Source: Pontiella sp. (GTDB lineage Bacteria; Verrucomicrobiota; Kiritimatiellia; Kiritimatiellales; Pontiellaceae). From it: DNA of 64,000 nt. Numbering within the stretch: position 1 is the first letter of the stretch; each line of letters starts with the position of its first letter. Shown one piece after another: positions 1 to 64,000 of this stretch. The translations under genes were made by a program, and so were the position numbers. Below the pieces are notes generated by a model, which was not told the DNA's origin, did no database searches, and saw nothing but the letters and a program-made list of their open reading frames with translations. The DNA is taken from positions 128,001 through 192,000 of the forward strand of contig JBNKHE010000007.1 in the NCBI GenBank assembly GCA_050290185.1, read 5' to 3'.

Positions 1-252
1 ATCATCGGACTGTGCGAAAGCAACCAAAAGCTGCACCGGTTCGTGCCTCTGGATAGCCTTGATCTCAAATACGACGATTATATGGATATGCGCCTTGAAG
101 GTGGGATCCGGGTGCGTATGCCCCGCTACCGGCTGGGCCCCAAACTGCAGGAACTGGCGGCGATTATTCAGATCTCCACGGAACAGGGGCGGCGGGTGAA
201 AGAGGTCGATCTGACGCTGGAGACCGGCAAGGCCGTCACCACCTATTACTGA
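1..252 (+). CDS. ftsQ: Cell division protein FtsQ/DivIB, 3' end (partial)
   Basis: Frame is open from the window start and lies directly upstream of ftsA; C-terminal 'VDLT' resembles the FtsQ C-terminal strand. Based mainly on synteny. Confidence 0.55.
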   Translation: MIGLCESNQKLHRFVPLDSLDLKYDDYMDMRLEGGIRVRMPRYRLGPKLQELAAIIQISTEQGRRVKEVDLTLETGKAVTTYY

Positions 253-265
253 TAACGGGAACTCA

Positions 266-1492
266 ATGGCACTCCAGGCAACAGCAGTTTTAGAGATTGG
301 CACCAGTACGGTGCGCGTCATGGTAGGCGAGATTCGCAATGACGGAGTGGTTTCCGTGGTGGGCATCGGTGAAGCCGATTCCCGCGGTATCCGCAAGGGG
401 GAAATCATCAACCGCGATGATGCCATTACGTGTGTGCGCAAGGCGATCAAGACCGCCGAGAAAGATTGGCGCAAGAGTATCCATTCCGTGATTCTGATTA
501 CGTCGGGCGGACAGGCCGAATCGAAAAAAAGCACCGGTATTCATCGTGTGGTTGATCCCGCCGACAACCAGCTAACCGAAATCGATGGGCCCGATGTGGA
601 AGATGTGATCGAGATTGCCCGGAAAGTCTCACTTCCCGACAACCGGATTCGCCTTCATACGCTGCAGCAGTATTTCCAGGTCGACGATACACTCAATGTA
701 ACCAGTCCGATCGGAATGGCGTGCGAGGAGCTTCGCATCGATATGCTGACGATCCACGGCAAGCGCAGTGCAGTGGACAACTTCCGCAAGCTCGTCGACG
801 ATGTGCCGATCTCCTGCACCGATGCCGCTTTCAGCGGCCTGTGCGCCTCGCTGGCGGTACTCTCCGAGGAACAGAAGAAAGCGGGCGTGCTCGTGGTCGA
901 TATCGGTGGCGGAACGACCGACTACGTGCTCTGCTACGACGGCTTTGTGTTGACTGCGGGTTCGTTTTCCGTTGGCGGGGACCACGTGACGAATGATATC
1001 TCGATCGGCTTGCAAATTCCTCTCACCCAGGCGGAATACATCAAAAAGAAAGATGGGTGCGCCCTGACAAATCTCATGGAGCGCGATCACAACATTTCCA
1101 TCCCGGCCGCGACGCAGGGGTTCGGCGGGAAGATGGTTCGGGCCATCACCCTCAACACCATTATCAATGCACGCATGGAGGAAATCCTTACCCTGGTGAA
1201 AGATCAGGTTGATCGGGAGTGCCCGAACATTCCGCTGAGTGCGGGTGTTGTGCTGACCGGCGGCGGGTCCTTCCTGAATGGCGCGCGTGATCTGGGGCAA
1301 AAGGTATTCAACGTACCTTGCATGTATGGGAAACCTTTCGACGTACAGGGCCTGCCAACGGCAAAGGAGGGGCCGCTATACGCCTGCCATATCGGTGCCA
1401 TCCGCTATGCTGCTTCGTTGCACACGGTGGAGGAGAAGCCTTCGATTGCCAGCCGGTTGATGAAAACATTGTGGGGGGCTTCCAATGAGTGA
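266..1492 (+). CDS. ftsA: Cell division protein FtsA
   Basis: Actin-like motifs LEIGTS, VDIGGGTTD, GGDHVTNDI, VLTGGGS; C-terminal amphipathic helix; upstream of ftsZ. Confidence 0.93.
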   Translation: MALQATAVLEIGTSTVRVMVGEIRNDGVVSVVGIGEADSRGIRKGEIINRDDAITCVRKAIKTAEKDWRKSIHSVILITSGGQAESKKSTGIHRVVDPADNQLTEIDGPDVEDVIEIARKVSLPDNRIRLHTLQQYFQVDDTLNVTSPIGMACEELRIDMLTIHGKRSAVDNFRKLVDDVPISCTDAAFSGLCASLAVLSEEQKKAGVLVVDIGGGTTDYVLCYDGFVLTAGSFSVGGDHVTNDISIGLQIPLTQAEYIKKKDGCALTNLMERDHNISIPAATQGFGGKMVRAITLNTIINARMEEILTLVKDQVDRECPNIPLSAGVVLTGGGSFLNGARDLGQKVFNVPCMYGKPFDVQGLPTAKEGPLYACHIGAIRYAASLHTVEEKPSIASRLMKTLWGASNE

Positions 1493-2645
1493 TTCTGCCC
1501 AGACCGGAACCCGCCAGATCGCGGCGCCCCGAATCCTGGTGATGGGCGTGGGCAGCAGCGGAGCCCGTGCCGTAGCGGCCATGCATGGCCTGAACCCGGA
1601 GCTGTCGGCCGTTGTGGTCGATAGCGATGCCAAGGTCCTTCACGCCATGGATCCCGAGCGGGCCATCCAGGTTGGCGCCAGCATAACCCGTGGACTCAGT
1701 GCCGGCGGAGACGTGGAGCTGGGCCGCCAGTCCATTGAAAAGGATTCCTCGGGAATCCGGCAACGCTTGAGAAATGTCGATCTGCTGGTCGTGGTTGCCG
1801 GCCTGGGCGGCGGGATGGGATCCGGTGCGGTTCCGGTTATTACCCGTATTGCCCGCGAAGCCGGAACCCTTGTGCTCGCTCTGGTAGGGATGCCGTTTGC
1901 ATTCGAGGGCAAGAAAATTGCCCGGGTGGCTGATGATGCGCTTAAGCGCATTCGCACCCATGCCGATGCCATTGTTCGTATTCCCAACGAACGGTTGCTG
2001 GATCGGGCGGACGCCGATCTGCCGGTTGAGCAGGCCTTTGCGCGGAGCCACCAGGTTATGATGGACGGTATTTGCTCTCTTTGGCGTCTGCTATCCAGAA
2101 ACGGTGTATGCGGACTGGATTTTGCCTGCATACATACCATGCTCCGCAACTGCGACGGCTTATGCAACATGGTGGTGGTTGAAGGTTCCGGAGCCGACCG
2201 AGCCCAGGATGTTGCCGCGGCATTGTTGAAGCATCCTCTGCTGGGCAAGGGCAAGCTGCTGGGAAATGCCGCGGGTATTATCATCGGGATTACCGGCGGA
2301 CACGATCTGCGGTTCGGAGAAATCGAAACCGTCATGAACCAAATACAGGAACGCCTCCCGGAGGAAGATATCTGGCTGAATTTTGGTATTCTGGTGGAGC
2401 CGGGGTTTGAGGGCCGGATATCGGTCGCGGCACTCGTGGCGGAGCAGTGGAAGGAGCCGCTGGTTGACAGTGCCGGGCGGCAAATGGGATTCCGCTTCCA
2501 TCAAAAACGGATGCAGGAACAAGGCGAGCTGATGCTCGAAACCGTGGGCAAGGGGGAATTCGCCTACGTGGACCCCACCATTCACAACAACCAGGACCTC
2601 GATGTTCCCGCCTATATCCGCCGCGACATAAAGCTGCCAAGATAA
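1485..2645 (+). CDS. ftsZ: FtsZ-family cell division protein with degenerate GTPase motifs
   Basis: GLSAGGD, AGLGGGMGSG, PFAFEG, IPNERL and C-terminal DLDVPAYIRR; follows ftsA. Confidence 0.88.
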   Translation: MSDSAQTGTRQIAAPRILVMGVGSSGARAVAAMHGLNPELSAVVVDSDAKVLHAMDPERAIQVGASITRGLSAGGDVELGRQSIEKDSSGIRQRLRNVDLLVVVAGLGGGMGSGAVPVITRIAREAGTLVLALVGMPFAFEGKKIARVADDALKRIRTHADAIVRIPNERLLDRADADLPVEQAFARSHQVMMDGICSLWRLLSRNGVCGLDFACIHTMLRNCDGLCNMVVVEGSGADRAQDVAAALLKHPLLGKGKLLGNAAGIIIGITGGHDLRFGEIETVMNQIQERLPEEDIWLNFGILVEPGFEGRISVAALVAEQWKEPLVDSAGRQMGFRFHQKRMQEQGELMLETVGKGEFAYVDPTIHNNQDLDVPAYIRRDIKLPR

Positions 2646-2654
2646 GGGTGCGCG

Positions 2655-3278
2655 CTATTGCATGTAGAAATTGGTTGCCCGTTCGATGCCGATGGTCGTG
2701 TCCGGCCCATGTCCGGGAAAAACGCGGATGGCATCGGGGAGCTGTTTGAGCTTGTTCAGGGATTCCTTCATCTGGCGCGGATCACCGCCTGGAAGATCGG
2801 TCCGTCCGCATGAACCCTTGAACAGGGTGTCGCCTACAATCAGCATATCGTCTTCAGGGAGCAGAAGGCAACAGGAGCCAGGGGTATGACCCGGTGTTTC
2901 GATGCATTGGAGGTGAATGCCGCCCAGCTCCCAATCCTTTTGCTTTTCCAAGGGGAGAAAGCGTTCCGCATCCGGTCGCTGGGGAACGGCATAATAGGGC
3001 TCGATCTGGTTGCGTTGCTCGAAGGCCCAGACCCAGTCGTTGGAATGCATGGCGATAGGGGCGGGGTGGTCGGTGTGCAGTGCGGCCAGGGCATTGATGT
3101 GGTCGGCGTGGCCATGGGTGCATACGTAGGCCGCAACCTGTAATTCATTTTGCTCGATGGCCTCGATAATCAGCTCTGCATCATGCCCCGGATCGAAAAC
3201 CAAGGCCTGAAGCGAGTCGTTCCAGACCAGATAGCATATTTCCTGAAAAGCGCCCGTAACGATCGGTTTAATATTCAT
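2655..3278 (-). CDS. MBL-fold metallo-hydrolase (glyoxalase II-like)
   Basis: THGHADH, TPGHTPG, GDTLF, PGHG motifs. Confidence 0.9.
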   Translation of the reverse strand: MNIKPIVTGAFQEICYLVWNDSLQALVFDPGHDAELIIEAIEQNELQVAAYVCTHGHADHINALAALHTDHPAPIAMHSNDWVWAFEQRNQIEPYYAVPQRPDAERFLPLEKQKDWELGGIHLQCIETPGHTPGSCCLLLPEDDMLIVGDTLFKGSCGRTDLPGGDPRQMKESLNKLKQLPDAIRVFPGHGPDTTIGIERATNFYMQ

Positions 3279-3292
3279 GGCTTGCTGTAAGG

Positions 3293-3844
3293 CTAGTCGG
3301 CTTTTTCTGCTACATTGGCTTTTCGCGTGAATGCGCAGTCAATCACCATGTTTCCCTGCAGTTTTCCCGTGTTTTTGCCCATTGGTTTGATATTCAGTGT
3401 CCGGACATTGTATCGAACACCCTGTTGCTGAAGCTCCGTAAGGAATCCGACCATGGCATCCAGCTTACCCTGCCATGTACAGTTGATGCCCAGCTCAAAC
3501 AAGTCACCCGTAGGTTTTTCCCCCAGGGGATTTGTTTTTGAAATCACCAGTTCGTAGCGATCTGCAATGCTGTTCACGATTTTCATCAGTTCGGGCGAGA
3601 CGGACCGTTGCGAGGTGTCGAACACGCGCAAATCCTTTTCGAGATGCTGGAGTTCGTCGACCCAATTGTCCTGCATCCGGATCGCGGCTTGATGTCGCGC
3701 TATTTGTTCCTTGAGCTGCGTGATTTCCAGCTTTTTGGATTTCCATTCGCCGACCTTGCCGTTTACGCCAAGCCATGTTCCGCCCAAGACGACGCAGGCC
3801 ATGGTGGCAATTCCAAGCATCAATTCCCGTTCGGTAATTTTCAT
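3293..3844 (-). CDS. Type II secretion GspM / PilO-like protein
   Basis: N-terminal 'TERE' plus TM helix, coiled coil, ferredoxin-like C-terminus; position in the cluster. Confidence 0.65.
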   Translation of the reverse strand: MKITERELMLGIATMACVVLGGTWLGVNGKVGEWKSKKLEITQLKEQIARHQAAIRMQDNWVDELQHLEKDLRVFDTSQRSVSPELMKIVNSIADRYELVISKTNPLGEKPTGDLFELGINCTWQGKLDAMVGFLTELQQQGVRYNVRTLNIKPMGKNTGKLQGNMVIDCAFTRKANVAEKAD

Positions 3845-5235
3845 TGGGCGTCCTCCTCGTCCGGCAACATGAGATTTACGGAAAAAACGGCTCGTTGTAC
3901 GCCCTTTGTCTGCTTGTTGTCGATCCGTTGATCCTTGAGCCGAATAAAGAGCTCGGATGTGGTCAGGGCATCGAAAAATTCATATACGCTGTCGTCACTC
4001 TCGGCGGTTCCGCGCAGCGTAACCCCTTTGTTCTTGTTATATTTGTAGGTGACGAATTCAATATCCCCCGGCGGAAGCATACGTGTAACCTCGCGAAGAC
4101 ATTCGAGGGCGGAGTCCGAGCGGTCGGCGTAGCTGGTCAATGCTCTGAGCTTCTTTCTGTTTTCGATCGCTTTGTCCGCCTGGGGAGCAAGTGCAGCCTC
4201 TTTTTTCTGAACCTTCTTCAACGCGATTGCCCGGGTCTGGTAGACGGTGGTCAAGGTAATCAAAGCCGCCAGCCACACCACTCCGATGATCGCCGTACTG
4301 ATCAGGAATTTTTTCTTTAGTTGTTTGAATTTCTGGAGGTCAACCCATTCCCGTGGGATCAGCTCGATGCGGATTTTCTTGTTCTGCGTCCGTTCGATGA
4401 TTCCCTCGGAAAGGGGGGGCAGCAAGGTTAGGCGGTTTTGGCGGACTGCCAATCCCGTTCGGGCGCTCAAGGCCGAGATCGTGGTTTCCGCAATCTCGGA
4501 ACGATTCCAGATTTCGATCGTCTCCGGTGCCTGAAGCTCGTGCTCTGCATCGAGCGTGGTCAACGTGTATCCAATTTCATCGGCGAGTTCGCCGGCCAGA
4601 TTTCCACCGTCCTCTGGTACCGGCAGCGAACGGAAGGCCAGAGGGACGCCGTTGGACATCACGACCAGAGCGAAATCGATTCCATCGTCGACAATTACGA
4701 TTTCACACCCGTCTCCTGCCAGGCGCTTTTCTTTTTCCAGCAGGTAAAGCCACCCCAGAATGCGCGCATCGATACTATGGATATGTATGCCTTTGTGAAC
4801 AAATGTATCACCAATGGCATCGATACATTGATGTTTAACCGCAGCCATGAGCACGAGCGATTCGTTTTCTGTTTCACGCAGGATTTCATGGGATACGGCC
4901 AGCTGATCCAGTGGGAACGGGGAGACCTTGTCGATCTGGAAGTCCACCATGCTGGTAATCTCGTCCGGATCCTTGGTCGGGAACTCCATGGTGCGCATCA
5001 GCAGTTCCGACGTGCGAATCGATACGGTAAGGTCTCCTGCCAGCTTTTCCTCGATTTCATCGCCCAGTTGCAGGGCGGCTAGACCGGCATATCCTGCTGC
5101 GGAGTCCGCAACAGGGCAGGGAAGGCTGCTCTGTTCAACGATTTCATTGCCATCCTGTTTGATTTTCAGGGTGGTCCATTCAATGCCGTCCGGGATCAGG
5201 CATGCCGCTGTAATAGTCTTGTCGCGCATTCGCAT
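3841..5235 (-). CDS. Type II secretion GspL / PilM-PilN-like protein
   Basis: Actin-like cytoplasmic domain (SPFPLDQL), one TM helix, PilN-like C-terminus (VTLRGTA). Confidence 0.7.
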   Translation of the reverse strand: MRMRDKTITAACLIPDGIEWTTLKIKQDGNEIVEQSSLPCPVADSAAGYAGLAALQLGDEIEEKLAGDLTVSIRTSELLMRTMEFPTKDPDEITSMVDFQIDKVSPFPLDQLAVSHEILRETENESLVLMAAVKHQCIDAIGDTFVHKGIHIHSIDARILGWLYLLEKEKRLAGDGCEIVIVDDGIDFALVVMSNGVPLAFRSLPVPEDGGNLAGELADEIGYTLTTLDAEHELQAPETIEIWNRSEIAETTISALSARTGLAVRQNRLTLLPPLSEGIIERTQNKKIRIELIPREWVDLQKFKQLKKKFLISTAIIGVVWLAALITLTTVYQTRAIALKKVQKKEAALAPQADKAIENRKKLRALTSYADRSDSALECLREVTRMLPPGDIEFVTYKYNKNKGVTLRGTAESDDSVYEFFDALTTSELFIRLKDQRIDNKQTKGVQRAVFSVNLMLPDEEDAQ

Positions 5236-5236
5236 T

Positions 5237-6232
5237 TTACTTAACCGGTCCTTCGTTCCAGTACACTACAACCGAACCCTTGTTCTTCAGCAGAAGGATA
5301 CTTTCGATCCTGTATTTGCTTCCAAATGATTCGCCAATAGAAGTTACCTTTACAAAATTACTTTGCAATTTAAATTTGGACGCGTCGAGGCCGTCAAGAT
5401 TGGTTAATCCGTCGTCCGAAGTGCCGGGAAGGCCATCGGGTCCGGCTCGCAAATCGACGATGTCCAAGATTTGCTCGTCAGTCAGTCCCGCAGCACGCAT
5501 GGCCTCGACTGAGGCGGTATTCAAGTTGAGTCGTCCGTCTCCCCATACGGTTAGGAATTCGGCAATGCCGTAGATGGCGTCGCCGTCTTCGTCGGCCGGT
5601 TTTCCGTACAGGATGTCAGGCCCCCAGTTCTTGATCATTAACAGTTCCTCTACGCTGTCCAGCGGGCCGTTTTTGACGGGATATCCGCGGTCTTCGTAGA
5701 ACGGGTCGTCCGATTCGGCGCCGCTGAGCCCGTGCAGGTCGTTTGCGTCTTTCCAATCCTCCATACAGTCTATCATGGCGTCCCATTCGGTGGAGGGCAC
5801 GTTGGCCATTTCAAAAATATCAAGCCAGTCATCCCTGTTCAGACTGTTGACGTTCAATCGCCCTTCGGCAGATTCGATGGTGACCTCAAATCGGCCATTT
5901 CCAAGTTCGATTTCCGAGGTGGAGGGAAGTCCGCGCTGCACATAAAGGGCCGCCTGCATAAAGCCGTCCCGGTCTTCGTCCATGTCTTCGATCTCAAGCT
6001 CTTTGGCCTTGGATTGCTGGTCGAGAATGGCGCGGGCATATTCGATGCCGGAACGGGCCATGGCTTCGGCATGGAACCGCTTTTTCTTGTACGAGGCCAG
6101 CATGGCTTCCAGCTTGGATTCAAAAGAAAAGGCTCCGACAATAAATGCCAGAATGGTGATGACGCCAAGAACCGCCAGCAGGGCGACTCCCTCTTTATTC
6201 TTTTTACGTTGGATCCTGGTGCGGTTCATCAT
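5237..6232 (-). CDS. gspK: Type II secretion minor pseudopilin GspK
   Basis: GVALLAVL prepilin-like start; GRLNVN, DWKDAND, GAESDDPFY, LNLNTAS motifs. Confidence 0.85.
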   Translation of the reverse strand: MMNRTRIQRKKNKEGVALLAVLGVITILAFIVGAFSFESKLEAMLASYKKKRFHAEAMARSGIEYARAILDQQSKAKELEIEDMDEDRDGFMQAALYVQRGLPSTSEIELGNGRFEVTIESAEGRLNVNSLNRDDWLDIFEMANVPSTEWDAMIDCMEDWKDANDLHGLSGAESDDPFYEDRGYPVKNGPLDSVEELLMIKNWGPDILYGKPADEDGDAIYGIAEFLTVWGDGRLNLNTASVEAMRAAGLTDEQILDIVDLRAGPDGLPGTSDDGLTNLDGLDASKFKLQSNFVKVTSIGESFGSKYRIESILLLKNKGSVVVYWNEGPVK

Positions 6233-6239
6233 ATTTCCG

Positions 6240-6983
6240 TTATTGACGGCGCTTATTATTGTTTTGTCCGGTCGTGGCCGGACTTTTCAATCGCTCGGCC
6301 ACCGATTCAAACACGGGGATTTCAATCACGCGGGTAAAACGTATCGGCTCTTCGTCTTCATCGGGCGAGGTAACGTATAGATCAATGAGAATGCGCTCGG
6401 GTACCGAATTGTCGGATTCCCACTCCTCAGTCCACGTCTCCTGATCCTTATCCCAGAACTGAATTTCTAGACCGCTGATGGATCGGGAGATCAGTATGGG
6501 ATCGACGGCATATTCATCTTCAAAATCGTTCGGGTTAGCAATGGCGGGCATGGGAAGCGCAAAGAGGGCGGGGTCCCCGTCATCATCGGGATCGATAAAG
6601 AGTTTCAGTCGGTGTGGTCCCTTGGCGTAGGGGGAATCCACCGGCATGAATGAGCTGCTGGCTGTCACAAAGCTTAGCGTGTCGGATGGGAGTCCATACG
6701 TGCTGTCCTTCTCCACGGTAAAGGCGTAGACCTTGCGGGCATTGAAAAAATAGATGGTGGAATCGAGGGCCGATACCAGCTGGCTCATGGCAAAGTCGCC
6801 ATGCTTGATGCCGTCGGCCACTTCCGTGCCGCGTTTCCATCCCCGAATGGTTGCGCTGAAGACTTCGAAGGCGATGGACATGGCGATGACCAGAATCACG
6901 ATGGCCACCATTACCTCAAGCATGCTGAAGCCGTCGCGTCTGCATCTTTCGGAATACAGATTATTTCGGTTCATGCTTTTCAT
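6240..6983 (-). CDS. Prepilin-type pseudopilin (GspJ-like)
   Basis: GFSMLEVMVA N-methylation motif; C-terminal W...W...P pattern; upstream of gspK. Confidence 0.75.
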   Translation of the reverse strand: MKSMNRNNLYSERCRRDGFSMLEVMVAIVILVIAMSIAFEVFSATIRGWKRGTEVADGIKHGDFAMSQLVSALDSTIYFFNARKVYAFTVEKDSTYGLPSDTLSFVTASSSFMPVDSPYAKGPHRLKLFIDPDDDGDPALFALPMPAIANPNDFEDEYAVDPILISRSISGLEIQFWDKDQETWTEEWESDNSVPERILIDLYVTSPDEDEEPIRFTRVIEIPVFESVAERLKSPATTGQNNNKRRQ

Positions 6984-7390
6984 AGCTGGCTTGTAACGAC
7001 CTCGGCGTCGGGTGCATACCGATATCCCGTAATTTCCTCGAAGGCATCACGGCCGTGCTCAGCCCATTGCACTCGGGTAGTGACCAGAAACAGGCCGGGG
7101 CGTTCTTCCTGATCGACGATCTGGATATCCCTGTGCCAGCGATATCCGTCCATATCCTCAAACGTGCCGGACTCGGATGATTCGTCCATGTCGACGCTCT
7201 CAATGGGATTCTCCACGTCAACCCGCGCAATAAGTTCACGCGCCACTTCACGGCTCCGGGCGGTGCGGACGACGGACAGGCAACGGGACATGGCCATCAG
7301 CAGGGCGGATGCTCCAATGCTCAGAATCACCATGGCCAGCATTACTTCGATCAGGGTCAGGCCTGTTTTGGATGGATGAGTTCTTCTCAT
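6980..7390 (-). CDS. Prepilin-type pseudopilin (GspI-like)
   Basis: GLTLIEVMLA motif; SGTF...YRW pattern. Start chosen at ATG 7390. Confidence 0.75.
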   Translation of the reverse strand: MRRTHPSKTGLTLIEVMLAMVILSIGASALLMAMSRCLSVVRTARSREVARELIARVDVENPIESVDMDESSESGTFEDMDGYRWHRDIQIVDQEERPGLFLVTTRVQWAEHGRDAFEEITGYRYAPDAEVVTSQL

Positions 7391-7602
7391 AAATAAAGTG
7401 ATTGTTCCCATTCGGTCGGGTTAAATAAAGACAAACCTGCCCCGCTTTTTATTGCCGACGCAATTCATTGTTTTTATCCGGCGGCGCGGGAAGGAAGAAT
7501 GAATGTTATCGGCGGTTTGCCTTTATGGCTCCAATTTGGCAACCTTTCTGCTTATTAACGGGGTTTATGACACGGATTGAAATCATGGCAGGATATTTAT
7601 CT

Positions 7603-8370
7603 ATGAACAGAATGGTTGGTGCGGTTTTACTCGTCTTTGCCGTTTCGGTTGCCGCCTGGGCCGGATCGACGTTCGAATGCAATTTCAATAATCTCGCCGA
7701 AGGGCAGATCGATGGACAGCCGGGTTGGGAGGTATTCGACAAGGTAAAGGATTCGTCGGCCTTATCGGTAGCCACCGAAGTAGGTACAACGGAAGCAACT
7801 CAGGACAAGGCCCTGATCGTAAAGTCGTCCAATGAGTCGATCCGGTGTATCACGGATGAACCCATACGTTGGCTGCGCAAGCAGACGGCTTCGGTCGAAT
7901 TTGATTTCCGGGTGGTTGTTCCGAAAGGAAAGGTCGAAGAAAACCGCTCTGCAATGGTGCTGCTGTTGGGCAACTCGGTGCTGAATGAAAAAGCGAGCTG
8001 GATGGTGCATCTGGATGCAACCACCAATGGAACCTGGCAATTGATTGCCGCGCTTCCTGATGAGGCGTCGCAAAGCATACCGGTCGAGAAGCTTGCATTC
8101 ACGGAGATGGAGTCAACGCTGGTTTCAGGCTGGCTTCACTGCATCGTGTCGGTAGAGAAACTTTCCGCGCCCGACTCATTCAGTTCCTCCGTCACCCTTC
8201 TCGATAGTGCCGGAGAAACCGTGGCTTCCTTGACGTGCTCGGACTCCAACAAGGACAAGGTCACCAAAGCCATGTGGAACCTGTCACGGCTACATGCTGG
8301 ATTCATGGCTTCGAAGAATCTTCGCGGCCTGTCCTGCATCGACAATTTTCAGTTTACCACCGAGCCCTGA
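7603..8370 (+). CDS. Secreted hypothetical protein (beta-rich)
   Basis: Sec-type signal peptide MNRMVGAVLLVFAVSVAAWA; long ORF. Confidence 0.6.
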   Translation: MNRMVGAVLLVFAVSVAAWAGSTFECNFNNLAEGQIDGQPGWEVFDKVKDSSALSVATEVGTTEATQDKALIVKSSNESIRCITDEPIRWLRKQTASVEFDFRVVVPKGKVEENRSAMVLLLGNSVLNEKASWMVHLDATTNGTWQLIAALPDEASQSIPVEKLAFTEMESTLVSGWLHCIVSVEKLSAPDSFSSSVTLLDSAGETVASLTCSDSNKDKVTKAMWNLSRLHAGFMASKNLRGLSCIDNFQFTTEP

Positions 8371-8468
8371 CGTCCGGTTTGGCGCCGCGTACGCAACCAG
8401 CTCCTGAATTGCCTTGACTGGGAAAGCGAATTTCCAATCATAAGCACCTTTGTTTCAGGTGCAAACCA

Positions 8469-8834
8469 TTGGAAAAGGAGTATTCCGTGTTTTCTGGAGG
8501 AACTTTTATCAAGGCAGCTATGGATCGGCGCGGCTATAAGCATCGCCGGACCGAAGACCAGTTCATCATTCGCGGCGAGTATGCCCGCAATCTGCAGTAT
8601 GTGTATTCCAAGGAGACGCAGACCCGTGACGGGTTGGTGATCGATCTGGTCTATTTTGCAGCCGACATGCTGGGCGAAAAGCTTGTCATTGGTCTTTACC
8701 GCGAAAACCCGCAGATTGAAAACGGACTCTATGTCAACGCCTCCCGGTCGCTCAGCCTTGAACAATTCAACCGGGAAAACGTGGAGAAAGAACTCGATAA
8801 GCTGATTCCCCCGATCAAAGAACGTTTTAAATAA
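8469..8834 (+). CDS. Hypothetical protein
   Basis: 121-aa ORF directly upstream of dapL; start codon uncertain. Confidence 0.5.
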   Translation: MEKEYSVFSGGTFIKAAMDRRGYKHRRTEDQFIIRGEYARNLQYVYSKETQTRDGLVIDLVYFAADMLGEKLVIGLYRENPQIENGLYVNASRSLSLEQFNRENVEKELDKLIPPIKERFK

Positions 8835-8845
8835 AGGAGAATATC

Positions 8846-10066
8846 ATGAATTACGAAAAGCTGTTTGCCGACCGTATCGGTGGCTCCCAGTTCGGTAAAT
8901 CGACCGAAATCTACAAGTTTGAAAAAATCAAGCGCGCCAAGGCCAAGGCCCGCGCCACCATGCCGGATCTTGAAATTCTTGATTTCGGCGTCGGCGAACC
9001 CGACCAGATGGCACCGGCCCCGATCCGCGAAGCATTGAAGGTTGAGGTCGATAAACCGGAAAACCGCGGTTATGCCGACAACGGCGTCGCCGAGTTCAAG
9101 GACGCGGCGGCCCAATACATGAAGGACTTTTTCGGAGTCGAGCTCGATCCATCCACGGAAATCAACCATAGCATCGGAACCAAGCCGGCGTTGGCCATGC
9201 TTCCGCTCGCCTTCGTCAATCCGGGCGATATCGTATTCCAGACGGTGCCGGGCTACCCGGTCATGGCCACGCATTCGAAATATCTCGGTGCCGAAGTGGT
9301 CGATATTCCGCTGCTGGAAGAAAACGCTTTCCTTCCGGATCTTTCCAAAATTGACCCGGCATTGGCCGAGCGCTGCAAGCTTTTCTATATCAACTATCCG
9401 AACAATCCTACGGGTGCGGTTGCTACGCCGGAGTTCTACGACGAGCTGATCGCCTTCGCGAAAAAGTACAACATTCTTGTCGTGCAGGACGCTCCCTATT
9501 CCACGCTGGTCTATGATGGCGAGCCAACCTCCATGCTCCAACGGCCCGGGGCAAAGGAGTGCACACTCGAATTACACTCCATGTCCAAGGCCTACAACAT
9601 GACCGGATGGCGCCTTGCATTTTTCTGCGGGGCCGAATGGGCCGTCAACGCGCTGGCGACCATCAAGGACAACTGTGACAGCGGCCAGTTCAAGGCCATC
9701 CAGAAGGCCGCCTGCGCCGGCATCGCCGACCGGAGTCTGGCCGAGGGCATTCGCGACCACTACGAAAAGCGCCTTCGCCGCATGGTGGAAGTGCTTCAGG
9801 AAGCCGGGTTCGGTGCGAAAATGCCGGGCGGTACGTTCTTTATGTATCTGAAGGCGCCGAAAAGGGCGGGCGAAGTCGAATTCGCCAACGCCGAAGAAGC
9901 TTCGCTTTATCTCATCGAAAAATTCGGTATCTCAACGGTTCCGTGGGACAACACCGGCCCGTTCATTCGCTTCGGCGCGGTCTTTGAATCCGAAGGCGAT
10001 GCCGATGACGAACGCGTACTCAACGAACTGGCAACGCGGCTGAAAAAAGCCGACCTTAAATTCTAA
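8846..10066 (+). CDS. dapL: LL-diaminopimelate aminotransferase (class I/II PLP enzyme)
   Basis: GVGEPD, NYPNNPTG, DAPY, HSMSKAYNMTGWR, DSGQF; SD AAGGAG. Confidence 0.85.
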   Translation: MNYEKLFADRIGGSQFGKSTEIYKFEKIKRAKAKARATMPDLEILDFGVGEPDQMAPAPIREALKVEVDKPENRGYADNGVAEFKDAAAQYMKDFFGVELDPSTEINHSIGTKPALAMLPLAFVNPGDIVFQTVPGYPVMATHSKYLGAEVVDIPLLEENAFLPDLSKIDPALAERCKLFYINYPNNPTGAVATPEFYDELIAFAKKYNILVVQDAPYSTLVYDGEPTSMLQRPGAKECTLELHSMSKAYNMTGWRLAFFCGAEWAVNALATIKDNCDSGQFKAIQKAACAGIADRSLAEGIRDHYEKRLRRMVEVLQEAGFGAKMPGGTFFMYLKAPKRAGEVEFANAEEASLYLIEKFGISTVPWDNTGPFIRFGAVFESEGDADDERVLNELATRLKKADLKF

Positions 10067-10089
10067 GGCGTTGAGGAACGCTTTGCCAT

Positions 10090-10126
10090 AACGGTCGCCT
10101 GCATCCTGCAGGGGGCCGTTTTTTTT
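10090..10126 (+). terminator. Rho-independent terminator
   Basis: AACGGTCGCCTGCA-TCC-TGCAGGGGGCCGTT hairpin followed by a T run, after dapL. Confidence 0.7.
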
Positions 10127-10211
10127 GTGCTCCAAACCCTGAAGTGGACAGCTGGTCATCCGGGTGTTAGTCTTCGTTCCGATCAGCGGGTAACGAGTGG
10201 AGACAGGACGT

Positions 10212-11753
10212 ATGAGCGAAAACCAGCAGGAAATCATCGAACTGCGGCATTTGTGCATCGAGGATTATGTCGGGCTTAAAAATTCCGCAGACAAGGCCTA
10301 TGAAAAAACAGGGCTGGGCACCTGGCATGAAAAGGAGATCCAAAAGCTTCTCGATATCTTTCCGGAAGGCCAGCTTTGCATTACGCTCAACGGTAAGGTG
10401 GTGGCAAGCGCACTTTCGCTTATCATCAACTACGATGATTTCGGCGATGACCACACCTACAATGAGATCCATGGAAACTACAGTTTCAAAACGCACGATT
10501 CCGACGGTGATGTGCTCTACGGGATCGATGTCTTTGTCCACCCAGAATATCGGGGTATGCGGCTGGGCCGAAGGCTCTACGAAGGACGCAAGGAGCTGTG
10601 TGAGAACCTCAATCTGCGAGCGATCATGGCGGGGGGACGCATACCAAACTACAAGATGCACGCCGATACGCTGACGCCGCGGCAATATATCGAAAAGGTC
10701 CAGGCCCGTGAAATCTATGATCCAACCCTGACCTTTCAGCTGGCCAACGGATTTCACGTGAAGAAGGTTCTGAAGAACTATCTCGAAGGCGATGTGCAGA
10801 GCCAGGAGTTTGCCACGCTGCTCGAGTGGAACAATATCTACTACCAGCCGCATCAAAAGGTACTCAACGTGGAACGCTCCGAAGTCCGCGTGGGGCTGGT
10901 GCAGTGGCAGATGCGCCCGTTCAGCGATATGGACAAACTGATGGAGCAGGCCGAGTATTTCGTCGATGCCGTGTCCGGGTACAATTCCGATTTCCTGCTG
11001 TTCCCTGAATTCTTCAACGCGCCCCTGATGGCGCCCTACAACCATCTGCCCGAAGCCAAGGCCATGCGTGAGCTGGCTGCCTTTGCAGAGCCGCTTCGAG
11101 ATCGCTTTCTCGACCTCGCTGTTTCCTACAACGTAAACATTATCACCGGCAGCATGCCGGTGATTGAGGAAACGAGACTGCTTAATATTTCCTATCTTTG
11201 CCGCCGGGATGGTACCGTCGATTATGTCCACAAAATCCACCCAACACCTTCCGAGGTGGAGTCGTGGGGCATGGTAGGCGGCGATGAGATCAAGGTGCTT
11301 GATACCGACTGCGGTAAGATCGGGATCCTGATCTGTTATGATGTTGAATTCCCCGAGGTGTGCCGGCTGATGGCGGATGATGGCATGCGCATTCTGTTTG
11401 TTCCGTTTTGCACGGATACGCAAAACGGGTTCATGCGCGTGCGCCGCTGTGCGCAGGCCCGCGCCATCGAAAACGAATGCTACGTGGCAGTGGCCGGAGC
11501 GGTCGGCAACCTGCCGAATGTCAACAACATGGATATCCAGTACGCGCAGTCGGCCGTGTTTACGCCGTCCGATTTTTCCTTCCCTACCAACACGATCAAG
11601 ACCGAGACCACACCCAATACCGAAATGGTGCTCATCGCCGATGTGGATCTCAACCTGCTGAAAGAACTGCATGCGCGCGGTAGCGTCCGCAATCTGAAGG
11701 ATCGCCGCAGGGATCTCTATCGCGTGGTTCGCCGGAACGGTTCCTCCCGGTAA
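10212..11753 (+). CDS. Bifunctional GNAT acetyltransferase / carbon-nitrogen hydrolase
   Basis: GNAT motif VHPEYRGMRLGRRLY; nitrilase triad FPE, KIH, ICYDVEFPE. Confidence 0.9.
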   Translation: MSENQQEIIELRHLCIEDYVGLKNSADKAYEKTGLGTWHEKEIQKLLDIFPEGQLCITLNGKVVASALSLIINYDDFGDDHTYNEIHGNYSFKTHDSDGDVLYGIDVFVHPEYRGMRLGRRLYEGRKELCENLNLRAIMAGGRIPNYKMHADTLTPRQYIEKVQAREIYDPTLTFQLANGFHVKKVLKNYLEGDVQSQEFATLLEWNNIYYQPHQKVLNVERSEVRVGLVQWQMRPFSDMDKLMEQAEYFVDAVSGYNSDFLLFPEFFNAPLMAPYNHLPEAKAMRELAAFAEPLRDRFLDLAVSYNVNIITGSMPVIEETRLLNISYLCRRDGTVDYVHKIHPTPSEVESWGMVGGDEIKVLDTDCGKIGILICYDVEFPEVCRLMADDGMRILFVPFCTDTQNGFMRVRRCAQARAIENECYVAVAGAVGNLPNVNNMDIQYAQSAVFTPSDFSFPTNTIKTETTPNTEMVLIADVDLNLLKELHARGSVRNLKDRRRDLYRVVRRNGSSR

Positions 11754-11824
11754 CCTGCCTGTCCCATCATTTGTATGGATTACACCCTTTCAACCAGCGT
11801 GTGTTTTAATTACCGTCTGTTCCC

Positions 11825-12622
11825 ATGAATTGGATGTTATCTCTTGAAAAGCGTTTCGGGTCGTGGGCCATTCCCAATCTGACTCTCTATCTGTTGCTCA
11901 TGCAGGTTATAGGAGCGTTTCTGTTGCTGGGGCATTATGTCTCGGTAACCGATATGGTGCTGCATGGAAGTTCCGTGATCGACCGGGGGCAGTGGTGGCG
12001 TCTGGTTACCTTCATGATGTTGCCGAAAACGCTGAGCCCGTTGTGGCTCGTGTTCGCGTTCTACATTTTTTATCTCATGGGAACCGCCCTCGAGGCCCAA
12101 TGGGGGGCGTTCCGGTTCAACCTGTTCATTCTGTGCGGCTATCTCTTGACCGTAGGTATGGCGTTTATCAATCCCGGAACGGTACTCAGCAATTTTTATT
12201 TTCTGGGTGTGGTGTTCATGGCCTTTGCGACTTTGTTTCCGAATTTTGAACTCCGCCTTTATTTCATCCTGCCCATCAAGGTGAAGTGGCTGGGCTGGCT
12301 GACTTTTGCGTTCTATATCATGACCTTGCTCCAATCGACCAAGGGCCCTGGCGGGATTGTGGTGGTCGGGAATAAGCTGGCTGTGGCAGCGGCCTTGGCA
12401 AACTATGCGCTTTTCTTCGGCAAGGATATGCTCCGCAACATGAACGCCGCCAAGCGCAGGAAGGCCTTTCATGCGAGAGCGACTGAGCTGAACGACCAGC
12501 CTCGGCACGTATGTACGGAGTGCGGGATTACCGACAAGAGCGATCCTGCCATGCTCTTCCGCTATTGCTCGACCTGCGGAAAATGTTTCTGCGAAAAGCA
12601 TATTGAAACCCACGAACATTAA
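11825..12622 (+). CDS. Rhomboid-like membrane protein with C-terminal Cys/His zinc finger
   Basis: GQWWRLVTF, several TM helices, CTECG...FRYCSTCG...FCEKH. Confidence 0.75.
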   Translation: MNWMLSLEKRFGSWAIPNLTLYLLLMQVIGAFLLLGHYVSVTDMVLHGSSVIDRGQWWRLVTFMMLPKTLSPLWLVFAFYIFYLMGTALEAQWGAFRFNLFILCGYLLTVGMAFINPGTVLSNFYFLGVVFMAFATLFPNFELRLYFILPIKVKWLGWLTFAFYIMTLLQSTKGPGGIVVVGNKLAVAAALANYALFFGKDMLRNMNAAKRRKAFHARATELNDQPRHVCTECGITDKSDPAMLFRYCSTCGKCFCEKHIETHEH

Positions 12623-12716
12623 GCGGGTTCGGGACTTGGTTTTTTTAACCGTTCTTATTCTTTGATCACCGCCACTTTCTTGGATAGTTTTTAGCCAATT
12701 GATAAAGGAGAGTGTC

Positions 12717-13601
12717 ATGAGCATCAATCAGGCTGTAGTTTTCACTAAACCGGTTCATCATTTGGGTATCGAGCTGGATTCGCAGCAACTTGACCAGCTC
12801 GTGCGGAACTATTTCGAGGGTCAGGGATTTTCCATCGTCTACAACCATCAGGTCACGGGTGCCGAGCTGGCTGAACGGGAGATCATCCGCCAGCACTATC
12901 TCATGTACAGCAAGGCCTCGTATGGTGATATCGACATTACGGTTGATGGGGAGGCTCTGTTCGCTGAATTGTTCGGTCGGGAGTGGGATGATGAGGTCGA
13001 AGGAGGCCGCATCATGGGCAATCCGCAACTGTTGGAAAACAAGGGGATCGATGCGCACCAGCTGTTCAATCTGTGGAACGCGGCCGATGTGAAAAAGGTT
13101 CAGGCCGGAGTGCTGATGGGTTGGCTGGATGCGTTGGAGTGCTATTGCATTAATGCCTTCTATCCAGCCATGGAAGCGAACTTCTACCATCCGGATACGC
13201 GCATGGACTACTATGTGATGGAGTTCGATCCCGTACAGGTATCGTGGGAACAATTCCGCAAGGATATTCTCGGTATTACCAATGCCGCCAAGGCCGCTCC
13301 GGAAAGTTTCCGTGGCCAGCTGTATGCAAAATATCCGGTCGAGTTTCCCGGTCGCGATAATTTCGTGCATGGCAGCGCCGGCCCGTTTGAAGGTATGATC
13401 GAACGCGTCATTCACGAACAGGATTTCGATCTGTCCACCAATCCAATCGGTCGCTATCTGGAAACCATTGGTGTTCCGCTTGAGCGCGTAAAAACTTGGA
13501 AGAACCGCCAGTCCATTGCCGACCTCGGCGCTCTGTTCGACGACACCGAAGAGAAGAATACCGCCGACATCTTTCCGTTTCTGGACGCCGTCGCGTGGTA
13601 G
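12717..13601 (+). CDS. Nucleoside-diphosphate-kinase-like protein
   Basis: N-terminal AVVFTKP, 'PESFRG' and 'NFVHGSAGPFEG' resemble the NDK catalytic NxxHGS motif; about twice the normal NDK length. Confidence 0.5.
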   Translation: MSINQAVVFTKPVHHLGIELDSQQLDQLVRNYFEGQGFSIVYNHQVTGAELAEREIIRQHYLMYSKASYGDIDITVDGEALFAELFGREWDDEVEGGRIMGNPQLLENKGIDAHQLFNLWNAADVKKVQAGVLMGWLDALECYCINAFYPAMEANFYHPDTRMDYYVMEFDPVQVSWEQFRKDILGITNAAKAAPESFRGQLYAKYPVEFPGRDNFVHGSAGPFEGMIERVIHEQDFDLSTNPIGRYLETIGVPLERVKTWKNRQSIADLGALFDDTEEKNTADIFPFLDAVAW

Positions 13602-13667
13602 TCATTGAACGTCGTGGTTCGTGAGCGGTCTTTATTTTATCCAAACCCAAAGAAAGGAGCAGGAACG

Positions 13668-13808
13668 ATGAAGAAAATAATGAGTATGGCGTTGGTTGCG
13701 TTGTTCGTGGTTGCAGTCAGCGGATGTTGCAGCATGAAAGGCAAAAAATGCTGCGCAAAGAGCGGCACATGCCCCATGCAACCTGCAGCCGAAAAAGCGG
13801 ACATGTAA
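13668..13808 (+). CDS. Small Cys-rich lipoprotein
   Basis: SD AAGGAG; lipobox VSGC; CC and C residues downstream. Confidence 0.6.
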   Translation: MKKIMSMALVALFVVAVSGCCSMKGKKCCAKSGTCPMQPAAEKADM

Positions 13809-13823
13809 TCCTGTCCGGGATTC

Positions 13824-13858
13824 AAAAAAAAGCCCCGTTCACCACGGGGCTTTTTTTT
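13824..13858. terminator. Bidirectional Rho-independent terminator
   Basis: A-run, GCCCCGT-loop-ACGGGGC hairpin, T-run, between convergent genes. Confidence 0.85.
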
Positions 13859-13988
13859 GTGTCCTGTTGGGGAGTGGGGATGTTATTCAGGGCGTATCAT
13901 TTCGAAGCGGTCGCGGGTACGGCGCAGTACCAGTACGGCGAGGCCATGCGGCCGATGACGTGGAAATGGTCCGCGACGATGCGCCCGA

Positions 13989-15863
13989 TCATACGGGTAG
14001 TATGATCTTGAAGATGGTTTCCTCATTGGGCTTGCTTGAGCATTCGAGGGTTCCTCCGATGGCGTTGACCATGCGGTGACATAGCGCCAGCCCGAGCCCC
14101 ATACCCGTATGTTCCCTGGTCATGTAGTCTTCCGTCTGTGAGAAGATTTCCATCATTGTTTCGATTTGCTTCTCATCAAAGCCCGGTCCCTGGTCGATCA
14201 CCGAAACCGTGATGGATCGTTCATGGCGGGACAGCAACTCGTCTAGAACCACCTGGACGCGTCCCTTTTGCGAAAACTTGATCGAGTTTTCAAGCAGCTT
14301 GCAAACGGCCAGCTTGAGATAGGGCCAATGGATTTCCAGGCAGGGACTGTGCGGAAAGAACGAATGGAATTCCAGTGCCAGTCCCTTCTTCCGTGCAGAG
14401 GGGCGACATTCCCCGACCAGCGCGGCCAGGTGATCCGCAATGCTGCAGGTTTCGGGTTTGATTTTTCCGGTTGCGCTGTTCGCATTCGTGTATTCGAGAA
14501 TGTCGTTCACGATGCCGAGCAGGCAATGGCTGCTATCCATGATATCGTTTGTATATTCCAAGCGGGCCCCAGGATCGTTTTCTTCAGCCAGCAGTGCGGT
14601 AAAACCGTCGATAGCATTCAGCGGCGTGCGGAATTCGTGCGAAACCATCATGAGAAACTCGGACTTGGCCTTGGAGGCAACTTCCGCCGTTTCCTTTGCC
14701 TCCTTCAGTTCAAGGGCAGTACGGTTGCGCAATTGCTGCAGACGGATCAATCCTGTAATCAATGCGGTTTGCATGATGATGAAAAGTGCTCCGATGATCA
14801 GGAACATCCTGTAGCGGTTGATGCGGGTATCGGGTGCCCCGATGATAACCGCATCACTGATCAGCGGACTTTTGGTAAGGCCGTAATGTTTGAGTCCGCC
14901 GTAGTTGAAGATCTTTTGGCCGACTGCTTCGTAGACCGGAGGAATGTTCTCCACGGGAGTTCCGCTGATCACTTCCAGAACCATTTGTGCCGCCATGGCT
15001 CCCTGTTTCTGCCCGTCCTGAACAATCCCGCCCAGTGCACCGTATTCCACAAAGCGTTTGTTCAGGACAAAAACCGGCGGGCCGATACTACCGATCCGCT
15101 TAATCACATCGGCACCCGCACCCATGCGAATCTCATTGAAGGTCAGGCCGAAGTAAAAGATGATGGACGGGACGTTCCTGACGCCTTCCTTCACGCGTGA
15201 AATGACTTCATCAACCGATGTTCCTTGCGCCTGCCGGATAGTCACACAGTCCGTGTAGGGAAGTATGGACGGCAGACGGCAGACTTGTTCTTCGACCCTG
15301 TTGCCGCCTACATAATCCGTAATGCAGACAATCTGCCTGGCCTTGGGAAACAACTGATGGGCCAATTTCATTGCTTCGATGGGGTGGCCACCTTCCATCA
15401 CGCCGGTTGATCCAGGACATTTCTCGAGAATCTCCGGCGACATGAAGTTAATTCCGCAGGTTACAACCGGTACATTCTTGAACAGCGTGTTTCTGTTTTG
15501 GGCCACAAAATCGAAGGCCGAATCGTCCGACGTCAACACGGCAGCAAGGGGCATGTTCCCGTATTTAAGTTCTAAGACGCGCTGCAGGGTGGGCTTATAT
15601 TCCTTGAAGTCGCTCCGTTTGGCATCGAGGTATTCGGTGTGGAGTTCAACCTTGCCATCAAGCGTTTCAAGTATGCTGTCCGCCAGAGAATCGGACCAGG
15701 GATATCCCCGATGGTAGGAGTTGATGTAAAGAACTTTCGGCAGTTCCTTGGTCCTTGCCTGTTCTCCAAAGGAGGATGGAAGGATGGTCAGGGCAAGAAA
15801 GAGCGTTGCCAAGAGAATCTGGCAACGCTTTATCTTATCTGTGGGAATGTCCGTTATATGCAT
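13989..15863 (-). CDS. Sensor histidine kinase with periplasmic ABC-substrate-binding-like domain
   Basis: INSYHRGYPWS sensor start; H-box SHEFRTPLNAI; N/G boxes (LLENSIKF, DQGPG, GMGLGL). Confidence 0.9.
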   Translation of the reverse strand: MHITDIPTDKIKRCQILLATLFLALTILPSSFGEQARTKELPKVLYINSYHRGYPWSDSLADSILETLDGKVELHTEYLDAKRSDFKEYKPTLQRVLELKYGNMPLAAVLTSDDSAFDFVAQNRNTLFKNVPVVTCGINFMSPEILEKCPGSTGVMEGGHPIEAMKLAHQLFPKARQIVCITDYVGGNRVEEQVCRLPSILPYTDCVTIRQAQGTSVDEVISRVKEGVRNVPSIIFYFGLTFNEIRMGAGADVIKRIGSIGPPVFVLNKRFVEYGALGGIVQDGQKQGAMAAQMVLEVISGTPVENIPPVYEAVGQKIFNYGGLKHYGLTKSPLISDAVIIGAPDTRINRYRMFLIIGALFIIMQTALITGLIRLQQLRNRTALELKEAKETAEVASKAKSEFLMMVSHEFRTPLNAIDGFTALLAEENDPGARLEYTNDIMDSSHCLLGIVNDILEYTNANSATGKIKPETCSIADHLAALVGECRPSARKKGLALEFHSFFPHSPCLEIHWPYLKLAVCKLLENSIKFSQKGRVQVVLDELLSRHERSITVSVIDQGPGFDEKQIETMMEIFSQTEDYMTREHTGMGLGLALCHRMVNAIGGTLECSSKPNEETIFKIILPV

Positions 15864-15895
15864 TACGGAATTGTTATTCGTTCTGAACCGTTCCG

Positions 15896-17434
15896 CTAGA
15901 AGTCGACGATGTTGGAGATGTAGGCTTCCAGCTCATCGATGGGCAGGCGAATCTGTTCCATGCTGTCGCGGTCGCGGATGGTTACGCAGTTGTCCTGTTC
16001 GATGGTTTCAAAGTCGACCGTCACGCACAGCGGGGTACCGATTTCATCCTGACGACGGTAGCGACGGCCGATGGCTCCGGTCTGGTCGTAGAATGTTTTC
16101 CAGCGCTTGGAGAGCTGGTTGTATACTTCGCGCGCTTTTTCCACCAGGGGTTCTTTGTTTTTCACAAGCGGAAGAACGGCCACCTTATACGGGGCAATGC
16201 ACGGCGAGAACCGCAGAACGGTACGGGCTTCGTAGCCTTCCGGCGCGCGCTTGGCATCGACTTCCGCGGTAACGACTTCTCCGGTTTCTTTGTTGATCCA
16301 TTCTTCGCGGTACGCTTCGCACAACAAGGCCAGGGCAATGCGGTCCACGCCGGCTGAAGGTTCGATGACGTGCGGAATGTAGGTTTCGTTCGTATCCGGA
16401 TCGTGGTATTCGAGCTTTTTCCCGGCCGTGTTCTGGTGCTGAGTCAGATCGAAGTTGCCGCGTGCGGCGATACCTTCGAGTTCCTGCGTGCCGAAGGGGA
16501 AGTCGTACATAATGTCCGTGCAGGCCGAGGCATAGTGGGCGAGGGCGTCGCCTTCGTGGATGTCGCGGTGCATGCGGCCTTCCGGAAGCCCGACCTTTTC
16601 GTACCATTTCAGACGTTCGGCCACCCAGTATTCGTGCTGCTCGGCATCGGTTCCGGGTTTGATGAAGAATTCGAGTTCCATCTGTTCAAACTCGCGGGAG
16701 CGGAAGGTGTAGTTCCGCGGGTTGATTTCGTTCCGGAAGGCTTTTCCTATCTGCGCGATGCCGAAGGGCACCTTGTTGCGGACGGTGGAGCAGACATTGC
16801 CGAATTGGGCGAAGATGCCCTGTGCAGTCTCCGGACGGAGATACGCGACGTTGGAACTTTCTTCGACGGGGCCGACGTAGGTCTTGAACATCAGGTTGAA
16901 TGCACGCGGTTCGGTCAGCGTACCCGGTTCGTTGGTGTCGGGACCGACCAGCTTGTTGTAGTGATCTAGCGGAATATCGAGCAGGGCCACTTCTTCGTAG
17001 TCGGCGGCATCGCCTTTGACGATTTTGGCCATCTTCTTTTCAGCGGGCGCCGGCGCGTTTTCGTGGAAGGCAAACATCAGGGCGTCGGCATCGGTCTTGT
17101 GCTTGAGCACGAAGATCTGGTCGGCGCGGTAGCGGCCTTTGGTTTCGCGGCAGTCGAGCATCGGATCCTTGAAGTTGCCGACATGGCCGGATGCTTCCCA
17201 GACGCGCGGATGCATGATGATGGCGCTGTCGAGGCCAACGATGTCCTCGCGCAGCTGGGTCATGGATTTCCACCAGCACGCCTTGATATTGCGCTTCATT
17301 TCAACGCCGAGCGGGCCGTAGTCCCAGAATCCGTTGATGCCGCCGTAGATTTCCGAGGTCTGGAAAATAAAACCACGCCGTTTGCAGAGACTGACAAGGG
17401 CGTCCATTGTTACTTCATAGTCGTTTGCTTTCAT
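15896..17434 (-). CDS. glyQS: Glycine--tRNA ligase (homodimeric alpha2 type)
   Basis: LCKRRGF, DYGPLG, LRPETAQG, FRNEINP, IEPSAG, GRRYRRQDEIGTP. Start set at ATG 17434. Confidence 0.95.
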   Translation of the reverse strand: MKANDYEVTMDALVSLCKRRGFIFQTSEIYGGINGFWDYGPLGVEMKRNIKACWWKSMTQLREDIVGLDSAIIMHPRVWEASGHVGNFKDPMLDCRETKGRYRADQIFVLKHKTDADALMFAFHENAPAPAEKKMAKIVKGDAADYEEVALLDIPLDHYNKLVGPDTNEPGTLTEPRAFNLMFKTYVGPVEESSNVAYLRPETAQGIFAQFGNVCSTVRNKVPFGIAQIGKAFRNEINPRNYTFRSREFEQMELEFFIKPGTDAEQHEYWVAERLKWYEKVGLPEGRMHRDIHEGDALAHYASACTDIMYDFPFGTQELEGIAARGNFDLTQHQNTAGKKLEYHDPDTNETYIPHVIEPSAGVDRIALALLCEAYREEWINKETGEVVTAEVDAKRAPEGYEARTVLRFSPCIAPYKVAVLPLVKNKEPLVEKAREVYNQLSKRWKTFYDQTGAIGRRYRRQDEIGTPLCVTVDFETIEQDNCVTIRDRDSMEQIRLPIDELEAYISNIVDF

Positions 17435-17553
17435 AAGACGGGCGAGAATGCCCAAGGCCGACAAACCGGTCAAGGATGAAGGGGCGAAATGATTACAGAT
17501 TCGCGGGGTTTTAAACTGTGCATCCGGCCCGGCCATGGATAGGTTATCAGCGT

Positions 17554-17958
17554 ATGAAGAACCAGCATTCCCGTAGAATAGTCCCGATATCGGCTGTAAC
17601 GATCGTTGTAATAGCCATTCTGATAATGTTCGAGGCATTGGTCATCAGTGGTGCCGTGGAGACCAAGGCTTCGACCATCGCAAAAGTGGCTCCCTGGGCC
17701 TATGAGCCGTTTCTCAAGCTGGTTGGGGAGCATCCGGATTCGTACCGGAAACGGGGGGATGTGGACAGTCGCCGCGATACACAGCCGGAAGCATCCGCTA
17801 TCGATATGGTGACCGGCTTAAGTGCGGAATCTCTGCTGGTCGAGACGAACGTTGTTCCTGATATCCAGGAATCCATGGATACAACCAACACTCCTGCAGA
17901 ACCCTCCGCAACACCTCTGTCCGACCCGGAACCGGAGAAGGTGGTGCCGGTGGGTTGA
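17554..17958 (+). CDS. Hypothetical membrane-anchored protein
   Basis: One TM helix followed by an acidic low-complexity tail. Confidence 0.5.
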   Translation: MKNQHSRRIVPISAVTIVVIAILIMFEALVISGAVETKASTIAKVAPWAYEPFLKLVGEHPDSYRKRGDVDSRRDTQPEASAIDMVTGLSAESLLVETNVVPDIQESMDTTNTPAEPSATPLSDPEPEKVVPVG

Positions 17959-18690
17959 TCACACCTGCCAGTAGGCTAGAAACTCGATATTTCCGGCGGG
18001 GCCCTTGATGGGGGAGTCGCACAGGCCCACCCACCGAAAGCCCAGCTCTTCCGTGCCGAAGCGCTTTACCTTCTCGATCACTTCCTCGTGGATGGCCGGG
18101 TCGCGCACTACGCCGCCCTTGCCGACCTGATCTTTGCCCGCCTCGAACTGCGGTTTGATCAACGATACAATATGCCCGCCCGGTTTGAGCAGGTTCTTGA
18201 GTGGCGGGAGAATGTTGGTCAGCGAGATAAACGATGTATCAATGCTGCAGAAGTCGGCCTTTTCCGGTATGTCGGCTTCGGTGAGGTAGCGGGCATTGGT
18301 GTTTTCCATCACCACCACGCGCGGATCTGCGCGCAAGCGATAATGCAACTGGTTGGTTCCACAATCCACGGCATAGACTTTGTCGGCCCCGTGCTGAAGC
18401 ATGAAGTCGGTAAAGCCGCCGGTGGACGATCCGATATCGAGGCAGACAGTCCCAGTGAGTTCGAATTGAAACTGTTTCCACGCGCCTTCGATTTTCAGGC
18501 CGCCGCGGCTGACATACTTCTCCGGTTCTTTGACGAAGAGCTTTGCGTCGTCGCGATACTGATGGCCCGGTTTCCCGGCAGGTTGGTCGTCCACGCGCAC
18601 CTTGCCGGCCCGGATCAGGCGCTGTGCCTGTTCCCGGCTTTCGGCGAGCCCGTTCTGGACGAGCAGTTGATCTAATCTAATCTTAGCCAT
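17959..18690 (-). CDS. tlyA: TlyA family RNA methyltransferase
   Basis: S4 domain RLDQLL, YVSRGGLK, DIGSSTGGFTD, LIKPQFE, GNIEFL. Confidence 0.93.
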   Translation of the reverse strand: MAKIRLDQLLVQNGLAESREQAQRLIRAGKVRVDDQPAGKPGHQYRDDAKLFVKEPEKYVSRGGLKIEGAWKQFQFELTGTVCLDIGSSTGGFTDFMLQHGADKVYAVDCGTNQLHYRLRADPRVVVMENTNARYLTEADIPEKADFCSIDTSFISLTNILPPLKNLLKPGGHIVSLIKPQFEAGKDQVGKGGVVRDPAIHEEVIEKVKRFGTEELGFRWVGLCDSPIKGPAGNIEFLAYWQV

Positions 18691-18859
18691 GCATAACGTT
18701 AACAGGCTTCATGCCTTGATTGCCAACTCTTCCTTTGAACGCTTGTTGTCCGGTGATGTTATATCGTTGTCTTAAGGCGTTTTAGGTGTAGGGGGAGGCG
18801 AAGATAGGACGGATGTCAAAAATAGGTGAGTGGGGGCCATGGATTGAATGCTGGACAGG

Positions 18860-19549
18860 CTAAGTTCGGGACAGGTCGGCTAGGGCGAGGCTGGCGGCCT
18901 TGCGTTCGGCTTCGCGTTTGCTTCCGGCGGATGCTTTCCATGACTGGTTGCAGGCTTTGACTTCAACCGTGAAGATGCGGTCGTGCTCGGGGCCGGCGGT
19001 CTCGACGGTATCGTATTCGGGGATGTCGAAGCCGTGACTCTGGGCATGTTCCTGCAAGGCGCCTTTGGGATTGCTCTTGGCCGGCGCAGATTGAAGATCT
19101 TCCAGCTCGGGTAGGAATACGGTCTTGAAAATTTTATTCACGGCACGTGCACCGCCGTCGATCCATGCGGCTCCAATGATAGCCTCGACGGCATCGGCCA
19201 GATTGGAGGCGCGCTTGGCCCCGCCGTTCATTTCTTCGCCCCGGCCGAGCCGAAGGAAATCGCTGATGCCGATATTCGCACCGATACGGGCGAGCGTGCG
19301 GTCCTGGGTGAGGCGACTGCGCAGCTTGCTCATGGCGCCTTCCCGGGCATCGGGTTTGGAATGGAACAGATGCTCCGCTGAAATAAGGCTGAGGACGGCG
19401 TCACCAAGATATTCGAGGCGCTGGTTGTCGTCATCGGCCTCGCTGTTTTCATAGCGGAAGGAGGGATGGGTGAGCGCAAGTTCCAGCAAGGCTTTCTTTT
19501 TGAAGCGGTAGCCGATGGCTTGTTCGAGTTTTCGGTAGGTTAACTTCAT
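18860..19549 (-). CDS. rnc: Ribonuclease III
   Basis: ALTHPS, NQRLEYLGDAVL signature, ADAVEAIIGA, dsRBD (SKREAE). Confidence 0.95.
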   Translation of the reverse strand: MKLTYRKLEQAIGYRFKKKALLELALTHPSFRYENSEADDDNQRLEYLGDAVLSLISAEHLFHSKPDAREGAMSKLRSRLTQDRTLARIGANIGISDFLRLGRGEEMNGGAKRASNLADAVEAIIGAAWIDGGARAVNKIFKTVFLPELEDLQSAPAKSNPKGALQEHAQSHGFDIPEYDTVETAGPEHDRIFTVEVKACNQSWKASAGSKREAERKAASLALADLSRT

Positions 19550-19629
19550 GATTAAGCCATGGACGCGCACGGATGGGCATCTGTGAGAATTTTGATTCTG
19601 TGTTTTTCAGTGTTCATCTGTGGCGGATA

Positions 19630-20514
19630 TTAAAACGGTGCCGCGGTGCCGATCTTGGTGTTGATGGCGGCTTCGGCGATGGATCGTCCGTCGATGAGTT
19701 TAGGCTGAAGGCGCGGGCGCCAGTGACGGCGCCGGCTCTTGACGAGTATTTGGTGGCCCGGCAGGAATTCCAGCAAGGAGAAGATCCAGAGCAGGGGATA
19801 GGCGATTCCGGCCAGACCGTGGAGCCGGCGATACCGGTACAGCAGATCCTTTTCCGGATTCTTTTTGACCAGCCAGTAGTAGTCCTGTAGCAGGCGGGTC
19901 TGCACAAACTCGCCCAGGGTAGCGGCGGATTCCAGAAGCCCGTTGGAATAGGTAATGGTTTCGGGGACGTCGAAGCCGTCTTTAAGGATGTTGAAAAGCT
20001 CGTTGACCTTGTATCCGTTTCGGCGCTGTCCCTTGGCCATGGGGGAAATATCGAAAGCCCGCTGGAGCAGGGCAACCAGACTGAAGGGAACCCGCCGGGT
20101 TTCGGTGATGATGACCCATCCGTCATTTTTCAGTACGCGGTGGCATTCGTGCAGGAATTCATAATCGTTGTGAATACCCTTAAGCGCATCGACGATTACG
20201 ACCCGGTCAAAAAGGCCATCCTCGAACGGGAGCTTGCCGTTGTCGATGAGGGTGATGGGGTCGTTCGTGGAAAACGTGAGCGAATCGCTGGCGGTCTTGT
20301 TGACCACGGCGGTTTTCCAGCTGCCGCCCAGCGTGCGCAGGCTGGTGCTGATGATGCCGTCCCCGGCACTGATTTCGAGGCATTGCAGGTTCATCGTTTT
20401 TCCCGCCAGCTCCGAGAGGCGATCCAGCTTGCGTCGCCGACGGATGGAACGGGTAAACAGCTTGTCCTGCCATATCCGTATTTCTTCATCTAGATTTATA
20501 TTCGGATCGCTCAT
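19630..20514 (-). CDS. Class I SAM-dependent methyltransferase-like protein
   Basis: LEISAGDG, LPFEDGLFD, RVLKNDG. Confidence 0.7.
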   Translation of the reverse strand: MSDPNINLDEEIRIWQDKLFTRSIRRRRKLDRLSELAGKTMNLQCLEISAGDGIISTSLRTLGGSWKTAVVNKTASDSLTFSTNDPITLIDNGKLPFEDGLFDRVVIVDALKGIHNDYEFLHECHRVLKNDGWVIITETRRVPFSLVALLQRAFDISPMAKGQRRNGYKVNELFNILKDGFDVPETITYSNGLLESAATLGEFVQTRLLQDYYWLVKKNPEKDLLYRYRRLHGLAGIAYPLLWIFSLLEFLPGHQILVKSRRRHWRPRLQPKLIDGRSIAEAAINTKIGTAAPF

Positions 20515-20628
20515 AGTTGCTGCGCAATATAGGAACGCATGCTCGGGTATTAAAGGTTAAAAAGAATGTAGTTCCGCCATAAAGGCGGTGCGGTTGGTGC
20601 GGCTGGGTTCGGTGAACTTGCTCCGCGT

Positions 20629-21918
20629 TCAAGGCATGCGGCTGCCCATCAGGCCGCTTTCCGTTACCTTCATCGGCTTCGCTGAAACCACCTGCCCCCG
20701 CAGGAACTCCTGCATGGGGAGTTCCACGGGAATGTAGTGCTCGGAATATCCGGTCGCGGTTCCTTCCTTGCACTGTTCAATCAGCACATCGATCTTTTTG
20801 CCAATGAATTGACGGTGATAGTCGTGCGCCAGCGATTCGCCGAGGGCATGCAACCGTTCACTGCGTTCGGTGGCGACGGCACCATTGATCTGCCGGGGCA
20901 TCCTGGCAGCCATGGTCTTGGGGCGGGGGGAATAGGTAAAGATGTGCATCTGGGAAAAGCCGACTTTTTTACAGAAATCGTAGCTTTCTTCGAAATAGGT
21001 TTCGGTCTCGCCGGGGAATCCTACGATGACGTCAGTGGTGAAGGCTGGATTGTCGAGGGCGGCACGGGCGCGTTCAACCGCGTTGTAATACTCCTCCGAG
21101 GTATAACCGCGGCGCATGGCATGCAGCACGGCGTCGGAGCCCGACTGCAGGGAGAGATGCAGGTGCGGCATGATGCTGGGCGACGAGCTCCAAACTGCCA
21201 GCAGTTCATCGGTCAGTTCAGCGGGATGGAGGCTGGAAAGCCGGATTCTTCCGATATTGGGAATCCCTGCGAGGTGCCGGAGAAGCTCTGCCAGCGACGA
21301 CCCGGATTCACGTCCGTAAAGACCGACGCTTACTCCGGTGACGACGATTTCCCTGTAGCCGGCTTCGGTCAGTACGGTAGCTTCGCGAACGGCATCTTCG
21401 ATGGTTTTATCGCGCGGCTCCTTGCGGAGTTGGGGGATGATACAAAAGGAGCAACCGATATCGCAGCCATCCTGCACCTTCAGAAAGGCGCGGGTGTGGC
21501 CGACGAAACGGGAAATGGTGAAGGTGTCGGTAGTGATGCCGGCGGTGGATATCGTGTTGGGCATTGCCAGCGAATCGAGCTGTTCGGCAAGGCGTTGGAG
21601 CCAGTCTGATCCTGCAGGAATGCGGAAGACGGGGTCCTGGTCAACCTGGGTCAGCTCGTCGTTGGCGGCGCATCCGGTTACGATGATATGGGCGAGGGGA
21701 TTGTCGCGCTGCATCCGTCGGATGGTCTGGCGCGATTTCTGGGCGGCTGCCGCCGTAACGCCGCAGGTGTGCACCACAATCAGGTCGGCATCGTCGGAAT
21801 GCGACGTTTTTTCGAGGCCGTAGCGCTCTAGAAGCTGTTCGATCTGCTGGGCATCGTACTGGTTGACTTTGCAACCCAGGACGTTCACTAAATAGGTATG
21901 AAGCTTGTTACTAGCCAT
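20629..21918 (-). CDS. mtaB: tRNA methylthiotransferase MtaB (radical SAM)
   Basis: LGCKVNQYD, KVQDGCDIGCSFC, TDVIVGFPGET, HIFTYSPR; TRAM-like C-terminus. Confidence 0.9.
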   Translation of the reverse strand: MASNKLHTYLVNVLGCKVNQYDAQQIEQLLERYGLEKTSHSDDADLIVVHTCGVTAAAAQKSRQTIRRMQRDNPLAHIIVTGCAANDELTQVDQDPVFRIPAGSDWLQRLAEQLDSLAMPNTISTAGITTDTFTISRFVGHTRAFLKVQDGCDIGCSFCIIPQLRKEPRDKTIEDAVREATVLTEAGYREIVVTGVSVGLYGRESGSSLAELLRHLAGIPNIGRIRLSSLHPAELTDELLAVWSSSPSIMPHLHLSLQSGSDAVLHAMRRGYTSEEYYNAVERARAALDNPAFTTDVIVGFPGETETYFEESYDFCKKVGFSQMHIFTYSPRPKTMAARMPRQINGAVATERSERLHALGESLAHDYHRQFIGKKIDVLIEQCKEGTATGYSEHYIPVELPMQEFLRGQVVSAKPMKVTESGLMGSRMP

Positions 21919-22117
21919 TGCTGTTGAGGTGTTTGGTTTAAAAGGGGGCTTGTCTTACGCGTTCGGACTTCACGAGGCAAGCGTAAATAAATTGCGAAAC
22001 GATTGTGGGTCATTTAAACATGATTGATTCATGCGTTAAATCCAAACTGGACGAAATAACCCGGTTTGTGAAAACATGGGCATATTGTTCCGCCTGAAAA
22101 TTTTAAGAGGAGATCCA

Positions 22118-22693
22118 ATGAAACAGGAAGATGTATTAAAGTTATTTGAGGAGACAGGCGCTTTGCTGAATGGCCATTTCGAACTTCGTTCGGGCCTGCA
22201 CAGCAATCGCTTTTTCCAGTGCGCGCTGGTATTGCAGTATCCACGTATTGCCGGCGAGCTTTGCGTGGCACTGGTGGAGAAAATGAAACAGGAACTGCAG
22301 GATCTTGAGGTCGATACGGTTATCGCGCCGGCGATGGGCGGCATTACGATCGGTCACGATGTTGCACGGGCGCTTGGCGTCCGCTTCATATTTGTTGAGA
22401 AAGAAGACAACGAGCTCAAGCTGCGGCGCTTCAAGATTCGTGACGGAGAGCGTTTTGTGGTGGCCGAAGATGTCGTGACCCGCGGAGGTCGCGTGCAGGA
22501 AACCATCGATATCGTTAAGGAAAACGGAGGTGTGGTGAAGGCCATCGGGATCCTGGTGAACCGCAGTGGCGGGAAAGCCGGTTTTGAGGCCCCGTTGGTG
22601 AGCCTGCTGGATATCGAGCCGGTCACGTACGATCCCTCCGATTGCCCGCTGTGCCGCGATGGGCTGGAACTGGTGCATCCGGGCAGTAAATAG
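22118..22693 (+). CDS. pyrE: Orotate phosphoribosyltransferase
   Basis: GHFELRSGLHS, EDVVTRGG PRPP motif, C-terminal CPLC...PGSK. Confidence 0.93.
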   Translation: MKQEDVLKLFEETGALLNGHFELRSGLHSNRFFQCALVLQYPRIAGELCVALVEKMKQELQDLEVDTVIAPAMGGITIGHDVARALGVRFIFVEKEDNELKLRRFKIRDGERFVVAEDVVTRGGRVQETIDIVKENGGVVKAIGILVNRSGGKAGFEAPLVSLLDIEPVTYDPSDCPLCRDGLELVHPGSK

Positions 22694-22845
22694 CAAGCAT
22701 GCAGTTCCGTGTTGAGGAGGGAGTTTCGCGTATGGCGGAGCCTACCTGAAGGCGGAACTACAAACCTGTTCAATCGCTTTGACTTGTCGGATAAAAGCCG
22801 GTAAGTTGCGAGGCTTGTTTTTTAGAAAATCTAGAGGAGGTTGCC

Positions 22846-23556
22846 GTGTCGCATCCGTTGGAACCGATTGTCGCTTTGCAGAAGAAAGATCGTAGACTTA
22901 TTAAAATCATGCGGGAAATCCGCGACATCCCCCAGCGCAAGAATGACATCGAAGCGCAGCTGAGCGGGTCCAAGCAAAAGCTGGATATGGCGTTGGACAG
23001 CAAGAAACACACCGAGGCCGTACTTCGGGACGTCGAACTGGAGATCGAGTCCTGCAAGGAAAAGGTCACCAAGTACAAGAACCAGCAGATGGAGGCCAAG
23101 ACCAACGACCAGTACCGTGCTTTCGTCAAAGAGATCGGAGTGGTCGAGGCCGAAATCAATCAGCTAGAGGACAAGGAACTCAAGCTGATGGAGGATCTCG
23201 AGCAGGGCAAGAAGATTGTGGCCGACTGCGAAGAGCGGCTGAATACGGAAAAGGCCGGGATTGCCGATGAACTTGGTGAGCTGGATGACCGCACCAAAGA
23301 TCTGATGGAACGGCTGGAATCGCTCAAGGCGGATCGCGCCAAAGCCGCGGCACTCTGCGACAAGGCTCTGCTCCAGAAGTACACGCGCATTATGAACAAC
23401 AAGCGCGATTTTGCGGTGGTCATGGTGGAATCCGGTGTTCATTGCGGTGGATGCCACATGAAACTTCCGCCTCAGGTGATCCACGATGCGCGCAATCCGA
23501 CCAAGATTGTGGGTTGCAACTTCTGCGGGCGCATCGTCTACAATCCCGCATCGTAG
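22846..23556 (+). CDS. Coiled-coil protein with C4-type zinc ribbon (DUF164-like)
   Basis: Long coiled coil, CGGCHMKLPPQ...CNFCGRI. Confidence 0.85.
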   Translation: MSHPLEPIVALQKKDRRLIKIMREIRDIPQRKNDIEAQLSGSKQKLDMALDSKKHTEAVLRDVELEIESCKEKVTKYKNQQMEAKTNDQYRAFVKEIGVVEAEINQLEDKELKLMEDLEQGKKIVADCEERLNTEKAGIADELGELDDRTKDLMERLESLKADRAKAAALCDKALLQKYTRIMNNKRDFAVVMVESGVHCGGCHMKLPPQVIHDARNPTKIVGCNFCGRIVYNPAS

Positions 23557-23633
23557 ATGCGGGTTGTTTTAAGTATTCGGTGTTCAGTCCCCGTGGGGAG
23601 ATTAAGCTTAACACCTAAAACCTAACAATTTTT

Positions 23634-23982
23634 AGCAGTCAGGGTGTATCGGTCGCTCTTCGCCACGGTGGAGGGAGGAAAGTCCGGACTCCAAAGGGCA
23701 GGACGTTCCGTGGTTAACGCGGGAACCTCTGTGCGATATCGCAGGGGATGGAAAGTGCCACAGAAATTATACCGCCCCGGCTTGCCGGGGTAAGGGTGAA
23801 ATGGTGGGGTAAGAGCCCACCGCCCCGAGGGCAACCGAGGGGGCAGGGTAAACCCCGTCCGGAGCAAGTTCAAATAGGCGGCGATGATGCGGCCCGCATC
23901 GCCAATAGTCGCGGGTTGAACGCATTAGATAAATGACCGACCCCGCAAGGGGAACAGAATCCGGCTTACCGCCCTGTCTGCT
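23634..23982 (+). ncRNA. rnpB: RNase P RNA, bacterial type A; 3' half (from ~23807) apparently phage-supplied
   Basis: GAGGAAAGTCCGGAC, AGTGCCACAGAA, GGGTGAAA, GGTAAGAG, GGTAAACCCC, GGAGCAAG, AGATAAATG, AACAGAATCCGGCTTA; terminal P1 helix. Confidence 0.97.
23807..23826 (+). repeat. attL core: GGGTAAGAGCCCACCGCCCC
   Basis: 20-bp exact match to 61608-61627; identity with the right end begins here. Confidence 0.85.
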
Positions 23983-23999
23983 TTTTCTATTTTCAAAGT

Positions 24000-24047
24000 A
24001 TAAACGCAACATAAACGCCTTGCGTCGATTGAATATATCAAATATAC
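24000..24047 (+). promoter_or_regulatory. Putative integrase arm-type sites (ATAAACG x2, ATTGAATATA)
   Basis: The same motifs, with the same 11-bp ATAAACG spacing, recur at 61520-61555. Confidence 0.55.
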
Positions 24048-24056
24048 AAAATCGGC

Positions 24057-25130
24057 ATGGCGCTGTTTAAGCAAAAGACCTCTGAAAACTGGTGGATTTC
24101 TGTCTATCGCAAGGGACAGCCGCGCAAGTATGTTCCCACGGGTACGCCGGATCGGGAAAAGGCGGAGGCGATTGAAAAGCTGGTGTTGTCATCGTATCGC
24201 GGCAATCTGGAGCGGGATCGGTTGATTGCGGCGCTCGATTCGCTGATGGGCTGGGATGCGGTTGATGGATTGCCGATTTCGGAACTGTGGTCGACGTATT
24301 TGAAGACGAAGCCCAGGGCGGGTGAGCATACGATCAACCAGCGCCGGCTTATCTGCGAGAAGCTTGTGGCCTACCTTGCGGATCATCATCCGGCTACCCT
24401 GATGCTGAACGAGGTAACCCCGCAGCATGCGCAGGCTTTTTCGGATTGGGTGTTGAATGAAAAGGGCGGGGCCGGAAAGACGCACAACAACCGCATGAGC
24501 AACATAGCCACGGTATTCGGTGCCATTGTGGTGCGGGCAAATCTTCGGAACAATCCTTTCGGGTTTCTCGAAAAGCTGGACGAATCGGACAGCCGGTCGG
24601 GCCGTCCGTTCTCGGCGGATGAACAACGCCGGATCTTCGAGCGGTGCGCGGTGGTAGGTAATGACTGGCTGGCGATCTGCACGCTTGCCAAATATTCCGG
24701 CCTTCGTTTGATCGACATGGCCTTTCTTGCATGGGATCAGGTGGAGGATGATGTGATCGATCTGACCCCATCAAAAACAAAGCGCCACGGAATAAAGGTG
24801 CGGATCCCGCTGCATCCAAACGTGCGCAAGGAACTTCGCCTGCTGGGCCGCAAGGGGGATTATGTTTTTCCGGTGCTGGCCGAGCGGTACAGCACAACGT
24901 CTCCGAAGTCGCAGTTCATGGAAGAGATCATCCGTCCGCTGGGGATCGATATGGATGGCGCGAAGGTTAGTTTCCATTGTTGGCGCCACACATTCAGAAC
25001 GATGCTTGCGGCGGCCAAAGTTCCCCAAGAGGTTGCGATGAAGCTGGGCGGCTGGACCAACCAAAGCACGGCGGAAGTCTACAACCACGACTTTACCCAG
25101 CTTGAAGCGGCCATTGGCGGGTTGGAATAG
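24057..25130 (+). CDS. int: Tyrosine recombinase / phage integrase
   Basis: N-terminal arm-binding-like domain; catalytic R (SGLR), K (KTK), HxxR (HCWRH), W (LGGW), Y (EVY); adjacent to attL. Confidence 0.93.
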   Translation: MALFKQKTSENWWISVYRKGQPRKYVPTGTPDREKAEAIEKLVLSSYRGNLERDRLIAALDSLMGWDAVDGLPISELWSTYLKTKPRAGEHTINQRRLICEKLVAYLADHHPATLMLNEVTPQHAQAFSDWVLNEKGGAGKTHNNRMSNIATVFGAIVVRANLRNNPFGFLEKLDESDSRSGRPFSADEQRRIFERCAVVGNDWLAICTLAKYSGLRLIDMAFLAWDQVEDDVIDLTPSKTKRHGIKVRIPLHPNVRKELRLLGRKGDYVFPVLAERYSTTSPKSQFMEEIIRPLGIDMDGAKVSFHCWRHTFRTMLAAAKVPQEVAMKLGGWTNQSTAEVYNHDFTQLEAAIGGLE

Positions 25131-25139
25131 GAAACTCGT

Positions 25140-25535
25140 TTAAGATCCTCTGCGGATTGATTCCAGGTAGCCGAAAACATTATCTATCGGTTCACCTGAG
25201 TCGACTTCGACGGCTTTTGCTATCCGATCTATTCTGAATGTTCGGACATCCATCCGGAGCATGCAGAATGCGCGGAGTAGGTTGGAGTTTGGATAGAAAG
25301 CAATGGTGTTGATTTCGCGGGATGTTTTTTCGCCATAGACGTCGGTGTAGTTGATCTGGATGTTTCGCTTTTTTACCTGGACCGGCGCTTCACGAATTTT
25401 TGATTCAGATTTTTTCTTTTCAAGCCGGTCCCTGATTCTGCTTTTTAGATTACGGAAAAACAGGATGGTTGAGACCAGTCCGATCAGCGCGAATAGAAGG
25501 ATGATCCCTATCAGGATATTGATGAAAATGTCCAT
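25140..25535 (-). CDS. Membrane-anchored WYL-domain protein
   Basis: ATG overlaps the upstream stop (TAATG) and has SD GGAG; N-terminal TM helix; INYTDVYGEKTSR...LRAFCMLRMDVRTFRIDRI. Confidence 0.75.
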   Translation of the reverse strand: MDIFINILIGIILLFALIGLVSTILFFRNLKSRIRDRLEKKKSESKIREAPVQVKKRNIQINYTDVYGEKTSREINTIAFYPNSNLLRAFCMLRMDVRTFRIDRIAKAVEVDSGEPIDNVFGYLESIRRGS

Positions 25536-26278
25536 TAATACTCCGTCCATGATGTGACTTTTCCGTTCAGCGTGTGGATAAATCGCATGGTATTGCTGAC
25601 GTGGCTGCCAGTGACGTAGACGGATCCGTAACTGTACTGCTTGGTAACACCCATGGAAGAAGTGTGCTCGGTGCAGTCTTTGGGTTTTCCCCATGTTGCA
25701 TAGATTCCAAGTTCCGGCATTCCGACTGCCAGCTTTCCACTCAACAAGGCATCCGAGTATTTTTCCGGAATACCTTTTTCTTGAAGTGCGACAACATACA
25801 TAACCTTTGTGCGTTCAATATCCGGCGTTGCCCCACCGGGCAATACTTTAAATTCGAGCGGGACGTGGCGGTACTGTGGGTGATTAAGCCAAAACAAATC
25901 TTCCGCCAGGTCATACGCATCGGATGTGCTAATCCATTCATTTAGCATTTTTTCCGGCATATTGGCGGCGGCAATGTTCTTAGAACCAAGTGCTTGAATT
26001 TCGGTTTTGCTGTAACCCTTTAACTCCAGCGCTTTTTGAAGGTGGTCTATAAAGCGCGGATCAACCTTGTTTATTTTGGTGATGCGCGGATAGCCGTAGA
26101 CCGTGTAGGTGATGCCGCTGATTCCGTTTTTCAGGTGGTAGTAATCCGATGCGATTTTCCACCCGGGATTATGTTCAACCCAGCCGAAGTTATTGGCCTG
26201 CGATTCGTCGAAACCGATATTCGTTGCGCATCCGGTGAGCAGGATGGCGGTTGCGAGTGCTGCAATGACTTTCTTCAT
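25535..26278 (-). CDS. Lipoprotein (C-terminal BamE/BLIP-like motif)
   Basis: MKKVIAALATAILLTGC lipobox; VGMP...WGKP...NGKVTSW. Confidence 0.7.
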   Translation of the reverse strand: MKKVIAALATAILLTGCATNIGFDESQANNFGWVEHNPGWKIASDYYHLKNGISGITYTVYGYPRITKINKVDPRFIDHLQKALELKGYSKTEIQALGSKNIAAANMPEKMLNEWISTSDAYDLAEDLFWLNHPQYRHVPLEFKVLPGGATPDIERTKVMYVVALQEKGIPEKYSDALLSGKLAVGMPELGIYATWGKPKDCTEHTSSMGVTKQYSYGSVYVTGSHVSNTMRFIHTLNGKVTSWTEY

Positions 26279-26300
26279 GTTGTTCCCCTGATTCTGATTT

Positions 26301-26696
26301 CTATTGATCGGCCACGAAGCCGAATTGCTCCAGTAGCTGAATGGCGAGCTTCTGCTGGGACGCGGTTGCCTTGGTGCGCAGGAAAATCGCGGCACGTTCA
26401 TAAACATCCATGTAAGAAGCAGATTCTTCAGCAAGCCCTTTCATTCCGTTATTCGGAGCTATACTGTAACTGATTTGCAAAAGCTCCAGCAAAGAAATTC
26501 CTGCCAGTTCGGCAATCCTCTCGGCGTTTTCATCATCAATATCCTTCGCGGTGCCTGAGATCCACCGGCTAACGGTGGCATGCGAAACCCCTACAGCTTT
26601 GCCAAAGGTCCGGTGATTAAATTGCCTACCTGCTGAATCGGTGCGTGTGCGTACCATGTTGCCGATAAACTTCTGAAGTGCTGGTGTATTTTTCAT
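26301..26696 (-). CDS. CI-like XRE-family repressor
   Basis: HTH FGKAVGVSHATVSRWISG; divergent from the early lytic operon; no peptidase domain seen. Confidence 0.8.
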   Translation of the reverse strand: MKNTPALQKFIGNMVRTRTDSAGRQFNHRTFGKAVGVSHATVSRWISGTAKDIDDENAERIAELAGISLLELLQISYSIAPNNGMKGLAEESASYMDVYERAAIFLRTKATASQQKLAIQLLEQFGFVADQ

Positions 26697-26784
26697 AATC
26701 TCTCCCGGTTGGTGGCTACGCTTATACCTAATAAAAACAGGGGCTCAATGACAAATGGTTAAAAAAGTTAAAATAAAAACTTGC

Positions 26785-26801
26785 GGTACGCGGTGCGTAC
26801 C
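26785..26801. promoter_or_regulatory. Putative operator palindrome GGTACGC-GGT-GCGTACC
   Basis: Perfect 7-bp inverted repeat between the divergent repressor and cro-like genes. Confidence 0.6.
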
Positions 26802-26834
26802 ACGTAAACCATAACTACCGAAAGGAAATAAATC

Positions 26835-27038
26835 ATGAGCAAAGCCGACACCAAGAAAGCGCAGATCACCAAGCCGATTCTGCTTAAAGAAAAAAACGGC
26901 GAGGTAGCAGCGGTGCACGAAGCCGCCGAGATTCTGGGCATGACATCCGGAACGCTCGCCCGCATGGCCGTACATCTCGGGATGAACACCCCAGAGATGA
27001 AGAACCTCATCGAGAAGGCGAAACACGCCCACGCATAG
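26835..27038 (+). CDS. Small Cro/Arc-like DNA-binding protein
   Basis: First gene of the rightward operon; SD AAGGA; AAEILGMTSGTLARMAV. Confidence 0.6.
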   Translation: MSKADTKKAQITKPILLKEKNGEVAAVHEAAEILGMTSGTLARMAVHLGMNTPEMKNLIEKAKHAHA

Positions 27039-27082
27039 GACTCTCAAAATGATTCTCCTGGTTAACAGCCAACAACACCCCG

Positions 27083-27149
27083 CGCGCGCCGGTCGGCAGA
27101 ATAAATCCGGTTACCCCCTTGGCCGGTTGCCGGTCGGCGCGCGTTTTTT
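27083..27149 (+). terminator. Long hairpin followed by T6 (early terminator/attenuator)
   Basis: CGCGCGCCGGTCGGCA...TGCCGGTCGGCGCGCG, a 16-bp stem with two G-U pairs, followed by TTTTTT. Confidence 0.6.
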
Positions 27150-27167
27150 CCCCAGCACGAGGAAGTC

Positions 27168-27425
27168 ATGAGCATTGAAGAAATCAAAGAGGCGGTTCGG
27201 ACGGTTATCCGCGATGAGATGGTGATGGCTACGGTGGTTCCGGATTTTGCGGGATACGCCTATTTCAAGATTCGTTTTGGGATTGCCCAGCCGACGCTGA
27301 AGAAGCTGGCGGACAACGGGCATGTGCGCCGGAAGAAGGTCGGGGAGGCGGTACAGGCGCAGGCGCTCTACAAGGTGGCTGATGTTGAGGAGTGGTTCGA
27401 GTCGGACAAAGGGGTCGAGGCGTGA
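27168..27425 (+). CDS. Excisionase-like DNA-binding protein
   Basis: FGIAQPTLKKLADNGHV...LYKVADVEEWF winged-helix pattern; SD GAGGA. Confidence 0.55.
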   Translation: MSIEEIKEAVRTVIRDEMVMATVVPDFAGYAYFKIRFGIAQPTLKKLADNGHVRRKKVGEAVQAQALYKVADVEEWFESDKGVEA

Positions 27426-27607
27426 AAAACGAGGAACTAGGCACTGGGCAAGAGGCGCTAGTGGAGTCGGCTGGGGAACGTCTTTACAACCGGATGCGGG
27501 CCGAAACGAGGGGCGGCGTTCCGTGGGCGGAACTGCGTCCGGCGGTGCGTGACGCGATCGAGAAGCACGCCGCGCTTTCCGAGCGCGAGGGAAAGGCGGC
27601 GGCATGA
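27422..27607 (+). CDS. Phage hypothetical protein
   Basis: GTGA/ATGA translational coupling to its neighbours. Confidence 0.5.
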   Translation: MKNEELGTGQEALVESAGERLYNRMRAETRGGVPWAELRPAVRDAIEKHAALSEREGKAAA

Positions 27608-27804
27608 TGAATCTTTCGGTGTGGACGAAGACCAGGTTCCTTGAGCTGCCTTTTGGCAATCGGATCCGCGTCTCGGAGATCCTGCTTGCGGCGGTGCTGG
27701 GGCTTCTGGTGGGGGTGGTTTTCTGGGCGGCGGTTTTCGGGATGGCCTTTTCGGCGGAAGAGCTTTCACCACAGAGGGCACAGAGCAACGCAGAGGGGAA
27801 TTGA
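27604..27804 (+). CDS. Phage hypothetical membrane protein
   Basis: One TM helix; coupled start. Confidence 0.5.
   Translation: MMNLSVWTKTRFLELPFGNRIRVSEILLAAVLGLLVGVVFWAAVFGMAFSAEELSPQRAQSNAEGN
27764..27795 (+). repeat. Dispersed CACAGAG repeat, copy 1
   Basis: TTTCACCACAGAGGGCACAGAG is identical to 32301-32322. Confidence 0.8.
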
Positions 27805-27918
27805 TATACCCACCAATGAGCGAGGGCAGCTGGTGCGCTGATGCCGCGCACCCCGCCCACGGGAACGGCCAACCGTGGGCGGAGTATTCAAGGGATGGTC
27901 GAAGAAAGGGAATGGGAC

Positions 27919-28101
27919 ATGGTGAACGATAAGATTCGTTGTTTGATGAGCGATCCGGAGCACTGCGACTTCGAAGAACTTCCGGATACGGGTGGGCGCC
28001 GGTGTTCGCTTGAACACGGCATGTGCCATCAACAGGAGCCGCACAGCAGAGGGAACGGTAAACCTGTTGATTACCACGCACGGAAGGCGGTGCAGCTGTG
28101 A
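27919..28101 (+). CDS. Small Cys-rich phage protein
   Basis: Four Cys; stop overlaps the next start (GTGA). Confidence 0.45.
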   Translation: MVNDKIRCLMSDPEHCDFEELPDTGGRRCSLEHGMCHQQEPHSRGNGKPVDYHARKAVQL

Positions 28102-28721
28102 TCAACGAAGCAACCATTCAGGCAAACCGCGAATACATTATTATTCGCCTCAAGGAGATCAACCGCGTAGGGATGCCGGGTCTGATTCAGGAACTTGATG
28201 ACCTTGGCTTTTTCCGTTCGCCGTGTTCCACCAAATACCACGGGGCCTACACGGGCGGTTTGGCCCAACACTCATTGGATGTGTTTGGCAAGTTCGTTGA
28301 GCTTACGAGCCTGTGCGGTGTGTTCGTGCCGGCTGATTCGGCGGTGATTGCGTGCATCCTTCACGATCTATGCAAAGCCGGTGCCTACGTTGGCAATGCC
28401 TATCCCTACACCTACCGCAAGGAACACCCCAATGGACACGCGGCGCTTTCGTTTCATCGGATTTCAAAGTTCATCGAACTGACCCCGCTCGAATCGGATT
28501 TGATCCGCTATCACATGGGTCTTTACGGCACCCACGCCCACAGCGTCCGCGGCGAGTACGGGGTCGATGAGTTCATGGCCGCACGGGAAAACCCGGCTGT
28601 AAAGCTGATGTGCTTTGCCGATGAGCTGGTGACGCTTCAGGAGAAGGCGACCGAAAAAGAGCACATCGAAAAATATGGATCCCTGCTTCCGGCGGAGATG
28701 GTTAACGGGCGGGAGGGATAG
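28098..28721 (+). CDS. HD-domain phosphohydrolase
   Basis: SPCSTKYHGAYTGGLAQHS, LHDLCK, GH, IRYHMG, FAD. Confidence 0.85.
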   Translation: MINEATIQANREYIIIRLKEINRVGMPGLIQELDDLGFFRSPCSTKYHGAYTGGLAQHSLDVFGKFVELTSLCGVFVPADSAVIACILHDLCKAGAYVGNAYPYTYRKEHPNGHAALSFHRISKFIELTPLESDLIRYHMGLYGTHAHSVRGEYGVDEFMAARENPAVKLMCFADELVTLQEKATEKEHIEKYGSLLPAEMVNGREG

Positions 28722-28723
28722 CC

Positions 28724-28849
28724 ATGAAGGGGGAAACCACGAAAAACACGAAGGACACGAAAAAAGACCCGGCTTTCGTGATCAGGTTTGTTGATACCTC
28801 CGGCGCAACCCATGACCTGTATCGCAAGATTTTCAGAAGGCAAGGCTGA
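28724..28849 (+). CDS. Small phage protein (41 aa) containing CACGAA repeats
   Basis: SD GGAGG; stop overlaps the next ATG; below the ORF-track length cutoff. Confidence 0.4.
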   Translation: MKGETTKNTKDTKKDPAFVIRFVDTSGATHDLYRKIFRRQG

Positions 28850-29040
28850 TGCCGGATCGATCGAACATGCCAAAGACGGGGCGGTGCATCGTTTGTGAAA
28901 CGGTGGGAGCGGTTGCCGGCACAAACGCCAACGGAAGGCCGCTTTGCCAAGGGTGCATCGACTACATGAACGGGGAACACCTGAAACGCACGGTTCCGAA
29001 CAAGCGCGGGTATGGGATGAAGAAAGGGGAAGCAGCATGA
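28849..29040 (+). CDS. Small zinc-finger-like phage protein
   Basis: CIVC...CQGC. Confidence 0.5.
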   Translation: MPDRSNMPKTGRCIVCETVGAVAGTNANGRPLCQGCIDYMNGEHLKRTVPNKRGYGMKKGEAA

Positions 29041-29204
29041 GCACGAAGGAAATTATAGATAGGCCGCTATCAGAAAAAACGCTCAATCGGATTGAGAATG
29101 GAAAGGTTGAATTTTTGACGGTATGGCCAATATGCCAGCCTCTCGCGCCAAGGCACATCGCTTCCAAAAGACTAATGGATATAGTGACTGGCGGTGTGAA
29201 ATGA
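29037..29204 (+). CDS. Phage hypothetical protein
   Basis: ATGA coupling at both ends. Confidence 0.45.
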   Translation: MSTKEIIDRPLSEKTLNRIENGKVEFLTVWPICQPLAPRHIASKRLMDIVTGGVK

Positions 29205-30961
29205 GTCCACAAGCGGGATTTGGGTTTCTGGATGAATGGCGGACGGAATCAAAACCAGTTGCGAAAGATGGCGAGTTGGTGGTGGATCTGTTTTGCGGCG
29301 GCGGCGGGGCATCGGTCGGGATCGAGGAAGCGATCGGAACTGCGGTAGACATCGCAATTAACCACTCAAAAGATGCGATCTACTACCACGAGCGGAACCA
29401 TCCGACCACGGAGCACTACACTACCGATGTCTTTGACGTGAATCCGCTGGGCGCAACGCGCGGTCGACCGGTGGGACTGCTTTGGCTTTCTCCGGACTGT
29501 ACGCACTTTTCAAAGGCGAAGGGCAAAGCCCCGAAAAAGAAGAACATTCGTAGCTTGGCTACAGTGGGTCTTTGGTGGGCGCGCCTTGTTCGCCCGCGGG
29601 TGATCGTGCTGGAGAACGTCGAAGAGTTCATGACGTGGGGCCGGCTGGACAAGCGGACCAACCAGCCAGACAAACGCAAGAGCGGCGAATATTTCCACAA
29701 GTTCGTGCGCCGGCTGGAACAGCATGGCTACCAGGTTGAATGGCGTGTACGCAAAGCATGCGACCGAGGAGCCCCGACAATCCGCAAACGGTTCTATCTG
29801 GTTGCGCGGTGCGATGGTGAGCCGATTGTATGGACAAAGCAGACGCACGGCAAACGCCGCGGCCTGAAGCCATATCATACCGCTGCCGAGTGCATTGACT
29901 TCAGCAAGCCGGCGGTTTCCATCTTCGCCACAAAAGAAGAGTGCAAAGCGGCTGGAATCCGCGCGGTGCGCCCATTGGCGGACAACACCATGCAGCGGGT
30001 TGCTCGCGGGGTCTGGAAATACGTCATCGACAATCCGGATCCGTTTATCGTTCCGCCCGGGAAGATGCCCTTCATCACGGAGATGGCGAACGGTTCAAGC
30101 CAGCGCAACATGCCGGCGGATGAACCGCTTCGGACTGTATGCGCCCAGGTCAAGGGCGGTCACTTTGCCTTGGTAGATGCGCTCCTTGAAAAGCACGCGC
30201 CGGCGGAAGTTCAAAGCGCCTTCATTGCGAAGAACTATACCGGAGTGACCGGTACCGACCTACGCGCGCCGCTGGGGGCCGTCACCGGTATTGATCATCA
30301 TTCATTGGTTGCCTGCCATCTGGAGCGGATGCACGGAACGGCGAAGGGCGATCCGATAACCGAGCCGATCGGGGCAATTCTGGCGGATGGGTTGCACCAC
30401 GGGCTCGTGGCCTGCCATCTGGAACAGATGAACGGGGAAAGTACCGGGCTCTCTGTAAATGATCCAATCACGGCCATTACCGCCCAGGTGAACAAGCACG
30501 CTTTGGTTACCTCGCACCTGATGAAGTACCACAAGACGCAGGGCAATGAATCGCGGTGCCATGATCTGCGTGAGCCCATGCCGACGGTGGACGGAAGCAA
30601 CCGGTTTGCCGAGGTCCGCGCGTTCCTCATCAAATACTATGGGCAGGGATGCGGGCAGATCATTGACGGCCCGATCGGCACCATTACCGCACAGGACCGC
30701 TTCGGGTTGGTTCTGGTGAAGGGAGAGCTTTACCGGATCGTGGATATCCTTCTGCGCATGCTCGATCCCGACGAGCTGCTGAAGTGCCAGTTCGGGCGCT
30801 TTGCCGACGGCTACCAGATTGACGGACTCACGAAAACCAAAGCGGTGAAGATGATTGGGAACAGCGTATGCCCGACCGAAGCCTATGACATCGTGAAGGC
30901 CAATTTTAAGCGGAAATCGGCGCGGCAGCTCCAGGCGGCAGAAGAGGCGGTGGCGGCGTGA
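29201..30961 (+). CDS. DNA (cytosine-5) methyltransferase
   Basis: DLFCGGGG, SPDCTHFS, LENVEEF, RKRFYLVA, IGNSVCP. Confidence 0.93.
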   Translation: MSPQAGFGFLDEWRTESKPVAKDGELVVDLFCGGGGASVGIEEAIGTAVDIAINHSKDAIYYHERNHPTTEHYTTDVFDVNPLGATRGRPVGLLWLSPDCTHFSKAKGKAPKKKNIRSLATVGLWWARLVRPRVIVLENVEEFMTWGRLDKRTNQPDKRKSGEYFHKFVRRLEQHGYQVEWRVRKACDRGAPTIRKRFYLVARCDGEPIVWTKQTHGKRRGLKPYHTAAECIDFSKPAVSIFATKEECKAAGIRAVRPLADNTMQRVARGVWKYVIDNPDPFIVPPGKMPFITEMANGSSQRNMPADEPLRTVCAQVKGGHFALVDALLEKHAPAEVQSAFIAKNYTGVTGTDLRAPLGAVTGIDHHSLVACHLERMHGTAKGDPITEPIGAILADGLHHGLVACHLEQMNGESTGLSVNDPITAITAQVNKHALVTSHLMKYHKTQGNESRCHDLREPMPTVDGSNRFAEVRAFLIKYYGQGCGQIIDGPIGTITAQDRFGLVLVKGELYRIVDILLRMLDPDELLKCQFGRFADGYQIDGLTKTKAVKMIGNSVCPTEAYDIVKANFKRKSARQLQAAEEAVAA

Positions 30962-31188
30962 GTAGGTATGCGCATTTGATCGGCAATCGGCACAACCCGA
31001 AAGGGAATCCCAATCCGGGAAACATGCGTCCATGCATTGTGCGCGATGGTGATGTTGAAACGCGATATCCGAGCGTTGCGGCGGTTGCGCGGGCTCTGGG
31101 AATGAAGCAGGAACAGGTGCATGGGATGCTTTCAGGGCGGTGCGGAAAGCGCAGCCGGTTCAAGGTTGAATATGCGGAAGGGGTGTAA
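30958..31188 (+). CDS. Small HTH (NUMOD1-like) protein
   Basis: YPSVAAVARALGM motif. Confidence 0.5.
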   Translation: MSRYAHLIGNRHNPKGNPNPGNMRPCIVRDGDVETRYPSVAAVARALGMKQEQVHGMLSGRCGKRSRFKVEYAEGV

Positions 31189-31190
31189 GC

Positions 31191-31403
31191 GTGAAGCCAT
31201 TGGATTTGATTCATGGGATTAATGTGCAGTGCGGTTGGTGCCCAACTTCACAGTTCATCGACACATCCGACCGAGACGTGGCGGAGCGTATTGCGAGGGA
31301 AAGTGGATGGCGGAATGTGCGGACCAATGATGAAGAGGGAACAGCGTGCCCTAGCTGTCGGCGTGAGAAGTCTGACGCTGGTGTCATCAAGGAGGTTTGC
31401 TAG
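31191..31403 (+). CDS. Small zinc-ribbon protein
   Basis: CGWC...GW...CPSC. Confidence 0.55.
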   Translation: MKPLDLIHGINVQCGWCPTSQFIDTSDRDVAERIARESGWRNVRTNDEEGTACPSCRREKSDAGVIKEVC

Positions 31404-32149
31404 TGACGCCGTACTACGAAGATTCGAGTTGTGTGATTTATCACGGGGATTGCCGGGAAGTACTGGCGTCTCTGGACCTGCAGGCGGACTTGGTGCTTAC
31501 GGACCCGCCGTACAGCTCGGGCGGACTGACGCGGAGCGATCGGAACCAGAAGACCACGGCGAAATACCAGCTGACATCGAACGTTTCGTATCATCCGGAG
31601 TTTTCGGGCGACAACCGGGATCAGCGCTCGTTTCTGCTTTGGTGTGATTTGTGGATGCGTGACTGCCTGGCGAAGTCGAAGGCGGGCACGGTGCTGATAT
31701 CGTTCACGGACTGGCGGCAGTTGCCGACGATGGTTGACGCGGTGCAGGTTGCCGGCTGGGTGTACCGCGGCATAAACGTCTGGGACAAGACGGAAAGCGC
31801 GCGCCCCCAGAAGGGGTGGTTCCGTGCGCAAGCGGAGTACATGGTACTTGCATCGGCGGGCCCGCTGGATGCCGATCCGACCGGACAGTGTGCGCCTGGT
31901 GTTTTTCGCCAGCGGGTGGTGCCGAATGAAAAACTGCACATGACGGCAAAGCCGGTTTCCCTCCTTTCCTCGATTATCCAGACCTCGCCGAAGTTCCAGC
32001 TCGTGGTGGATCCGTTCATGGGATCGGGCACCACGTTGCGCGCGGCTAAGGATCTGGGCCGGCGGGCGATCGGCATCGAGGCGGAAGAGTGCTTTTGCGA
32101 GATCGCGGCGCGGAGCCTGGAGCAGGAACAACTCGGGCTGGGGGTGTAA
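31397..32149 (+). CDS. DNA methyltransferase (N6-adenine/N4-cytosine, beta class)
   Basis: GDC, TDPPY, H..AKP, DPFMGSGTT. Confidence 0.92.
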   Translation: MLVTPYYEDSSCVIYHGDCREVLASLDLQADLVLTDPPYSSGGLTRSDRNQKTTAKYQLTSNVSYHPEFSGDNRDQRSFLLWCDLWMRDCLAKSKAGTVLISFTDWRQLPTMVDAVQVAGWVYRGINVWDKTESARPQKGWFRAQAEYMVLASAGPLDADPTGQCAPGVFRQRVVPNEKLHMTAKPVSLLSSIIQTSPKFQLVVDPFMGSGTTLRAAKDLGRRAIGIEAEECFCEIAARSLEQEQLGLGV

Positions 32150-32151
32150 TC

Positions 32152-32349
32152 ATGTGCGATTGCTGGATGGAAAAGGGCGTTAAACGGGTTGGGCGGTGCC
32201 AGTACCGGTGCGCGGGGTGCGGCGCTGATATTTCGGACGTGTTCCTGATGGCGGCGGTTGCCGATGAGGCTTTTGCGGACGATCTAATTGAACGTGGGTC
32301 TTTCACCACAGAGGGCACAGAGGGCCACAGAGAAAGGGAACAGGCATGA
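32152..32349 (+). CDS. Small Cys-rich phage protein
   Basis: CDC...CAGC; coupled to def. Confidence 0.45.
   Translation: MCDCWMEKGVKRVGRCQYRCAGCGADISDVFLMAAVADEAFADDLIERGSFTTEGTEGHREREQA
32301..32332 (+). repeat. Dispersed CACAGAG repeat, copy 2
   Basis: TTTCACCACAGAGGGCACAGAGGGCCACAGAG. Confidence 0.8.
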
Positions 32350-32804
32350 GACGGGACATTATTACGGTTGATGATGAGGGCGGCAGGGAGGCTTTAACAG
32401 CGCCTTGCTTCGAGGTTCCGGAAGATCAGGCGATTATCAAGTCGCTGTTCGATGACCTGCTGGACACGGCGAAGTGGTGCGAGCAGCACCATACGATGGG
32501 ATGCCTTGCGGTTTCGGCGAACCAGATAGGGGACCAGTACAACGCCTTTGTCATGAAGTTTGGCAGCGATTGGCTTTCGATCATGAATCCGATCGTTGTT
32601 TCGGCATCGGACCAGAAGCGCCCGAGTGCCGAGCGGTGCCTGAGTCTACCGAAGCGCCCGGCCATTACGCGCATGCGGCACAAGGTCATAAAGATCCAAT
32701 GGACCGACCCGGCCACGGGACGGGAGATGAGCCGGAAGTTCCACGACCGCGATGCGCGGGTGGTACAGCATGAGATGGATCATGGCCGCGGTGTGTTGAT
32801 TTAA
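32346..32804 (+). CDS. def: Phage-encoded peptide deformylase (divergent)
   Basis: SANQIG, MNP, ERCLS, QHEMDH. Confidence 0.85.
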   Translation: MRRDIITVDDEGGREALTAPCFEVPEDQAIIKSLFDDLLDTAKWCEQHHTMGCLAVSANQIGDQYNAFVMKFGSDWLSIMNPIVVSASDQKRPSAERCLSLPKRPAITRMRHKVIKIQWTDPATGREMSRKFHDRDARVVQHEMDHGRGVLI

Positions 32805-32834
32805 CCAATGGGATGAACAGGAAAGGGAAAAGCA

Positions 32835-33251
32835 ATGAAGATAGATACTGGAAATGTGGAACTCGAAGGCGTCGCAGTCTTTTCGGATGGGTCCGGAACT
32901 GCGCTGGAAAATATAGAATGGGCGGAAAAGCACCTTACGAGGAGCGAAGAGGTGATTGCCACGCTGAAGCGCTTTATTGAGAAGCATCTGGAGACCTTGA
33001 AGGGGGTTTCTTGGTCAGTTGGGTATGGTGACGCAGAAATACTTCTTCGGCACGGTTCATATCTTGGAAAGCCCGCCTCTCCGAAGGATATCGCTCGGCT
33101 TTTCCCAAACGCCTGCTGGAAGCGCGAGCAGAAATCATACGACCGCGAGAATATCCATTATGTCGCTGAAGTTGATGGTGTGACGCTCCGCATTGAGTGC
33201 GCCGAGAAGGTTCCCAATCCTACCGCAAAAACCGGTAGGGTGGAGCTGTGA
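32835..33251 (+). CDS. Phage hypothetical protein
   Basis: 138-aa ORF in the operon, coupled to the next gene. Confidence 0.6.
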   Translation: MKIDTGNVELEGVAVFSDGSGTALENIEWAEKHLTRSEEVIATLKRFIEKHLETLKGVSWSVGYGDAEILLRHGSYLGKPASPKDIARLFPNACWKREQKSYDRENIHYVAEVDGVTLRIECAEKVPNPTAKTGRVEL

Positions 33252-34906
33252 AGGCATTAACGATCAAACAGCCTTGGGCGTGGTGCATTGTTGCGGACGC
33301 GATACCGGACAACCTGAAAAAGGACGTTGAGAACCGTTCACGCCGGCTGGGTCATCGCGGCATGTTGGCGATCCATGCAGGCAAGTCATTCGATGATGAG
33401 GGCTATGACTTCATTAAACGTGAATTTCAGGACATCGAGCTTCCATCAAAGGATGAATTTCAAATGGGCGGAATAGTCGGCGTGGTGGACATGGTTGATT
33501 GCGTTGAGCAGTCGGAAAGCCGCTGGTTCTTCGGGCCGTTCGGCTATGTCTTCGAGGAAGCGGTGGAGATCGAATTAATTCCAATGACTGGGAAGCAGGG
33601 GCTTTTCGAGGTTGGTGAAATTAAAATTAAACGGAAGGGAACGGAACAAATGGCAGAAGAAAAAACAGTTGAAGAAGTCGAGCGCGGTGCATGCGGCAAC
33701 AAGGGATGCAATTTCCATGATGATAATCTTCCGGAGAATTGCGGCGGAGCCAATTCGGCAGGTGATCCGGTTTTTTCTGATTGTGAAAAGTGGATGCTTT
33801 GCATCGATTCGCTGCCGAAGGCGGACGTTGTTTCGAAGACGGCGCGGAAGCTGCCGGTAAGGTTGAACGATGCCCAGATCGCCGAACGTGCGCGGGAAGC
33901 GGCGGATATTGTGCACAGTGCCCGCGAACTGGAAGAGAAGATTTCGGCGCTGAAAAAGAGTTACGGCGATACCATCAAGAGTCTACGTGTCCGGGCTGAT
34001 GAACTGAGCGAGGAAATCCATTGCGGCGAGATCGAGCTAAACGTGGATTGCCTGATTCGCAAGACGTTCGACACCGGCCTTTATGAAGTGATCCGGCTGG
34101 ATAACAACACGGTCATTGAATCCCGCCCTCTGAATCCCGATGAACTGCAGGCGGAACTGGATATGTGGCTGGGTCTGGATGAGACCGGCGAATTGATGGA
34201 TATGGCGGAGGCCTTCATCCGGTCAACGAAGCGCGCGACTGCGAGCCATCTACAGCGCAAGTTTGGTCTGGGAGTGAACCAGGCTGAAACGTTGATTATC
34301 GAGCTGGCCCAGCGCGGTGTGCTTGGCCCTGCCGATGACAAGGGCGAGCGCGCGATTCTTGAAATCGAAGCAGAGGAACCGCCCGCCGATCCGGAGGAGG
34401 ATGAAACCTTTCGCGCGGTGTTCGAGGCGCAGGTTCAGGATGCGATTGAGCTCATTCGCAAGTCGGGGCGTGTTTCCACGGCCATGGTACAGCGCGGCCT
34501 TAAGCTGGGTTATACGCGCGTCTGCAAGATTATGGATGAACTCGAAGACCGGAAGATCATCGGGCCGGTGAAGGATAATGCCCCGCGCGATATCCTCATC
34601 GAGGTTGAAGTGCCCGAGCTCGGAAACCCGTTTGAGCTGGTGAACGCCGCGGCATCGATCGTTGAGGCGCTTATGCAGCGCCGTGAAGAACTGAAGCAGC
34701 TCCCGGGCGATTATGAAGAGGCGATCGGTGCCTATAAGCTGGCGGTGCTTGAAGAGATGGAGAAAACGAAGGGCGAGCCACTTAATACTGCCCTTGATCT
34801 TGCCCGGAAAGTCGAAGCCGATGGCGGCGCCGCAATTGAGGTCAGCATGATGCTGGTTGCCGGCCTTGAAGTGAGCGAGGAAAAGCCCAAATCCGAGGAA
34901 GAGTGA
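33248..34906 (+). CDS. ASCH-domain protein fused to tandem FtsK-gamma-like domains
   Basis: MKALTIKQPWA...KDVENRS...IHAGK (ASCH); ASHLQRKFGLG and STAMVQRGLKLGYTRVCKIMDELEDRKIIGP (FtsK gamma). Confidence 0.75.
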   Translation: MKALTIKQPWAWCIVADAIPDNLKKDVENRSRRLGHRGMLAIHAGKSFDDEGYDFIKREFQDIELPSKDEFQMGGIVGVVDMVDCVEQSESRWFFGPFGYVFEEAVEIELIPMTGKQGLFEVGEIKIKRKGTEQMAEEKTVEEVERGACGNKGCNFHDDNLPENCGGANSAGDPVFSDCEKWMLCIDSLPKADVVSKTARKLPVRLNDAQIAERAREAADIVHSARELEEKISALKKSYGDTIKSLRVRADELSEEIHCGEIELNVDCLIRKTFDTGLYEVIRLDNNTVIESRPLNPDELQAELDMWLGLDETGELMDMAEAFIRSTKRATASHLQRKFGLGVNQAETLIIELAQRGVLGPADDKGERAILEIEAEEPPADPEEDETFRAVFEAQVQDAIELIRKSGRVSTAMVQRGLKLGYTRVCKIMDELEDRKIIGPVKDNAPRDILIEVEVPELGNPFELVNAAASIVEALMQRREELKQLPGDYEEAIGAYKLAVLEEMEKTKGEPLNTALDLARKVEADGGAAIEVSMMLVAGLEVSEEKPKSEEE

Positions 34907-35364
34907 TGAGCACGGTTTTCGGAGTTTTAGGGGCGCTGGTATTGTCACTTATATTCATGGTTTGGTTACGCTGCATTGCTTGTTTCGTGGTTAAGGCAAT
35001 GGTGCCTGAAATAAAAGAAGCTGAAAAACGGCGTATTCTTATCTCAATGTATCATGCCTCTTGGTGGTATTCGGAAAGTCCGGAGGCCATGCTGGCAATT
35101 CAGACGTTACGGGATCAGTTGGCGCGCGGTAATATCTACCACAACCAGTTGGATCCGCGCGAAGCATGGCGCAAGGCCATTGAAGAGCTGCCGAAAGCGC
35201 CATCCGAATTGGATCGGTTGCGGGAAATCGTAAAGCGCATGGATATGGCGGCTCCGGTTGCCGATGATTCGTGTGATGAACCGGGAATATCGCTTTCCGA
35301 GGCCTACCGCCGGCAGTTGATCGATGAAGGGCATCCGCTATTCACGGAAGGCGGTGCGGCATGA
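34903..35364 (+). CDS. Phage hypothetical membrane-anchored protein
   Basis: N-terminal TM helix; coupled start and stop. Confidence 0.55.
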   Translation: MMSTVFGVLGALVLSLIFMVWLRCIACFVVKAMVPEIKEAEKRRILISMYHASWWYSESPEAMLAIQTLRDQLARGNIYHNQLDPREAWRKAIEELPKAPSELDRLREIVKRMDMAAPVADDSCDEPGISLSEAYRRQLIDEGHPLFTEGGAA

Positions 35365-35993
35365 GCTACACGCCGATGGTTAGCGGGGCGAAGGTGGATC
35401 TTCTGAATCCCGCTCCTGAGTCTATCCGGCTGCTGGATATGTCGATCGGTCTGGGGCGGTTGCCGCGGTATCTTGGGCAATACGACGCACCGCACTACTC
35501 GGTTGCCGAGCATTGCGTGGTGATGGCGCTCCAGGCACCGCGAGAGGAGGCGATTTATCATCTGTTGCATGACGGCCACGAGTATGTGACCGGAGATATG
35601 CCGCACCCCATGAAACAGCTGTTCCCCGGCGTGGTCGAGATCGAGGAGCGGATCCAGTCCGCCATCTATAAAAGCATGAATCTGGATGAGCCGAGTACGG
35701 AGCTGAAGGAACGGATTCACCTCTTTGATATGCGGATGCGGTCAACCGAAAAGCTGTTGATTATCAACGATGATACCGAGTGGGACCATTCAGATCATGC
35801 GCCGCCATTCGACGTGAGGTTGCTGTGCTGGGACTCGGAAACCGCGGCCAGCAAATGGATGGCGCTCTTCGCGGATATCTATGCCGAATACATCCGCAAC
35901 CGCCAAGCGGCGGCTTATAGGAATCTGGATGTTAGGACGGCGGAACAGCGCCGTCGGGATTCCGAGCAGCATTATCAAGGAAAGGTGCGGTAG
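35361..35993 (+). CDS. HD-domain phosphohydrolase (YfdR/YfbR-like)
   Basis: RYLG...YSVAEHC, LLHDGHEYVTGD..P.K. Confidence 0.85.
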   Translation: MSYTPMVSGAKVDLLNPAPESIRLLDMSIGLGRLPRYLGQYDAPHYSVAEHCVVMALQAPREEAIYHLLHDGHEYVTGDMPHPMKQLFPGVVEIEERIQSAIYKSMNLDEPSTELKERIHLFDMRMRSTEKLLIINDDTEWDHSDHAPPFDVRLLCWDSETAASKWMALFADIYAEYIRNRQAAAYRNLDVRTAEQRRRDSEQHYQGKVR

Positions 35994-35996
35994 GGA

Positions 35997-36028
35997 TTTT
36001 CTCACACAGAGAGCACAGAGGCACGGAG
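35997..36028 (+). repeat. Dispersed CACAGAG repeat, copy 3 (variant)
   Basis: TTTTCTCACACAGAGAGCACAGAGGCACGGAG, directly before an ATG. Confidence 0.7.
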
Positions 36029-36178
36029 ATGGATCAGGAACCACTTAATAAGCAGAAGACACCTAATATTTGTACCGAGTGCATGGCGCGTGAGTTTTGC
36101 AGCAGGCGCGTGCTGGTGGAGGGGTTCCTTAAGGTTTGCAGTTATCGGATTCATAAAGACGAAGGCGGTGCGGAATGA
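36029..36178 (+). CDS. Small Cys-rich phage protein (49 aa)
   Basis: MDQEPLN...CTEC...C...C; ATGA overlap with the next gene; below the ORF-track length cutoff. Confidence 0.45.
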   Translation: MDQEPLNKQKTPNICTECMAREFCSRRVLVEGFLKVCSYRIHKDEGGAE

Positions 36179-36495
36179 AGCGGAACATGCACGAGAACAG
36201 TTTGGCGGCCTACGGTCAGGAGCGGGCGCATCTTAGCGATCGCGCCTTCCGGATTTACAAGCTGCTGGCTGAGCATCCGGAGCCGATGACCGATCGGCAG
36301 ATTATGGAGACGCTGGGCTTTCATGAGCCGAATGCGGTACGGCCTCGAATTACCGAGCTGGTGAACAAGCATGGTCTGGTTTGCGAGGTGGGGAAGGTGT
36401 GCTGTCCGGTGACCGGCAAGGCGGTGCGGGAAGTTCAGGCGAAGGTGCATGTATTTCAGGAGGATGCGGCGGGGCAGGGTGCATTTAATTTTTAA
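36175..36495 (+). CDS. Winged-helix DNA-binding protein
   Basis: MTDRQI...NAVRPRITELV. Confidence 0.65.
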   Translation: MKRNMHENSLAAYGQERAHLSDRAFRIYKLLAEHPEPMTDRQIMETLGFHEPNAVRPRITELVNKHGLVCEVGKVCCPVTGKAVREVQAKVHVFQEDAAGQGAFNF

Positions 36496-36512
36496 CCACA
36501 GAGGGCACAGAG
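36491..36512 (+). repeat. Dispersed CACAGAG repeat, copy 4
   Basis: TTTAACCACAGAGGGCACAGAG, directly before ATG 36513. Confidence 0.8.
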
Positions 36513-36731
36513 ATGAAGGTAGGAGATTTAGTAAGGCCTAAAAGTTTCGACCACCAGTTAGCCTCTGGTTGTTGCAGATATGATTTTGCTGTTGTTGTGA
36601 GAATGGAGCCCTTTGCCCTGGTATCCGAAAAAGCGGACATGCTTTGGATGTGTACGGTTAAGGCTGAAAACTTCGAGGTGTTTGGAACAGCAACGCCAGA
36701 AATGCTCAAAAGATGTATGGAGCGGATTTGA
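36513..36731 (+). CDS. Phage hypothetical protein
   Basis: MKVGDLV start; AT-richer than its neighbours. Confidence 0.55.
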   Translation: MKVGDLVRPKSFDHQLASGCCRYDFAVVVRMEPFALVSEKADMLWMCTVKAENFEVFGTATPEMLKRCMERI

Positions 36732-36734
36732 TAA

Positions 36735-37193
36735 ATGAGTACTAAGGCGGGGGCGTTACCACAAAACATCATCGATGCCATGCAACCGGCAGACCGCAAG
36801 CGGCTGGGCCTGAAGAGCACGGATGAACGTGACCAGGCGATCGAGGCCAAGGCGGAAGATGATATTCAGCGGGCGGTTGAGGCGTATTGCGTCCATCTGG
36901 GCTTCGAGAAGCTGATTGCGGAGAACATCCAGCGCGCCGAGGTGCGCCGTGGATATCCGCAGCGCGGGTGGCAATTCCACCTTTCCAAGCTGGGGGCGAA
37001 GAGGAATCCCACGCTTCCGGACATTACCCTTTTTGATTGCAAGACCGGGCGCTTCCTTTGGCTGGAGTTGAAGGCCAAGGGCGGTAAGGCGCGCCCGTTG
37101 CAGGCGGTATTGATTAAGTGCGGTTTCTGGCGCGTGTCCTACAGTGCCGAGGAGGCCTTCGGGATCGTGCAGGATTGGTTGGCAAATGGGTGA
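36735..37193 (+). CDS. VRR-NUC-like nuclease
   Basis: LPDITL...WLELKAKGGK...Q PD-(D/E)xK pattern. Confidence 0.75.
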   Translation: MSTKAGALPQNIIDAMQPADRKRLGLKSTDERDQAIEAKAEDDIQRAVEAYCVHLGFEKLIAENIQRAEVRRGYPQRGWQFHLSKLGAKRNPTLPDITLFDCKTGRFLWLELKAKGGKARPLQAVLIKCGFWRVSYSAEEAFGIVQDWLANG

Positions 37194-37746
37194 TTTGTTT
37201 CCAGGGGCCGGATATTCACACGCTGACTTGGTGCTACGCGCTGAGAAGTGGCTTTATGCTTTCGGGTGCAACGTGGTTTTCCGCGAATTTGTCGCCTACA
37301 CGCCGTCTGGAGAAATTCCAGACGCGATCGGGTGGAAAAGCGGCTTTTCAATACTGATTGAATGCAAAGCCAGCCGCTCGGATTTCCTAGCCGATAAAAA
37401 GAAGCTTTTCAGGAAATATCCAGAGCACGGAATCGGTAGCAGTCGCCTCTATATGTGCCCGCCAGACATAATCCAACCCGAAGACCTTCCGGAGGGCTGG
37501 GGTTTATTGTGGGTGCGTGGAAAGACGGTCGAGCGCGTGGTTGCGCCGAAGGGCAACACCTTCCACCGCTCACCACTGAAGCATTTTCAAGAACGCAGTA
37601 TGCAGGGCGAGGTGGCTTTGTTGGTCTCCGCCGTTCGGCGGCTGAAGATACGCGGTCATTTAGATGAGATTTATGAACCCATGCCGTCAACGCATCGACC
37701 AGTTGAAAGATCGGCGGACTGGTTCATGAAAGGTAGCGGGATTTAG
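37186..37746 (+). CDS. PD-(D/E)xK-fold phage protein (MmcB-like)
   Basis: EIPDAIGW...IECKASRSDFLAD...LPEGWGL. Confidence 0.7.
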   Translation: MGDLFPGAGYSHADLVLRAEKWLYAFGCNVVFREFVAYTPSGEIPDAIGWKSGFSILIECKASRSDFLADKKKLFRKYPEHGIGSSRLYMCPPDIIQPEDLPEGWGLLWVRGKTVERVVAPKGNTFHRSPLKHFQERSMQGEVALLVSAVRRLKIRGHLDEIYEPMPSTHRPVERSADWFMKGSGI

Positions 37747-37794
37747 TTTGGCACAGTAGGTGCGCGTGCGCGCCCATTAAGAGAGCGGGAAGAT

Positions 37795-38976
37795 ATGGCG
37801 GATAATTATTTTCAGAAGACGGGACACGACATCCATTTGAAGAATCAGGTGTTCATGAATCTTCCCCTTGAGGCGCATGGCATGTATTCGAAGATGCGCT
37901 ATTTCTACGGGCCCGAGTTGCGGGTGGACGGTACGTTCCCGCTGGGGGCGAAGCAGCGGGCTACGCTGGCCGATCTCCTTTTGTTCTTTGGTGATGGCAC
38001 CAAGAAGCGCCGTGATGAGCTGAAATCCCATATGGATGGGTTGGTGCTGGCCGGCGTGGTGAAGCTATCTGGTAAATCGAACACGGTTGTTCTGTGCACC
38101 GCCCAGGATGAGCAGGAACTCGGGCGGAACCGTCAGACGTATGATAAGCGCGATCAGCGCGCGAAGGTGTTTTATGAGCGGGTGGAGCGTATTCGCCGCA
38201 GGATCGTTTCCTATGTTAAGGCGGACAATGGCTCGGACCTTGGGCGGTTTCGCAAGTGGGTATGTTGCGAGGTGGATTGCAAGGGCCGTACGGCAGACCG
38301 GATCATGCAGCGCCTTGTTGAGGATGGGGTGATCGAGTTTGATATAGAGCAGGGTGTTGTTTCTTTCCTTTCCCTCGATGGTACGCTCGCTACGCTCGCT
38401 CGCCCCCCTGTTGCTGGAGCTGGAAAAGCTGGATCTGGGCAAGACCAGTCCTCCGGACATGTCTTGCAGAACCAGAACCAGAAACCAGAACCAGAGAGAG
38501 AGAGGGGATATTCATCCCCCCAGCTGAAAGCTGGTCAGCTGGGGCGGGGTCCGAACGATTCTGGCGAATCGCCCGGAGCCTCCCCGCCTGGTGCTGGTAG
38601 GGGGGCGAGCGAGCGTAGCGAGGATAACGGCGGGCCGCCGGTCGATCCTTCGGAGTCAAGAGACTGGATGTATCAGCCAGGCGATGCCTACAGCGTTCCC
38701 GATCCCGTCCATGCCGCAATCATTTACCTGCGCACCAAGCCGGGATGGCAGGAACGTTCCGGCCAAGGGAAGAACGATGCGAGCTCAAGGCGCATCCTGT
38801 TAGCAAAGTGGACGGCGCTCAAAAATGAGATCGGGCCCGAGGCCGCGGACATGATGTGGCGCGATCATCTGCGCGATATTTTCGAGGATGGGTATGACAA
38901 GACGTGGAACAGCTTTATCAAGATATTCATTTCCCGTCTCAACAAGGCAATGCTTCACCTTCCGGGGGGTAGATGA
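37795..38976 (+). CDS. Putative replication initiator protein
   Basis: Position at the end of the early region; low-complexity QNQKPEPERE linker encoded by CCAGAA repeats, as in lambda-O-like initiators. Confidence 0.5.
   Translation: MADNYFQKTGHDIHLKNQVFMNLPLEAHGMYSKMRYFYGPELRVDGTFPLGAKQRATLADLLLFFGDGTKKRRDELKSHMDGLVLAGVVKLSGKSNTVVLCTAQDEQELGRNRQTYDKRDQRAKVFYERVERIRRRIVSYVKADNGSDLGRFRKWVCCEVDCKGRTADRIMQRLVEDGVIEFDIEQGVVSFLSLDGTLATLARPPVAGAGKAGSGQDQSSGHVLQNQNQKPEPERERGYSSPQLKAGQLGRGPNDSGESPGASPPGAGRGASERSEDNGGPPVDPSESRDWMYQPGDAYSVPDPVHAAIIYLRTKPGWQERSGQGKNDASSRRILLAKWTALKNEIGPEAADMMWRDHLRDIFEDGYDKTWNSFIKIFISRLNKAMLHLPGGR
38386..38622. repeat. Perfect 24-bp inverted repeat flanking CCAGAA direct repeats (possible origin)
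   Basis: CTCGCTACGCTCGCTCGCCCCCCT (38386-38409) / AGGGGGGCGAGCGAGCGTAGCGAG (38599-38622). Confidence 0.85.
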
Positions 38977-39446
38977 TGGATAATCATGACCGTGAATACC
39001 TGGACGCATGGGAAGACCTCACCCCGGCACAAATTAGGGAGATGAAGGCCGCCGGCATCACCGGCCCGCAACTGATGAGCTATACCACGTTGCGGCCTGA
39101 ATGTACGCACGAAGCATCCGTTCCGCCGGCGGAGCCTTTCGCCAAACAGGTTGACGAGGAAAGAATTTATGAGGTGGTTCGCCGTTTGGTTGGCGAGCTG
39201 CTGGGGCAGACGAACCCGGCGCTTGCGCTTGAGTGCCTGAGTCTGGTGACGGGCATCGGGTACATGGGCAACTCGATGACCGAGATTGCCAAGCGGCATG
39301 GGGTAGGACGTGCGGCAGTTAGCAAGCGATGTGTTCAGCTGTGTGATGCCATCGGGATTGAACCTCCCAGGGCAATGAGATCGAAGAAAGCGAGGAAGAG
39401 TTATGGAGAGCGTGCACGAAATCAGCACAACAAACACGAGCATTGA
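38973..39446 (+). CDS. Sigma-region-4-like HTH protein (possible late regulator)
   Basis: SMTEIAKRHGVGRAAVSKR; located just before the packaging genes. Confidence 0.55.
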   Translation: MMDNHDREYLDAWEDLTPAQIREMKAAGITGPQLMSYTTLRPECTHEASVPPAEPFAKQVDEERIYEVVRRLVGELLGQTNPALALECLSLVTGIGYMGNSMTEIAKRHGVGRAAVSKRCVQLCDAIGIEPPRAMRSKKARKSYGERARNQHNKHEH

Positions 39447-40029
39447 TATATCGCGCATGGGGATCCGGTTCTCCGGTGAGATATCATCGGAGCAATGGGA
39501 AGCGCTCGGGGTAAAGCTCAGTTCCGCCTCGCGCTCGCTCGGGTTCATGATCGGTGATTGGGTCAATGCGGCGGTTGATGGCATGGAAAGCGATGACCGG
39601 TTCGGCAAGGCGATTGAGATGACGGGGCTCGACTACAACACCATTCAACGCTTCTGCCGCGTCGCATCGTTGATCGAGATTGATAGCCGCATTGAATCGC
39701 TTTCATGGGAACACCACCGGATTGTCTCTACCCTTCCGCCGGTGGTGCGTGATGAGTGGCTGGCGTTGGCTGCAAAGCATGGCATGAGCAAACGCCGCCT
39801 TCAGCGCTCACTCAATGCTGGGCGCGTGGTCGATGTCGATGAGATGAAGGCGGCGCCATCGCAGAAGATTGAGACCGTGCATCCGTTTGTTAATCGCACG
39901 GTCGGATTGTTTGTGCGTTGGAAGAAAAGCGGATGGCTGAAGAAGCAGAGCCCCGACCAGCTCCAACGCTTGCGCGCCGATCTTGAGCCCGTCGTGGCGA
40001 TATACAAGGAGCTTGGTGGCGATGTGTAA
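39403..40029 (+). CDS. LmbU-like DNA-binding protein
   Basis: FMIGDW...LSWEHHRIV...WL..A pattern. Confidence 0.5.
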   Translation: MESVHEISTTNTSIDISRMGIRFSGEISSEQWEALGVKLSSASRSLGFMIGDWVNAAVDGMESDDRFGKAIEMTGLDYNTIQRFCRVASLIEIDSRIESLSWEHHRIVSTLPPVVRDEWLALAAKHGMSKRRLQRSLNAGRVVDVDEMKAAPSQKIETVHPFVNRTVGLFVRWKKSGWLKKQSPDQLQRLRADLEPVVAIYKELGGDV

Positions 40030-40205
40030 GGGCAAAAGGAATCTATTTGACGGATTTCCACCGCAGGTTCCGGACGCTTCATCACGCTGGAAACCCGAGA
40101 GTGGTATTTTTTCTGATGTTACATGTTTTTCGCGCGCAGGGGTCTTTCGCCACGCGTGCGCGCGCGAGGTGTAACCTGTTACGCGTTTTCATTTTTGGGT
40201 AGGTG

Positions 40206-40829
40206 ATGGCAGGTCGAAAGCAACCAGCAGCTAGAAAGAAGACACCGGCGAAGAAAGCGCCGGCCCGAAAAACTGCGCGCAAAAAAGCACCGGCGAAGAA
40301 GGCTCCAGCCAAAAAAGCGGCGAAGAAAACCACCAGAAAAAAGACCGCGGCTTCAGCCAATCCAGAAGATCAACTAACATTCGAGCCAACCCTTGTTGCG
40401 CTGGCGAAATGCCTGGGCGTGACCCGCCAGACCATCGACCGATGGAAAAAAATCGAAGGCGCTCCGGAGCCCAGATCGGATGGGCGGCATTGCGTTGAAG
40501 AGTGGCGCAAGTTTATGTCAACTAAGGATTTGTCGGGCAAGTCACATGACCTAGAAAGCCTCCGAGCTCGGGATCTTCTGGCGAAGTGTGAAGAGCGTGA
40601 ATTTAAAAACGCGGTGAAGCGCGGCGAGTATGTGAGCATCGAGGAAGTCCGGCTGGTTTGGGGGGAGTGCTGCGCCCAGGTAATCCAGCTTTTGGAAAAA
40701 GCGTTGATGGATGAACAGCCGCCAATTCTCGCCGGCATGGATGACCCGATCGAGATCCGGCAGAACAACGAGCGTGTTTTGACCGAGGCGCGCAGGATCC
40801 TTCACTCGGGCGAAGGGTTGACGCCATGA
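40206..40829 (+). CDS. Terminase small subunit (Nu1-like) with histone-H1-like N-terminal tail
   Basis: PAKK/ARKK repeats; HTH LAKCLGVTRQTIDRW...GAP; RGEYV; coupled to terL. Confidence 0.75.
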   Translation: MAGRKQPAARKKTPAKKAPARKTARKKAPAKKAPAKKAAKKTTRKKTAASANPEDQLTFEPTLVALAKCLGVTRQTIDRWKKIEGAPEPRSDGRHCVEEWRKFMSTKDLSGKSHDLESLRARDLLAKCEEREFKNAVKRGEYVSIEEVRLVWGECCAQVIQLLEKALMDEQPPILAGMDDPIEIRQNNERVLTEARRILHSGEGLTP

Positions 40830-42643
40830 CCGATCGGCGGAAGCTGTTCAACATCTTCCGCGAGGTTTGGCGGCCTCCGGAAAAGGATACCCCCTGGCGA
40901 TGGGGGGAAAGAAATGTTTCGGACATTCCCTATTCGCCGATTCCCGGGCGCTTCCGCTCTGCGAACTCTCCGCACATCCGGGAACCGATGGAGGCCATGG
41001 CCGACCCGTCGGTGAAAGAGGTTGCGATTCTGGCACCGATCCAGTCCACGAAGTCACTCGGAGCGGAAATATTCTCGTGCTACCTGATTCCGAACATGCC
41101 GGGGCCAACGTTGTGGTTATGCGAAACCGATGACGATGCAAAAGACCATTCCGAGAGCCGCCTGCAGCCGCTTTACGAAAAGTGCGCGCCGGTGAAAGCC
41201 CTTTTCCCGGCGGACAAAAACAAGCGCCGTAACGCAACGATTCATTTCACTAATGGCATGACGCTCTGGATTCTCGGGGCCCACAACATCAAGAACCTGC
41301 AACGCCGCTCAATTCGCTGGGTGATTGGTGATGAGGTGTGGAACTGGCCGCAAGGGCACATGGCCGAAGCCGAAGCGCGCACCACGGCTTTCGGCTGGCT
41401 GGGAAAGTGCATCTGGTTGAGTCAGGCCGGCGTTGAAGATGATGAGTGGGACCAGAAATTCAAGAGCACCGACCAGCGGGAATTAACGTTTGAATGCCCA
41501 GAATGCGGAGAGCGGCAGGCCTATGAATGGAACCAGGTCGAATGGGATAAAACGTGCAAGGATGAAGAGGGGAACTACAACTTCGAAGTGCTGCGCGAAT
41601 CCACGCGATACAAGTGCAAGGCCTGTGAAACGCTCATCGAGGATACGCCGGTAAACCGCCGGAAAATGGGGGAGTCCGGCAAGTTCATCACAACGAATCC
41701 GAACGCGGCAAAGGAGTTGGTTGGCTTCCATTGGAACGGGATCGCCACGATGAAGTGGGGGCGCATGGCCGAACTGTATATCCGGGCAAAGCTTTCAGCG
41801 AAGAAAGGCGATCTGAACCCGCTTGTTCAATTCTACCAGAAGCGCCTTGCCAGACCATGGGACGAAAACGCGGAAGACTTCGGGATTGATGTACCCACCG
41901 AAGCCTATGAGCTCTCCAAGTTCTGGGAAAAAGAGGGCTATCTCAACGCCAAGGGTCAGGTTGTCGAAGGCGGTGACGAAACCGCCCGGGTGCCGCTGAG
42001 GTTTCTCACGGTGGACTGCCAGACCGACCACTTCTGGCTTACAGTCCGGAGCTGGGCCCCGAACGGGCAATCGCGGCTGGTCTGGTATGAGCGCGTTTTA
42101 ACCTGGGAGGATGTCGAAGAGACGCAGGTGAAATACAGCGTTCATCCGCAGATGGTCTTTGTCGATGCCGGACATAACCCATACGAGGTTTACAAACAGT
42201 GCGGAAAGCGCGGGTGGACGGCGTTGCGCGGTGACCAGCGCGAAGGGTTTATTCATACCCGCACCACGAAGGATGGCCGCCGGGAAAAGACCAGGCGCTT
42301 CTATTCCATGGCACAGGATCAGATGGCCGGCGGCGTTAAATGCCGGATGTTCTATTTTTCGGCCAACCGGATGCGGGACATCCTTCAGAGCCTCCGGCGG
42401 ATCAAGCTCGGTGATGAGTTGATATGGCAGGTTCCGGATGATGCCGACAAGTCATATCGCCGGCAGCTGGAATCGGAACGCCGAACCAAGAAGCGCGGAA
42501 AGTGGATATGGGAACAGATCGGCAGACGCCCGAACCACTATTTCGACTGCGAGGTCATGAGCGTATGCGCGGCGGTCATGCTGAAGATCGTCGGGGAAGA
42601 GTCGGTTGACACCGCCGGTTCTGATGATGAGCGTGATACCTGA
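40826..42643 (+). CDS. terL: Terminase large subunit (lambda GpA family)
   Basis: PGRF...P..REPM, Walker A-like PIQSTKS, PGPTLW, Walker B IGDEV, CPEC, TVDCQ, VDAG, NHYFDCE. Confidence 0.9.
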   Translation: MTDRRKLFNIFREVWRPPEKDTPWRWGERNVSDIPYSPIPGRFRSANSPHIREPMEAMADPSVKEVAILAPIQSTKSLGAEIFSCYLIPNMPGPTLWLCETDDDAKDHSESRLQPLYEKCAPVKALFPADKNKRRNATIHFTNGMTLWILGAHNIKNLQRRSIRWVIGDEVWNWPQGHMAEAEARTTAFGWLGKCIWLSQAGVEDDEWDQKFKSTDQRELTFECPECGERQAYEWNQVEWDKTCKDEEGNYNFEVLRESTRYKCKACETLIEDTPVNRRKMGESGKFITTNPNAAKELVGFHWNGIATMKWGRMAELYIRAKLSAKKGDLNPLVQFYQKRLARPWDENAEDFGIDVPTEAYELSKFWEKEGYLNAKGQVVEGGDETARVPLRFLTVDCQTDHFWLTVRSWAPNGQSRLVWYERVLTWEDVEETQVKYSVHPQMVFVDAGHNPYEVYKQCGKRGWTALRGDQREGFIHTRTTKDGRREKTRRFYSMAQDQMAGGVKCRMFYFSANRMRDILQSLRRIKLGDELIWQVPDDADKSYRRQLESERRTKKRGKWIWEQIGRRPNHYFDCEVMSVCAAVMLKIVGEESVDTAGSDDERDT

Positions 42644-42887
42644 TTACTATACCGGCTTCACACAGGTTGAGGTCGAAGAGATTCTGGCAGTCCAAAAAGC
42701 CGAGCTGAAGAAAACGCAGCAGGCCTACTCCGATGACGGCTCCAGCGTGAACAAGCGCCGCCTCGATGAAATCACTTTGATAATCAAGGGGTGTCAAAAC
42801 GCCCTGATTAAGTTTGATCCGGACACCTACAAGCGCGGCGGGCGCAAGGTGATTAAATCCGGGTTCGATGGCTACCTGGAGAAATAG
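42624..42887 (+). CDS. Head-tail joining protein (gpW-like)
   Basis: Small gene between terL and portal, as in lambda gene order. Confidence 0.5.
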   Translation: MMSVIPDYYTGFTQVEVEEILAVQKAELKKTQQAYSDDGSSVNKRRLDEITLIIKGCQNALIKFDPDTYKRGGRKVIKSGFDGYLEK

Positions 42888-42889
42888 AC

Positions 42890-44338
42890 GTGGCTGGGAG
42901 ATTTAGCAATTTCATCGCAACCAAGTTTCCAAGGCTTGGGCGTGTATTGGGTTTTTCAGGCTATGAGTCGGCGAATACTTCCCGCGCACGGGGCTGGCTT
43001 CCGGGCGGATATCCGCGCGATGCAAAAGAGGAAATGACATCCTTTACGCGCCGCGAGCTGGTAAAAAAATCACGCTACCACCTAAAAAACTCCGGCTTTT
43101 ATCGTGAGTACGTCGGCGATATGGAGATGTATTCCGTTGGTTCTGGCATGCGCCCGCAGGCCCAGACGGACAATCAGGAGTGGAACCGCAAAGCCGAGGA
43201 ATATTTCAAGGATCGCTTTTGCTTCCGGGCCGATATCACAGGCCGTTTTTCATTTGCCGAATGCCAATCCCTTGTGTGCCGGGCGGTGGATTCAGATGGT
43301 GAATTATTCGTTGTAAAGGTTCGAGACCGATTCGGTAGACCGCGCATCCAGCTGATTGAGTCGCATCGGTGCCAAGACGACGGCACAATGGATACGACGG
43401 ATGGTATCAAGTTCGACCAAGTCGGCGCTCCGGTTTACTACAACTTCCGGCAGGGCGATGATATGACCTATCGCAAGGTTCCGGCCAATGCGGTGATGCA
43501 TGTCTTCGAGCCGGAATATATTTCCGCCGCGCGCAACGCCCCTCCACAGCAGCACAGCATGAATAACATGCAGGATGTTGCCGAACTGCTGGCCCTCGAA
43601 AAAGGTGCGGTTAAATCAATATCCGATATCGCCCACATCCTGAAGACCGAAGCCGGAGAGGTCGATGAGAGCGGTGATTACGTGGTCAAGGTTTCTGAGG
43701 ATCAAGACGGCGATGGAGAACAAACAGATCCGGAATACATCCAAAAAATAACCGGACGTAAAACAGTAGCCATTAAGCCCGGGGAAGACCTGAAGCCATA
43801 TGAAAGCAGCCGCCCAAGTCCGACCTTTGCCGGATTCTTGAACTACATCGACCGGGAATCCGCCGGCGGCGGCCTGCCGCCTGAATTTATTTCAGATCCT
43901 TCCAGAATCGGCGGTGCCGTTGTGCGCCTGGTGACGGCCAAGGCGCAGCGCCGGGTTGAAAAGCGACAGCAGGCCATCATCAACCGTATGCTCGTGCAAT
44001 GCTGGGCCTACGTGATCGGCGATGCCATCGATCGCGGTGATCTGGAGCCGATGAAGGGATGGTACAAGGTTCGCTATGTCACGCCGAAAAAAATAACCGT
44101 GGATGCCGGCAGGGAAAACAAGGAAAACCGCGCCGACGTCGAGACCGGTCTGAAAACATTGGACGAGCATTTCAAGGAACTCGGACAAGATTTCGAGGAG
44201 CAGCTCGATATCAGGGCGCGCAATGCGCAGGCGATACTCAAAGCCGCTGAAAAATACGGCGTACCGGTCGAGATGCTTTACAACCCGTCAAAATATACCA
44301 GCTCCCAAGATATCCAAATCAGCACGCAGGGGGATTGA
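42890..44338 (+). CDS. Portal protein (lambda family)
   Basis: GYESA, DGELF, GIKFD..G.PV.Y, VMHVFEP, VDAGRE. Confidence 0.88.
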   Translation: MAGRFSNFIATKFPRLGRVLGFSGYESANTSRARGWLPGGYPRDAKEEMTSFTRRELVKKSRYHLKNSGFYREYVGDMEMYSVGSGMRPQAQTDNQEWNRKAEEYFKDRFCFRADITGRFSFAECQSLVCRAVDSDGELFVVKVRDRFGRPRIQLIESHRCQDDGTMDTTDGIKFDQVGAPVYYNFRQGDDMTYRKVPANAVMHVFEPEYISAARNAPPQQHSMNNMQDVAELLALEKGAVKSISDIAHILKTEAGEVDESGDYVVKVSEDQDGDGEQTDPEYIQKITGRKTVAIKPGEDLKPYESSRPSPTFAGFLNYIDRESAGGGLPPEFISDPSRIGGAVVRLVTAKAQRRVEKRQQAIINRMLVQCWAYVIGDAIDRGDLEPMKGWYKVRYVTPKKITVDAGRENKENRADVETGLKTLDEHFKELGQDFEEQLDIRARNAQAILKAAEKYGVPVEMLYNPSKYTSSQDIQISTQGD

Positions 44339-44340
44339 CC

Positions 44341-45153
44341 ATGAGATTCGCACGCATTCAAAACGCCGTTTACCGTCAGCCGTGGAACATTACCGGCGGC
44401 GGTTGGATGAGCATTCATGAGTTGCTGCAAAGCCGGCTTTCCTCCGAGTACCAGCAAGGCATGTTTTCCGACTGGGTGAACGAGCGTCCAGACATGGAAA
44501 TCGATCAGAACGGGATCGCCCATATCCACGTTGTCGGCGTGCTGGGCAAGGGGTTGACCAATATCGAACGCAGTTGCGGTAACACCGGATATGAGCAAAT
44601 CGAGGCCGAGTTCGAAGAGGCCGAAGAGCGCGGTGCGCGCGGGGTGTTGCTGTATGTAAATTCACCGGGCGGCGGCGCCATTGGGAACGCGGAAATCTCC
44701 GAGCGCGTTTCTGGATCCCCGCTTCCGGTTGTCACGTTCGTGGATGATCTTTGCGCATCGGCTGCCTACTCGATTGCGGCGGGAACGAACCACATCGTCT
44801 GCACGAAATCAGCCGAGGTCGGCAGCATCGGAACCATCATTGCTTTGGTCGATGTGTCTGGTGCGTGGGATCAGATGGGCATGAAGCCCGAGTTTATCAC
44901 GCACACGGGCGGCGACCTGAAGGACGCCAGCTGGCCACCCAGCTTCACCGACGCGCACAAGGAATATTTCCAGCAAACGTGCGACGACTTCTTCGGCCTG
45001 TTCAAGGGCCATGTGCTGGCCCACCGCAATGTGGAGCCTTCCGCCATGCGCGGTCAGTGCTTTGTCGGCCAGCGGGCGAAGGATGCCAATCTGGTTGACA
45101 CGATTGGAAATTATGAAACCGCGTATGCTGAAATTTTGAAGCGCGCAAAATAA
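44341..45153 (+). CDS. Prohead protease, S49 family
   Basis: NSPGGG, CASAAYSIA, VGSIG. Confidence 0.9.
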   Translation: MRFARIQNAVYRQPWNITGGGWMSIHELLQSRLSSEYQQGMFSDWVNERPDMEIDQNGIAHIHVVGVLGKGLTNIERSCGNTGYEQIEAEFEEAEERGARGVLLYVNSPGGGAIGNAEISERVSGSPLPVVTFVDDLCASAAYSIAAGTNHIVCTKSAEVGSIGTIIALVDVSGAWDQMGMKPEFITHTGGDLKDASWPPSFTDAHKEYFQQTCDDFFGLFKGHVLAHRNVEPSAMRGQCFVGQRAKDANLVDTIGNYETAYAEILKRAK

Positions 45154-45168
45154 ACCAAGGAGTACAGT

Positions 45169-45627
45169 ATGTTCAAGACACTCGACGAAGCCTGCGCAGC
45201 ATACGAGGCGCTGAATGAAAAATTTGAATCGCTGCAAGGCGATCATACTGCCGCCCAGGCATTGGCCGAAGAAACCGAAAAGGCGAAGACCGAAGCCGAA
45301 GCCGCGCTGGTGACTTCCAAGGAAGCCCAGACCAAGGCCGAAGAAAAGCTTCAGAAGGAAACCGAGCGCGCAACCAAGCTCGAAGCCGACCTGAAGACCG
45401 CCCAGAAAGAAAACGATACGCTCAAGGCCGAAGCGAAGTCCGCCGAAGAGCGCGCCGCCGCAATGTGCGCCGCTGCCGGTGTAGACCCGATCAGCATCGA
45501 TCCGGACAACAAAAGCGAAGGATCGCTAACCGAGCAGTACCAGGCCATCACCGATCCGGTCGAAAAAGCCAACTTCCTTGAGAAGCACAAGGCCGCACTC
45601 GTGAAGGAATCCAACAGCAAAAAGTAA
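45169..45627 (+). CDS. Scaffolding-like coiled-coil protein
   Basis: SD AAGGAG; Ala/Glu/Lys-rich; between protease and capsid. Confidence 0.65.
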   Translation: MFKTLDEACAAYEALNEKFESLQGDHTAAQALAEETEKAKTEAEAALVTSKEAQTKAEEKLQKETERATKLEADLKTAQKENDTLKAEAKSAEERAAAMCAAAGVDPISIDPDNKSEGSLTEQYQAITDPVEKANFLEKHKAALVKESNSKK

Positions 45628-45681
45628 AAAACCCTTAAGGAAACCAACCACTGAACAGAAAATTTAACCAGGAGATAAACC

Positions 45682-46581
45682 ATGGCACTCGACGCAGGAC
45701 TCGCAATTGATATCGTCTCGCAGGCAGCACTGAAGGCTTTCAATGCTACCATTCAGGCACTCAACTCCTTTTCGACCGACTTTTCCGCCGATGCGGTGAA
45801 GGTGGGCGAGAAGATTAAGTTTACCTGGACGCCCGCCGGCGCAACCGTGACGGACTACAATCCGGCCAATGGTTATGTGACTGAAGCACCTTCCCAGCTG
45901 CCGAAGGAACTGGCGATCGACAAGAACAAGTATGTTGGTTTCCACTACACCGACGATCAGCTGGCCACCATGACCCTGCTGAAGCTCGAAGAAATCGGCG
46001 CTCAGTATGGCGCGGCTCTGGCCGAAGCGGTTCTGGCCGATATCTGGGGAATCATCTTAGCCGCCAACTATGCGCAGGTCATCCCGGCCCCGATCATTGC
46101 CGCTGATTTCGACAGCGACGATGTGCTGGACATCGGCAAGCAGTGCACCGTTCTAAAGTGGCCCAAGGCCAACCGAAACATGATTCTGAACCCGGATTTC
46201 TATACCGCGCTCGCCAAAGATCCGGCGGTCAAAGATGCTTCCAAGTCTGGCGGCACAGAAGCCGTGCGCGAAGGGCGTGTTCCGAACCTGGGCACCTTCG
46301 CCAATATCTTCGAGTCCACGGTACTCGCAGAAAACGGCCAAAACCTCCAGGGCTTCGCGGTGAATACCGAAGCGATCGGTATTGCCTTCCGGGCGGTTAC
46401 TCCGGACATGTCCGCTCAAAAGGTAATGGAGCACCGTGTTTACACCAACGAAAGCGGCATGACCATCTGCTTCAAGGAATGGTATGACCCGAACAAGAAG
46501 ACAACCAAGCGCGTGCTGGAAGTCTACTACGGCAAGTGCGTAGGCAACCCGAACGGTATTGTCCGCATCGTTGATGCGTAA
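45682..46581 (+). CDS. Major capsid protein
   Basis: SD AGGAG; size and position; LNPDFYTAL...REGRV...YG pattern. Confidence 0.75.
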   Translation: MALDAGLAIDIVSQAALKAFNATIQALNSFSTDFSADAVKVGEKIKFTWTPAGATVTDYNPANGYVTEAPSQLPKELAIDKNKYVGFHYTDDQLATMTLLKLEEIGAQYGAALAEAVLADIWGIILAANYAQVIPAPIIAADFDSDDVLDIGKQCTVLKWPKANRNMILNPDFYTALAKDPAVKDASKSGGTEAVREGRVPNLGTFANIFESTVLAENGQNLQGFAVNTEAIGIAFRAVTPDMSAQKVMEHRVYTNESGMTICFKEWYDPNKKTTKRVLEVYYGKCVGNPNGIVRIVDA

Positions 46582-46613
46582 TCGGTGATTTGAACCGAAA
46601 CGAGGTTGAACCA

Positions 46614-47198
46614 ATGGCAAAAACAATCGCAATCATCATAGCCACGGCCACCGACGGTACTTTGAGCATCGTCGGTGGGGCCGATGGCCTCATGTCGCGC
46701 AGCGACGCACGCACAAAGCTGCGCGAAATCGTAGGCGAAGATCTCGCCAAGGTTGAGCTCTTCGACTTGCGCCAGCCGTCCAAGCGCCGGAAGCTAAATC
46801 GTGCCACTGAGCCGGCTCCGCCGAATGAAGACACTCTGCCTACCTTCGACGAAATTGCCGAAAAACTCGCCTCGGGCGAAGTGGTGATTCCGGAGGATGG
46901 TCTGAAAAACGACGGTTCGCCCAAGGTAAAGGCCGTGAACGATTTGTTTGGCGTCAAGCTGGATGGCAAGGCGGTTGCTGAACTATGGGCGAAAGTCGAA
47001 GAGATGAAGAACCGCCCGCCGCAACCTCACGAAATCGCCGAAAAACTCGCCTCTGGCGAAGTGGTTATTCCGGAAGACGATATGGACGAAGACGGCGTTC
47101 CGTTCCTGGACTGGATCAATGAAAAGTTTGGCGTTGAAATTGACGAAACCGAACTTTCGGCGATCTGGGAAACGGTGCAGAAGATCAAGGCCGGATAG
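46614..47198 (+). CDS. Capsid-associated protein with duplicated 60-aa domain
   Basis: EIAEKLASGEVVIPED occurs twice (DNA repeats at 46851 and 47031). Confidence 0.6.
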   Translation: MAKTIAIIIATATDGTLSIVGGADGLMSRSDARTKLREIVGEDLAKVELFDLRQPSKRRKLNRATEPAPPNEDTLPTFDEIAEKLASGEVVIPEDGLKNDGSPKVKAVNDLFGVKLDGKAVAELWAKVEEMKNRPPQPHEIAEKLASGEVVIPEDDMDEDGVPFLDWINEKFGVEIDETELSAIWETVQKIKAG

Positions 47199-47261
47199 TA
47201 AACGCCATAATATTCCGTATCTTTAACAAAAAAATGAAATCCTAAATCAGGAGATTGAATC

Positions 47262-47681
47262 ATGAAAAAAACAGCTGTATTTTTGATCGCGTGTGCGGTG
47301 GCCTGCATATCCTTTGGCGGAATCGAGGGGGCGGCGGCCAAGTTTGATCCGATTACTACCAACCTCACAACGCAGGTACTGAGCTTTTCCGGCGAGGTCA
47401 TGCAGATTGGCGTTGAATCGGGGTCGACCAATGCCTTTGATCTGACCATCTCGGATTACTTTTCCGGAACCACCATCTACAGCGCAACCAACATCACGAG
47501 CACTTCGTTCAGTCTGGTTCCGCGGGTGGCCGCCACCGATACCGCCGGCAACACGGCAACCAATACGCTGGGCACAATTTATGTTCCGGCCTATGTCAAG
47601 TTGATCAGCGTGACCGCCGGTAATTCGACTACCACCAACGATACGGCGACCGTGAAAATGGTCATCAACAAATCACCGTAG
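47262..47681 (+). CDS. Signal-peptide-bearing Thr-rich beta protein
   Basis: MKKTAVFLIACAVACISFG; SD AGGAG. Confidence 0.65.
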   Translation: MKKTAVFLIACAVACISFGGIEGAAAKFDPITTNLTTQVLSFSGEVMQIGVESGSTNAFDLTISDYFSGTTIYSATNITSTSFSLVPRVAATDTAGNTATNTLGTIYVPAYVKLISVTAGNSTTTNDTATVKMVINKSP

Positions 47682-47724
47682 CGCGATTTTTGAACCGGGC
47701 TTCCCTTCCCCGTTCATCATCCCG

Positions 47725-47759
47725 GCCCCGGTCCGCGTGCCACGCGGGCCGGGGTTTTT
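47725..47759 (+). terminator. Rho-independent terminator
   Basis: GCCCCGGTCCGCGTG / CACGCGGGCCGGGGT hairpin plus T run. Confidence 0.75.
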
Positions 47760-47805
47760 AATGCCGCCGCCCGCCGCCCGTAATATTTGACACCCAGGCA
47801 ACAGT

Positions 47806-48129
47806 ATGAGCTACGAAGACCAGACAGAAGGCTTCCAGACGTTGCTCGATGCGTCTGGCCGGCAACTGACATTCAAGGTGAACGATGATGATGTGCCGTT
47901 TACTGCCCTTGTGGCGCGCCAGGACAACGAGGCGCAGCCGTATGACCTCGATCCGGGCGAGTGCCAGACCGTAACGGTTTCGCTCTTCAAGAGCGTTTTC
48001 GACCCGCTCCCGACCATTGGAAGCTATTTCAAGGATGACGAAGGCGGGCGCTACCGCATCAAGGCACGGCGGCCAAACCCGGGTCGACCGGTTGTTAAGT
48101 TCGTGTGCGAATATTCGGGCGGTGAGTGA
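47806..48129 (+). CDS. Head-tail adaptor (FII-like)
   Basis: Position; beta-rich with P..G...RYRI. Confidence 0.5.
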   Translation: MSYEDQTEGFQTLLDASGRQLTFKVNDDDVPFTALVARQDNEAQPYDLDPGECQTVTVSLFKSVFDPLPTIGSYFKDDEGGRYRIKARRPNPGRPVVKFVCEYSGGE

Positions 48130-48731
48130 TGTTGGATCAGGCAAAAATAGATACGCGCCATCTTGAGTCATTTAATAAAACGCTTCAGGAGTACTTAAAA
48201 TGGAACGACCGGGAGCTAGGGCCATTGCTCCAAAATCGTGCGCAGCGCATGCGCTGGGAACTATATAAGATCTTTTCATCCATTGCGCCTACCGCAGACG
48301 AGGTTTCAGAGGAAGCAGTGCAGCGTGGTTACAAAACCAAACGCCGTATGGAGGGTGGGAGGCGTGTTAACTTTGAGCGGGAAATTAAAATACGCCGGAG
48401 TTCGGTTAAATACCTTTCAGTAGCATGGATGTTGCGCGATTGGCGCATGGCGAAAGAGGGACAAAACGTAAAACGTGACCAGATAAACCGTAGAAATCGG
48501 AAGATCGGCGAGGTGATAGACCGCACAGCAAAAGGAGTACGCCATCCATATGTCGAAATTACAAGCCTTCTTCGCGGTGCGGTTCGGATGAACGCAAAAC
48601 GTGGGTTGATTACCAGAGCCCTAGCCAGACAAGAAGCCGACATGCGTGAGTATATCTACAAAAAACAAAAACAGAAGCAGGCCCAGACCATCGCCAAGCT
48701 CAACGCCTTCACAAAAGGAATTTCAGTATGA
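48126..48731 (+). CDS. Neck / tail-completion protein (basic)
   Basis: Position; Arg/Lys-rich. Confidence 0.45.
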   Translation: MMLDQAKIDTRHLESFNKTLQEYLKWNDRELGPLLQNRAQRMRWELYKIFSSIAPTADEVSEEAVQRGYKTKRRMEGGRRVNFEREIKIRRSSVKYLSVAWMLRDWRMAKEGQNVKRDQINRRNRKIGEVIDRTAKGVRHPYVEITSLLRGAVRMNAKRGLITRALARQEADMREYIYKKQKQKQAQTIAKLNAFTKGISV

Positions 48732-49150
48732 AACTCCATGAAGTAACCCCGACCGCCCAAGGCATCATCACCGCGGTGAACGAACTCAAGGACATTCCGC
48801 AGATTATCGGAATGAACAGCAAGGCGGAGCTGGAAGCGGCCATAGCCGATTTTGGACTTGCGCTGGTGTTTATCCAGGAAAGCGGCGATCCGATCGACCC
48901 CGGCGCGCCGGATCTTTTACTCGACAACATGCTGATTATTGCGGTGCTTGAAAATCCACAGACCAACCAAACCGGCATGACCGGGCTGGAAATCACCGGC
49001 CTGGTGTTGAAGTCGATCCACCAGCACGATTGGTCCGAACCGGGGCTCAAGAATGCGCTGGTGGTTGACAATCCGGCATACACAAAAGGTGAACTGGAAA
49101 CCGGGCTGGAGTCCTATTTCTGCAATTTCAGAATAAAAACCATCGGATGA
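48728..49150 (+). CDS. Tail terminator-like protein
   Basis: Acidic ~140-aa gene just upstream of the tail tube gene. Confidence 0.45.
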   Translation: MKLHEVTPTAQGIITAVNELKDIPQIIGMNSKAELEAAIADFGLALVFIQESGDPIDPGAPDLLLDNMLIIAVLENPQTNQTGMTGLEITGLVLKSIHQHDWSEPGLKNALVVDNPAYTKGELETGLESYFCNFRIKTIG

Positions 49151-49158
49151 GGTAAATC

Positions 49159-49704
49159 ATGGCGAACGATACGAAAAAAACAATTCTCGGAACCGGCGAT
49201 TTTGCATTGATCATCGGCGCCGCCGCCGCGCCGGCAGACGAGGCGACCTATGATCTCGCCGCCAACGATTTCGGCAACGTTTCAAAAGTAGAATTTGCCA
49301 ACGAATCGAACCTCGTTGAGCACATGGGCTGTTACAAGGGTCTGAAAATCCGCGACGATGCGACGATTACAGAGCTGAAGCACGGCTTCAAGATGACCTG
49401 CGACGAATTTACCGAGCAGGGTTTCCGCGGCATGTTCCTCGCCGGTGCCGGTGCCGATGATGCCACCGATCCGACCTACACCAAGTATCTACCCATTTCA
49501 GCCGCCAACACCCTGAAGGGGTATGGCCGATTGCGCATCCACAAAGCCGGCGAAGCGGATCCGCGCATCATTTGGAAAAACTTCGAGTGCATCGTCCGCG
49601 TATCCACCATGCCTAATTTTGATGGATCGACCCACGCTTCGTTCGACGTTGAAGTCAACGTTCTAGCCGACCTTGGCGAAGTGCTCGTTAAGAAAACCGC
49701 ATAA
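49159..49704 (+). CDS. Major tail (tube) protein
   Basis: LGTGD...FGNV...F; position before chaperone and tape measure; SD GAGG. Confidence 0.6.
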   Translation: MANDTKKTILGTGDFALIIGAAAAPADEATYDLAANDFGNVSKVEFANESNLVEHMGCYKGLKIRDDATITELKHGFKMTCDEFTEQGFRGMFLAGAGADDATDPTYTKYLPISAANTLKGYGRLRIHKAGEADPRIIWKNFECIVRVSTMPNFDGSTHASFDVEVNVLADLGEVLVKKTA

Positions 49705-49823
49705 CCGGTGAGGTGAGCTGATGGCATCGCTTAACGAAATTTTCAACGGTGAAGTGGATAAGGCCGCGAAAAAGAAAGCGTCCCCACGTCCCGCACCGGA
49801 CAAACAGAGAGAGGAAAAAAAGA

Positions 49824-50195
49824 ATGAACCAGCAGGCAATAATTAACGGCGGAGAAGAAATCGAAATTTTTGTTTTCGATGGCGACACCGTAAAAACAGA
49901 AACCGTAAAAGTTCGACTGCTCAAAATCGCTGAGTTTGAGAGCTATCTGAAGAAGCTGGAAACCGAAACCGCGCTGGCTGAATTTCTGTGCGACAAGCCC
50001 GAAGGATGGGGCGCTACGCTGCTTCCAGACAGCATCATGGATATCCTGGACAAGGGCCAAGACCTAAATTTTACGACTGTCCGTCGTTATCTCCAACGGC
50101 GGGTAAATCTGACGGAAGACATGGCACCGGCAGCAAAGGCGGCTCTGGCGGCTCGGGATATAGTATTGCCGACCTCTGCGCCGACGGGGCAATAG
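49824..50195 (+). CDS. Tail assembly chaperone (gpG-like)
   Basis: Between tube and tape measure; overlapped by a -1 frame ORF ending at 50479. Confidence 0.6.
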   Translation: MNQQAIINGGEEIEIFVFDGDTVKTETVKVRLLKIAEFESYLKKLETETALAEFLCDKPEGWGATLLPDSIMDILDKGQDLNFTTVRRYLQRRVNLTEDMAPAAKAALAARDIVLPTSAPTGQ

Positions 50196-50479
50196 TTTTA
50201 AAATGCGGGGTTCAGGAAGTCGCTAGCCGATGCTCTTTCCCCGAGTTGTTCTTGATCCTCCGCCGAGCTGAAAAACGCCGGTCGGAGGATTTGCAGATTA
50301 TGGCAGCGGCGCAGCTCCGCGCGGCCTGTGCTCCATGGAGCGAGAAGGGCGCAAAGCTGGCGAGCGAGTTCATTCAATCGCTGGGCGGCGGTGGCGATGC
50401 GCAAGAGCCTGAAAGAAGCTCGGGCGAACTACTTCAGCTATTTGCCGAGGCCGGGATCCCGATCAAGGAGTTTGATTAG
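50160..50479 (+). CDS. Tail assembly chaperone C-terminal part (gpT-like, -1 frame; start approximate)
   Basis: Open -1 frame filling the gap to the tape measure gene; no clear start of its own. Confidence 0.45.
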
Positions 50480-50481
50480 AG

Positions 50482-52809
50482 ATGGCAGACAGCCGCGTCA
50501 GTGTGTTGATCGATATGCGCTCCAGGCTCAACGGCCTGAACGCGGCCTCTGCCGGCCTTGGCAACCTCATCAAAAAAGCCGCCGGATTCGCCGCGGCCTA
50601 CGTTGGTGTGCGGCAGGCGATCCGTGGCAGCCGGGACATCATCAAGCTCGGTGCCGACCTCGACCACCTTTCAGGCCGTACAGGAATATCAGTCTCATCC
50701 CTAAATGTACTTCAACGAGCATTCGAAGATAATGGGGTGTCGGCAGATAAGCTAGGCATGGCTGTAAGCGGATTGCAGAAACGGATAGTAGATGCTTCTC
50801 GTGGTACTGGCGAAGGCATGATCGCTTTAGATATGCTCGGATTGAGCGTAAAAAAAATTATTGATCTTTCTCCTGAAGATCAGTTCTCAGAGATAGCATC
50901 TGCAATATCGTCAATTAAAGATCCTGCAAAACAAGCGGCGGCGGCTATGGGTCTTTTCGGTGACGCTGGAGCCGAGCTTTTGCCGATGTTCAAAAATGGC
51001 GGCGCGATCGACGACGCGCGCGCATCGCTCGGCAGCATGCCCGAGGTTCTGGAACGAAACGCCGAACAATTTGAACGCATCGATACGCTGGCCGGTAGGC
51101 TGAAGAATAAGTCAAGGCAGTTGTTCCTAGGGGTGGGCGACCAGATCGCCGACGAGCTGCTGGGACCACTGGAGACCATCAATACAATGGACTTCACGCA
51201 GGCCGGACAAAATATCGGTGCGTTCCTTAATCTGGCAATCGACGCCTTCCGGGACGGCACCTTCGGTGAATTTATTTCCCTCTCCATGGAGGCCGGTTTT
51301 GAAAAGGGCACGGCCACGGCCAAGGCGGCGCTCGATGCGCTGTTCGCATCCTTCGGCGAAGATGGGGAAATGTGGAAACATGCGCTTAATGGTGCGATGA
51401 CCTTTGGGGTAGGTGCCGCTAAGTTCCTGCTTACCGTGTTCGAAACACCGATAACATATCTCTCGACCGGCTTCCGGTGGATTGGCGATCGTATTCTCGT
51501 GATGTTCGGGCACATCGGAAAGGCAATCAGTGGAATTTTCGAAGCACTAATAAACGGCATAATCCACGGCTTCGAAGTGGCGCTTAATTTCGTCATCGAC
51601 AAGGTAAACGCTATCACTGAAGCCATGCCGTTCACCGATGGCACCCAGATCGAGCGTAAGAAACTTGATCGTGTTGATTTTTCGAATAATCCGGTTCGTG
51701 AGGCAAAAGGATGGCAAGAACTCTTTGACGAACAGAAAGCCGGAATATCGGAAACAAACGACCTGATTATCAACGGCCTGAACAAGAGCCTTGAGGAATC
51801 GCGCGAGATCATCGGAATCACAAACGATGAAAACGAAAGAGGTAAAAGCGCGCTTGAGAAGATTAATGATCTAATCGAGGAACAGAAACAAAAGCGCCTT
51901 GCAATTGTTGATGCGGCGAAAGCAACAGTAGCTACCGATACAGCTAATGCCGATACCGCTCCAAAGCGGCTTGAAGGAAAAAACTTCTACGAAAAATCAT
52001 TCAACAACTATGCCGACATGGTTGATGGAGTTGGCGATTCAGGAGTAACTAAAATTCAGGCTGTAGACGCGGCATTGATGGATTTTTATACAAATGCCGG
52101 AACTGTTGCAGAACAGTTACACGAGCAAATAGGAAATATTTCAAGCGCTCTTACGACCAGCATTTCGGCAGGAATAGAGGGTCTGATTAACCGGACAAAG
52201 GATTGGGGTGATGCGCTCCGCGATATCGGATCCAGCATTGTAAGCAGCCTGATTAAGTCGTTTGCCGATATGGCCGCTTCATGGGTGATGACCCATGTCA
52301 TAATGAAAGGCGTTTCGCTGGCGTGGTCTGCTTTTTCTGACATGATGCATGCAAAGGATGTTGCTACCACTACGGCTGCCGAATCCGCAAAGGGAGCTGC
52401 CGCCGCTCCGACAGCAACGCTAATATCAATATCAACGTTGGGTCTCGCCGCCGTAATTGGCGGTGCGGCCGTAATATCAGCACTGGCAACCGTTGCCGCA
52501 ATGGGAGGCTTTTCAGAAGGGGGATATACCGGAGATGGCGGTAAATATGACCTCGCTGGAGTGGTTCATCGTGGTGAGTTCGTAATCCCGGCTGATGTTG
52601 TTTCCGGGCTGGGCGGTGCGAAGGGTGTAGAAGCGATGCTGGCCGCCAACGGAGCCGGCTCCGCCGCACCGGCCCCTGCTTCCGGAGGTAAGACAGATAA
52701 CAGCCTGTTTATTCTAAATTCAGAAGCACAGCTAAGACGGATGATGAGTTCGCGCGATGGGACTAAGGCGCTTCTTGATTTTGGTCGGAAGCACTGGGGT
52801 CTTACATGA
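50482..52809 (+). CDS. Tape measure protein
   Basis: 775 aa, Ala/Gly-rich helical; C-terminal [25 protein letters not shown]. Confidence 0.9.
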
Positions 52810-53360
52810 GTGCTGTAATCGTAAACGGACATGTCTTTTTTCACCAGGCGCAGGATTTTGGGCAATCGTGCAGCTATGGCCTGAAGCATGCCTGCGGACG
52901 GGCGGATAGCCTGGAAGGGAAGGAAGACAACGCCCGCTTTTCTGCCCGCCCGCGCCGCACCTACGAATACAGCATCCGCCCGCTTTCCCTTGCCAGCCGT
53001 CTCGCCGCCGAAACGGCCATTACCGAAGCGCTCGCACTGAAAGCCGCCGCCGTTCCGATCTGGGCAAAGGCGCGGTTCGACTTCACGCGCGACGCGCAGG
53101 ACCGGTTTGTTTTCGACGGATCCCGGGATCTGCCGGCGGTTGGAAGTTACTGGATGTTGTCCAGCGGCACGGAATGGACCGCGGTGGTTATCGATGCCAT
53201 TAACGGCCTTGCGGTCGACTGGACACAGGTTGATGGCGGAGACGGCACGCACGGCGGTGAATTAAGCCCGATCCTGTTTGGCGTCATTGACCCGCCGAAA
53301 CAATCGACCGGCGGAGATCCTTCCAGTGTAAAAATCATGTTTACCGAGCGGGAGGGCTGA
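52806..53360 (+). CDS. Distal tail-like protein
   Basis: Directly follows the tape measure gene; 'ARPRRTYEY'. Confidence 0.5.
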
Positions 53361-53363
53361 CCA

Positions 53364-54776
53364 ATGGCCTATCCCGTCTTCCCGTTCCGGATCGATTACA
53401 CGAGCAACATTACGATCCGCTGGAAAAATGCCCAGCTTCCGCACGAAATTTCCCCGGCGCCGCTTGGATTTTCAGATGGGGTCCAGACAGCCCGCAAGCG
53501 CGCATTCGGGGTTTCGGCCAGGGTAAAAACCGGCGCGCATGTCGACATCCTAGAATCATTCTTTGCCGATATCGGTTGCGATCCGTTCTGGCTTCCGGAT
53601 CTGCCGCGCGAAATATCATCCTTCCAGCAGATCAGCGATACCGTGCTTGAGGTTGATGGGTTCGACCTTACGGCATTCATGCAGAACCAGAACGCCTATT
53701 CGTTGATTTTACGGCCTCACGGGTCGGCGGATCCGGTCATCGCCGCCGTTCAGTCCGTTGAACGGGTTGGCGGTAAAGACCGCATCACCCTTGCCGCCGC
53801 GTATCCCGGGCTACCGACTCCGGATGAAGCGGAAATTTGTTTTTCATCGCTGGTGGTTATCGATTCGGATTCGGTCAAGTTTGATCCGGAAACCTCTACA
53901 TTCTGGAGGGTATCATTCACGGCAATCGAGCAACCATTCGATCCGGAGCCAAGCCGTCAGATTTACTATTGCTACGCGTTCAGCTGCACCGACCATCTGG
54001 GCAACTCGCGGGTGCATCGGCACACGACCGATGCCGACAGCCGCAACATCGGGGCCGATGCCTATGAGCCGCACGACATCATGCACAGCGGCCTTGAGCA
54101 TGGCCGGCTGACGTCCGACAACAAATGCACCATATCGCTGCGCGCGGTGCCGGGCGGGGTCTTTGCAACATGGAAGCCCCGGGCCATCGAGCCGCCAGTA
54201 CTGGTCACCGTCTACAAAGTCGAGGTCGTCGCCGGAATCGATCAGGCCGCCGTGACGGAATTTTCCGGCGAATGCGCGCAAATCATGCGGCAAGGGGATT
54301 TGATCGAGGCCACGTTCCGTTCCAATGCGCTCAACCAAAAAATTCCAAATTTCTTGGTTTCAGTGCGCGACAACGCCGATCCGTGGGAAACACACGATCC
54401 GGAACTATTCACCGTCGACGCCGTGGTGCTGCTGGTCGAGTTCGACCGGATCTATTTGACCATTGCGGACGCCGCCAACGTCGACGAATTGCCCGGCGGT
54501 CATTTGGTGATCGAAACCGCCGGCCTCGCCGTGGTCCGCGATATCCTGTCGATCACATCCATCGGCGGCGATGGCTATGTGGCGCGCATAAACTACAGCA
54601 TCGAGGGCGTCGGCGTTGGCGATCCATGCACCTGCTACTTTGGCTATGACGGCTCTCCGGAAACATACGTGCGTCTTTTCGGTAGCCTGGAAGGCTTTGG
54701 TGGACACCCGCGGCTCCCAGCCCAAAATCCGACGTTCAAGGCCATCAACGTGACAACATCCGGAGGCAAGAAATGA
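53364..54776 (+). CDS. Baseplate hub / tail tip protein
   Basis: FWLP N-terminus; C-terminal GYDG...FGGHP.LP..NP as in GTA-like hub proteins. Confidence 0.6.
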   Translation: MAYPVFPFRIDYTSNITIRWKNAQLPHEISPAPLGFSDGVQTARKRAFGVSARVKTGAHVDILESFFADIGCDPFWLPDLPREISSFQQISDTVLEVDGFDLTAFMQNQNAYSLILRPHGSADPVIAAVQSVERVGGKDRITLAAAYPGLPTPDEAEICFSSLVVIDSDSVKFDPETSTFWRVSFTAIEQPFDPEPSRQIYYCYAFSCTDHLGNSRVHRHTTDADSRNIGADAYEPHDIMHSGLEHGRLTSDNKCTISLRAVPGGVFATWKPRAIEPPVLVTVYKVEVVAGIDQAAVTEFSGECAQIMRQGDLIEATFRSNALNQKIPNFLVSVRDNADPWETHDPELFTVDAVVLLVEFDRIYLTIADAANVDELPGGHLVIETAGLAVVRDILSITSIGGDGYVARINYSIEGVGVGDPCTCYFGYDGSPETYVRLFGSLEGFGGHPRLPAQNPTFKAINVTTSGGKK

Positions 54777-55204
54777 CGTTCGAAGAAAGGATCGTGGAAA
54801 GCGCACGGCGGTGGATTGGGCTTCATGCCCCATTTGCCCCGCATGGCCGTTCCGAGCGCTATGGAATCGATTGTGTAAACCTTGCCCACGTCATCTACAC
54901 CGAAGCTGGAATGAATCTTCCAGACCTTCCGCGCCGCTATTTCATGGACTCCAGCCGGCACCAGACCGACCAGACCGTCATGGATTGGATCGAATCAATC
55001 GGCTCTTTTCAGGAAATACCGCTGGCTGAAAGCTATCCGGTCGGCACCCTGCTTTGCGCCGACATCGGCCGATCGCCTTACCACGTTGCCATTGTGATCG
55101 ACAACGCCCACGCCGTCCACAGCATCCGCCGCGCTGGGGTTTGCTGCGTGGCCTATGGAACCGAAATCAAAAAAATCACCCACGCATTCAAGCCAATCCA
55201 ATGA
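54773..55204 (+). CDS. NlpC/P60 tail-associated peptidase
   Basis: ARRWIG..P...GIDC...HVAI...HS. Confidence 0.85.
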   Translation: MTFEERIVESARRWIGLHAPFAPHGRSERYGIDCVNLAHVIYTEAGMNLPDLPRRYFMDSSRHQTDQTVMDWIESIGSFQEIPLAESYPVGTLLCADIGRSPYHVAIVIDNAHAVHSIRRAGVCCVAYGTEIKKITHAFKPIQ

Positions 55205-57582
55205 GTTCTGGAACCAACAAGGAATATGTATCCGGTTACCCGCGGAAATTGGGGAACATCGATTTCGAGCGCGTGTCTACCAACCAGGAGGGTGTTGCCC
55301 TTCCGGTGGTTCAGGGGACGGCCCGGCTCGGAGTGACGTGGCTTGATGGCGCCAAAAACGTAAATGCCTATGCAGTTAAGGTAAAGGTCGGAAAAAGCAA
55401 GGAAACGGTAGGCTACAACTACTATGCCGATATGGCCGGCGTGATTTGTCTTGGCCCGGTCGACCGGCTGCTGGCGGTCTACTCGGCGGAAGAAACCATA
55501 TGGTCGGGCGATTTGACCGACCCCGGCACGGGCTATGTCAACATCCAGACCACCGTCGGAAATGCGCGGTTCCGGTTTGGAACACCAAACCAGACCATTA
55601 GCGGCTATGTACTTGATCCGGCAAAACACCCCGGCTACCAGAACCAGGCGATCATCGAATTTAAACAAATGTTTTTTGGCCGCGATACCACCAACGCGCG
55701 GCAGATTGAAGTGCTGATAGTCCGTGCCGTGCCGGATGCGGACATGATCGATGATCGTTCCATCAATGCCGCCGCCGCGCTGCGCGAAGTGGTCTCAAAT
55801 TCGTTGTGGGGGGCCGGGCAAAACCTACCGCTTTCCAATGTTCAAACGGTGCAGGATCAACTTGCGGAGGATGCCATTGGGATGTCGTTCAATTTGAACA
55901 GCATCGACGATGCGGAAAAAGTGGTTGAAGCGATCATTGATACATTCAACGGCGATCTTGTTTGGGAAAAAACAAGCGGGGAATACATCCTGAAGCAGGG
56001 ATACCGCCCGCCGGCCAATACGGCAATACTCCCGGTTATCATGGCTGCCCAGTGCACATCCTTGCCAAAAACAAAAATAAAAGCCTACGTCGACCAGCCC
56101 GGCGAATTGCGGATGAACTACATCAACCGCGCCCGCAACTTCAACGACGCCCAGGTTCTGAAACGCTCGCAAGGGCATAGATTGCTGAACGGCATTCGAA
56201 AAACAACCACACTTGAGCGGCAGGAGATCGATAATACGGCGACGGCGCTGAAATTGCTCGCGCAGGCCATGGTTCAAATGTCGCTTCCGGCAGCCGAAGG
56301 TTCATTCGAAATTCGTGCGGTCGACGCGGAAACGGTCAACATCGCCGACTGGTTTTGGCTGGAGCTATGGACCGGGGCTGATTTGACCATGTGCCGGTGC
56401 ACCAGCAAAAAGCAGGCAGATGCATTTTCCCGCGACGTTGCGATCGAATACGAAGCCGACTCCACGCGCTGGGCCTACACCGGCGCCGCCGGCGGCGCCG
56501 CATACACACCGCCGGATCTTCCGGAATACCTACCCGAAACACACATCTTCCAGCAGCTCATCGAGACGCCGCGCTTTATGTCGACCGGAATCGACCTGAT
56601 TACCGCCGTTGGGCGCGCCCACAGCCTGATAGTCGGTTTCACGCCATACTTTGCCCTCGATGCCGACCCGACCTATTCAACCGCCTTGAAAATAGAAAAT
56701 TCGGCGGTAAACCATTTCGGCCTGCCTGTTGAAGTGAAGAACGCAACCGGGACCGCAACGGATCTTGTGGTCACCCCGCTCAACAACGATGTGACGGAAT
56801 ACGAAAGCGTTGCCGCCGCCGCCCAGCAAGCCGGAGAGCTGCTGCTGTTCATCGGGGACGAAATAATCTCCTTGCGCGACCTGTTCATCAACGGAAATGA
56901 TTTGGAGCTAGACAGTACGTTGCGCGGGTTCGGCGATACCAAGCCGAAAAACCATGCAGCAGGGGCGCAGGGAATCATCATTTACGCCGCCGAAGCCTTT
57001 AGGATCAACCCGGCTCCAGGTGAAACCACGAACCGGAACATCAAGCTCCCAGCCGAAACGCTGCTGGCGGTGCAGGATCTTGATGAAGTCGACCCGATCC
57101 CATGGGTATCCGAACTTCGGATAAATCGTCCGCTCAATATATCGGCGCTCACCATCGAAGGAGAAGTGTTGCCGAAACCGGCGCACCACTACAATTTGGC
57201 CGATTATGATCTGGTATCAACCCCGGCATGGAACGCCTCTGTTTCAATGACCGTGGCAAAACAGGACTGGTCGAGCCTGGGATTCATCTCGGCAAATTTC
57301 TACACAGCCGCCGACCTCTACACCCGCGTCCGTGCCTACGGAGCCGACGAAGTAACCTTGATCGGCGACACCAGCAGCGCAAACGCGACATTTTCCGTAC
57401 CGCTTGCATCCGAAGGCCACGCAACCGGACATCTCGAAATAACCACCTATCACCCCGATACGCCAGAACTGGAAAGCCAAGTTGCTTTGCGGATCGACAT
57501 AACCTTCGGAACGCCTGGCTACGCGGTAGACGCGAACGGCGACTTTGCAATCGATGGAAACGGCGATTACGCCACAGAATAG
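55201..57582 (+). CDS. Central tail fibre / tip protein
   Basis: Large ORF after NlpC/P60; P.V.GT.R...GYNYYA...CLGPV, RGFGDT...H.AG. Start set at ATG 55201. Confidence 0.75.
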   Translation: MSSGTNKEYVSGYPRKLGNIDFERVSTNQEGVALPVVQGTARLGVTWLDGAKNVNAYAVKVKVGKSKETVGYNYYADMAGVICLGPVDRLLAVYSAEETIWSGDLTDPGTGYVNIQTTVGNARFRFGTPNQTISGYVLDPAKHPGYQNQAIIEFKQMFFGRDTTNARQIEVLIVRAVPDADMIDDRSINAAAALREVVSNSLWGAGQNLPLSNVQTVQDQLAEDAIGMSFNLNSIDDAEKVVEAIIDTFNGDLVWEKTSGEYILKQGYRPPANTAILPVIMAAQCTSLPKTKIKAYVDQPGELRMNYINRARNFNDAQVLKRSQGHRLLNGIRKTTTLERQEIDNTATALKLLAQAMVQMSLPAAEGSFEIRAVDAETVNIADWFWLELWTGADLTMCRCTSKKQADAFSRDVAIEYEADSTRWAYTGAAGGAAYTPPDLPEYLPETHIFQQLIETPRFMSTGIDLITAVGRAHSLIVGFTPYFALDADPTYSTALKIENSAVNHFGLPVEVKNATGTATDLVVTPLNNDVTEYESVAAAAQQAGELLLFIGDEIISLRDLFINGNDLELDSTLRGFGDTKPKNHAAGAQGIIIYAAEAFRINPAPGETTNRNIKLPAETLLAVQDLDEVDPIPWVSELRINRPLNISALTIEGEVLPKPAHHYNLADYDLVSTPAWNASVSMTVAKQDWSSLGFISANFYTAADLYTRVRAYGADEVTLIGDTSSANATFSVPLASEGHATGHLEITTYHPDTPELESQVALRIDITFGTPGYAVDANGDFAIDGNGDYATE

Positions 57583-57591
57583 GAGAAAACC

Positions 57592-58029
57592 ATGGCATAC
57601 GACATCGGCCCGAACACATGGGCAAAAGTGAAAGCGTTCTTCGACCTGATAAGCGCTATTGCAGCTGGAAAAGTCACGCTCGGCGGAGCCTTGGATTTAA
57701 CCACAGACCCGACCGGAGGCGATGGAGTTGGAAACCGCGACTACAACGATGCGCGCTACGCGACCGCAGCGCAAGGAGGTTTGGCGGATACGGCGCTGCA
57801 GCCCGCCGACGTTGGCACCGCCGCCGCCCAAGACGTCGGCTATTTCGCGACCGCAGCGCAGGGAGGTCTGGCCGATACAGCGCTGCAGCCCGCCGACGTC
57901 GGTACCGCAGCCGCTCAGGACGTCGGCGCTTTTGTGCCGACAGACGGCTCCGTCTCATCCATCACATTTTCGAACGGCGCAAAGCTGGAAATTTCCGGCA
58001 GCACACTGGTCATCACCGCCGCGCCCTAG
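57592..58029 (+). CDS. Tail-fibre-like protein with 29-aa tandem repeat
   Basis: ATAAQGGLADTALQPADVGTAAAQDVG twice (87-nt period, from 57760). Confidence 0.65.
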   Translation: MAYDIGPNTWAKVKAFFDLISAIAAGKVTLGGALDLTTDPTGGDGVGNRDYNDARYATAAQGGLADTALQPADVGTAAAQDVGYFATAAQGGLADTALQPADVGTAAAQDVGAFVPTDGSVSSITFSNGAKLEISGSTLVITAAP

Positions 58030-58062
58030 TTGACACGTCCTGCCCAATAGGAGGCTATACCC

Positions 58063-60216
58063 ATGAAAAATAGAAAATCACTTGTTGTCACACTGATTGC
58101 TTTGTTGTTCGCGCTGCCGTCATTTGCGGCCAGCCTTAACCAAATATTCAACACCAGCCCATCTCCCATCACCAACAACAACGATGGAGTCAGCCAGTTG
58201 ATCAAAGTCAAAGGATCTTTGGCCGAAAACGACGTGCTCGTCTACGACGGCCTTGGAAACGTTGTTTCCGCCGGAGTCTCACCTACCAACTTGGTTGTTT
58301 CTAGCAACAGCTACACCAAGGCGGAATCAGACGCGCTTATTGCCACAAAAACCGATTCCGTTTCAAACGCGCTGTCTGTCGTGATCGGGTTTAAGCAAAA
58401 CGCCAACACGGCCAACGCCAACAACGCCACGCTCGCACAGGGCGATTTGGCAGATTCCTCTATCCAGCCTTCCGACCTGCTTTATACGGCCCAACTTGAT
58501 GGGTTGCAGCAACTGCTTACCTCGTCTGTTGGAACGAATGCAATTGCCACGTATGGTAAAAATGCCGAAATCATCAGTGTTAATTGCTTGGATTTCGATG
58601 GGACAAATTCATACGTGAAAATGCCATTCACCACGGATGTAGGAGCGTCCGACTTTTCATTCCACTGTACAATCAACCCGGATATTGTATCGGGCGCTGC
58701 CAAAACGATTTTTTCCCACGGAGAGGTATCAAGCAACAGCAGGAGTTGCTGGGTGGTATTAGCAAATGGCCTTTTATCCACTAGGCTTAGCGCCGACGGG
58801 ACGGCACAAACTGAAGTTATTGGCGGGACCGCGGTGCCAACAAATACATGGACTTCGTTATCCGCATACAAGACTGGATCCAGCATATTCTACTATTACA
58901 ACGGATCCCTTAATCTGGCGGGTACGACCGTATCGTCTCTTCGCAATTCTGGCGGCTACGCATACACAGGATCACGGTACTCAGGAACGGCGATGGACTA
59001 CCCATTCAACGGAAAAATATCGGATGTACACCTCGATATTCTTCCAACAACGCTCGATGTATATCTCTATATTGGACAATCGAATTGCGAGGGTAATCCA
59101 GGGGAGTATGGAACACTGCCGACCATTTTGCAGGGGGAAAACTTCCCGTTCTTCGAAGCCTCAATAAACCATGGGACGCAAACCAAGCGCGGAACCTTTC
59201 TCAAGCCGTTCAATTCCACGCAATGGGGGGCTGAGCTTGTATTTGGACAGGTTATCACCCAGCGTGCACAAAAGCGCATTGCAATTGTAAAGGTATCTAC
59301 TGGAGGTACTTCGCTGGCCGTTGATTGGCAGCCAGGGGGAGAGCAGTACACCCAACTAACAAACGCATGGGCAAATTTCGAGACTGACATGGCATCGGCT
59401 GGATATACGATTGGTGATGTGCGCGGGATTTGGATGCAAGGCGAGAAAGACGCCCAATCGAACTTGTGGGCGAATGCTTATGTCGAGAACTACGACAACA
59501 TGAATGCAAGCTTCGAAAACGATACTGGCGTAGAACTGGTAAATACCACATTTTGCCGCATAAACGACGAGGGCAACCCCGGGTCGGACAGAGTACGCGC
59601 AGCATTGGTTGAGCTTGGCAACCGACCGGGAAATACATGGATAGATACGGACTCGATGCCGCGTCGTCCAGACGGCGTGCACCTTGACCCCGATGGGTTG
59701 CAAGCTCTTGGTACGGCCATCGGCAATGCCGTTGTTGTCAATGCGGCAAACAATGCAGATCCGGTTTTCTGGAATGTTTATTCAGAAGGATCATCGACCA
59801 ATATTTACGACGTGTCCGGCAATACCAATACCGGCACCGCAGTCAGTGCATCATGGACAACATCCAGCGGAATCGAATCTTGGAACCACCTAAAAGGGTG
59901 GAGCATGAGAGGTGCAACGGATGCATATATACCGGCGTTATACAATCTTTCCGGAGACGCTTCTGGCGGTGCGCTACAGCACCTTGGCGGGTTTGTCCAC
60001 AACGGGAGCGAGTGTGACTTAATACTCTGGGATGGGTCCACCAACACCTACGTCAACCTACTGGAGTCGTCGTCCTACGCCTCTAATAGCGACCCAACAA
60101 ATCGGTACTCATCGGTTGGAACGGGCGGAAGAATAACGACATTTGCGGCATATACCAACAACCTTCCGGTTGCGTCGGATACCAGGCTGAAGGGCTTCTT
60201 GGAGTTGCAGAAGTGA
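58063..60216 (+). CDS. Signal-peptide-bearing LamG + SASA (SGNH carbohydrate esterase) protein
   Basis: Signal peptide ...ALPSFA; LamG LDFDGTNSYV...FNGKISDV; SASA GQSN, WMQGEKD, DGVH. Confidence 0.8.
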   Translation: MKNRKSLVVTLIALLFALPSFAASLNQIFNTSPSPITNNNDGVSQLIKVKGSLAENDVLVYDGLGNVVSAGVSPTNLVVSSNSYTKAESDALIATKTDSVSNALSVVIGFKQNANTANANNATLAQGDLADSSIQPSDLLYTAQLDGLQQLLTSSVGTNAIATYGKNAEIISVNCLDFDGTNSYVKMPFTTDVGASDFSFHCTINPDIVSGAAKTIFSHGEVSSNSRSCWVVLANGLLSTRLSADGTAQTEVIGGTAVPTNTWTSLSAYKTGSSIFYYYNGSLNLAGTTVSSLRNSGGYAYTGSRYSGTAMDYPFNGKISDVHLDILPTTLDVYLYIGQSNCEGNPGEYGTLPTILQGENFPFFEASINHGTQTKRGTFLKPFNSTQWGAELVFGQVITQRAQKRIAIVKVSTGGTSLAVDWQPGGEQYTQLTNAWANFETDMASAGYTIGDVRGIWMQGEKDAQSNLWANAYVENYDNMNASFENDTGVELVNTTFCRINDEGNPGSDRVRAALVELGNRPGNTWIDTDSMPRRPDGVHLDPDGLQALGTAIGNAVVVNAANNADPVFWNVYSEGSSTNIYDVSGNTNTGTAVSASWTTSSGIESWNHLKGWSMRGATDAYIPALYNLSGDASGGALQHLGGFVHNGSECDLILWDGSTNTYVNLLESSSYASNSDPTNRYSSVGTGGRITTFAAYTNNLPVASDTRLKGFLELQK

Positions 60217-60248
60217 GTAAATCAGCACGTGCTTGAAAGGGGGGTATA

Positions 60249-60503
60249 ATGCCTGAACATGTTAAGGTAAGCGCAGTGAGTGCCGTGGTCGGCGTATTCA
60301 TCACGTTCGGATCAATATTCATCGCCACCGGAAGCTACCGCCAAAAACTGGATGATACCTCCAAGGAAATTGTTCAGCACCGCGCGGATATAATTGCTTT
60401 GTATACCACGTCGAAGGGACTTGAGCACGACATCCAGGACATCAAGCAGATGCAGCAGGAATCCCGCGCGGACATAAAGACCCTGTTGATCAGAACAAAA
60501 TGA
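60249..60503 (+). CDS. Small TM + coiled-coil protein (lysis region)
   Basis: N-terminal TM helix; C-terminal DIKTLL. Confidence 0.55.
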   Translation: MPEHVKVSAVSAVVGVFITFGSIFIATGSYRQKLDDTSKEIVQHRADIIALYTTSKGLEHDIQDIKQMQQESRADIKTLLIRTK

Positions 60504-60541
60504 TTTCCGGCAATGGGGCCGGGATTAGTGGAGGTCAAAAA

Positions 60542-60826
60542 ATGAAGAAAAAGTTTAGCATGCTGATGGTATTGGCCGTTCTTGCCCTGGTGATGGCGGC
60601 TATGCCGTCGTTCGCCCAGGACGCGGGTGCCGAGGCCGTTGCCAGTGCATCGGATGGCGGCCTCTTGGCGTGGTTGTCCCGGAACATGGGCGCGGTGTTC
60701 GGAATCGTAACGGCAACGCTCGGGGTTCTGGCGATGGTCTGCAAGCTGACACCATCGCCGAGGGACGACGCAATCGTCGCCAAAATCCTTGGCTGGCTCA
60801 ACATGTTGCCGGTGAAAAGGCAGTAG
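60542..60826 (+). CDS. Holin-like membrane protein
   Basis: Hydrophobic helices; KLTPSPRDD motif; SD GGAGG. Confidence 0.55.
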   Translation: MKKKFSMLMVLAVLALVMAAMPSFAQDAGAEAVASASDGGLLAWLSRNMGAVFGIVTATLGVLAMVCKLTPSPRDDAIVAKILGWLNMLPVKRQ

Positions 60827-60827
60827 C

Positions 60828-61193
60828 ATGTTGAAGGCTGCTCTACTCGCATTGCAGGAGTGGCTGCACTGGCGGCGCGTCATGGCTGAGATCCAGGCGC
60901 GCCGCTTGGTTTTGACGGAGCTTGAGCGCGTCGAAAGGGAAATCGATGAAATCGAAGACGATATCGAAAAGCATCGCCGCAATGGCGATCATGCTGATGC
61001 TGACCGGTTGCTTCTCGCAATCTCGCGTAGAGCCTGTTTTGAGCGGGGGATACTTGACCTTGCGGAAGGGGCAGGTTTTCACCGCTCGGAAAGACTGCGT
61101 TTTGGTGGATCTGGAGATCGTGGAGCAGAAGGACGCGATAATCATCGATCTGATCCGGTCGCAACGGAAGCAGGAAGTGAAGCAGCTGGTTGA
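60828..61193 (+). CDS. Possible i-spanin (Rz-like) coiled-coil protein
   Basis: Coiled coil; hosts an overlapping lipoprotein ORF; weak N-terminal TM. Confidence 0.4.
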   Translation: MLKAALLALQEWLHWRRVMAEIQARRLVLTELERVEREIDEIEDDIEKHRRNGDHADADRLLLAISRRACFERGILDLAEGAGFHRSERLRFGGSGDRGAEGRDNHRSDPVATEAGSEAAG

Positions 61194-61197
61194 ATGA
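60946..61197 (+). CDS. Possible o-spanin (Rz1-like) lipoprotein
   Basis: Lipobox MLTGC; almost fully nested in another frame of 60828-61193; SD AAGGGA. Confidence 0.55.
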   Translation: MKSKTISKSIAAMAIMLMLTGCFSQSRVEPVLSGGYLTLRKGQVFTARKDCVLVDLEIVEQKDAIIIDLIRSQRKQEVKQLVE

Positions 61198-61442
61198 AAG
61201 CAATTACACTGTTCATTTTAATGTCGATCACCGGATGTGCAACGCGCGTCACAACCTGCACATGGGGTCCGGATCCCGGGAAAAACATCCTCAAAAAAAC
61301 CACGGTAAGCCATTCATGGTGGCTTGGTTTGCCAGCAATTGCACCGATGGATTCATCCGTTAAAGACGGAGAGTTCCAAGTCGAAACAAGAGCAATGAAA
61401 GTCCCGGACGGATGGTTCGGCGTCTACCGGGATCAAAACTGA
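61194..61442 (+). CDS. Small lipoprotein
   Basis: MKAITLFILMSITGC lipobox; last phage gene. Confidence 0.65.
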   Translation: MKAITLFILMSITGCATRVTTCTWGPDPGKNILKKTTVSHSWWLGLPAIAPMDSSVKDGEFQVETRAMKVPDGWFGVYRDQN

Positions 61443-61471
61443 TTTAGCTGGGCTCCTCCTCTCTCCCGGCG

Positions 61472-61502
61472 GCCTCCCTTGCTTCGGCGAGGGAGGTTTT
61501 TT
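61472..61502 (+). terminator. Rho-independent terminator at the end of the late operon
   Basis: GCCTCCCTTGC-TTCG-GCGAGGGAGGT plus T run. Confidence 0.85.
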
Positions 61503-61519
61503 ATTTCTCAGCATTGTAT

Positions 61520-61555
61520 ATAAACGAAATATAAACGGATATATATTGAATATAC
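61520..61555 (+). promoter_or_regulatory. Putative integrase arm-type sites (right arm)
   Basis: ATAAACG at 61520 and 61531, ATTGAATATA at 61545; match the left-end motifs. Confidence 0.55.
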
Positions 61556-61607
61556 GAAATACAGCGCAAAAACACCATAAAACAGCGTTTTTGATCCGAT
61601 TGTTTTA

Positions 61608-61782
61608 GGGTAAGAGCCCACCGCCCCAAGGGTAACCGAGGGGGCAGGGTAAACCCCGTCCGGAGCAAGATCAAATAGGGAATCGAGGAACGGCCCGTTC
61701 CGCAGGGGTTCCGGGTTGATCGCACTAGATAAATGATCGACTCCGCAAGGAGAACAGAATCCGGCTTACCGCCCTGACTGCT
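61608..61782 (+). pseudogene. rnpB: attR: displaced native 3' half of rnpB (L13 to the P1 3' strand)
   Basis: Homologous to 23807-23982; lacks the 5' half; ends CCCTGACTGCT, exactly complementary to the host 5' end AGCAGTCAGGG. Confidence 0.93.
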
Positions 61783-61783
61783 T

Positions 61784-62449
61784 TTATCCTTTTGGCAGCT
61801 TTTTTTGCTGGATCACTTCAAAGGCCAACCGCTCCAGAGCTTTGCCGTTGGGTAGATCCAGCTTGTTCTTGATATTGATGCGGTGGGTGTCGACCGTATT
61901 GCGGCTGATGTTGAGTTTTTCCCCGATGGTTATCGAGTCGTGACCTTCTCCCAACAGCTTGAAGATATCCATTTCGCGGTTGGACAGCGTGTCGAGCAGC
62001 GAATGTTTTCCCGACGTGCGACCGTTCATTTTCTTTTCGATCCGTTCCTGGATGTCGGGATGAAAGCAGAGGTTGCCGGCGAGTACGGAGCGGATGGCCT
62101 GCTTGAGCTCGGCGGGCGGCGTGGTCTTCATGACATAGCCGGTCGCCCCGGCCATTGCCGTCCGTTCCGCGAACAGACGCTCTTCGGACATCGTGTAGAC
62201 CAGCATTTTAAGTTTTGGGTAGGTGGTATGGATGCGCTGGATCAGATAAGTCCCGTCCGAGTCGCCCAGGGATAGATCAATGAGGGCCAGATCCGGCACA
62301 TCCGACTCGAGCAGCTCCATGGCTTCATTGGCCGAAAAGGCCATTCCAAGAATTTCCATATCGGGTTCGTTGGATAAGAGAATTTTCAACCCGTCATGAA
62401 TGATAGGATGATCGTCGATGACCATAACCGAATGCTTGTTGTTGTTCAT
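61784..62449 (-). CDS. NarL/LuxR-family response regulator
   Basis: IDDH, DLSL, GYVMK receiver motifs; LSNRE...ISRNTVDTHR HTH. Confidence 0.93.
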   Translation of the reverse strand: MNNNKHSVMVIDDHPIIHDGLKILLSNEPDMEILGMAFSANEAMELLESDVPDLALIDLSLGDSDGTYLIQRIHTTYPKLKMLVYTMSEERLFAERTAMAGATGYVMKTTPPAELKQAIRSVLAGNLCFHPDIQERIEKKMNGRTSGKHSLLDTLSNREMDIFKLLGEGHDSITIGEKLNISRNTVDTHRINIKNKLDLPNGKALERLAFEVIQQKKLPKG

Positions 62450-62544
62450 AATACCCCTATCTGAACTTCAATATTCAAGAATTTATTCTTTTTGGGAGGG
62501 GAAATGAAGAGATTTCTTGCGGAAACAAAGAGAAGCGACTGGTT

Positions 62545-63561
62545 TTACTTTGAGCAACAGCCGGATTTTTCCCGCTCGGGAAGCAGTCCTTTCACCAGGA
62601 TGGCCACAAGTATGGCGACCCATAGGATTTGCAGGGGTCCATGGCATTCGCCCGCATGGCAAACCTGATCCATCACACCCAGCCTGGGGGTGAAAAAATT
62701 CATGGCAAAGCCAGCGGCCAGAGCGCACAACGACAATGTTGCGAGAAAGACGGCAAGTTGCTTGCGGCCAATGATCTGCCATAGCGTTGTCAGTGTTGCG
62801 GCGTTGGTTGCCGGGCCGGTTATGAGGAATACAAGCGCGGCTCCCGGTGATATGCCTGCCTTAATGAAGGCCAGTGCAATCGGAACGGATGCTGAGGAAC
62901 AGACGTAAAGCGGGATGCCGATGCCGAGCATGAGCAGCATGGCAATCGGCGAATTACCAATGGTGTTGGTGAAAAAATTATCAGGAATGAGTCCGCTGAG
63001 GATTCCCGAAAGAATGATACCGATCACCACGGGCTTGGCAATGTCCCGCGGGAGGGAGATGAATCCGTAACTCAACATGCGCTGAATCATGGGCTTTTGA
63101 TTAGGCTGGCAGCATTCTTCCTGGCACTCTTCAGTTGCTTCCTCCTCATTCGGCGATGCGGCAGTAACCGCTATGCCGCAAATGATGCCGGATAGAAACG
63201 CCACGGCTGCCCGGAAAATGGCGAATACCCATCCAAGCAGGGCATAAGTGATCATCAGACTATCGATCCCCGTCTGGGGGGTAGATGCCAGAAAGGAGGC
63301 GGTTGCGCCGCGGCTGGCACCGTGTTTGCGTAGCGAGGCCGCCAGCGGGATAACGCCGCAGGAGCAGATGGGCATAGGTACGCCAACAAGCGCGGCCTTG
63401 AACGATCCCATCCATCCTCCTCCACCAAGGTGCCTGCGGACGTAGTCCTTGGATATGAGTACGGAAAGCACGCCCGCCATCAGAAAGCCAAACAGGAGGT
63501 AGGGCGCCATGGCCAGCGTGACGCTCCAGATTTCATTCAGGACTTTTAACAGGACGTTCAT
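62545..63561 (-). CDS. DUF318 permease (SO_0444-like metal transporter)
   Basis: PICSCGVIP, STPQTG, PLYVC, GPATN. Confidence 0.85.
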   Translation of the reverse strand: MNVLLKVLNEIWSVTLAMAPYLLFGFLMAGVLSVLISKDYVRRHLGGGGWMGSFKAALVGVPMPICSCGVIPLAASLRKHGASRGATASFLASTPQTGIDSLMITYALLGWVFAIFRAAVAFLSGIICGIAVTAASPNEEEATEECQEECCQPNQKPMIQRMLSYGFISLPRDIAKPVVIGIILSGILSGLIPDNFFTNTIGNSPIAMLLMLGIGIPLYVCSSASVPIALAFIKAGISPGAALVFLITGPATNAATLTTLWQIIGRKQLAVFLATLSLCALAAGFAMNFFTPRLGVMDQVCHAGECHGPLQILWVAILVAILVKGLLPEREKSGCCSK

Positions 63562-63623
63562 GAGCAAGGATAGTCTCGATTGGATTAGATGGGCTCAAGG
63601 ATTATTACGTTGAAATAGTTTTA

Positions 63624-64000
63624 TCAGCCGATGTGAACCGGTTTGCCGAGATACACGGGTTTGCGGTGGATAATATAGAGGTCGAGTATGGTTTTTACCC
63701 GCGCCAGCTGTTCCCGCAGCTGGGTGCGAAACCCGGCTCGGCTCGATACATCCGCAGCGCAATATCCAATGGCGTCAATCTGCTTTCGTTTTGCAATGAA
63801 TAGCGCTCGTTGTACATGGAATTGCTGTGAAATTATGGTGATCTGATCCTGACCAAACACCTTTCGGGCGCGCACTACAGAATCCATCGTACTGAATCCG
63901 GCATAATCGCAGATGATTTTTTCGGGAGGAATCCCAAGTTTCACCAGCGCGGCTTTCATGGCGCCGGCTTCATCATAGGTGGAAATATGGTTGTCTCCGC
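63624..64000 (-). CDS. sanA: SanA/DUF218 protein, 3' part (partial)
   Basis: GDN...YDE, DYAGFSTMDSVVRARKVFG, SQQFH, RE.LAR.K. Confidence 0.8.
   Translation of the reverse strand, partial: GDNHISTYDEAGAMKAALVKLGIPPEKIICDYAGFSTMDSVVRARKVFGQDQITIISQQFHVQRALFIAKRKQIDAIGYCAADVSSRAGFRTQLREQLARVKTILDLYIIHRKPVYLGKPVHIG

What the first reader, a model, noticed from the sequence alone, without database searches (positions are those of the whole stretch)
23634..61782. Prophage integrated in the middle of the RNase P RNA gene, carrying its own 3' half of the ribozyme
Seen: a full rnpB at 23634-23982 is followed 74 bp later by a tyrosine integrase. A second copy of only the 3' half (175 nt) lies 37,801 bp downstream at 61608-61782, just after the last phage gene and terminator. 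Established: integrative elements usually target tRNA/tmRNA genes and restore them with a short 3' duplication; rnpB is normally essential. Inference: this phage uses rnpB as attB, and its attP carries about half of a catalytic RNA (P14, 3' strands of P7/P5, P15-P17, P19, 3' strands of P2/P4/P1). I do not know a characterised example, but novelty needs a literature and database check.
Basis: partly seen in the sequence, partly recalled or inferred. Interest (0 to 1): 0.93.

Follow-up and report, generated by a model that had tools for sequence, protein, structure and literature searches.

The report
Prophage inserted inside RNase P gene
A 37.8-kb phage has inserted into the middle of this bacterium's only RNase P RNA gene and supplies its own copy of the gene's 3' part, so the cell now runs on a ribozyme that is part host and part phage.

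Summary
Observation confirmed. A full type-A rnpB lies at 23636-23984. A second copy of only its last 179 nt lies at 61608-61785, 37,801 bp downstream. Between them is a complete-looking tailed prophage that starts with a tyrosine integrase.

In 17 of 22 same-genus relatives rnpB directly abuts the NarL-type gene that here follows the distal copy, and none has this integrase there.

The two copies are only 84% alike, and their differences are compensated within each copy. The host 5' end pairs perfectly with the distal copy but gives a U.U mismatch with the proximal one. So the working gene is a host-phage chimera, and the distal piece is the displaced host end.

Both att arms carry the same repeated motifs.

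The crossover lies left of 23869. The best guess is the P13 loop, whose GTGGG-N7-CCCAC dyad equals the tRNA T-arm used by the nearest integrase relatives. The identical block 23833-23868 is not excluded.

None of 30 related integrase loci scanned sits at rnpB; 13 follow tRNA genes.

Nine literature searches found no paper on rnpB as attB. Earlier notes of this scan report rnpB-targeting elements in other genomes, all with short 3'-tail repeats.

Verdict: a new variant of a known kind.

The parts
23636..23984 (+). The only full RNase P RNA gene (type A, no P18). It is now a chimera: 23636-23806 is host, 23807-23868 is of undecided origin, and 23869-23985 is phage-borne.
   Evidence: cmscan 244.7 bits; single full copy in the genome; covariation
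23804..23820 (+). P13 stem-loop, the dyad GTGGG-N7-CCCAC. It is the favoured crossover/core site (attB B-O-B'). The repeat starts at 23807, inside its 5' strand.
   Evidence: The dyad occurs once in 64 kb, expected 0.09. The same dyad is the T-arm at the start of the att identity in the 58%-identical G007 integrase element and in L078.
23807..23985 (+). attL copy of the 179-nt repeat. It covers part of the P13 5' strand (23807-23809), the P13 loop and 3' strand, P14, the 3' strands of P11/P10/P7/P5, P15-P17, the 3' strand of P2, a small P19-like hairpin, the 3' strands of P4 and P1, and the T-run.
23833..23868 (+). Longest block identical in both copies (36 nt); the alternative crossover interval.
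   Evidence: Contig X2-12 carries distal-type letters at 23827/23832 and then proximal-type sequence.
24000..24037 (+). P' arm motif module: ATAAACG twice (24000, 24011) and TTGAATATA (24029).
24057..25130 (+). Tyrosine integrase, 357 aa.
   Evidence: PF00589 5e-14; phrog_1 2.5e-43
25140..28117 (-). Leftward lysogeny-side genes: a WYL-domain protein (25140-25694), an HTH regulator (26301-26696) and unknowns.
28098..40029 (+). Early/replication-side genes: C5 and N6/N4 DNA methylases, peptide deformylase, an FtsK-gamma protein, a dNMP phosphatase and unknowns.
40203..46581 (+). Packaging and head genes: TerS 40203-40829, TerL (gpA type) 40826-42643, lambda-family portal 42890-44338, S49 protease 44335-45153, major head protein 45682-46581.
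46590..61442 (+). Tail and late genes: tape measure 50482-52809, NlpC/P60 54773-55204, tail protein 55054-57582, SASA-esterase/lectin fibre 58063-60216, and small late ORFs to 61442.
61473..61503 (+). Terminator-like stem and T-run after the last phage ORF.
   Evidence: read from the sequence
61520..61554 (+). P arm motif module: ATAAACG twice (61520, 61531) and TTGAATATA (61546).
61608..61785 (+). attR copy: the displaced 3' part of rnpB. It is the host's own from the crossover rightwards.
   Evidence: Its P1 3' strand pairs perfectly with the host 5' strand.
61784..62449 (-). NarL-type response regulator, the normal right-hand neighbour of rnpB.
   Evidence: synteny in relatives
22846..23556 (+). 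CT398-like zinc-ribbon protein, the normal left-hand neighbour of rnpB.
   Evidence: synteny

Best explanation
A temperate tailed phage of 37,801 bp has integrated by its tyrosine integrase into the body of rnpB. The insertion point is between the P13 stem-loop and the junction before P15. The phage attP carries, between two arms with repeated Int-type motifs, its own version of the rnpB 3' part down to the terminator T-run.

Recombination joined the host promoter and 5' half to the phage-borne 3' part. This joined gene (attL) is the only functional gene. The host's own 3' part was pushed 37.8 kb away, next to the NarL-type gene (attR).

Shown: the duplication, the prophage, the empty site in relatives, the foreign origin of at least 23869-23985, and the shared arm motifs.

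Inferred: the integrase catalyses the event; the crossover lies in the 7-nt P13 loop, flanked by the dyad GTGGG/CCCAC that mimics the tRNA T-arm used by the integrase's relatives (about 55%), or else in the identical block 23833-23868 (about 30%); and the chimeric RNA is active.
For: - **Copies:** one full and one 3'-partial RF00010 hit. The repeats are 37,801 bp apart and end exactly at the rnpB T-run.
- **Prophage:** integrase, regulator, TerS, TerL, portal, protease, head protein, tape measure and tail genes lie between the copies.
- **Empty site:** the order PRT, Zn-ribbon, rnpB, NarL(-), permease(-) is contiguous in 17 of 22 same-genus loci, and this integrase is in 0 of 22.
- **P1 covariation:** base 4 of P1 pairs Watson-Crick with its partner in 20 of 20 relatives. 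The host T at 23639 meets T at 23977 in the working gene but A in the distal copy. Duplex energy is -16.1 against -20.1 kcal/mol.
- **Differences compensated within each copy:** the P15 pair 23869/23920 is T-A against A-T, the P16/P17 hairpins differ at about 20 positions yet fold alike (-21.1 and -22.1), and the small hairpin pair 23942/23951 also covaries.
- **Foreign origin of the proximal 3' part:** it is 93% identical to another species' rnpB (G006) but only 84% identical to the distal copy.
- **Arm motifs:** ATAAACG-N4-ATAAACG followed by TTGAATATA sits on both sides of the rnpB segment. These are 4 of the window's 10 ATAAACG and 2 of its 2 TTGAATATA.
- **Parallel in a relative:** the 58%-identical integrase of G007 has the same layout at tRNA-Leu: gene, int, 38.3 kb, then a 40-nt repeat starting 1 nt before the T-stem GTGGG. 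The same dyad is P13 at the left edge of the repeat here and starts the tRNA-like fragment of L078.
- **attP-like contig:** contig X2-12 (5,817 nt) joins 5,057 nt that lie on nothing in 23000-25000 to 23807-24566. That is, the rnpB 3' part plus int occurs without the rnpB 5' half.
Against: - No conspecific prophage-free genome, raw read or attP sequence was available, so attB and attP are inferred.
- No Logan contig bridges 23806/23807 with 31 letters on both sides. The four runs belong to one study that may be the source of the assembly, so they give no independent support for the junctions.
- Contig X2-12 has the distal-type letters at 23827 and 23832. This fits a crossover in 23833-23868 better than one in the P13 loop, unless the contig is a graph chimera or a variant phage.
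- G006, which has the proximal-type hairpin, is among the host's closest relatives in the flank-protein tree. A native proximal-type hairpin is therefore not excluded by that feature alone.
- None of the 30 scanned relatives of the integrase sits at rnpB, so this is a single instance.
- Activity of the chimeric RNA and of the phage is untested.
Confidence: 0.87

Rival explanations
1. The phage integrates at the extreme 3' part of rnpB, with the crossover right of 23920 (for example in the identical run 23926-23936). Nearly the whole working gene, including the P15-P17 arm, would then be native. The distal 179-nt piece would be mostly a phage-borne relic that lies left of the crossover in attP and has no role in restoring the gene.
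For: - The covariation logic excludes crossovers only between 23869 and 23920 and right of 23977.
- The P' arm module would then sit about 90 nt from the core, as in the G007 element.
- G006, a near relative by flank proteins, has the proximal-type hairpin.
- Earlier notes of this scan describe rnpB elements with short 3'-tail repeats (unchecked).
Against: - It gives no reason for a phage to keep more than 110 nt of rnpB upstream of its crossover.
- The left end of the homology falls exactly on the family's dyad, and the P arm is at the family's usual distance from that dyad.
- Contig X2-12 shows the proximal-type hairpin attached to non-rnpB DNA at 23807.
- The proximal-type hairpin is scattered over three lineages of the genus, as expected of a mobile allele.
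Confidence: 0.09
2. Artefact: the contig is a mis-assembly or a chimera of strains, and the partial copy comes from another organism's rnpB.
For: - The genome is a 163-contig assembly.
- The community holds many related rnpB genes that fragment the Logan contigs.
- G010 and G018 show that rnpB causes contig breaks in such assemblies.
Against: - Both junctions lie on one long contig, with the ancestral left and right neighbours restored on either side of a complete prophage.
- The distal copy's 3' strand is the exact complement of this host's unusual P1 5' strand.
- The identical blocks are 36 nt or shorter, below read length.
- Matching arm motifs flank both copies.
Confidence: 0.03

Closest known systems
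Tyrosine-integrase phages and islands in tRNA/tmRNA genes (Williams 2002 sublocation classes; Islander/TIGER; abstract of PMC4383910 and passages of PMC12424338 seen)
   Same: The integrase sits next to the restored gene. The direct repeat is the 3' part of the RNA gene down to its end, and the displaced fragment lies at the far end. The identity block starts at a stem / 7-nt loop / stem dyad. The arms carry repeated motifs. The nearest integrase relatives are themselves tRNA-targeting.
   Different: The target is the RNase P ribozyme gene, not a tRNA or tmRNA. The restored part is 117-175 nt (a third to a half of the RNA), against 40 nt in the G007 relative. The phage copy is only 84% identical to the host's and leaves a mismatch in P1.
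Enterococcus phage phiEf11 integrating into ffs (4.5S RNA), PMC12540744 (2025; abstract and passages seen)
   Same: A temperate phage uses a non-tRNA structural RNA gene as attB. That paper lists tRNA/tmRNA and csRNA as the known non-coding targets and calls ffs novel.
   Different: The phiEf11 core is 27 nt in a 4.5S RNA. Here the target is rnpB with a 179-nt divergent duplication. rnpB is not reported as a target in that paper (RNase P appears only in its list of Rfam models and its references).
Phage 21 and e14 integrating within icd of E. coli (recalled from memory, not checked here)
   Same: Insertion falls well inside an important gene. The element carries an alternative, slightly divergent 3' end of about 165 bp that keeps the gene functional.
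   Different: That is a protein-coding gene where the differences are largely silent. Here it is a catalytic RNA, where the differences must be compensated in helices.
rnpB-targeting elements noted earlier by this scan in other genomes (e1-5347591, e1-6133807, e1-7053642, e1-5202601, e1-3030702, e1-6518139, e1-6520381; AI notes, unchecked here)
   Same: rnpB serves as attB for integrases, with restoration of the gene.
   Different: Those notes describe repeats of the last 20-46 nt. Here the insertion point is about 175 nt (or at least 117 nt) from the 3' end, inside the specificity domain or at the junction before P15.

Membership tests
Bacterial RNase P RNA, type A (RF00010) | Full-length match above the gathering score, with the P4 strands and both domains present | tested here: met
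   244.7 bits against a cut-off of 100, model 1-367. P18 is absent here and in relatives. Relatives score 212-256 bits.
Integrative element of the tRNA/tmRNA-gene type (gene-restoring tyrosine-integrase insertion) | Tyrosine recombinase encoded at one end of the element | tested here: met
   PF00589 and phrog_1, at 24057-25130, 72 nt from the restored gene
Integrative element of the tRNA/tmRNA-gene type (gene-restoring tyrosine-integrase insertion) | Direct repeat equal to the 3' part of the target gene and ending at or just after the gene's end | tested here: met
   23807-23985 and 61608-61785; homology ends at the T-run
Integrative element of the tRNA/tmRNA-gene type (gene-restoring tyrosine-integrase insertion) | Uninterrupted site in related genomes | tested here: met
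   17 of 22 same-genus loci have rnpB abutting NarL, and 0 of 22 have this integrase. All are other species.
Integrative element of the tRNA/tmRNA-gene type (gene-restoring tyrosine-integrase insertion) | Target is a tRNA or tmRNA gene | tested here: not met
   The target is rnpB; there is no tRNA or tmRNA in the window. It works like the family but lies outside its usual target class.
Integrative element of the tRNA/tmRNA-gene type (gene-restoring tyrosine-integrase insertion) | attP and attB observed (excision, circular form) | tested here: inconclusive
   One attP-like Logan contig (X2-12) exists, but contigs cannot be phased through the 36-nt shared block and its left part could not be read.
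Lambda-like tailed temperate phage (gpA terminase / lambda portal / S49 protease head module) | TerL gpA ATPase and nuclease, lambda-family portal, S49 protease, major head protein, tape measure | tested here: met
   PF05876, PF20454, PF05136, PF01343, phrog_283 and tape-measure phrogs

The most novel reading that the evidence does not exclude
An integrase of a tRNA-targeting clade has been retargeted to a ribozyme because the P13 stem-loop of RNase P RNA (GTGGG-N7-CCCAC) copies the T-arm dyad that its relatives use. The price is that the phage must carry up to half of the ribozyme.

Such phages then act as vehicles that move RNase P RNA 3' modules between species. The phage-type P16/P17 hairpin occurs in three separate lineages of the genus, and monophyly of those lineages is rejected by the flank-protein tree (AU p = 0.0023, a post hoc grouping). 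The host's essential ribozyme would thus be repeatedly re-made as a host-phage mosaic.
Probability: 0.3. Interest if true: 0.78.

Novelty: new variant of a known kind. Interest (0 to 1): 0.62.

Why it matters
Integration into tRNA and tmRNA genes with repair of the 3' end is textbook. An essential catalytic RNA as the target, cut in its middle and completed by a divergent phage-encoded half, is not described in any paper my searches reached.

- **Lysogen dependence:** every lysogen depends on phage DNA for P15/L15 (by recalled knowledge, the site that binds the tRNA 3' end) and for the 3' strands of P4, P2 and P1.
- **A natural experiment:** it tests how modular RNase P RNA is, because the chimera tolerates a foreign P15-P17 arm and a U.U mismatch in P1.
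- **A concrete route for integrase retargeting:** the same core dyad occurs in a different RNA.
- **A practical warning:** rnpB is used as a phylogenetic marker and qPCR reference, and phage-borne halves could confound both uses. Island finders restricted to tRNA/tmRNA genes will also miss such elements.

Tried and rejected
**Searches for other instances**
- **Integrase relatives at rnpB:** 8 viral, 3 genome, 24 metagenome and 1 genus locus were found. Of these, 30 were scanned with Rfam and 6 metagenome loci (L071, L080, L082, L084-L086) were not. rnpB was found in 0 of 30. A tRNA gene lies upstream in 13 of 30.
- **The genus-conserved 25-nt rnpB 3' word** had 0 hits in IMG/VR.
- **Class-wide RF00010 survey of 151 genomes:** it missed even this genome's own partial copy, so it says nothing about prevalence.
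- **Genus DNA survey:** second matches appear only in G010 and G018. G018 is an exact 99-nt contig overlap. G010 is two overlapping haplotype contigs that both carry NarL. Neither is evidence of a prophage.
- **blastn of rnpB against 50,697 phage records:** 6 records matched. The three I opened hold full rnpB genes; in the two fecal scaffolds my Pfam scan found housekeeping neighbours, and in the MaAM05 record the annotated neighbours are engB and mtgA. They look like bacterial DNA, not attP sites.
- **TerL of this phage** was not found in G007, so the two elements share the integrase module only.

**Attempts to place the crossover or confirm the junctions**
- **Similarity ranking:** I ranked the relatives by 5'-half similarity and compared that with their similarity to each 3' copy. 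There was no correlation (Spearman -0.15 and -0.11), so this is uninformative.
- **Logan contigs of four runs of one study:** no piece bridges the left boundary by the 31-letter rule. Breakpoints of short contigs at 23807 and a 10-letter loose end can be read for either crossover model, so I draw no conclusion from them.

**Not held or left open**
- **G033 (another family):** it has a 73-nt, 99% copy of its own rnpB 3' end on another contig, with no integrase in the 16 kb upstream. Left open.
- **The TIGER paper (NAR 2020)** is not held.


Full report
**Observation**

An Rfam scan of the whole window finds exactly one family above threshold. It is a full bacterial type-A RNase P RNA at 23636-23984 (+), 244.7 bits, covering model positions 1-367. 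No tRNA or tmRNA lies in the window.

A repeat search between 23000 and 62500 finds two direct-repeat blocks. These are 23807-23878 / 61608-61679 (96%) and 23912-23985 / 61712-61785 (92%), at spacing 37,801/37,800. A pairwise alignment shows that they belong to one 179-nt homology whose middle (23879-23911) is strongly diverged. Overall 150 of 179 positions agree.

A targeted cmscan of 61300-62000 reports a 5'-truncated RF00010 match (71.4 bits, E 1.3e-21). Real homology runs from about model position 161 to the 3' end. In the whole 3.58-Mb, 95.5%-complete assembly there is only one full rnpB.

**What lies between the copies**

A tyrosine integrase begins 72 nt after rnpB, at 24057-25130 (PF00589; phrog_1 at 2.5e-43). 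The following genes come next:
- leftward genes for a WYL protein and an HTH regulator;
- two DNA methylases, a peptide deformylase, an FtsK-gamma protein and a dNMP phosphatase;
- small and large terminase (gpA type), a lambda-family portal, an S49 protease and a major head protein;
- a tape-measure protein, an NlpC/P60 protein, tail proteins and a SASA-esterase/lectin fibre.

The last ORF ends at 61442 and is followed by a stem plus T-run at 61473-61503. This is a complete-looking siphovirus-type prophage. The unit length is 37,801 bp.

**Empty sites**

I fetched rnpB loci of relatives (and five more) and searched them with the window's flanking proteins and integrase.

Of 22 same-genus loci, 17 have the order phosphoribosyltransferase, Zn-ribbon protein, rnpB, NarL-type regulator (opposite strand), permease, with rnpB directly abutting NarL. 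One of the 17 is cut by a contig end. Five have another right-hand neighbour: G013, G008, G020, G050 and G064. None of the 22 has this integrase.

The prophage therefore sits exactly between rnpB and its ancestral neighbour. All of these relatives are other species. No prophage-free genome of the same species was available.

**Which copy is the host's**

The differences between the copies are not random.
- **P15 pair 23869/23920:** T-A in the proximal copy and A-T in the distal one.
- **P16/P17 hairpins:** they differ at about 20 positions but fold into the same architecture (-21.1 and -22.1 kcal/mol).
- **Small hairpin pair 23942/23951:** C-G against T-A.

Both copies therefore descend from working genes, and no crossover can lie between 23869 and 23920.

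The decisive link is P1. Base 4 of the gene pairs Watson-Crick with its 3' partner in 20 of 20 relatives (15 G-C, 5 A-T). This host has T at 23639, which meets T at 23977 in the working gene. cmscan marks that pair as non-canonical. The same T meets A in the distal copy. The 11-nt P1 duplex is contiguous with the distal strand (-20.1 kcal/mol) and interrupted with the proximal one (-16.1).

So the distal fragment is the host's original 3' end. The 3' end of the working gene came in with the phage.

In keeping with this, the proximal 3' part is 93% identical to the rnpB of another species (G006). G006 has the same GTTC/GAAC P15, the same hairpin type and an A-T pair at P1 base 4. The proximal part is only 84% identical to the distal copy.

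**The att site**

On both sides of the rnpB segment lies the same motif module. It is ATAAACG-N4-ATAAACG followed 8-11 nt later by TTGAATATA, at 61520-61554 and at 24000-24037. These account for 4 of the 10 ATAAACG and both of the TTGAATATA in 64 kb. For TTGAATATA, 0.22 matches were expected and 4 of 100 shuffles reached two. I read them as arm-type integrase sites of one attP that spans about 61517-61607, the 179-nt rnpB part, and the sequence corresponding to 23986-24045.

**Relatives of the integrase**

Thirty-six related loci were found: 8 in IMG/VR, 3 in GTDB genomes, 24 in metagenomes and 1 in the genus. Thirty were scanned with Rfam and 6 metagenome loci were not. None has rnpB. Thirteen have a tRNA gene just upstream of the integrase: Met, Leu, Pro, Gly, Ser and an Arg-Met pair. 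Three more (L044, L036, L078) show tRNA-like 3' fragments by eye.

The closest relative is 58% identical and lies in G007 of the same genus. It sits 112 nt after tRNA-Leu(GAG). An exact 40-nt repeat lies 38.3 kb downstream. That repeat starts one base before the T-stem GTGGG / loop / CCCAC. Paired motifs (GCCTACG, CCGATATA) lie on both arms. The anatomy is the same as here, with a conventional target.

**Where the crossover is**

The left end of the homology (23807) lies inside the 5' strand of P13. The sequence 23804-23820 is GTGGG-N7-CCCAC. This dyad occurs once in the window, against 0.09 expected. It is the very dyad of the G007 T-arm and of the tRNA-like fragment in L078. The P arm module lies 51-85 nt left of it, much as in G007 and L078. 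These points favour strand exchange in the 7-nt P13 loop, with P13 acting as a T-arm look-alike.

One result points the other way. Logan contigs of four runs (one study, possibly the source of the assembly) were laid on 23000-25000. One 5,817-nt contig (X2, record 12) lies on 23807-24566 with its last 760 nt, and its first 5,057 nt lie on nothing there. It has exactly 14 differences: 12 inside int, plus the distal-type letters at 23827 and 23832 (the assignment follows from the depth sums and the count).

If this contig is a true attP, the simplest model is a crossover in the 36-nt identical block 23833-23868. It could instead be a variant phage or a graph chimera through that block. No contig bridges the boundary by the tool's 31-letter rule, and short-contig breakpoints can be read either way.

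My odds:
- P13 loop: about 55%.
- Block 23833-23868: about 30%.
- 3' region 23921-23976: about 10%.

Under the first two models the phage supplies at least 23869-23985. That stretch holds P15-P17 and the 3' strands of P2, P4 and P1.

**A wider hint**

The proximal-type P16/P17 hairpin occurs in three of the 22 relatives: G006, G068 and G001. In a tree of the two left-flank proteins these are not one clade (AU p = 0.0023). The grouping was chosen after seeing a first tree, G001 has only 26% of the columns, and two genes are not a species tree. This fits horizontal movement of this rnpB module, possibly by such phages, but does not show it.

**Comparison with what is known**

The mechanism is that of gene-restoring integration into tRNA/tmRNA genes. 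What differs is the target, the depth of the cut and the divergence of the replacement.

Nine full-text searches found no paper describing rnpB as an attachment site. In the four papers that combined "RNase P RNA gene" with integrase, rnpB appears only as a phylogenetic marker (passages). A 2025 paper calls ffs a novel non-coding target and lists tRNA/tmRNA and csRNA as the known ones (PMC12540744, passages). The TIGER/Islander announcement and the Integrase-On-Demand paper do not mention rnpB (passages). The TIGER 2020 paper is not held, and supplements were not consulted.

Earlier AI notes of this scan report rnpB-targeting elements in other genomes (Streptomyces phages, Bathyarchaeia, Acidobacteria and others), all with repeats of the last 20-46 nt (not checked here). 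So rnpB as a target has been seen before by this scan on other DNA. The mid-gene site and the half-ribozyme replacement are what is special here.

**Verdict**

This is a real prophage integrated within rnpB, and the working ribozyme gene is a host-phage chimera. It is a new variant of a known kind. Interest 0.62.

Noticed in passing
G033:C33:46334-46406 (L061 about 16335-16407; L060): A genome of another family in the same order carries a 73-nt, 99% identical second copy of the 3' end of its own rnpB. It starts at the stop codon of a HAD-hydrolase gene, behind a cluster of GH38 mannosidase genes and a regulator, 250 nt from a contig end. No integrase was seen in the 16 kb upstream. It may be the far end of an island in rnpB that is split over contigs.
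   Followed up: partly
window 27763-27795, 32300-32332, 35998-36030, 36490-36522: Four copies of a 33-nt element (CTTTCACCACAGAGGGCACAGAG...) lie between early prophage genes, all on the + strand. It may be a phage promoter or operator word.
   Followed up: no
window 57759-57932; 46849-47095; 40236-40325: There are in-frame tandem or near-tandem duplications inside prophage structural genes: 87-nt units in a tail gene, 67-nt units 180 nt apart in the ORF after the head protein, and 45-nt lysine-rich units at the start of the small terminase.
   Followed up: no
L102 1846-2245 (MW495066.1, about 115284-115683): The record named Microcystis phage MaAM05 (273.9 kb, 'complete genome') holds an unannotated full-length type-A RNase P RNA gene (251.8 bits), with engB and mtgA among the neighbouring genes. 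Either the record contains bacterial DNA or a jumbo phage encodes its own rnpB.
   Followed up: partly
L100, L101 (MT835553.1, MT836823.1): Two 'UNVERIFIED Bacteriophage sp.' scaffolds from faecal viromes hold full rnpB genes (288 and 294 bits) flanked by housekeeping genes (NIF3, YaaA, ROK, RNase II). They look like bacterial contamination of a virome.
   Followed up: yes
window 32346-32804: The prophage encodes a peptide deformylase (PF01327, 1.5e-24), an auxiliary gene.
   Followed up: no
L044 about 2390-2415; L036 about 2895-2920: The 54% and 45% identical integrase relatives have, about 100 nt upstream of int, a fragment that looks like a T-loop plus acceptor strand plus CCA with a G3.U70-compatible acceptor (tRNA-Ala or tmRNA type). 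No full gene is present, as expected of attP or attR sites.
   Followed up: partly

Follow-up and report, generated by a model that had tools for sequence, protein, structure and literature searches.

A prophage inserted in the middle of rnpB in Pontiella sp., with a predicted RNase P RNA of host and phage halves

Prophages and islands located within genes for tRNA and tmRNA are the closest described systems to the locus reported here. According to the accessible part of PMC4383910, their integrase lies beside the regenerated RNA gene, a displaced 3′ fragment of that gene in the same orientation marks the far end, and the lost sequence is replaced from attP. In Shewanella oneidensis, the excision of prophage CP4So from ssrA brings a one-base change that abolishes tmRNA function (PMC5148205, accessible part), the prophage state thus setting the allele of a structural RNA gene. 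RNase P RNA sequence is also carried by large phages: three viral contigs of 55–215 kb (L075, L093, and L094) encode a complete RNase P RNA scoring above the Rfam cut-off within tRNA clusters. In L064, L080, L081, L091, L092, L099, and L113 both end motifs lie 149–409 nt apart among tRNAs with scores below the cut-off, possibly representing minimal forms.

The literature searched, which excludes most subscription papers, yielded no description of phage or island attachment in rnpB. The portions covered of 10.1101/2025.09.16.676606, PMC12424338, and PMC13626063 (one section, one supplement) contain no mention of rnpB or RNase P, and those of PMC7191817, PMC2386152, PMC4256840, PMC6582537, and PMC2864759 mention rnpB in other contexts only. 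The provirus survey of PMC13626063 assigns, in its accessible part, 13.5% of RNA targets to unspecified ncRNAs, so its database may hold rnpB sites; the TIGER database and bioRxiv supplements could also contain them.

The window analyzed here, a 64-kb stretch of a Pontiella sp. genome, contains a prophage inserted in the middle of rnpB. The element occupies positions 23807..61607 on the forward strand (37,801 bp, counted from the identity block at attL up to attR). Between the two rnpB copies, profile matches identify genes for an integrase, a repressor-like protein, terminase, portal, protease, capsid, tape-measure and tail proteins. The direct repeat starts at 23807 and 61608, and its right copy (61608–61782) repeats the 3′ half of rnpB. 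The features of the locus are the following:

22846..23556, + strand, C4 zinc-ribbon protein gene (PF02591), host flank upstream of rnpB; position conserved in relatives
23634..23982, + strand, chimeric rnpB, class A RNase P RNA (RF00010, 244.7 bits at 23636–23984)
23634..23806, + strand, rnpB 5′ half of the host; T at 23639 is found in no relative
23807..23982, + strand, phage-borne replacement 3′ half, 176 nt (P13 3′ strand, P14, P15–P17, P19)
23807..23826, + strand, attL identity block, 20 bp (identity start 23807/61608; junction of the X2 contig)
24000..24037, + strand, putative arm-type repeats of the left arm (ATAAACG at 24000 and 24011; TTGAATATA at 24029)
24057..25130, + strand, tyrosine integrase, 357 aa, right after rnpB (PF00589, phrog_1)
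26301..26696, − strand, HTH repressor-like gene (PF01381, phrog_8/4/3)
27168..27425, + strand, candidate excisionase, 85 aa, a weak match (phrog_66, E 0.014 only)
40203..57582, + strand, head and tail gene block (profile matches)
61471..61498, + strand, predicted terminator-like hairpin upstream of attR
61520..61554, + strand, putative arm-type repeats of the right arm (ATAAACG at 61520 and 61531; TTGAATATA at 61546)
61608..61782, + strand, displaced native 3′ half at attR (5′-truncated RF00010 match, E 7.7e-25)
61784..62449, − strand, LuxR-type response regulator (PF00072/PF00196), host flank after attR

As in the tRNA-gene systems, a regenerated gene stands at one end and a displaced 3′ fragment at the other, both in the same orientation. 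The duplication is 175–176 nt long and runs from the P13 loop on, so it is not a short gene-tail duplication. The range given in an earlier note on this DNA starts at 23827; the repeat is real and begins 20 nt upstream of that point. The empty site is seen in 14 of 17 same-genus loci, where rnpB is directly followed by the response regulator gene, and 10 further loci of relatives have a prophage-free rnpB site; the prophage integrase was found at rnpB in none of the 17. No tRNA or tmRNA gene is present in the window, and GC content is uninformative (54.7% vs. 54.3%). The element works like the gene-restoring prophages of tRNA and tmRNA genes without being one of them, its target being RF00010. 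Unlike the islands treated in the accessible part of PMC4383910, it cuts the RNase P ribozyme gene mid-gene and supplies a 176-nt, 17%-divergent replacement spanning strands of the catalytic core. What is new is that half the ribozyme is replaced by a diverged sister-species allele.

Among the other products encoded in the prophage (29123–36000) are DNA methyltransferases of the C5 and N6/N4 types, a peptide deformylase, a nucleotide phosphatase and a protein in which the FtsK-gamma domain occurs twice. A tail-region protein (58063–60216) with laminin-G and sialic-acid acetylesterase (SASA) domains is a candidate receptor-binding or polysaccharide-modifying protein, and a tail-region gene contains two tandem 87-nt repeats, 87% identical (57759–57932).

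Apart from the match at 23636–23984, no complete rnpB was found in the genome, whose completeness is 95.5%. The covariance-model cut-off for RF00010 is 100 bits; the score of the left gene and the E-value of the truncated right copy show that the match is not due to chance. Helices are named by the E. coli RNase P RNA nomenclature, put onto the Rfam structure. The class A features P4, P6, the L15 GGU and P15–P17 are present in the left gene, as checked helix by helix. P18 is lacking (23921–23935), both here and in the relatives from the order that were aligned, and with it the L18–P8 contact. Besides the elements listed above, the phage-borne half brings the 3′ strands of the long-range helices P4, P2, and P1. 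The displaced half at 61608–61782 has no 5′ half, and no promoter-like site was found for it.

The two 3′ halves differ in 29 of 174 aligned columns (17%), 20 of them in P16/P17, and the helices stay paired in both copies. The remaining differences comprise one each in the P14 internal loop, L14, J15/2, P2, and P1, and one pair each in P15 and P19; identical blocks of 20, 36, and 25 bp lie at 23807, 23833–23868, and 23952, respectively. The changes listed in the earlier note are all in the sequence, and their pairings hold: GCAA vs. GTAA in L14, GCGGC:GTCGC vs. GGAATC:GGTTCC in P16, GATGC:GCATC vs. GGAAC:GTTCC in P17 with a common GGCCC loop, and C-G (left) vs. T-A (right) in P19. The proposed P6 partner of the GGCCC loop, GGGC, is located at 23696–23699, and the L15 GGT and the 3′ strand of P4 are the same in both copies, as claimed. 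In P15 the swap from T-A to A-T (23869/23920 vs. 61670/61720) stands; of the six pairs given for this helix the Rfam structure has four (GTTC:GAAC), and the two extra pairs use L15 bases. Three differences had been missed, in the P14 internal loop (23827), J15/2 (23925) and P2 (23937). In contrast to the one-base change reported for CP4So in the accessible part of PMC5148205, 29 columns differ here and both halves look functional.

The pairing of P1 indicates which half is native. The right copy pairs with the host 5′ strand at 13 of 13 positions (one G-U), while the left copy leaves a T-T mismatch at 23639/23977, as the earlier note had described; the duplex energies are −25.4 and −21.4 kcal/mol, respectively. 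The T at 23639 occurs in none of 39 relatives (G in 34, A in 5) and the A at 61777 of the right copy in none of 38; this T-A pair is thus confined to the 5′ end of the host and the right copy. The P1 T of the left copy would pair with A or wobble with G in all 39 relatives and is mismatched in the host. The right copy is also contiguous with the response regulator gene that follows rnpB at empty sites.

Public sequencing runs X1–X4, all from a single study and possibly with the source sample among them, contribute a further line of evidence. A contig of 5,817 nt from X2 starts to match exactly at 23807 (contig base 5058) and continues to 24566, through the left half into the integrase gene. 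It differs from the window at 14 positions, 12 of them in the integrase and none at the listed left-type places 23879–23911. This contig reads as an attP-type junction of non-host DNA with the left half, a reading based on the position of the junction rather than on the upstream letters: 23807 is the base where the right arm meets attR, and rnpB of another host would match further upstream. A contig from X3 matches exactly over 23833–23985. Host-side contigs match without differences up to 23823 (X1) and 23732 (X2). The integrase contigs differ from the window at 3–16 sites and the long host contigs at none, which indicates that several phage variants coexist.

The P1 pair, the contiguity with the host gene and the attP-type contig agree with the polarity proposed earlier, the right half being native and the left phage-borne. 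The reverse polarity, in which the left gene would be entirely native, with the insertion at or beyond its 3′ end and the right copy brought as cargo by the phage, is highly improbable. It would suit the slightly better pairing of P2 at 23937 between the left copy and the host 5′ strand (G-C, vs. G-U in the right copy), the left type of G006, one of the two closest hosts, and a similar duplication in genome G339 in which the proximal copy has the better P1 partner. However, the private T-A pair of P1 requires the right copy, the non-host DNA of the X2 contig runs into the left half and the integrase at 23807, and a 176-nt half upstream of a 3′-end crossover would restore nothing. Phylogeny is silent on polarity, G006 and G011 being equally close to the host (RpoB identity 96.0 and 95.9%).

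None of the listed contigs of runs X1–X4 bridges attL, and the phage contigs of X1, X2, and X4 differ from the integrase allele of the window at 10–16 sites. These facts would fit a free phage and an empty host joined in silico via the 20-bp or 36-bp block, with no lysogen in the population, although the phage would still target rnpB. Such an assembly artifact is very unlikely: the attL and attR junctions are both on a single contig of the genome assembly, and the shared blocks are just 20 and 36 bp. The word sizes usual in final assembly are longer than 20–36 bp. Depths in X1 are similar (host 8.2, phage 8.0–8.2), which is a hint only. The depths in X2 (phage 10.7–11.9, host 6.7) were considered as a sign of induction, a reading that was not adopted.

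Returning to a phage integrated in the chromosome, the identity between the two ends begins 2 nt before the 7-nt P13 loop GTAAGAG (23809–23815). P13 forms a 6-bp inverted repeat around this loop, whole at attL and broken at attR. Att-site classes with the crossover in a symmetric 7-nt loop (anticodon or T loop) were reportedly defined by Williams in 2002. The GTAAGAG loop is probably the 7-bp overlap at which crossover takes place. The integrase has a complete set of catalytic residues (R217, K240, H307, R310, W333, and Y342), invariant in all 14 aligned homologues, and its nearest named relative, from Pontiella desulfatans, is 57% identical. The tandem ATAAACG motifs, 11 bp apart, and TTGAATATA occur within the window only on the two arms, and probably serve as arm-type integrase sites.

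Related integrases were found at 20 partly redundant loci (27–57% identity). A complete tRNA gene lies within 1.5 kb at 15 of them, just upstream and in the same orientation in 14 and downstream in one; four more loci have a tRNA/tmRNA-like 3′ fragment, and none of the 20 has rnpB. In one pair of such loci (L397/L402) identity starts exactly at the 7-nt T-loop. The simplest reading is that the integrase switched its target from a tRNA hairpin loop to the P13 loop.

Crossover could also have occurred deeper, in the 36-bp block (23833–23868), or the element could have entered by homologous recombination, P13 being a mere edge of the captured fragment. The 176-nt, 83%-identical segment could serve such entry, and two of the 14 differences of the X2 contig could be 23827 and 23832. 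Nevertheless, this course of events is improbable in view of the intact integrase, the matched arm repeats, the symmetric 7-nt loop just 2 nt away from the junction, and the start of identity at the T-loop in related elements.

Site-specific integration at P13 is thus the preferred reading. A temperate phage with an integrase from a tRNA/tmRNA-targeting clade would use the middle of rnpB as its attachment site. Since a cut at P13 would cost the gene strands of its catalytic core, attP would carry the whole 176-nt 3′ half, anything less being lethal; a related host, of the G006 type, would have supplied this half at an earlier time. Integration would yield attL, consisting of the host 5′ half and the phage 3′ half, and attR with the promoterless native half, and excision at the same core would restore the native allele. 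That the phage attaches at P13 of rnpB, brings a 176-nt half in its attP, creates a chimera on integration and returns the native allele on excision is very probable.

The genome encodes RnpA, while PF08745, the protein-only RNase P family, was not found in this assembly (95.5% complete). Given the single complete rnpB, the presence of RnpA and the lack of a match to a protein-only enzyme, the lysogen is predicted to depend on the chimera; in this cell, an essential ribozyme most likely consists of one host half and one half delivered by the phage. The RNA runs screened contain only 5–9% of the sequence words and were left out. Unlike the whole stand-alone genes on L075, L093, and L094, the phage carries a half that would work only fused to the host 5′ half. 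The single U-U mismatch in P1 probably costs little. The earlier note had suggested that the swap could alter tRNA processing; a strong effect appears unlikely, since the conserved positions are unchanged and the L9–P1 contact was of minor importance in three type A RNAs (PMC8457005, accessible part). The predicted hairpin at 61471..61498 would shield the displaced half from phage read-through.

A relative with the 5′ end AGCAGACAGGG had been predicted, and it exists: G006 (locus L294), which is prophage-free at rnpB. It is also the nearest match to the left half, with 11 differences in 174 columns (94% left-like half) against 23 for G011, which supports the proposal that a related host was the donor. 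G011 comes closest to the right half (12 differences; G006 has 23). Among 29 genus loci, the T-A pair of the left P15 is present in G006 only, and the left-type P16 in four, G006 included. Prophage-free relatives of the left type, which the earlier note had counted against its own model, do occur at these four loci, but they mark the donor type and the model stands. The proposal that the half was kept functional is matched by the retained pairs, but these do not show selection on the phage, as most of the compensatory pairs are already present in prophage-free hosts. The compensatory changes between left and right may therefore be largely inherited host alleles, which do not prove selection on the phage, and the 11 remaining differences to G006, which keep the pairs, are compatible with a donor that was not sampled as well as with selection on the phage.

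In the RpoB tree, G006 and G011 are the closest relatives of the host (clade support 99), in keeping with movement of the phage inside a species cluster. For the 3′ half (177-column alignment), AU tests gave no significant result (p 0.06–0.11). A GyrB tree was dropped, as it disagrees with RpoB and GyrB (L356–L385) is only ~60% identical within the genus; RpoB is 93–96% identical among the nearest genomes.

The P13 junction was found in one of 401 genomes of the phylum, the host itself; the confounding of rnpB phylogeny foreseen in the earlier note is thus real here, yet rare. A pattern search of viral contigs gave no P13 junction, and none of 23 metagenome matches was displaced. In the genome collection (at least 120 matches), the matches listed included one displaced half (L199/G339); the other 119 were read as native genes with L13 insertions or genes cut by contig ends. 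G339 is the only one of 401 genomes of its order with the P13 junction. It was rejected as a second example because no integrase was found in the surrounding 12 kb and the polarity of P1 is reversed; its breakpoint gives no support, as the search pattern selects for breakpoints at P13. Overall, no second integrase-bearing mid-rnpB example was found in viral contigs, metagenomes and phylum genomes or among the genome matches listed. No piece of rnpB was found in three viral records with 69–73% terminase identity or in two with a 45% identical integrase, all mostly fragments, and a single 14-bp match (E 0.04) in these terminase- and integrase-related records was dismissed. The 3′ half has no match in GenBank phages; its one plasmid match lies in an ordinary cell-division gene context, and two rnpB matches in G018 reflect an assembly break.

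Several other arrangements of rnpB were noted. At the G339 locus (L301, G339:C183, Bryobacterales, minus strand), a complete rnpB is accompanied by another 3′ half that runs from the P13 loop on (~1990–2190 and 7961–8353), with the copies 5,982 bp apart, the proximal one pairing better in P1, and the repeat reaching into the next gene (86% identical); the cargo, read from translations, includes a multicopper oxidase and a TonB-dependent receptor. At L445 10335–10406 (G033:C33), 72 nt of the 3′ tail of rnpB are duplicated near a contig end, with the full gene on C20 and no integrase found nearby. L286 (G010:C209) contains a partly degenerate second 3′ portion of rnpB at a contig end, then a response regulator gene, and is probably an assembly or binning duplicate. 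In viral contigs L059 and L102 a convergent tyrosine integrase gene of another clade lies ~65 nt or less after an rnpB 3′ motif; no displaced rnpB copy was found in these records, which are fragments. Many native rnpB genes (L162–L281, L302–L324) have a hairpin inserted in L13 just before GTAAGAG; their hosts are Acidobacteriota, Brocadiales, SAR324, Armatimonadota, and others.

By its left-type P16/P17, the left half falls into one group with G006, G001, G007, and G054 within the genus (SH-aLRT 98). The RpoB tree (29 genomes) puts these hosts in three separate places (G006; G001 with G007; G054), and a single clade is rejected (p-AU 5e-5). They are likewise split in the tree of the genes that neighbor rnpB on their contigs, which argues against misbinning. 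Outgroups have the common, non-left type of P16/P17. Some exchange of the P16/P17 module between species is likely, as judged from these trees. After rnpB of the four left-type hosts no arm repeats were found, and the prophage terminase as a query had no match in their genomes. Since no phage scar was found in them, ordinary recombination is as plausible as the phage route.

Recombination in the 36-bp (23833) or 25-bp (23952) block, rather than at the att core, would cure the prophage; the same event would leave the phage P14–P19 in the chromosome and load the host version on the phage. It is possible, though doubtful, that such phages carry ribozyme halves of RNase P from one bacterial species to another, leaving permanent swaps. 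This would explain why the left-type P16/P17 is scattered among prophage-free hosts, against their own neighboring genes. If true, an essential ribozyme used as a phylogenetic marker evolves by virus-mediated module exchange.

The Pontiella element extends gene-restoring integration from the tails of tRNA and tmRNA genes to the middle of an essential ribozyme, and points to a recent switch of integrase target between two 7-nt hairpin loops. Trees of rnpB can be mosaic, and island finders restricted to tRNA and tmRNA genes would miss an rnpB site. In the lysogen, strands of two different origins would have to fold into one catalytic RNA, a natural and reversible half-swap in which the modularity of RNase P RNA is directly testable.
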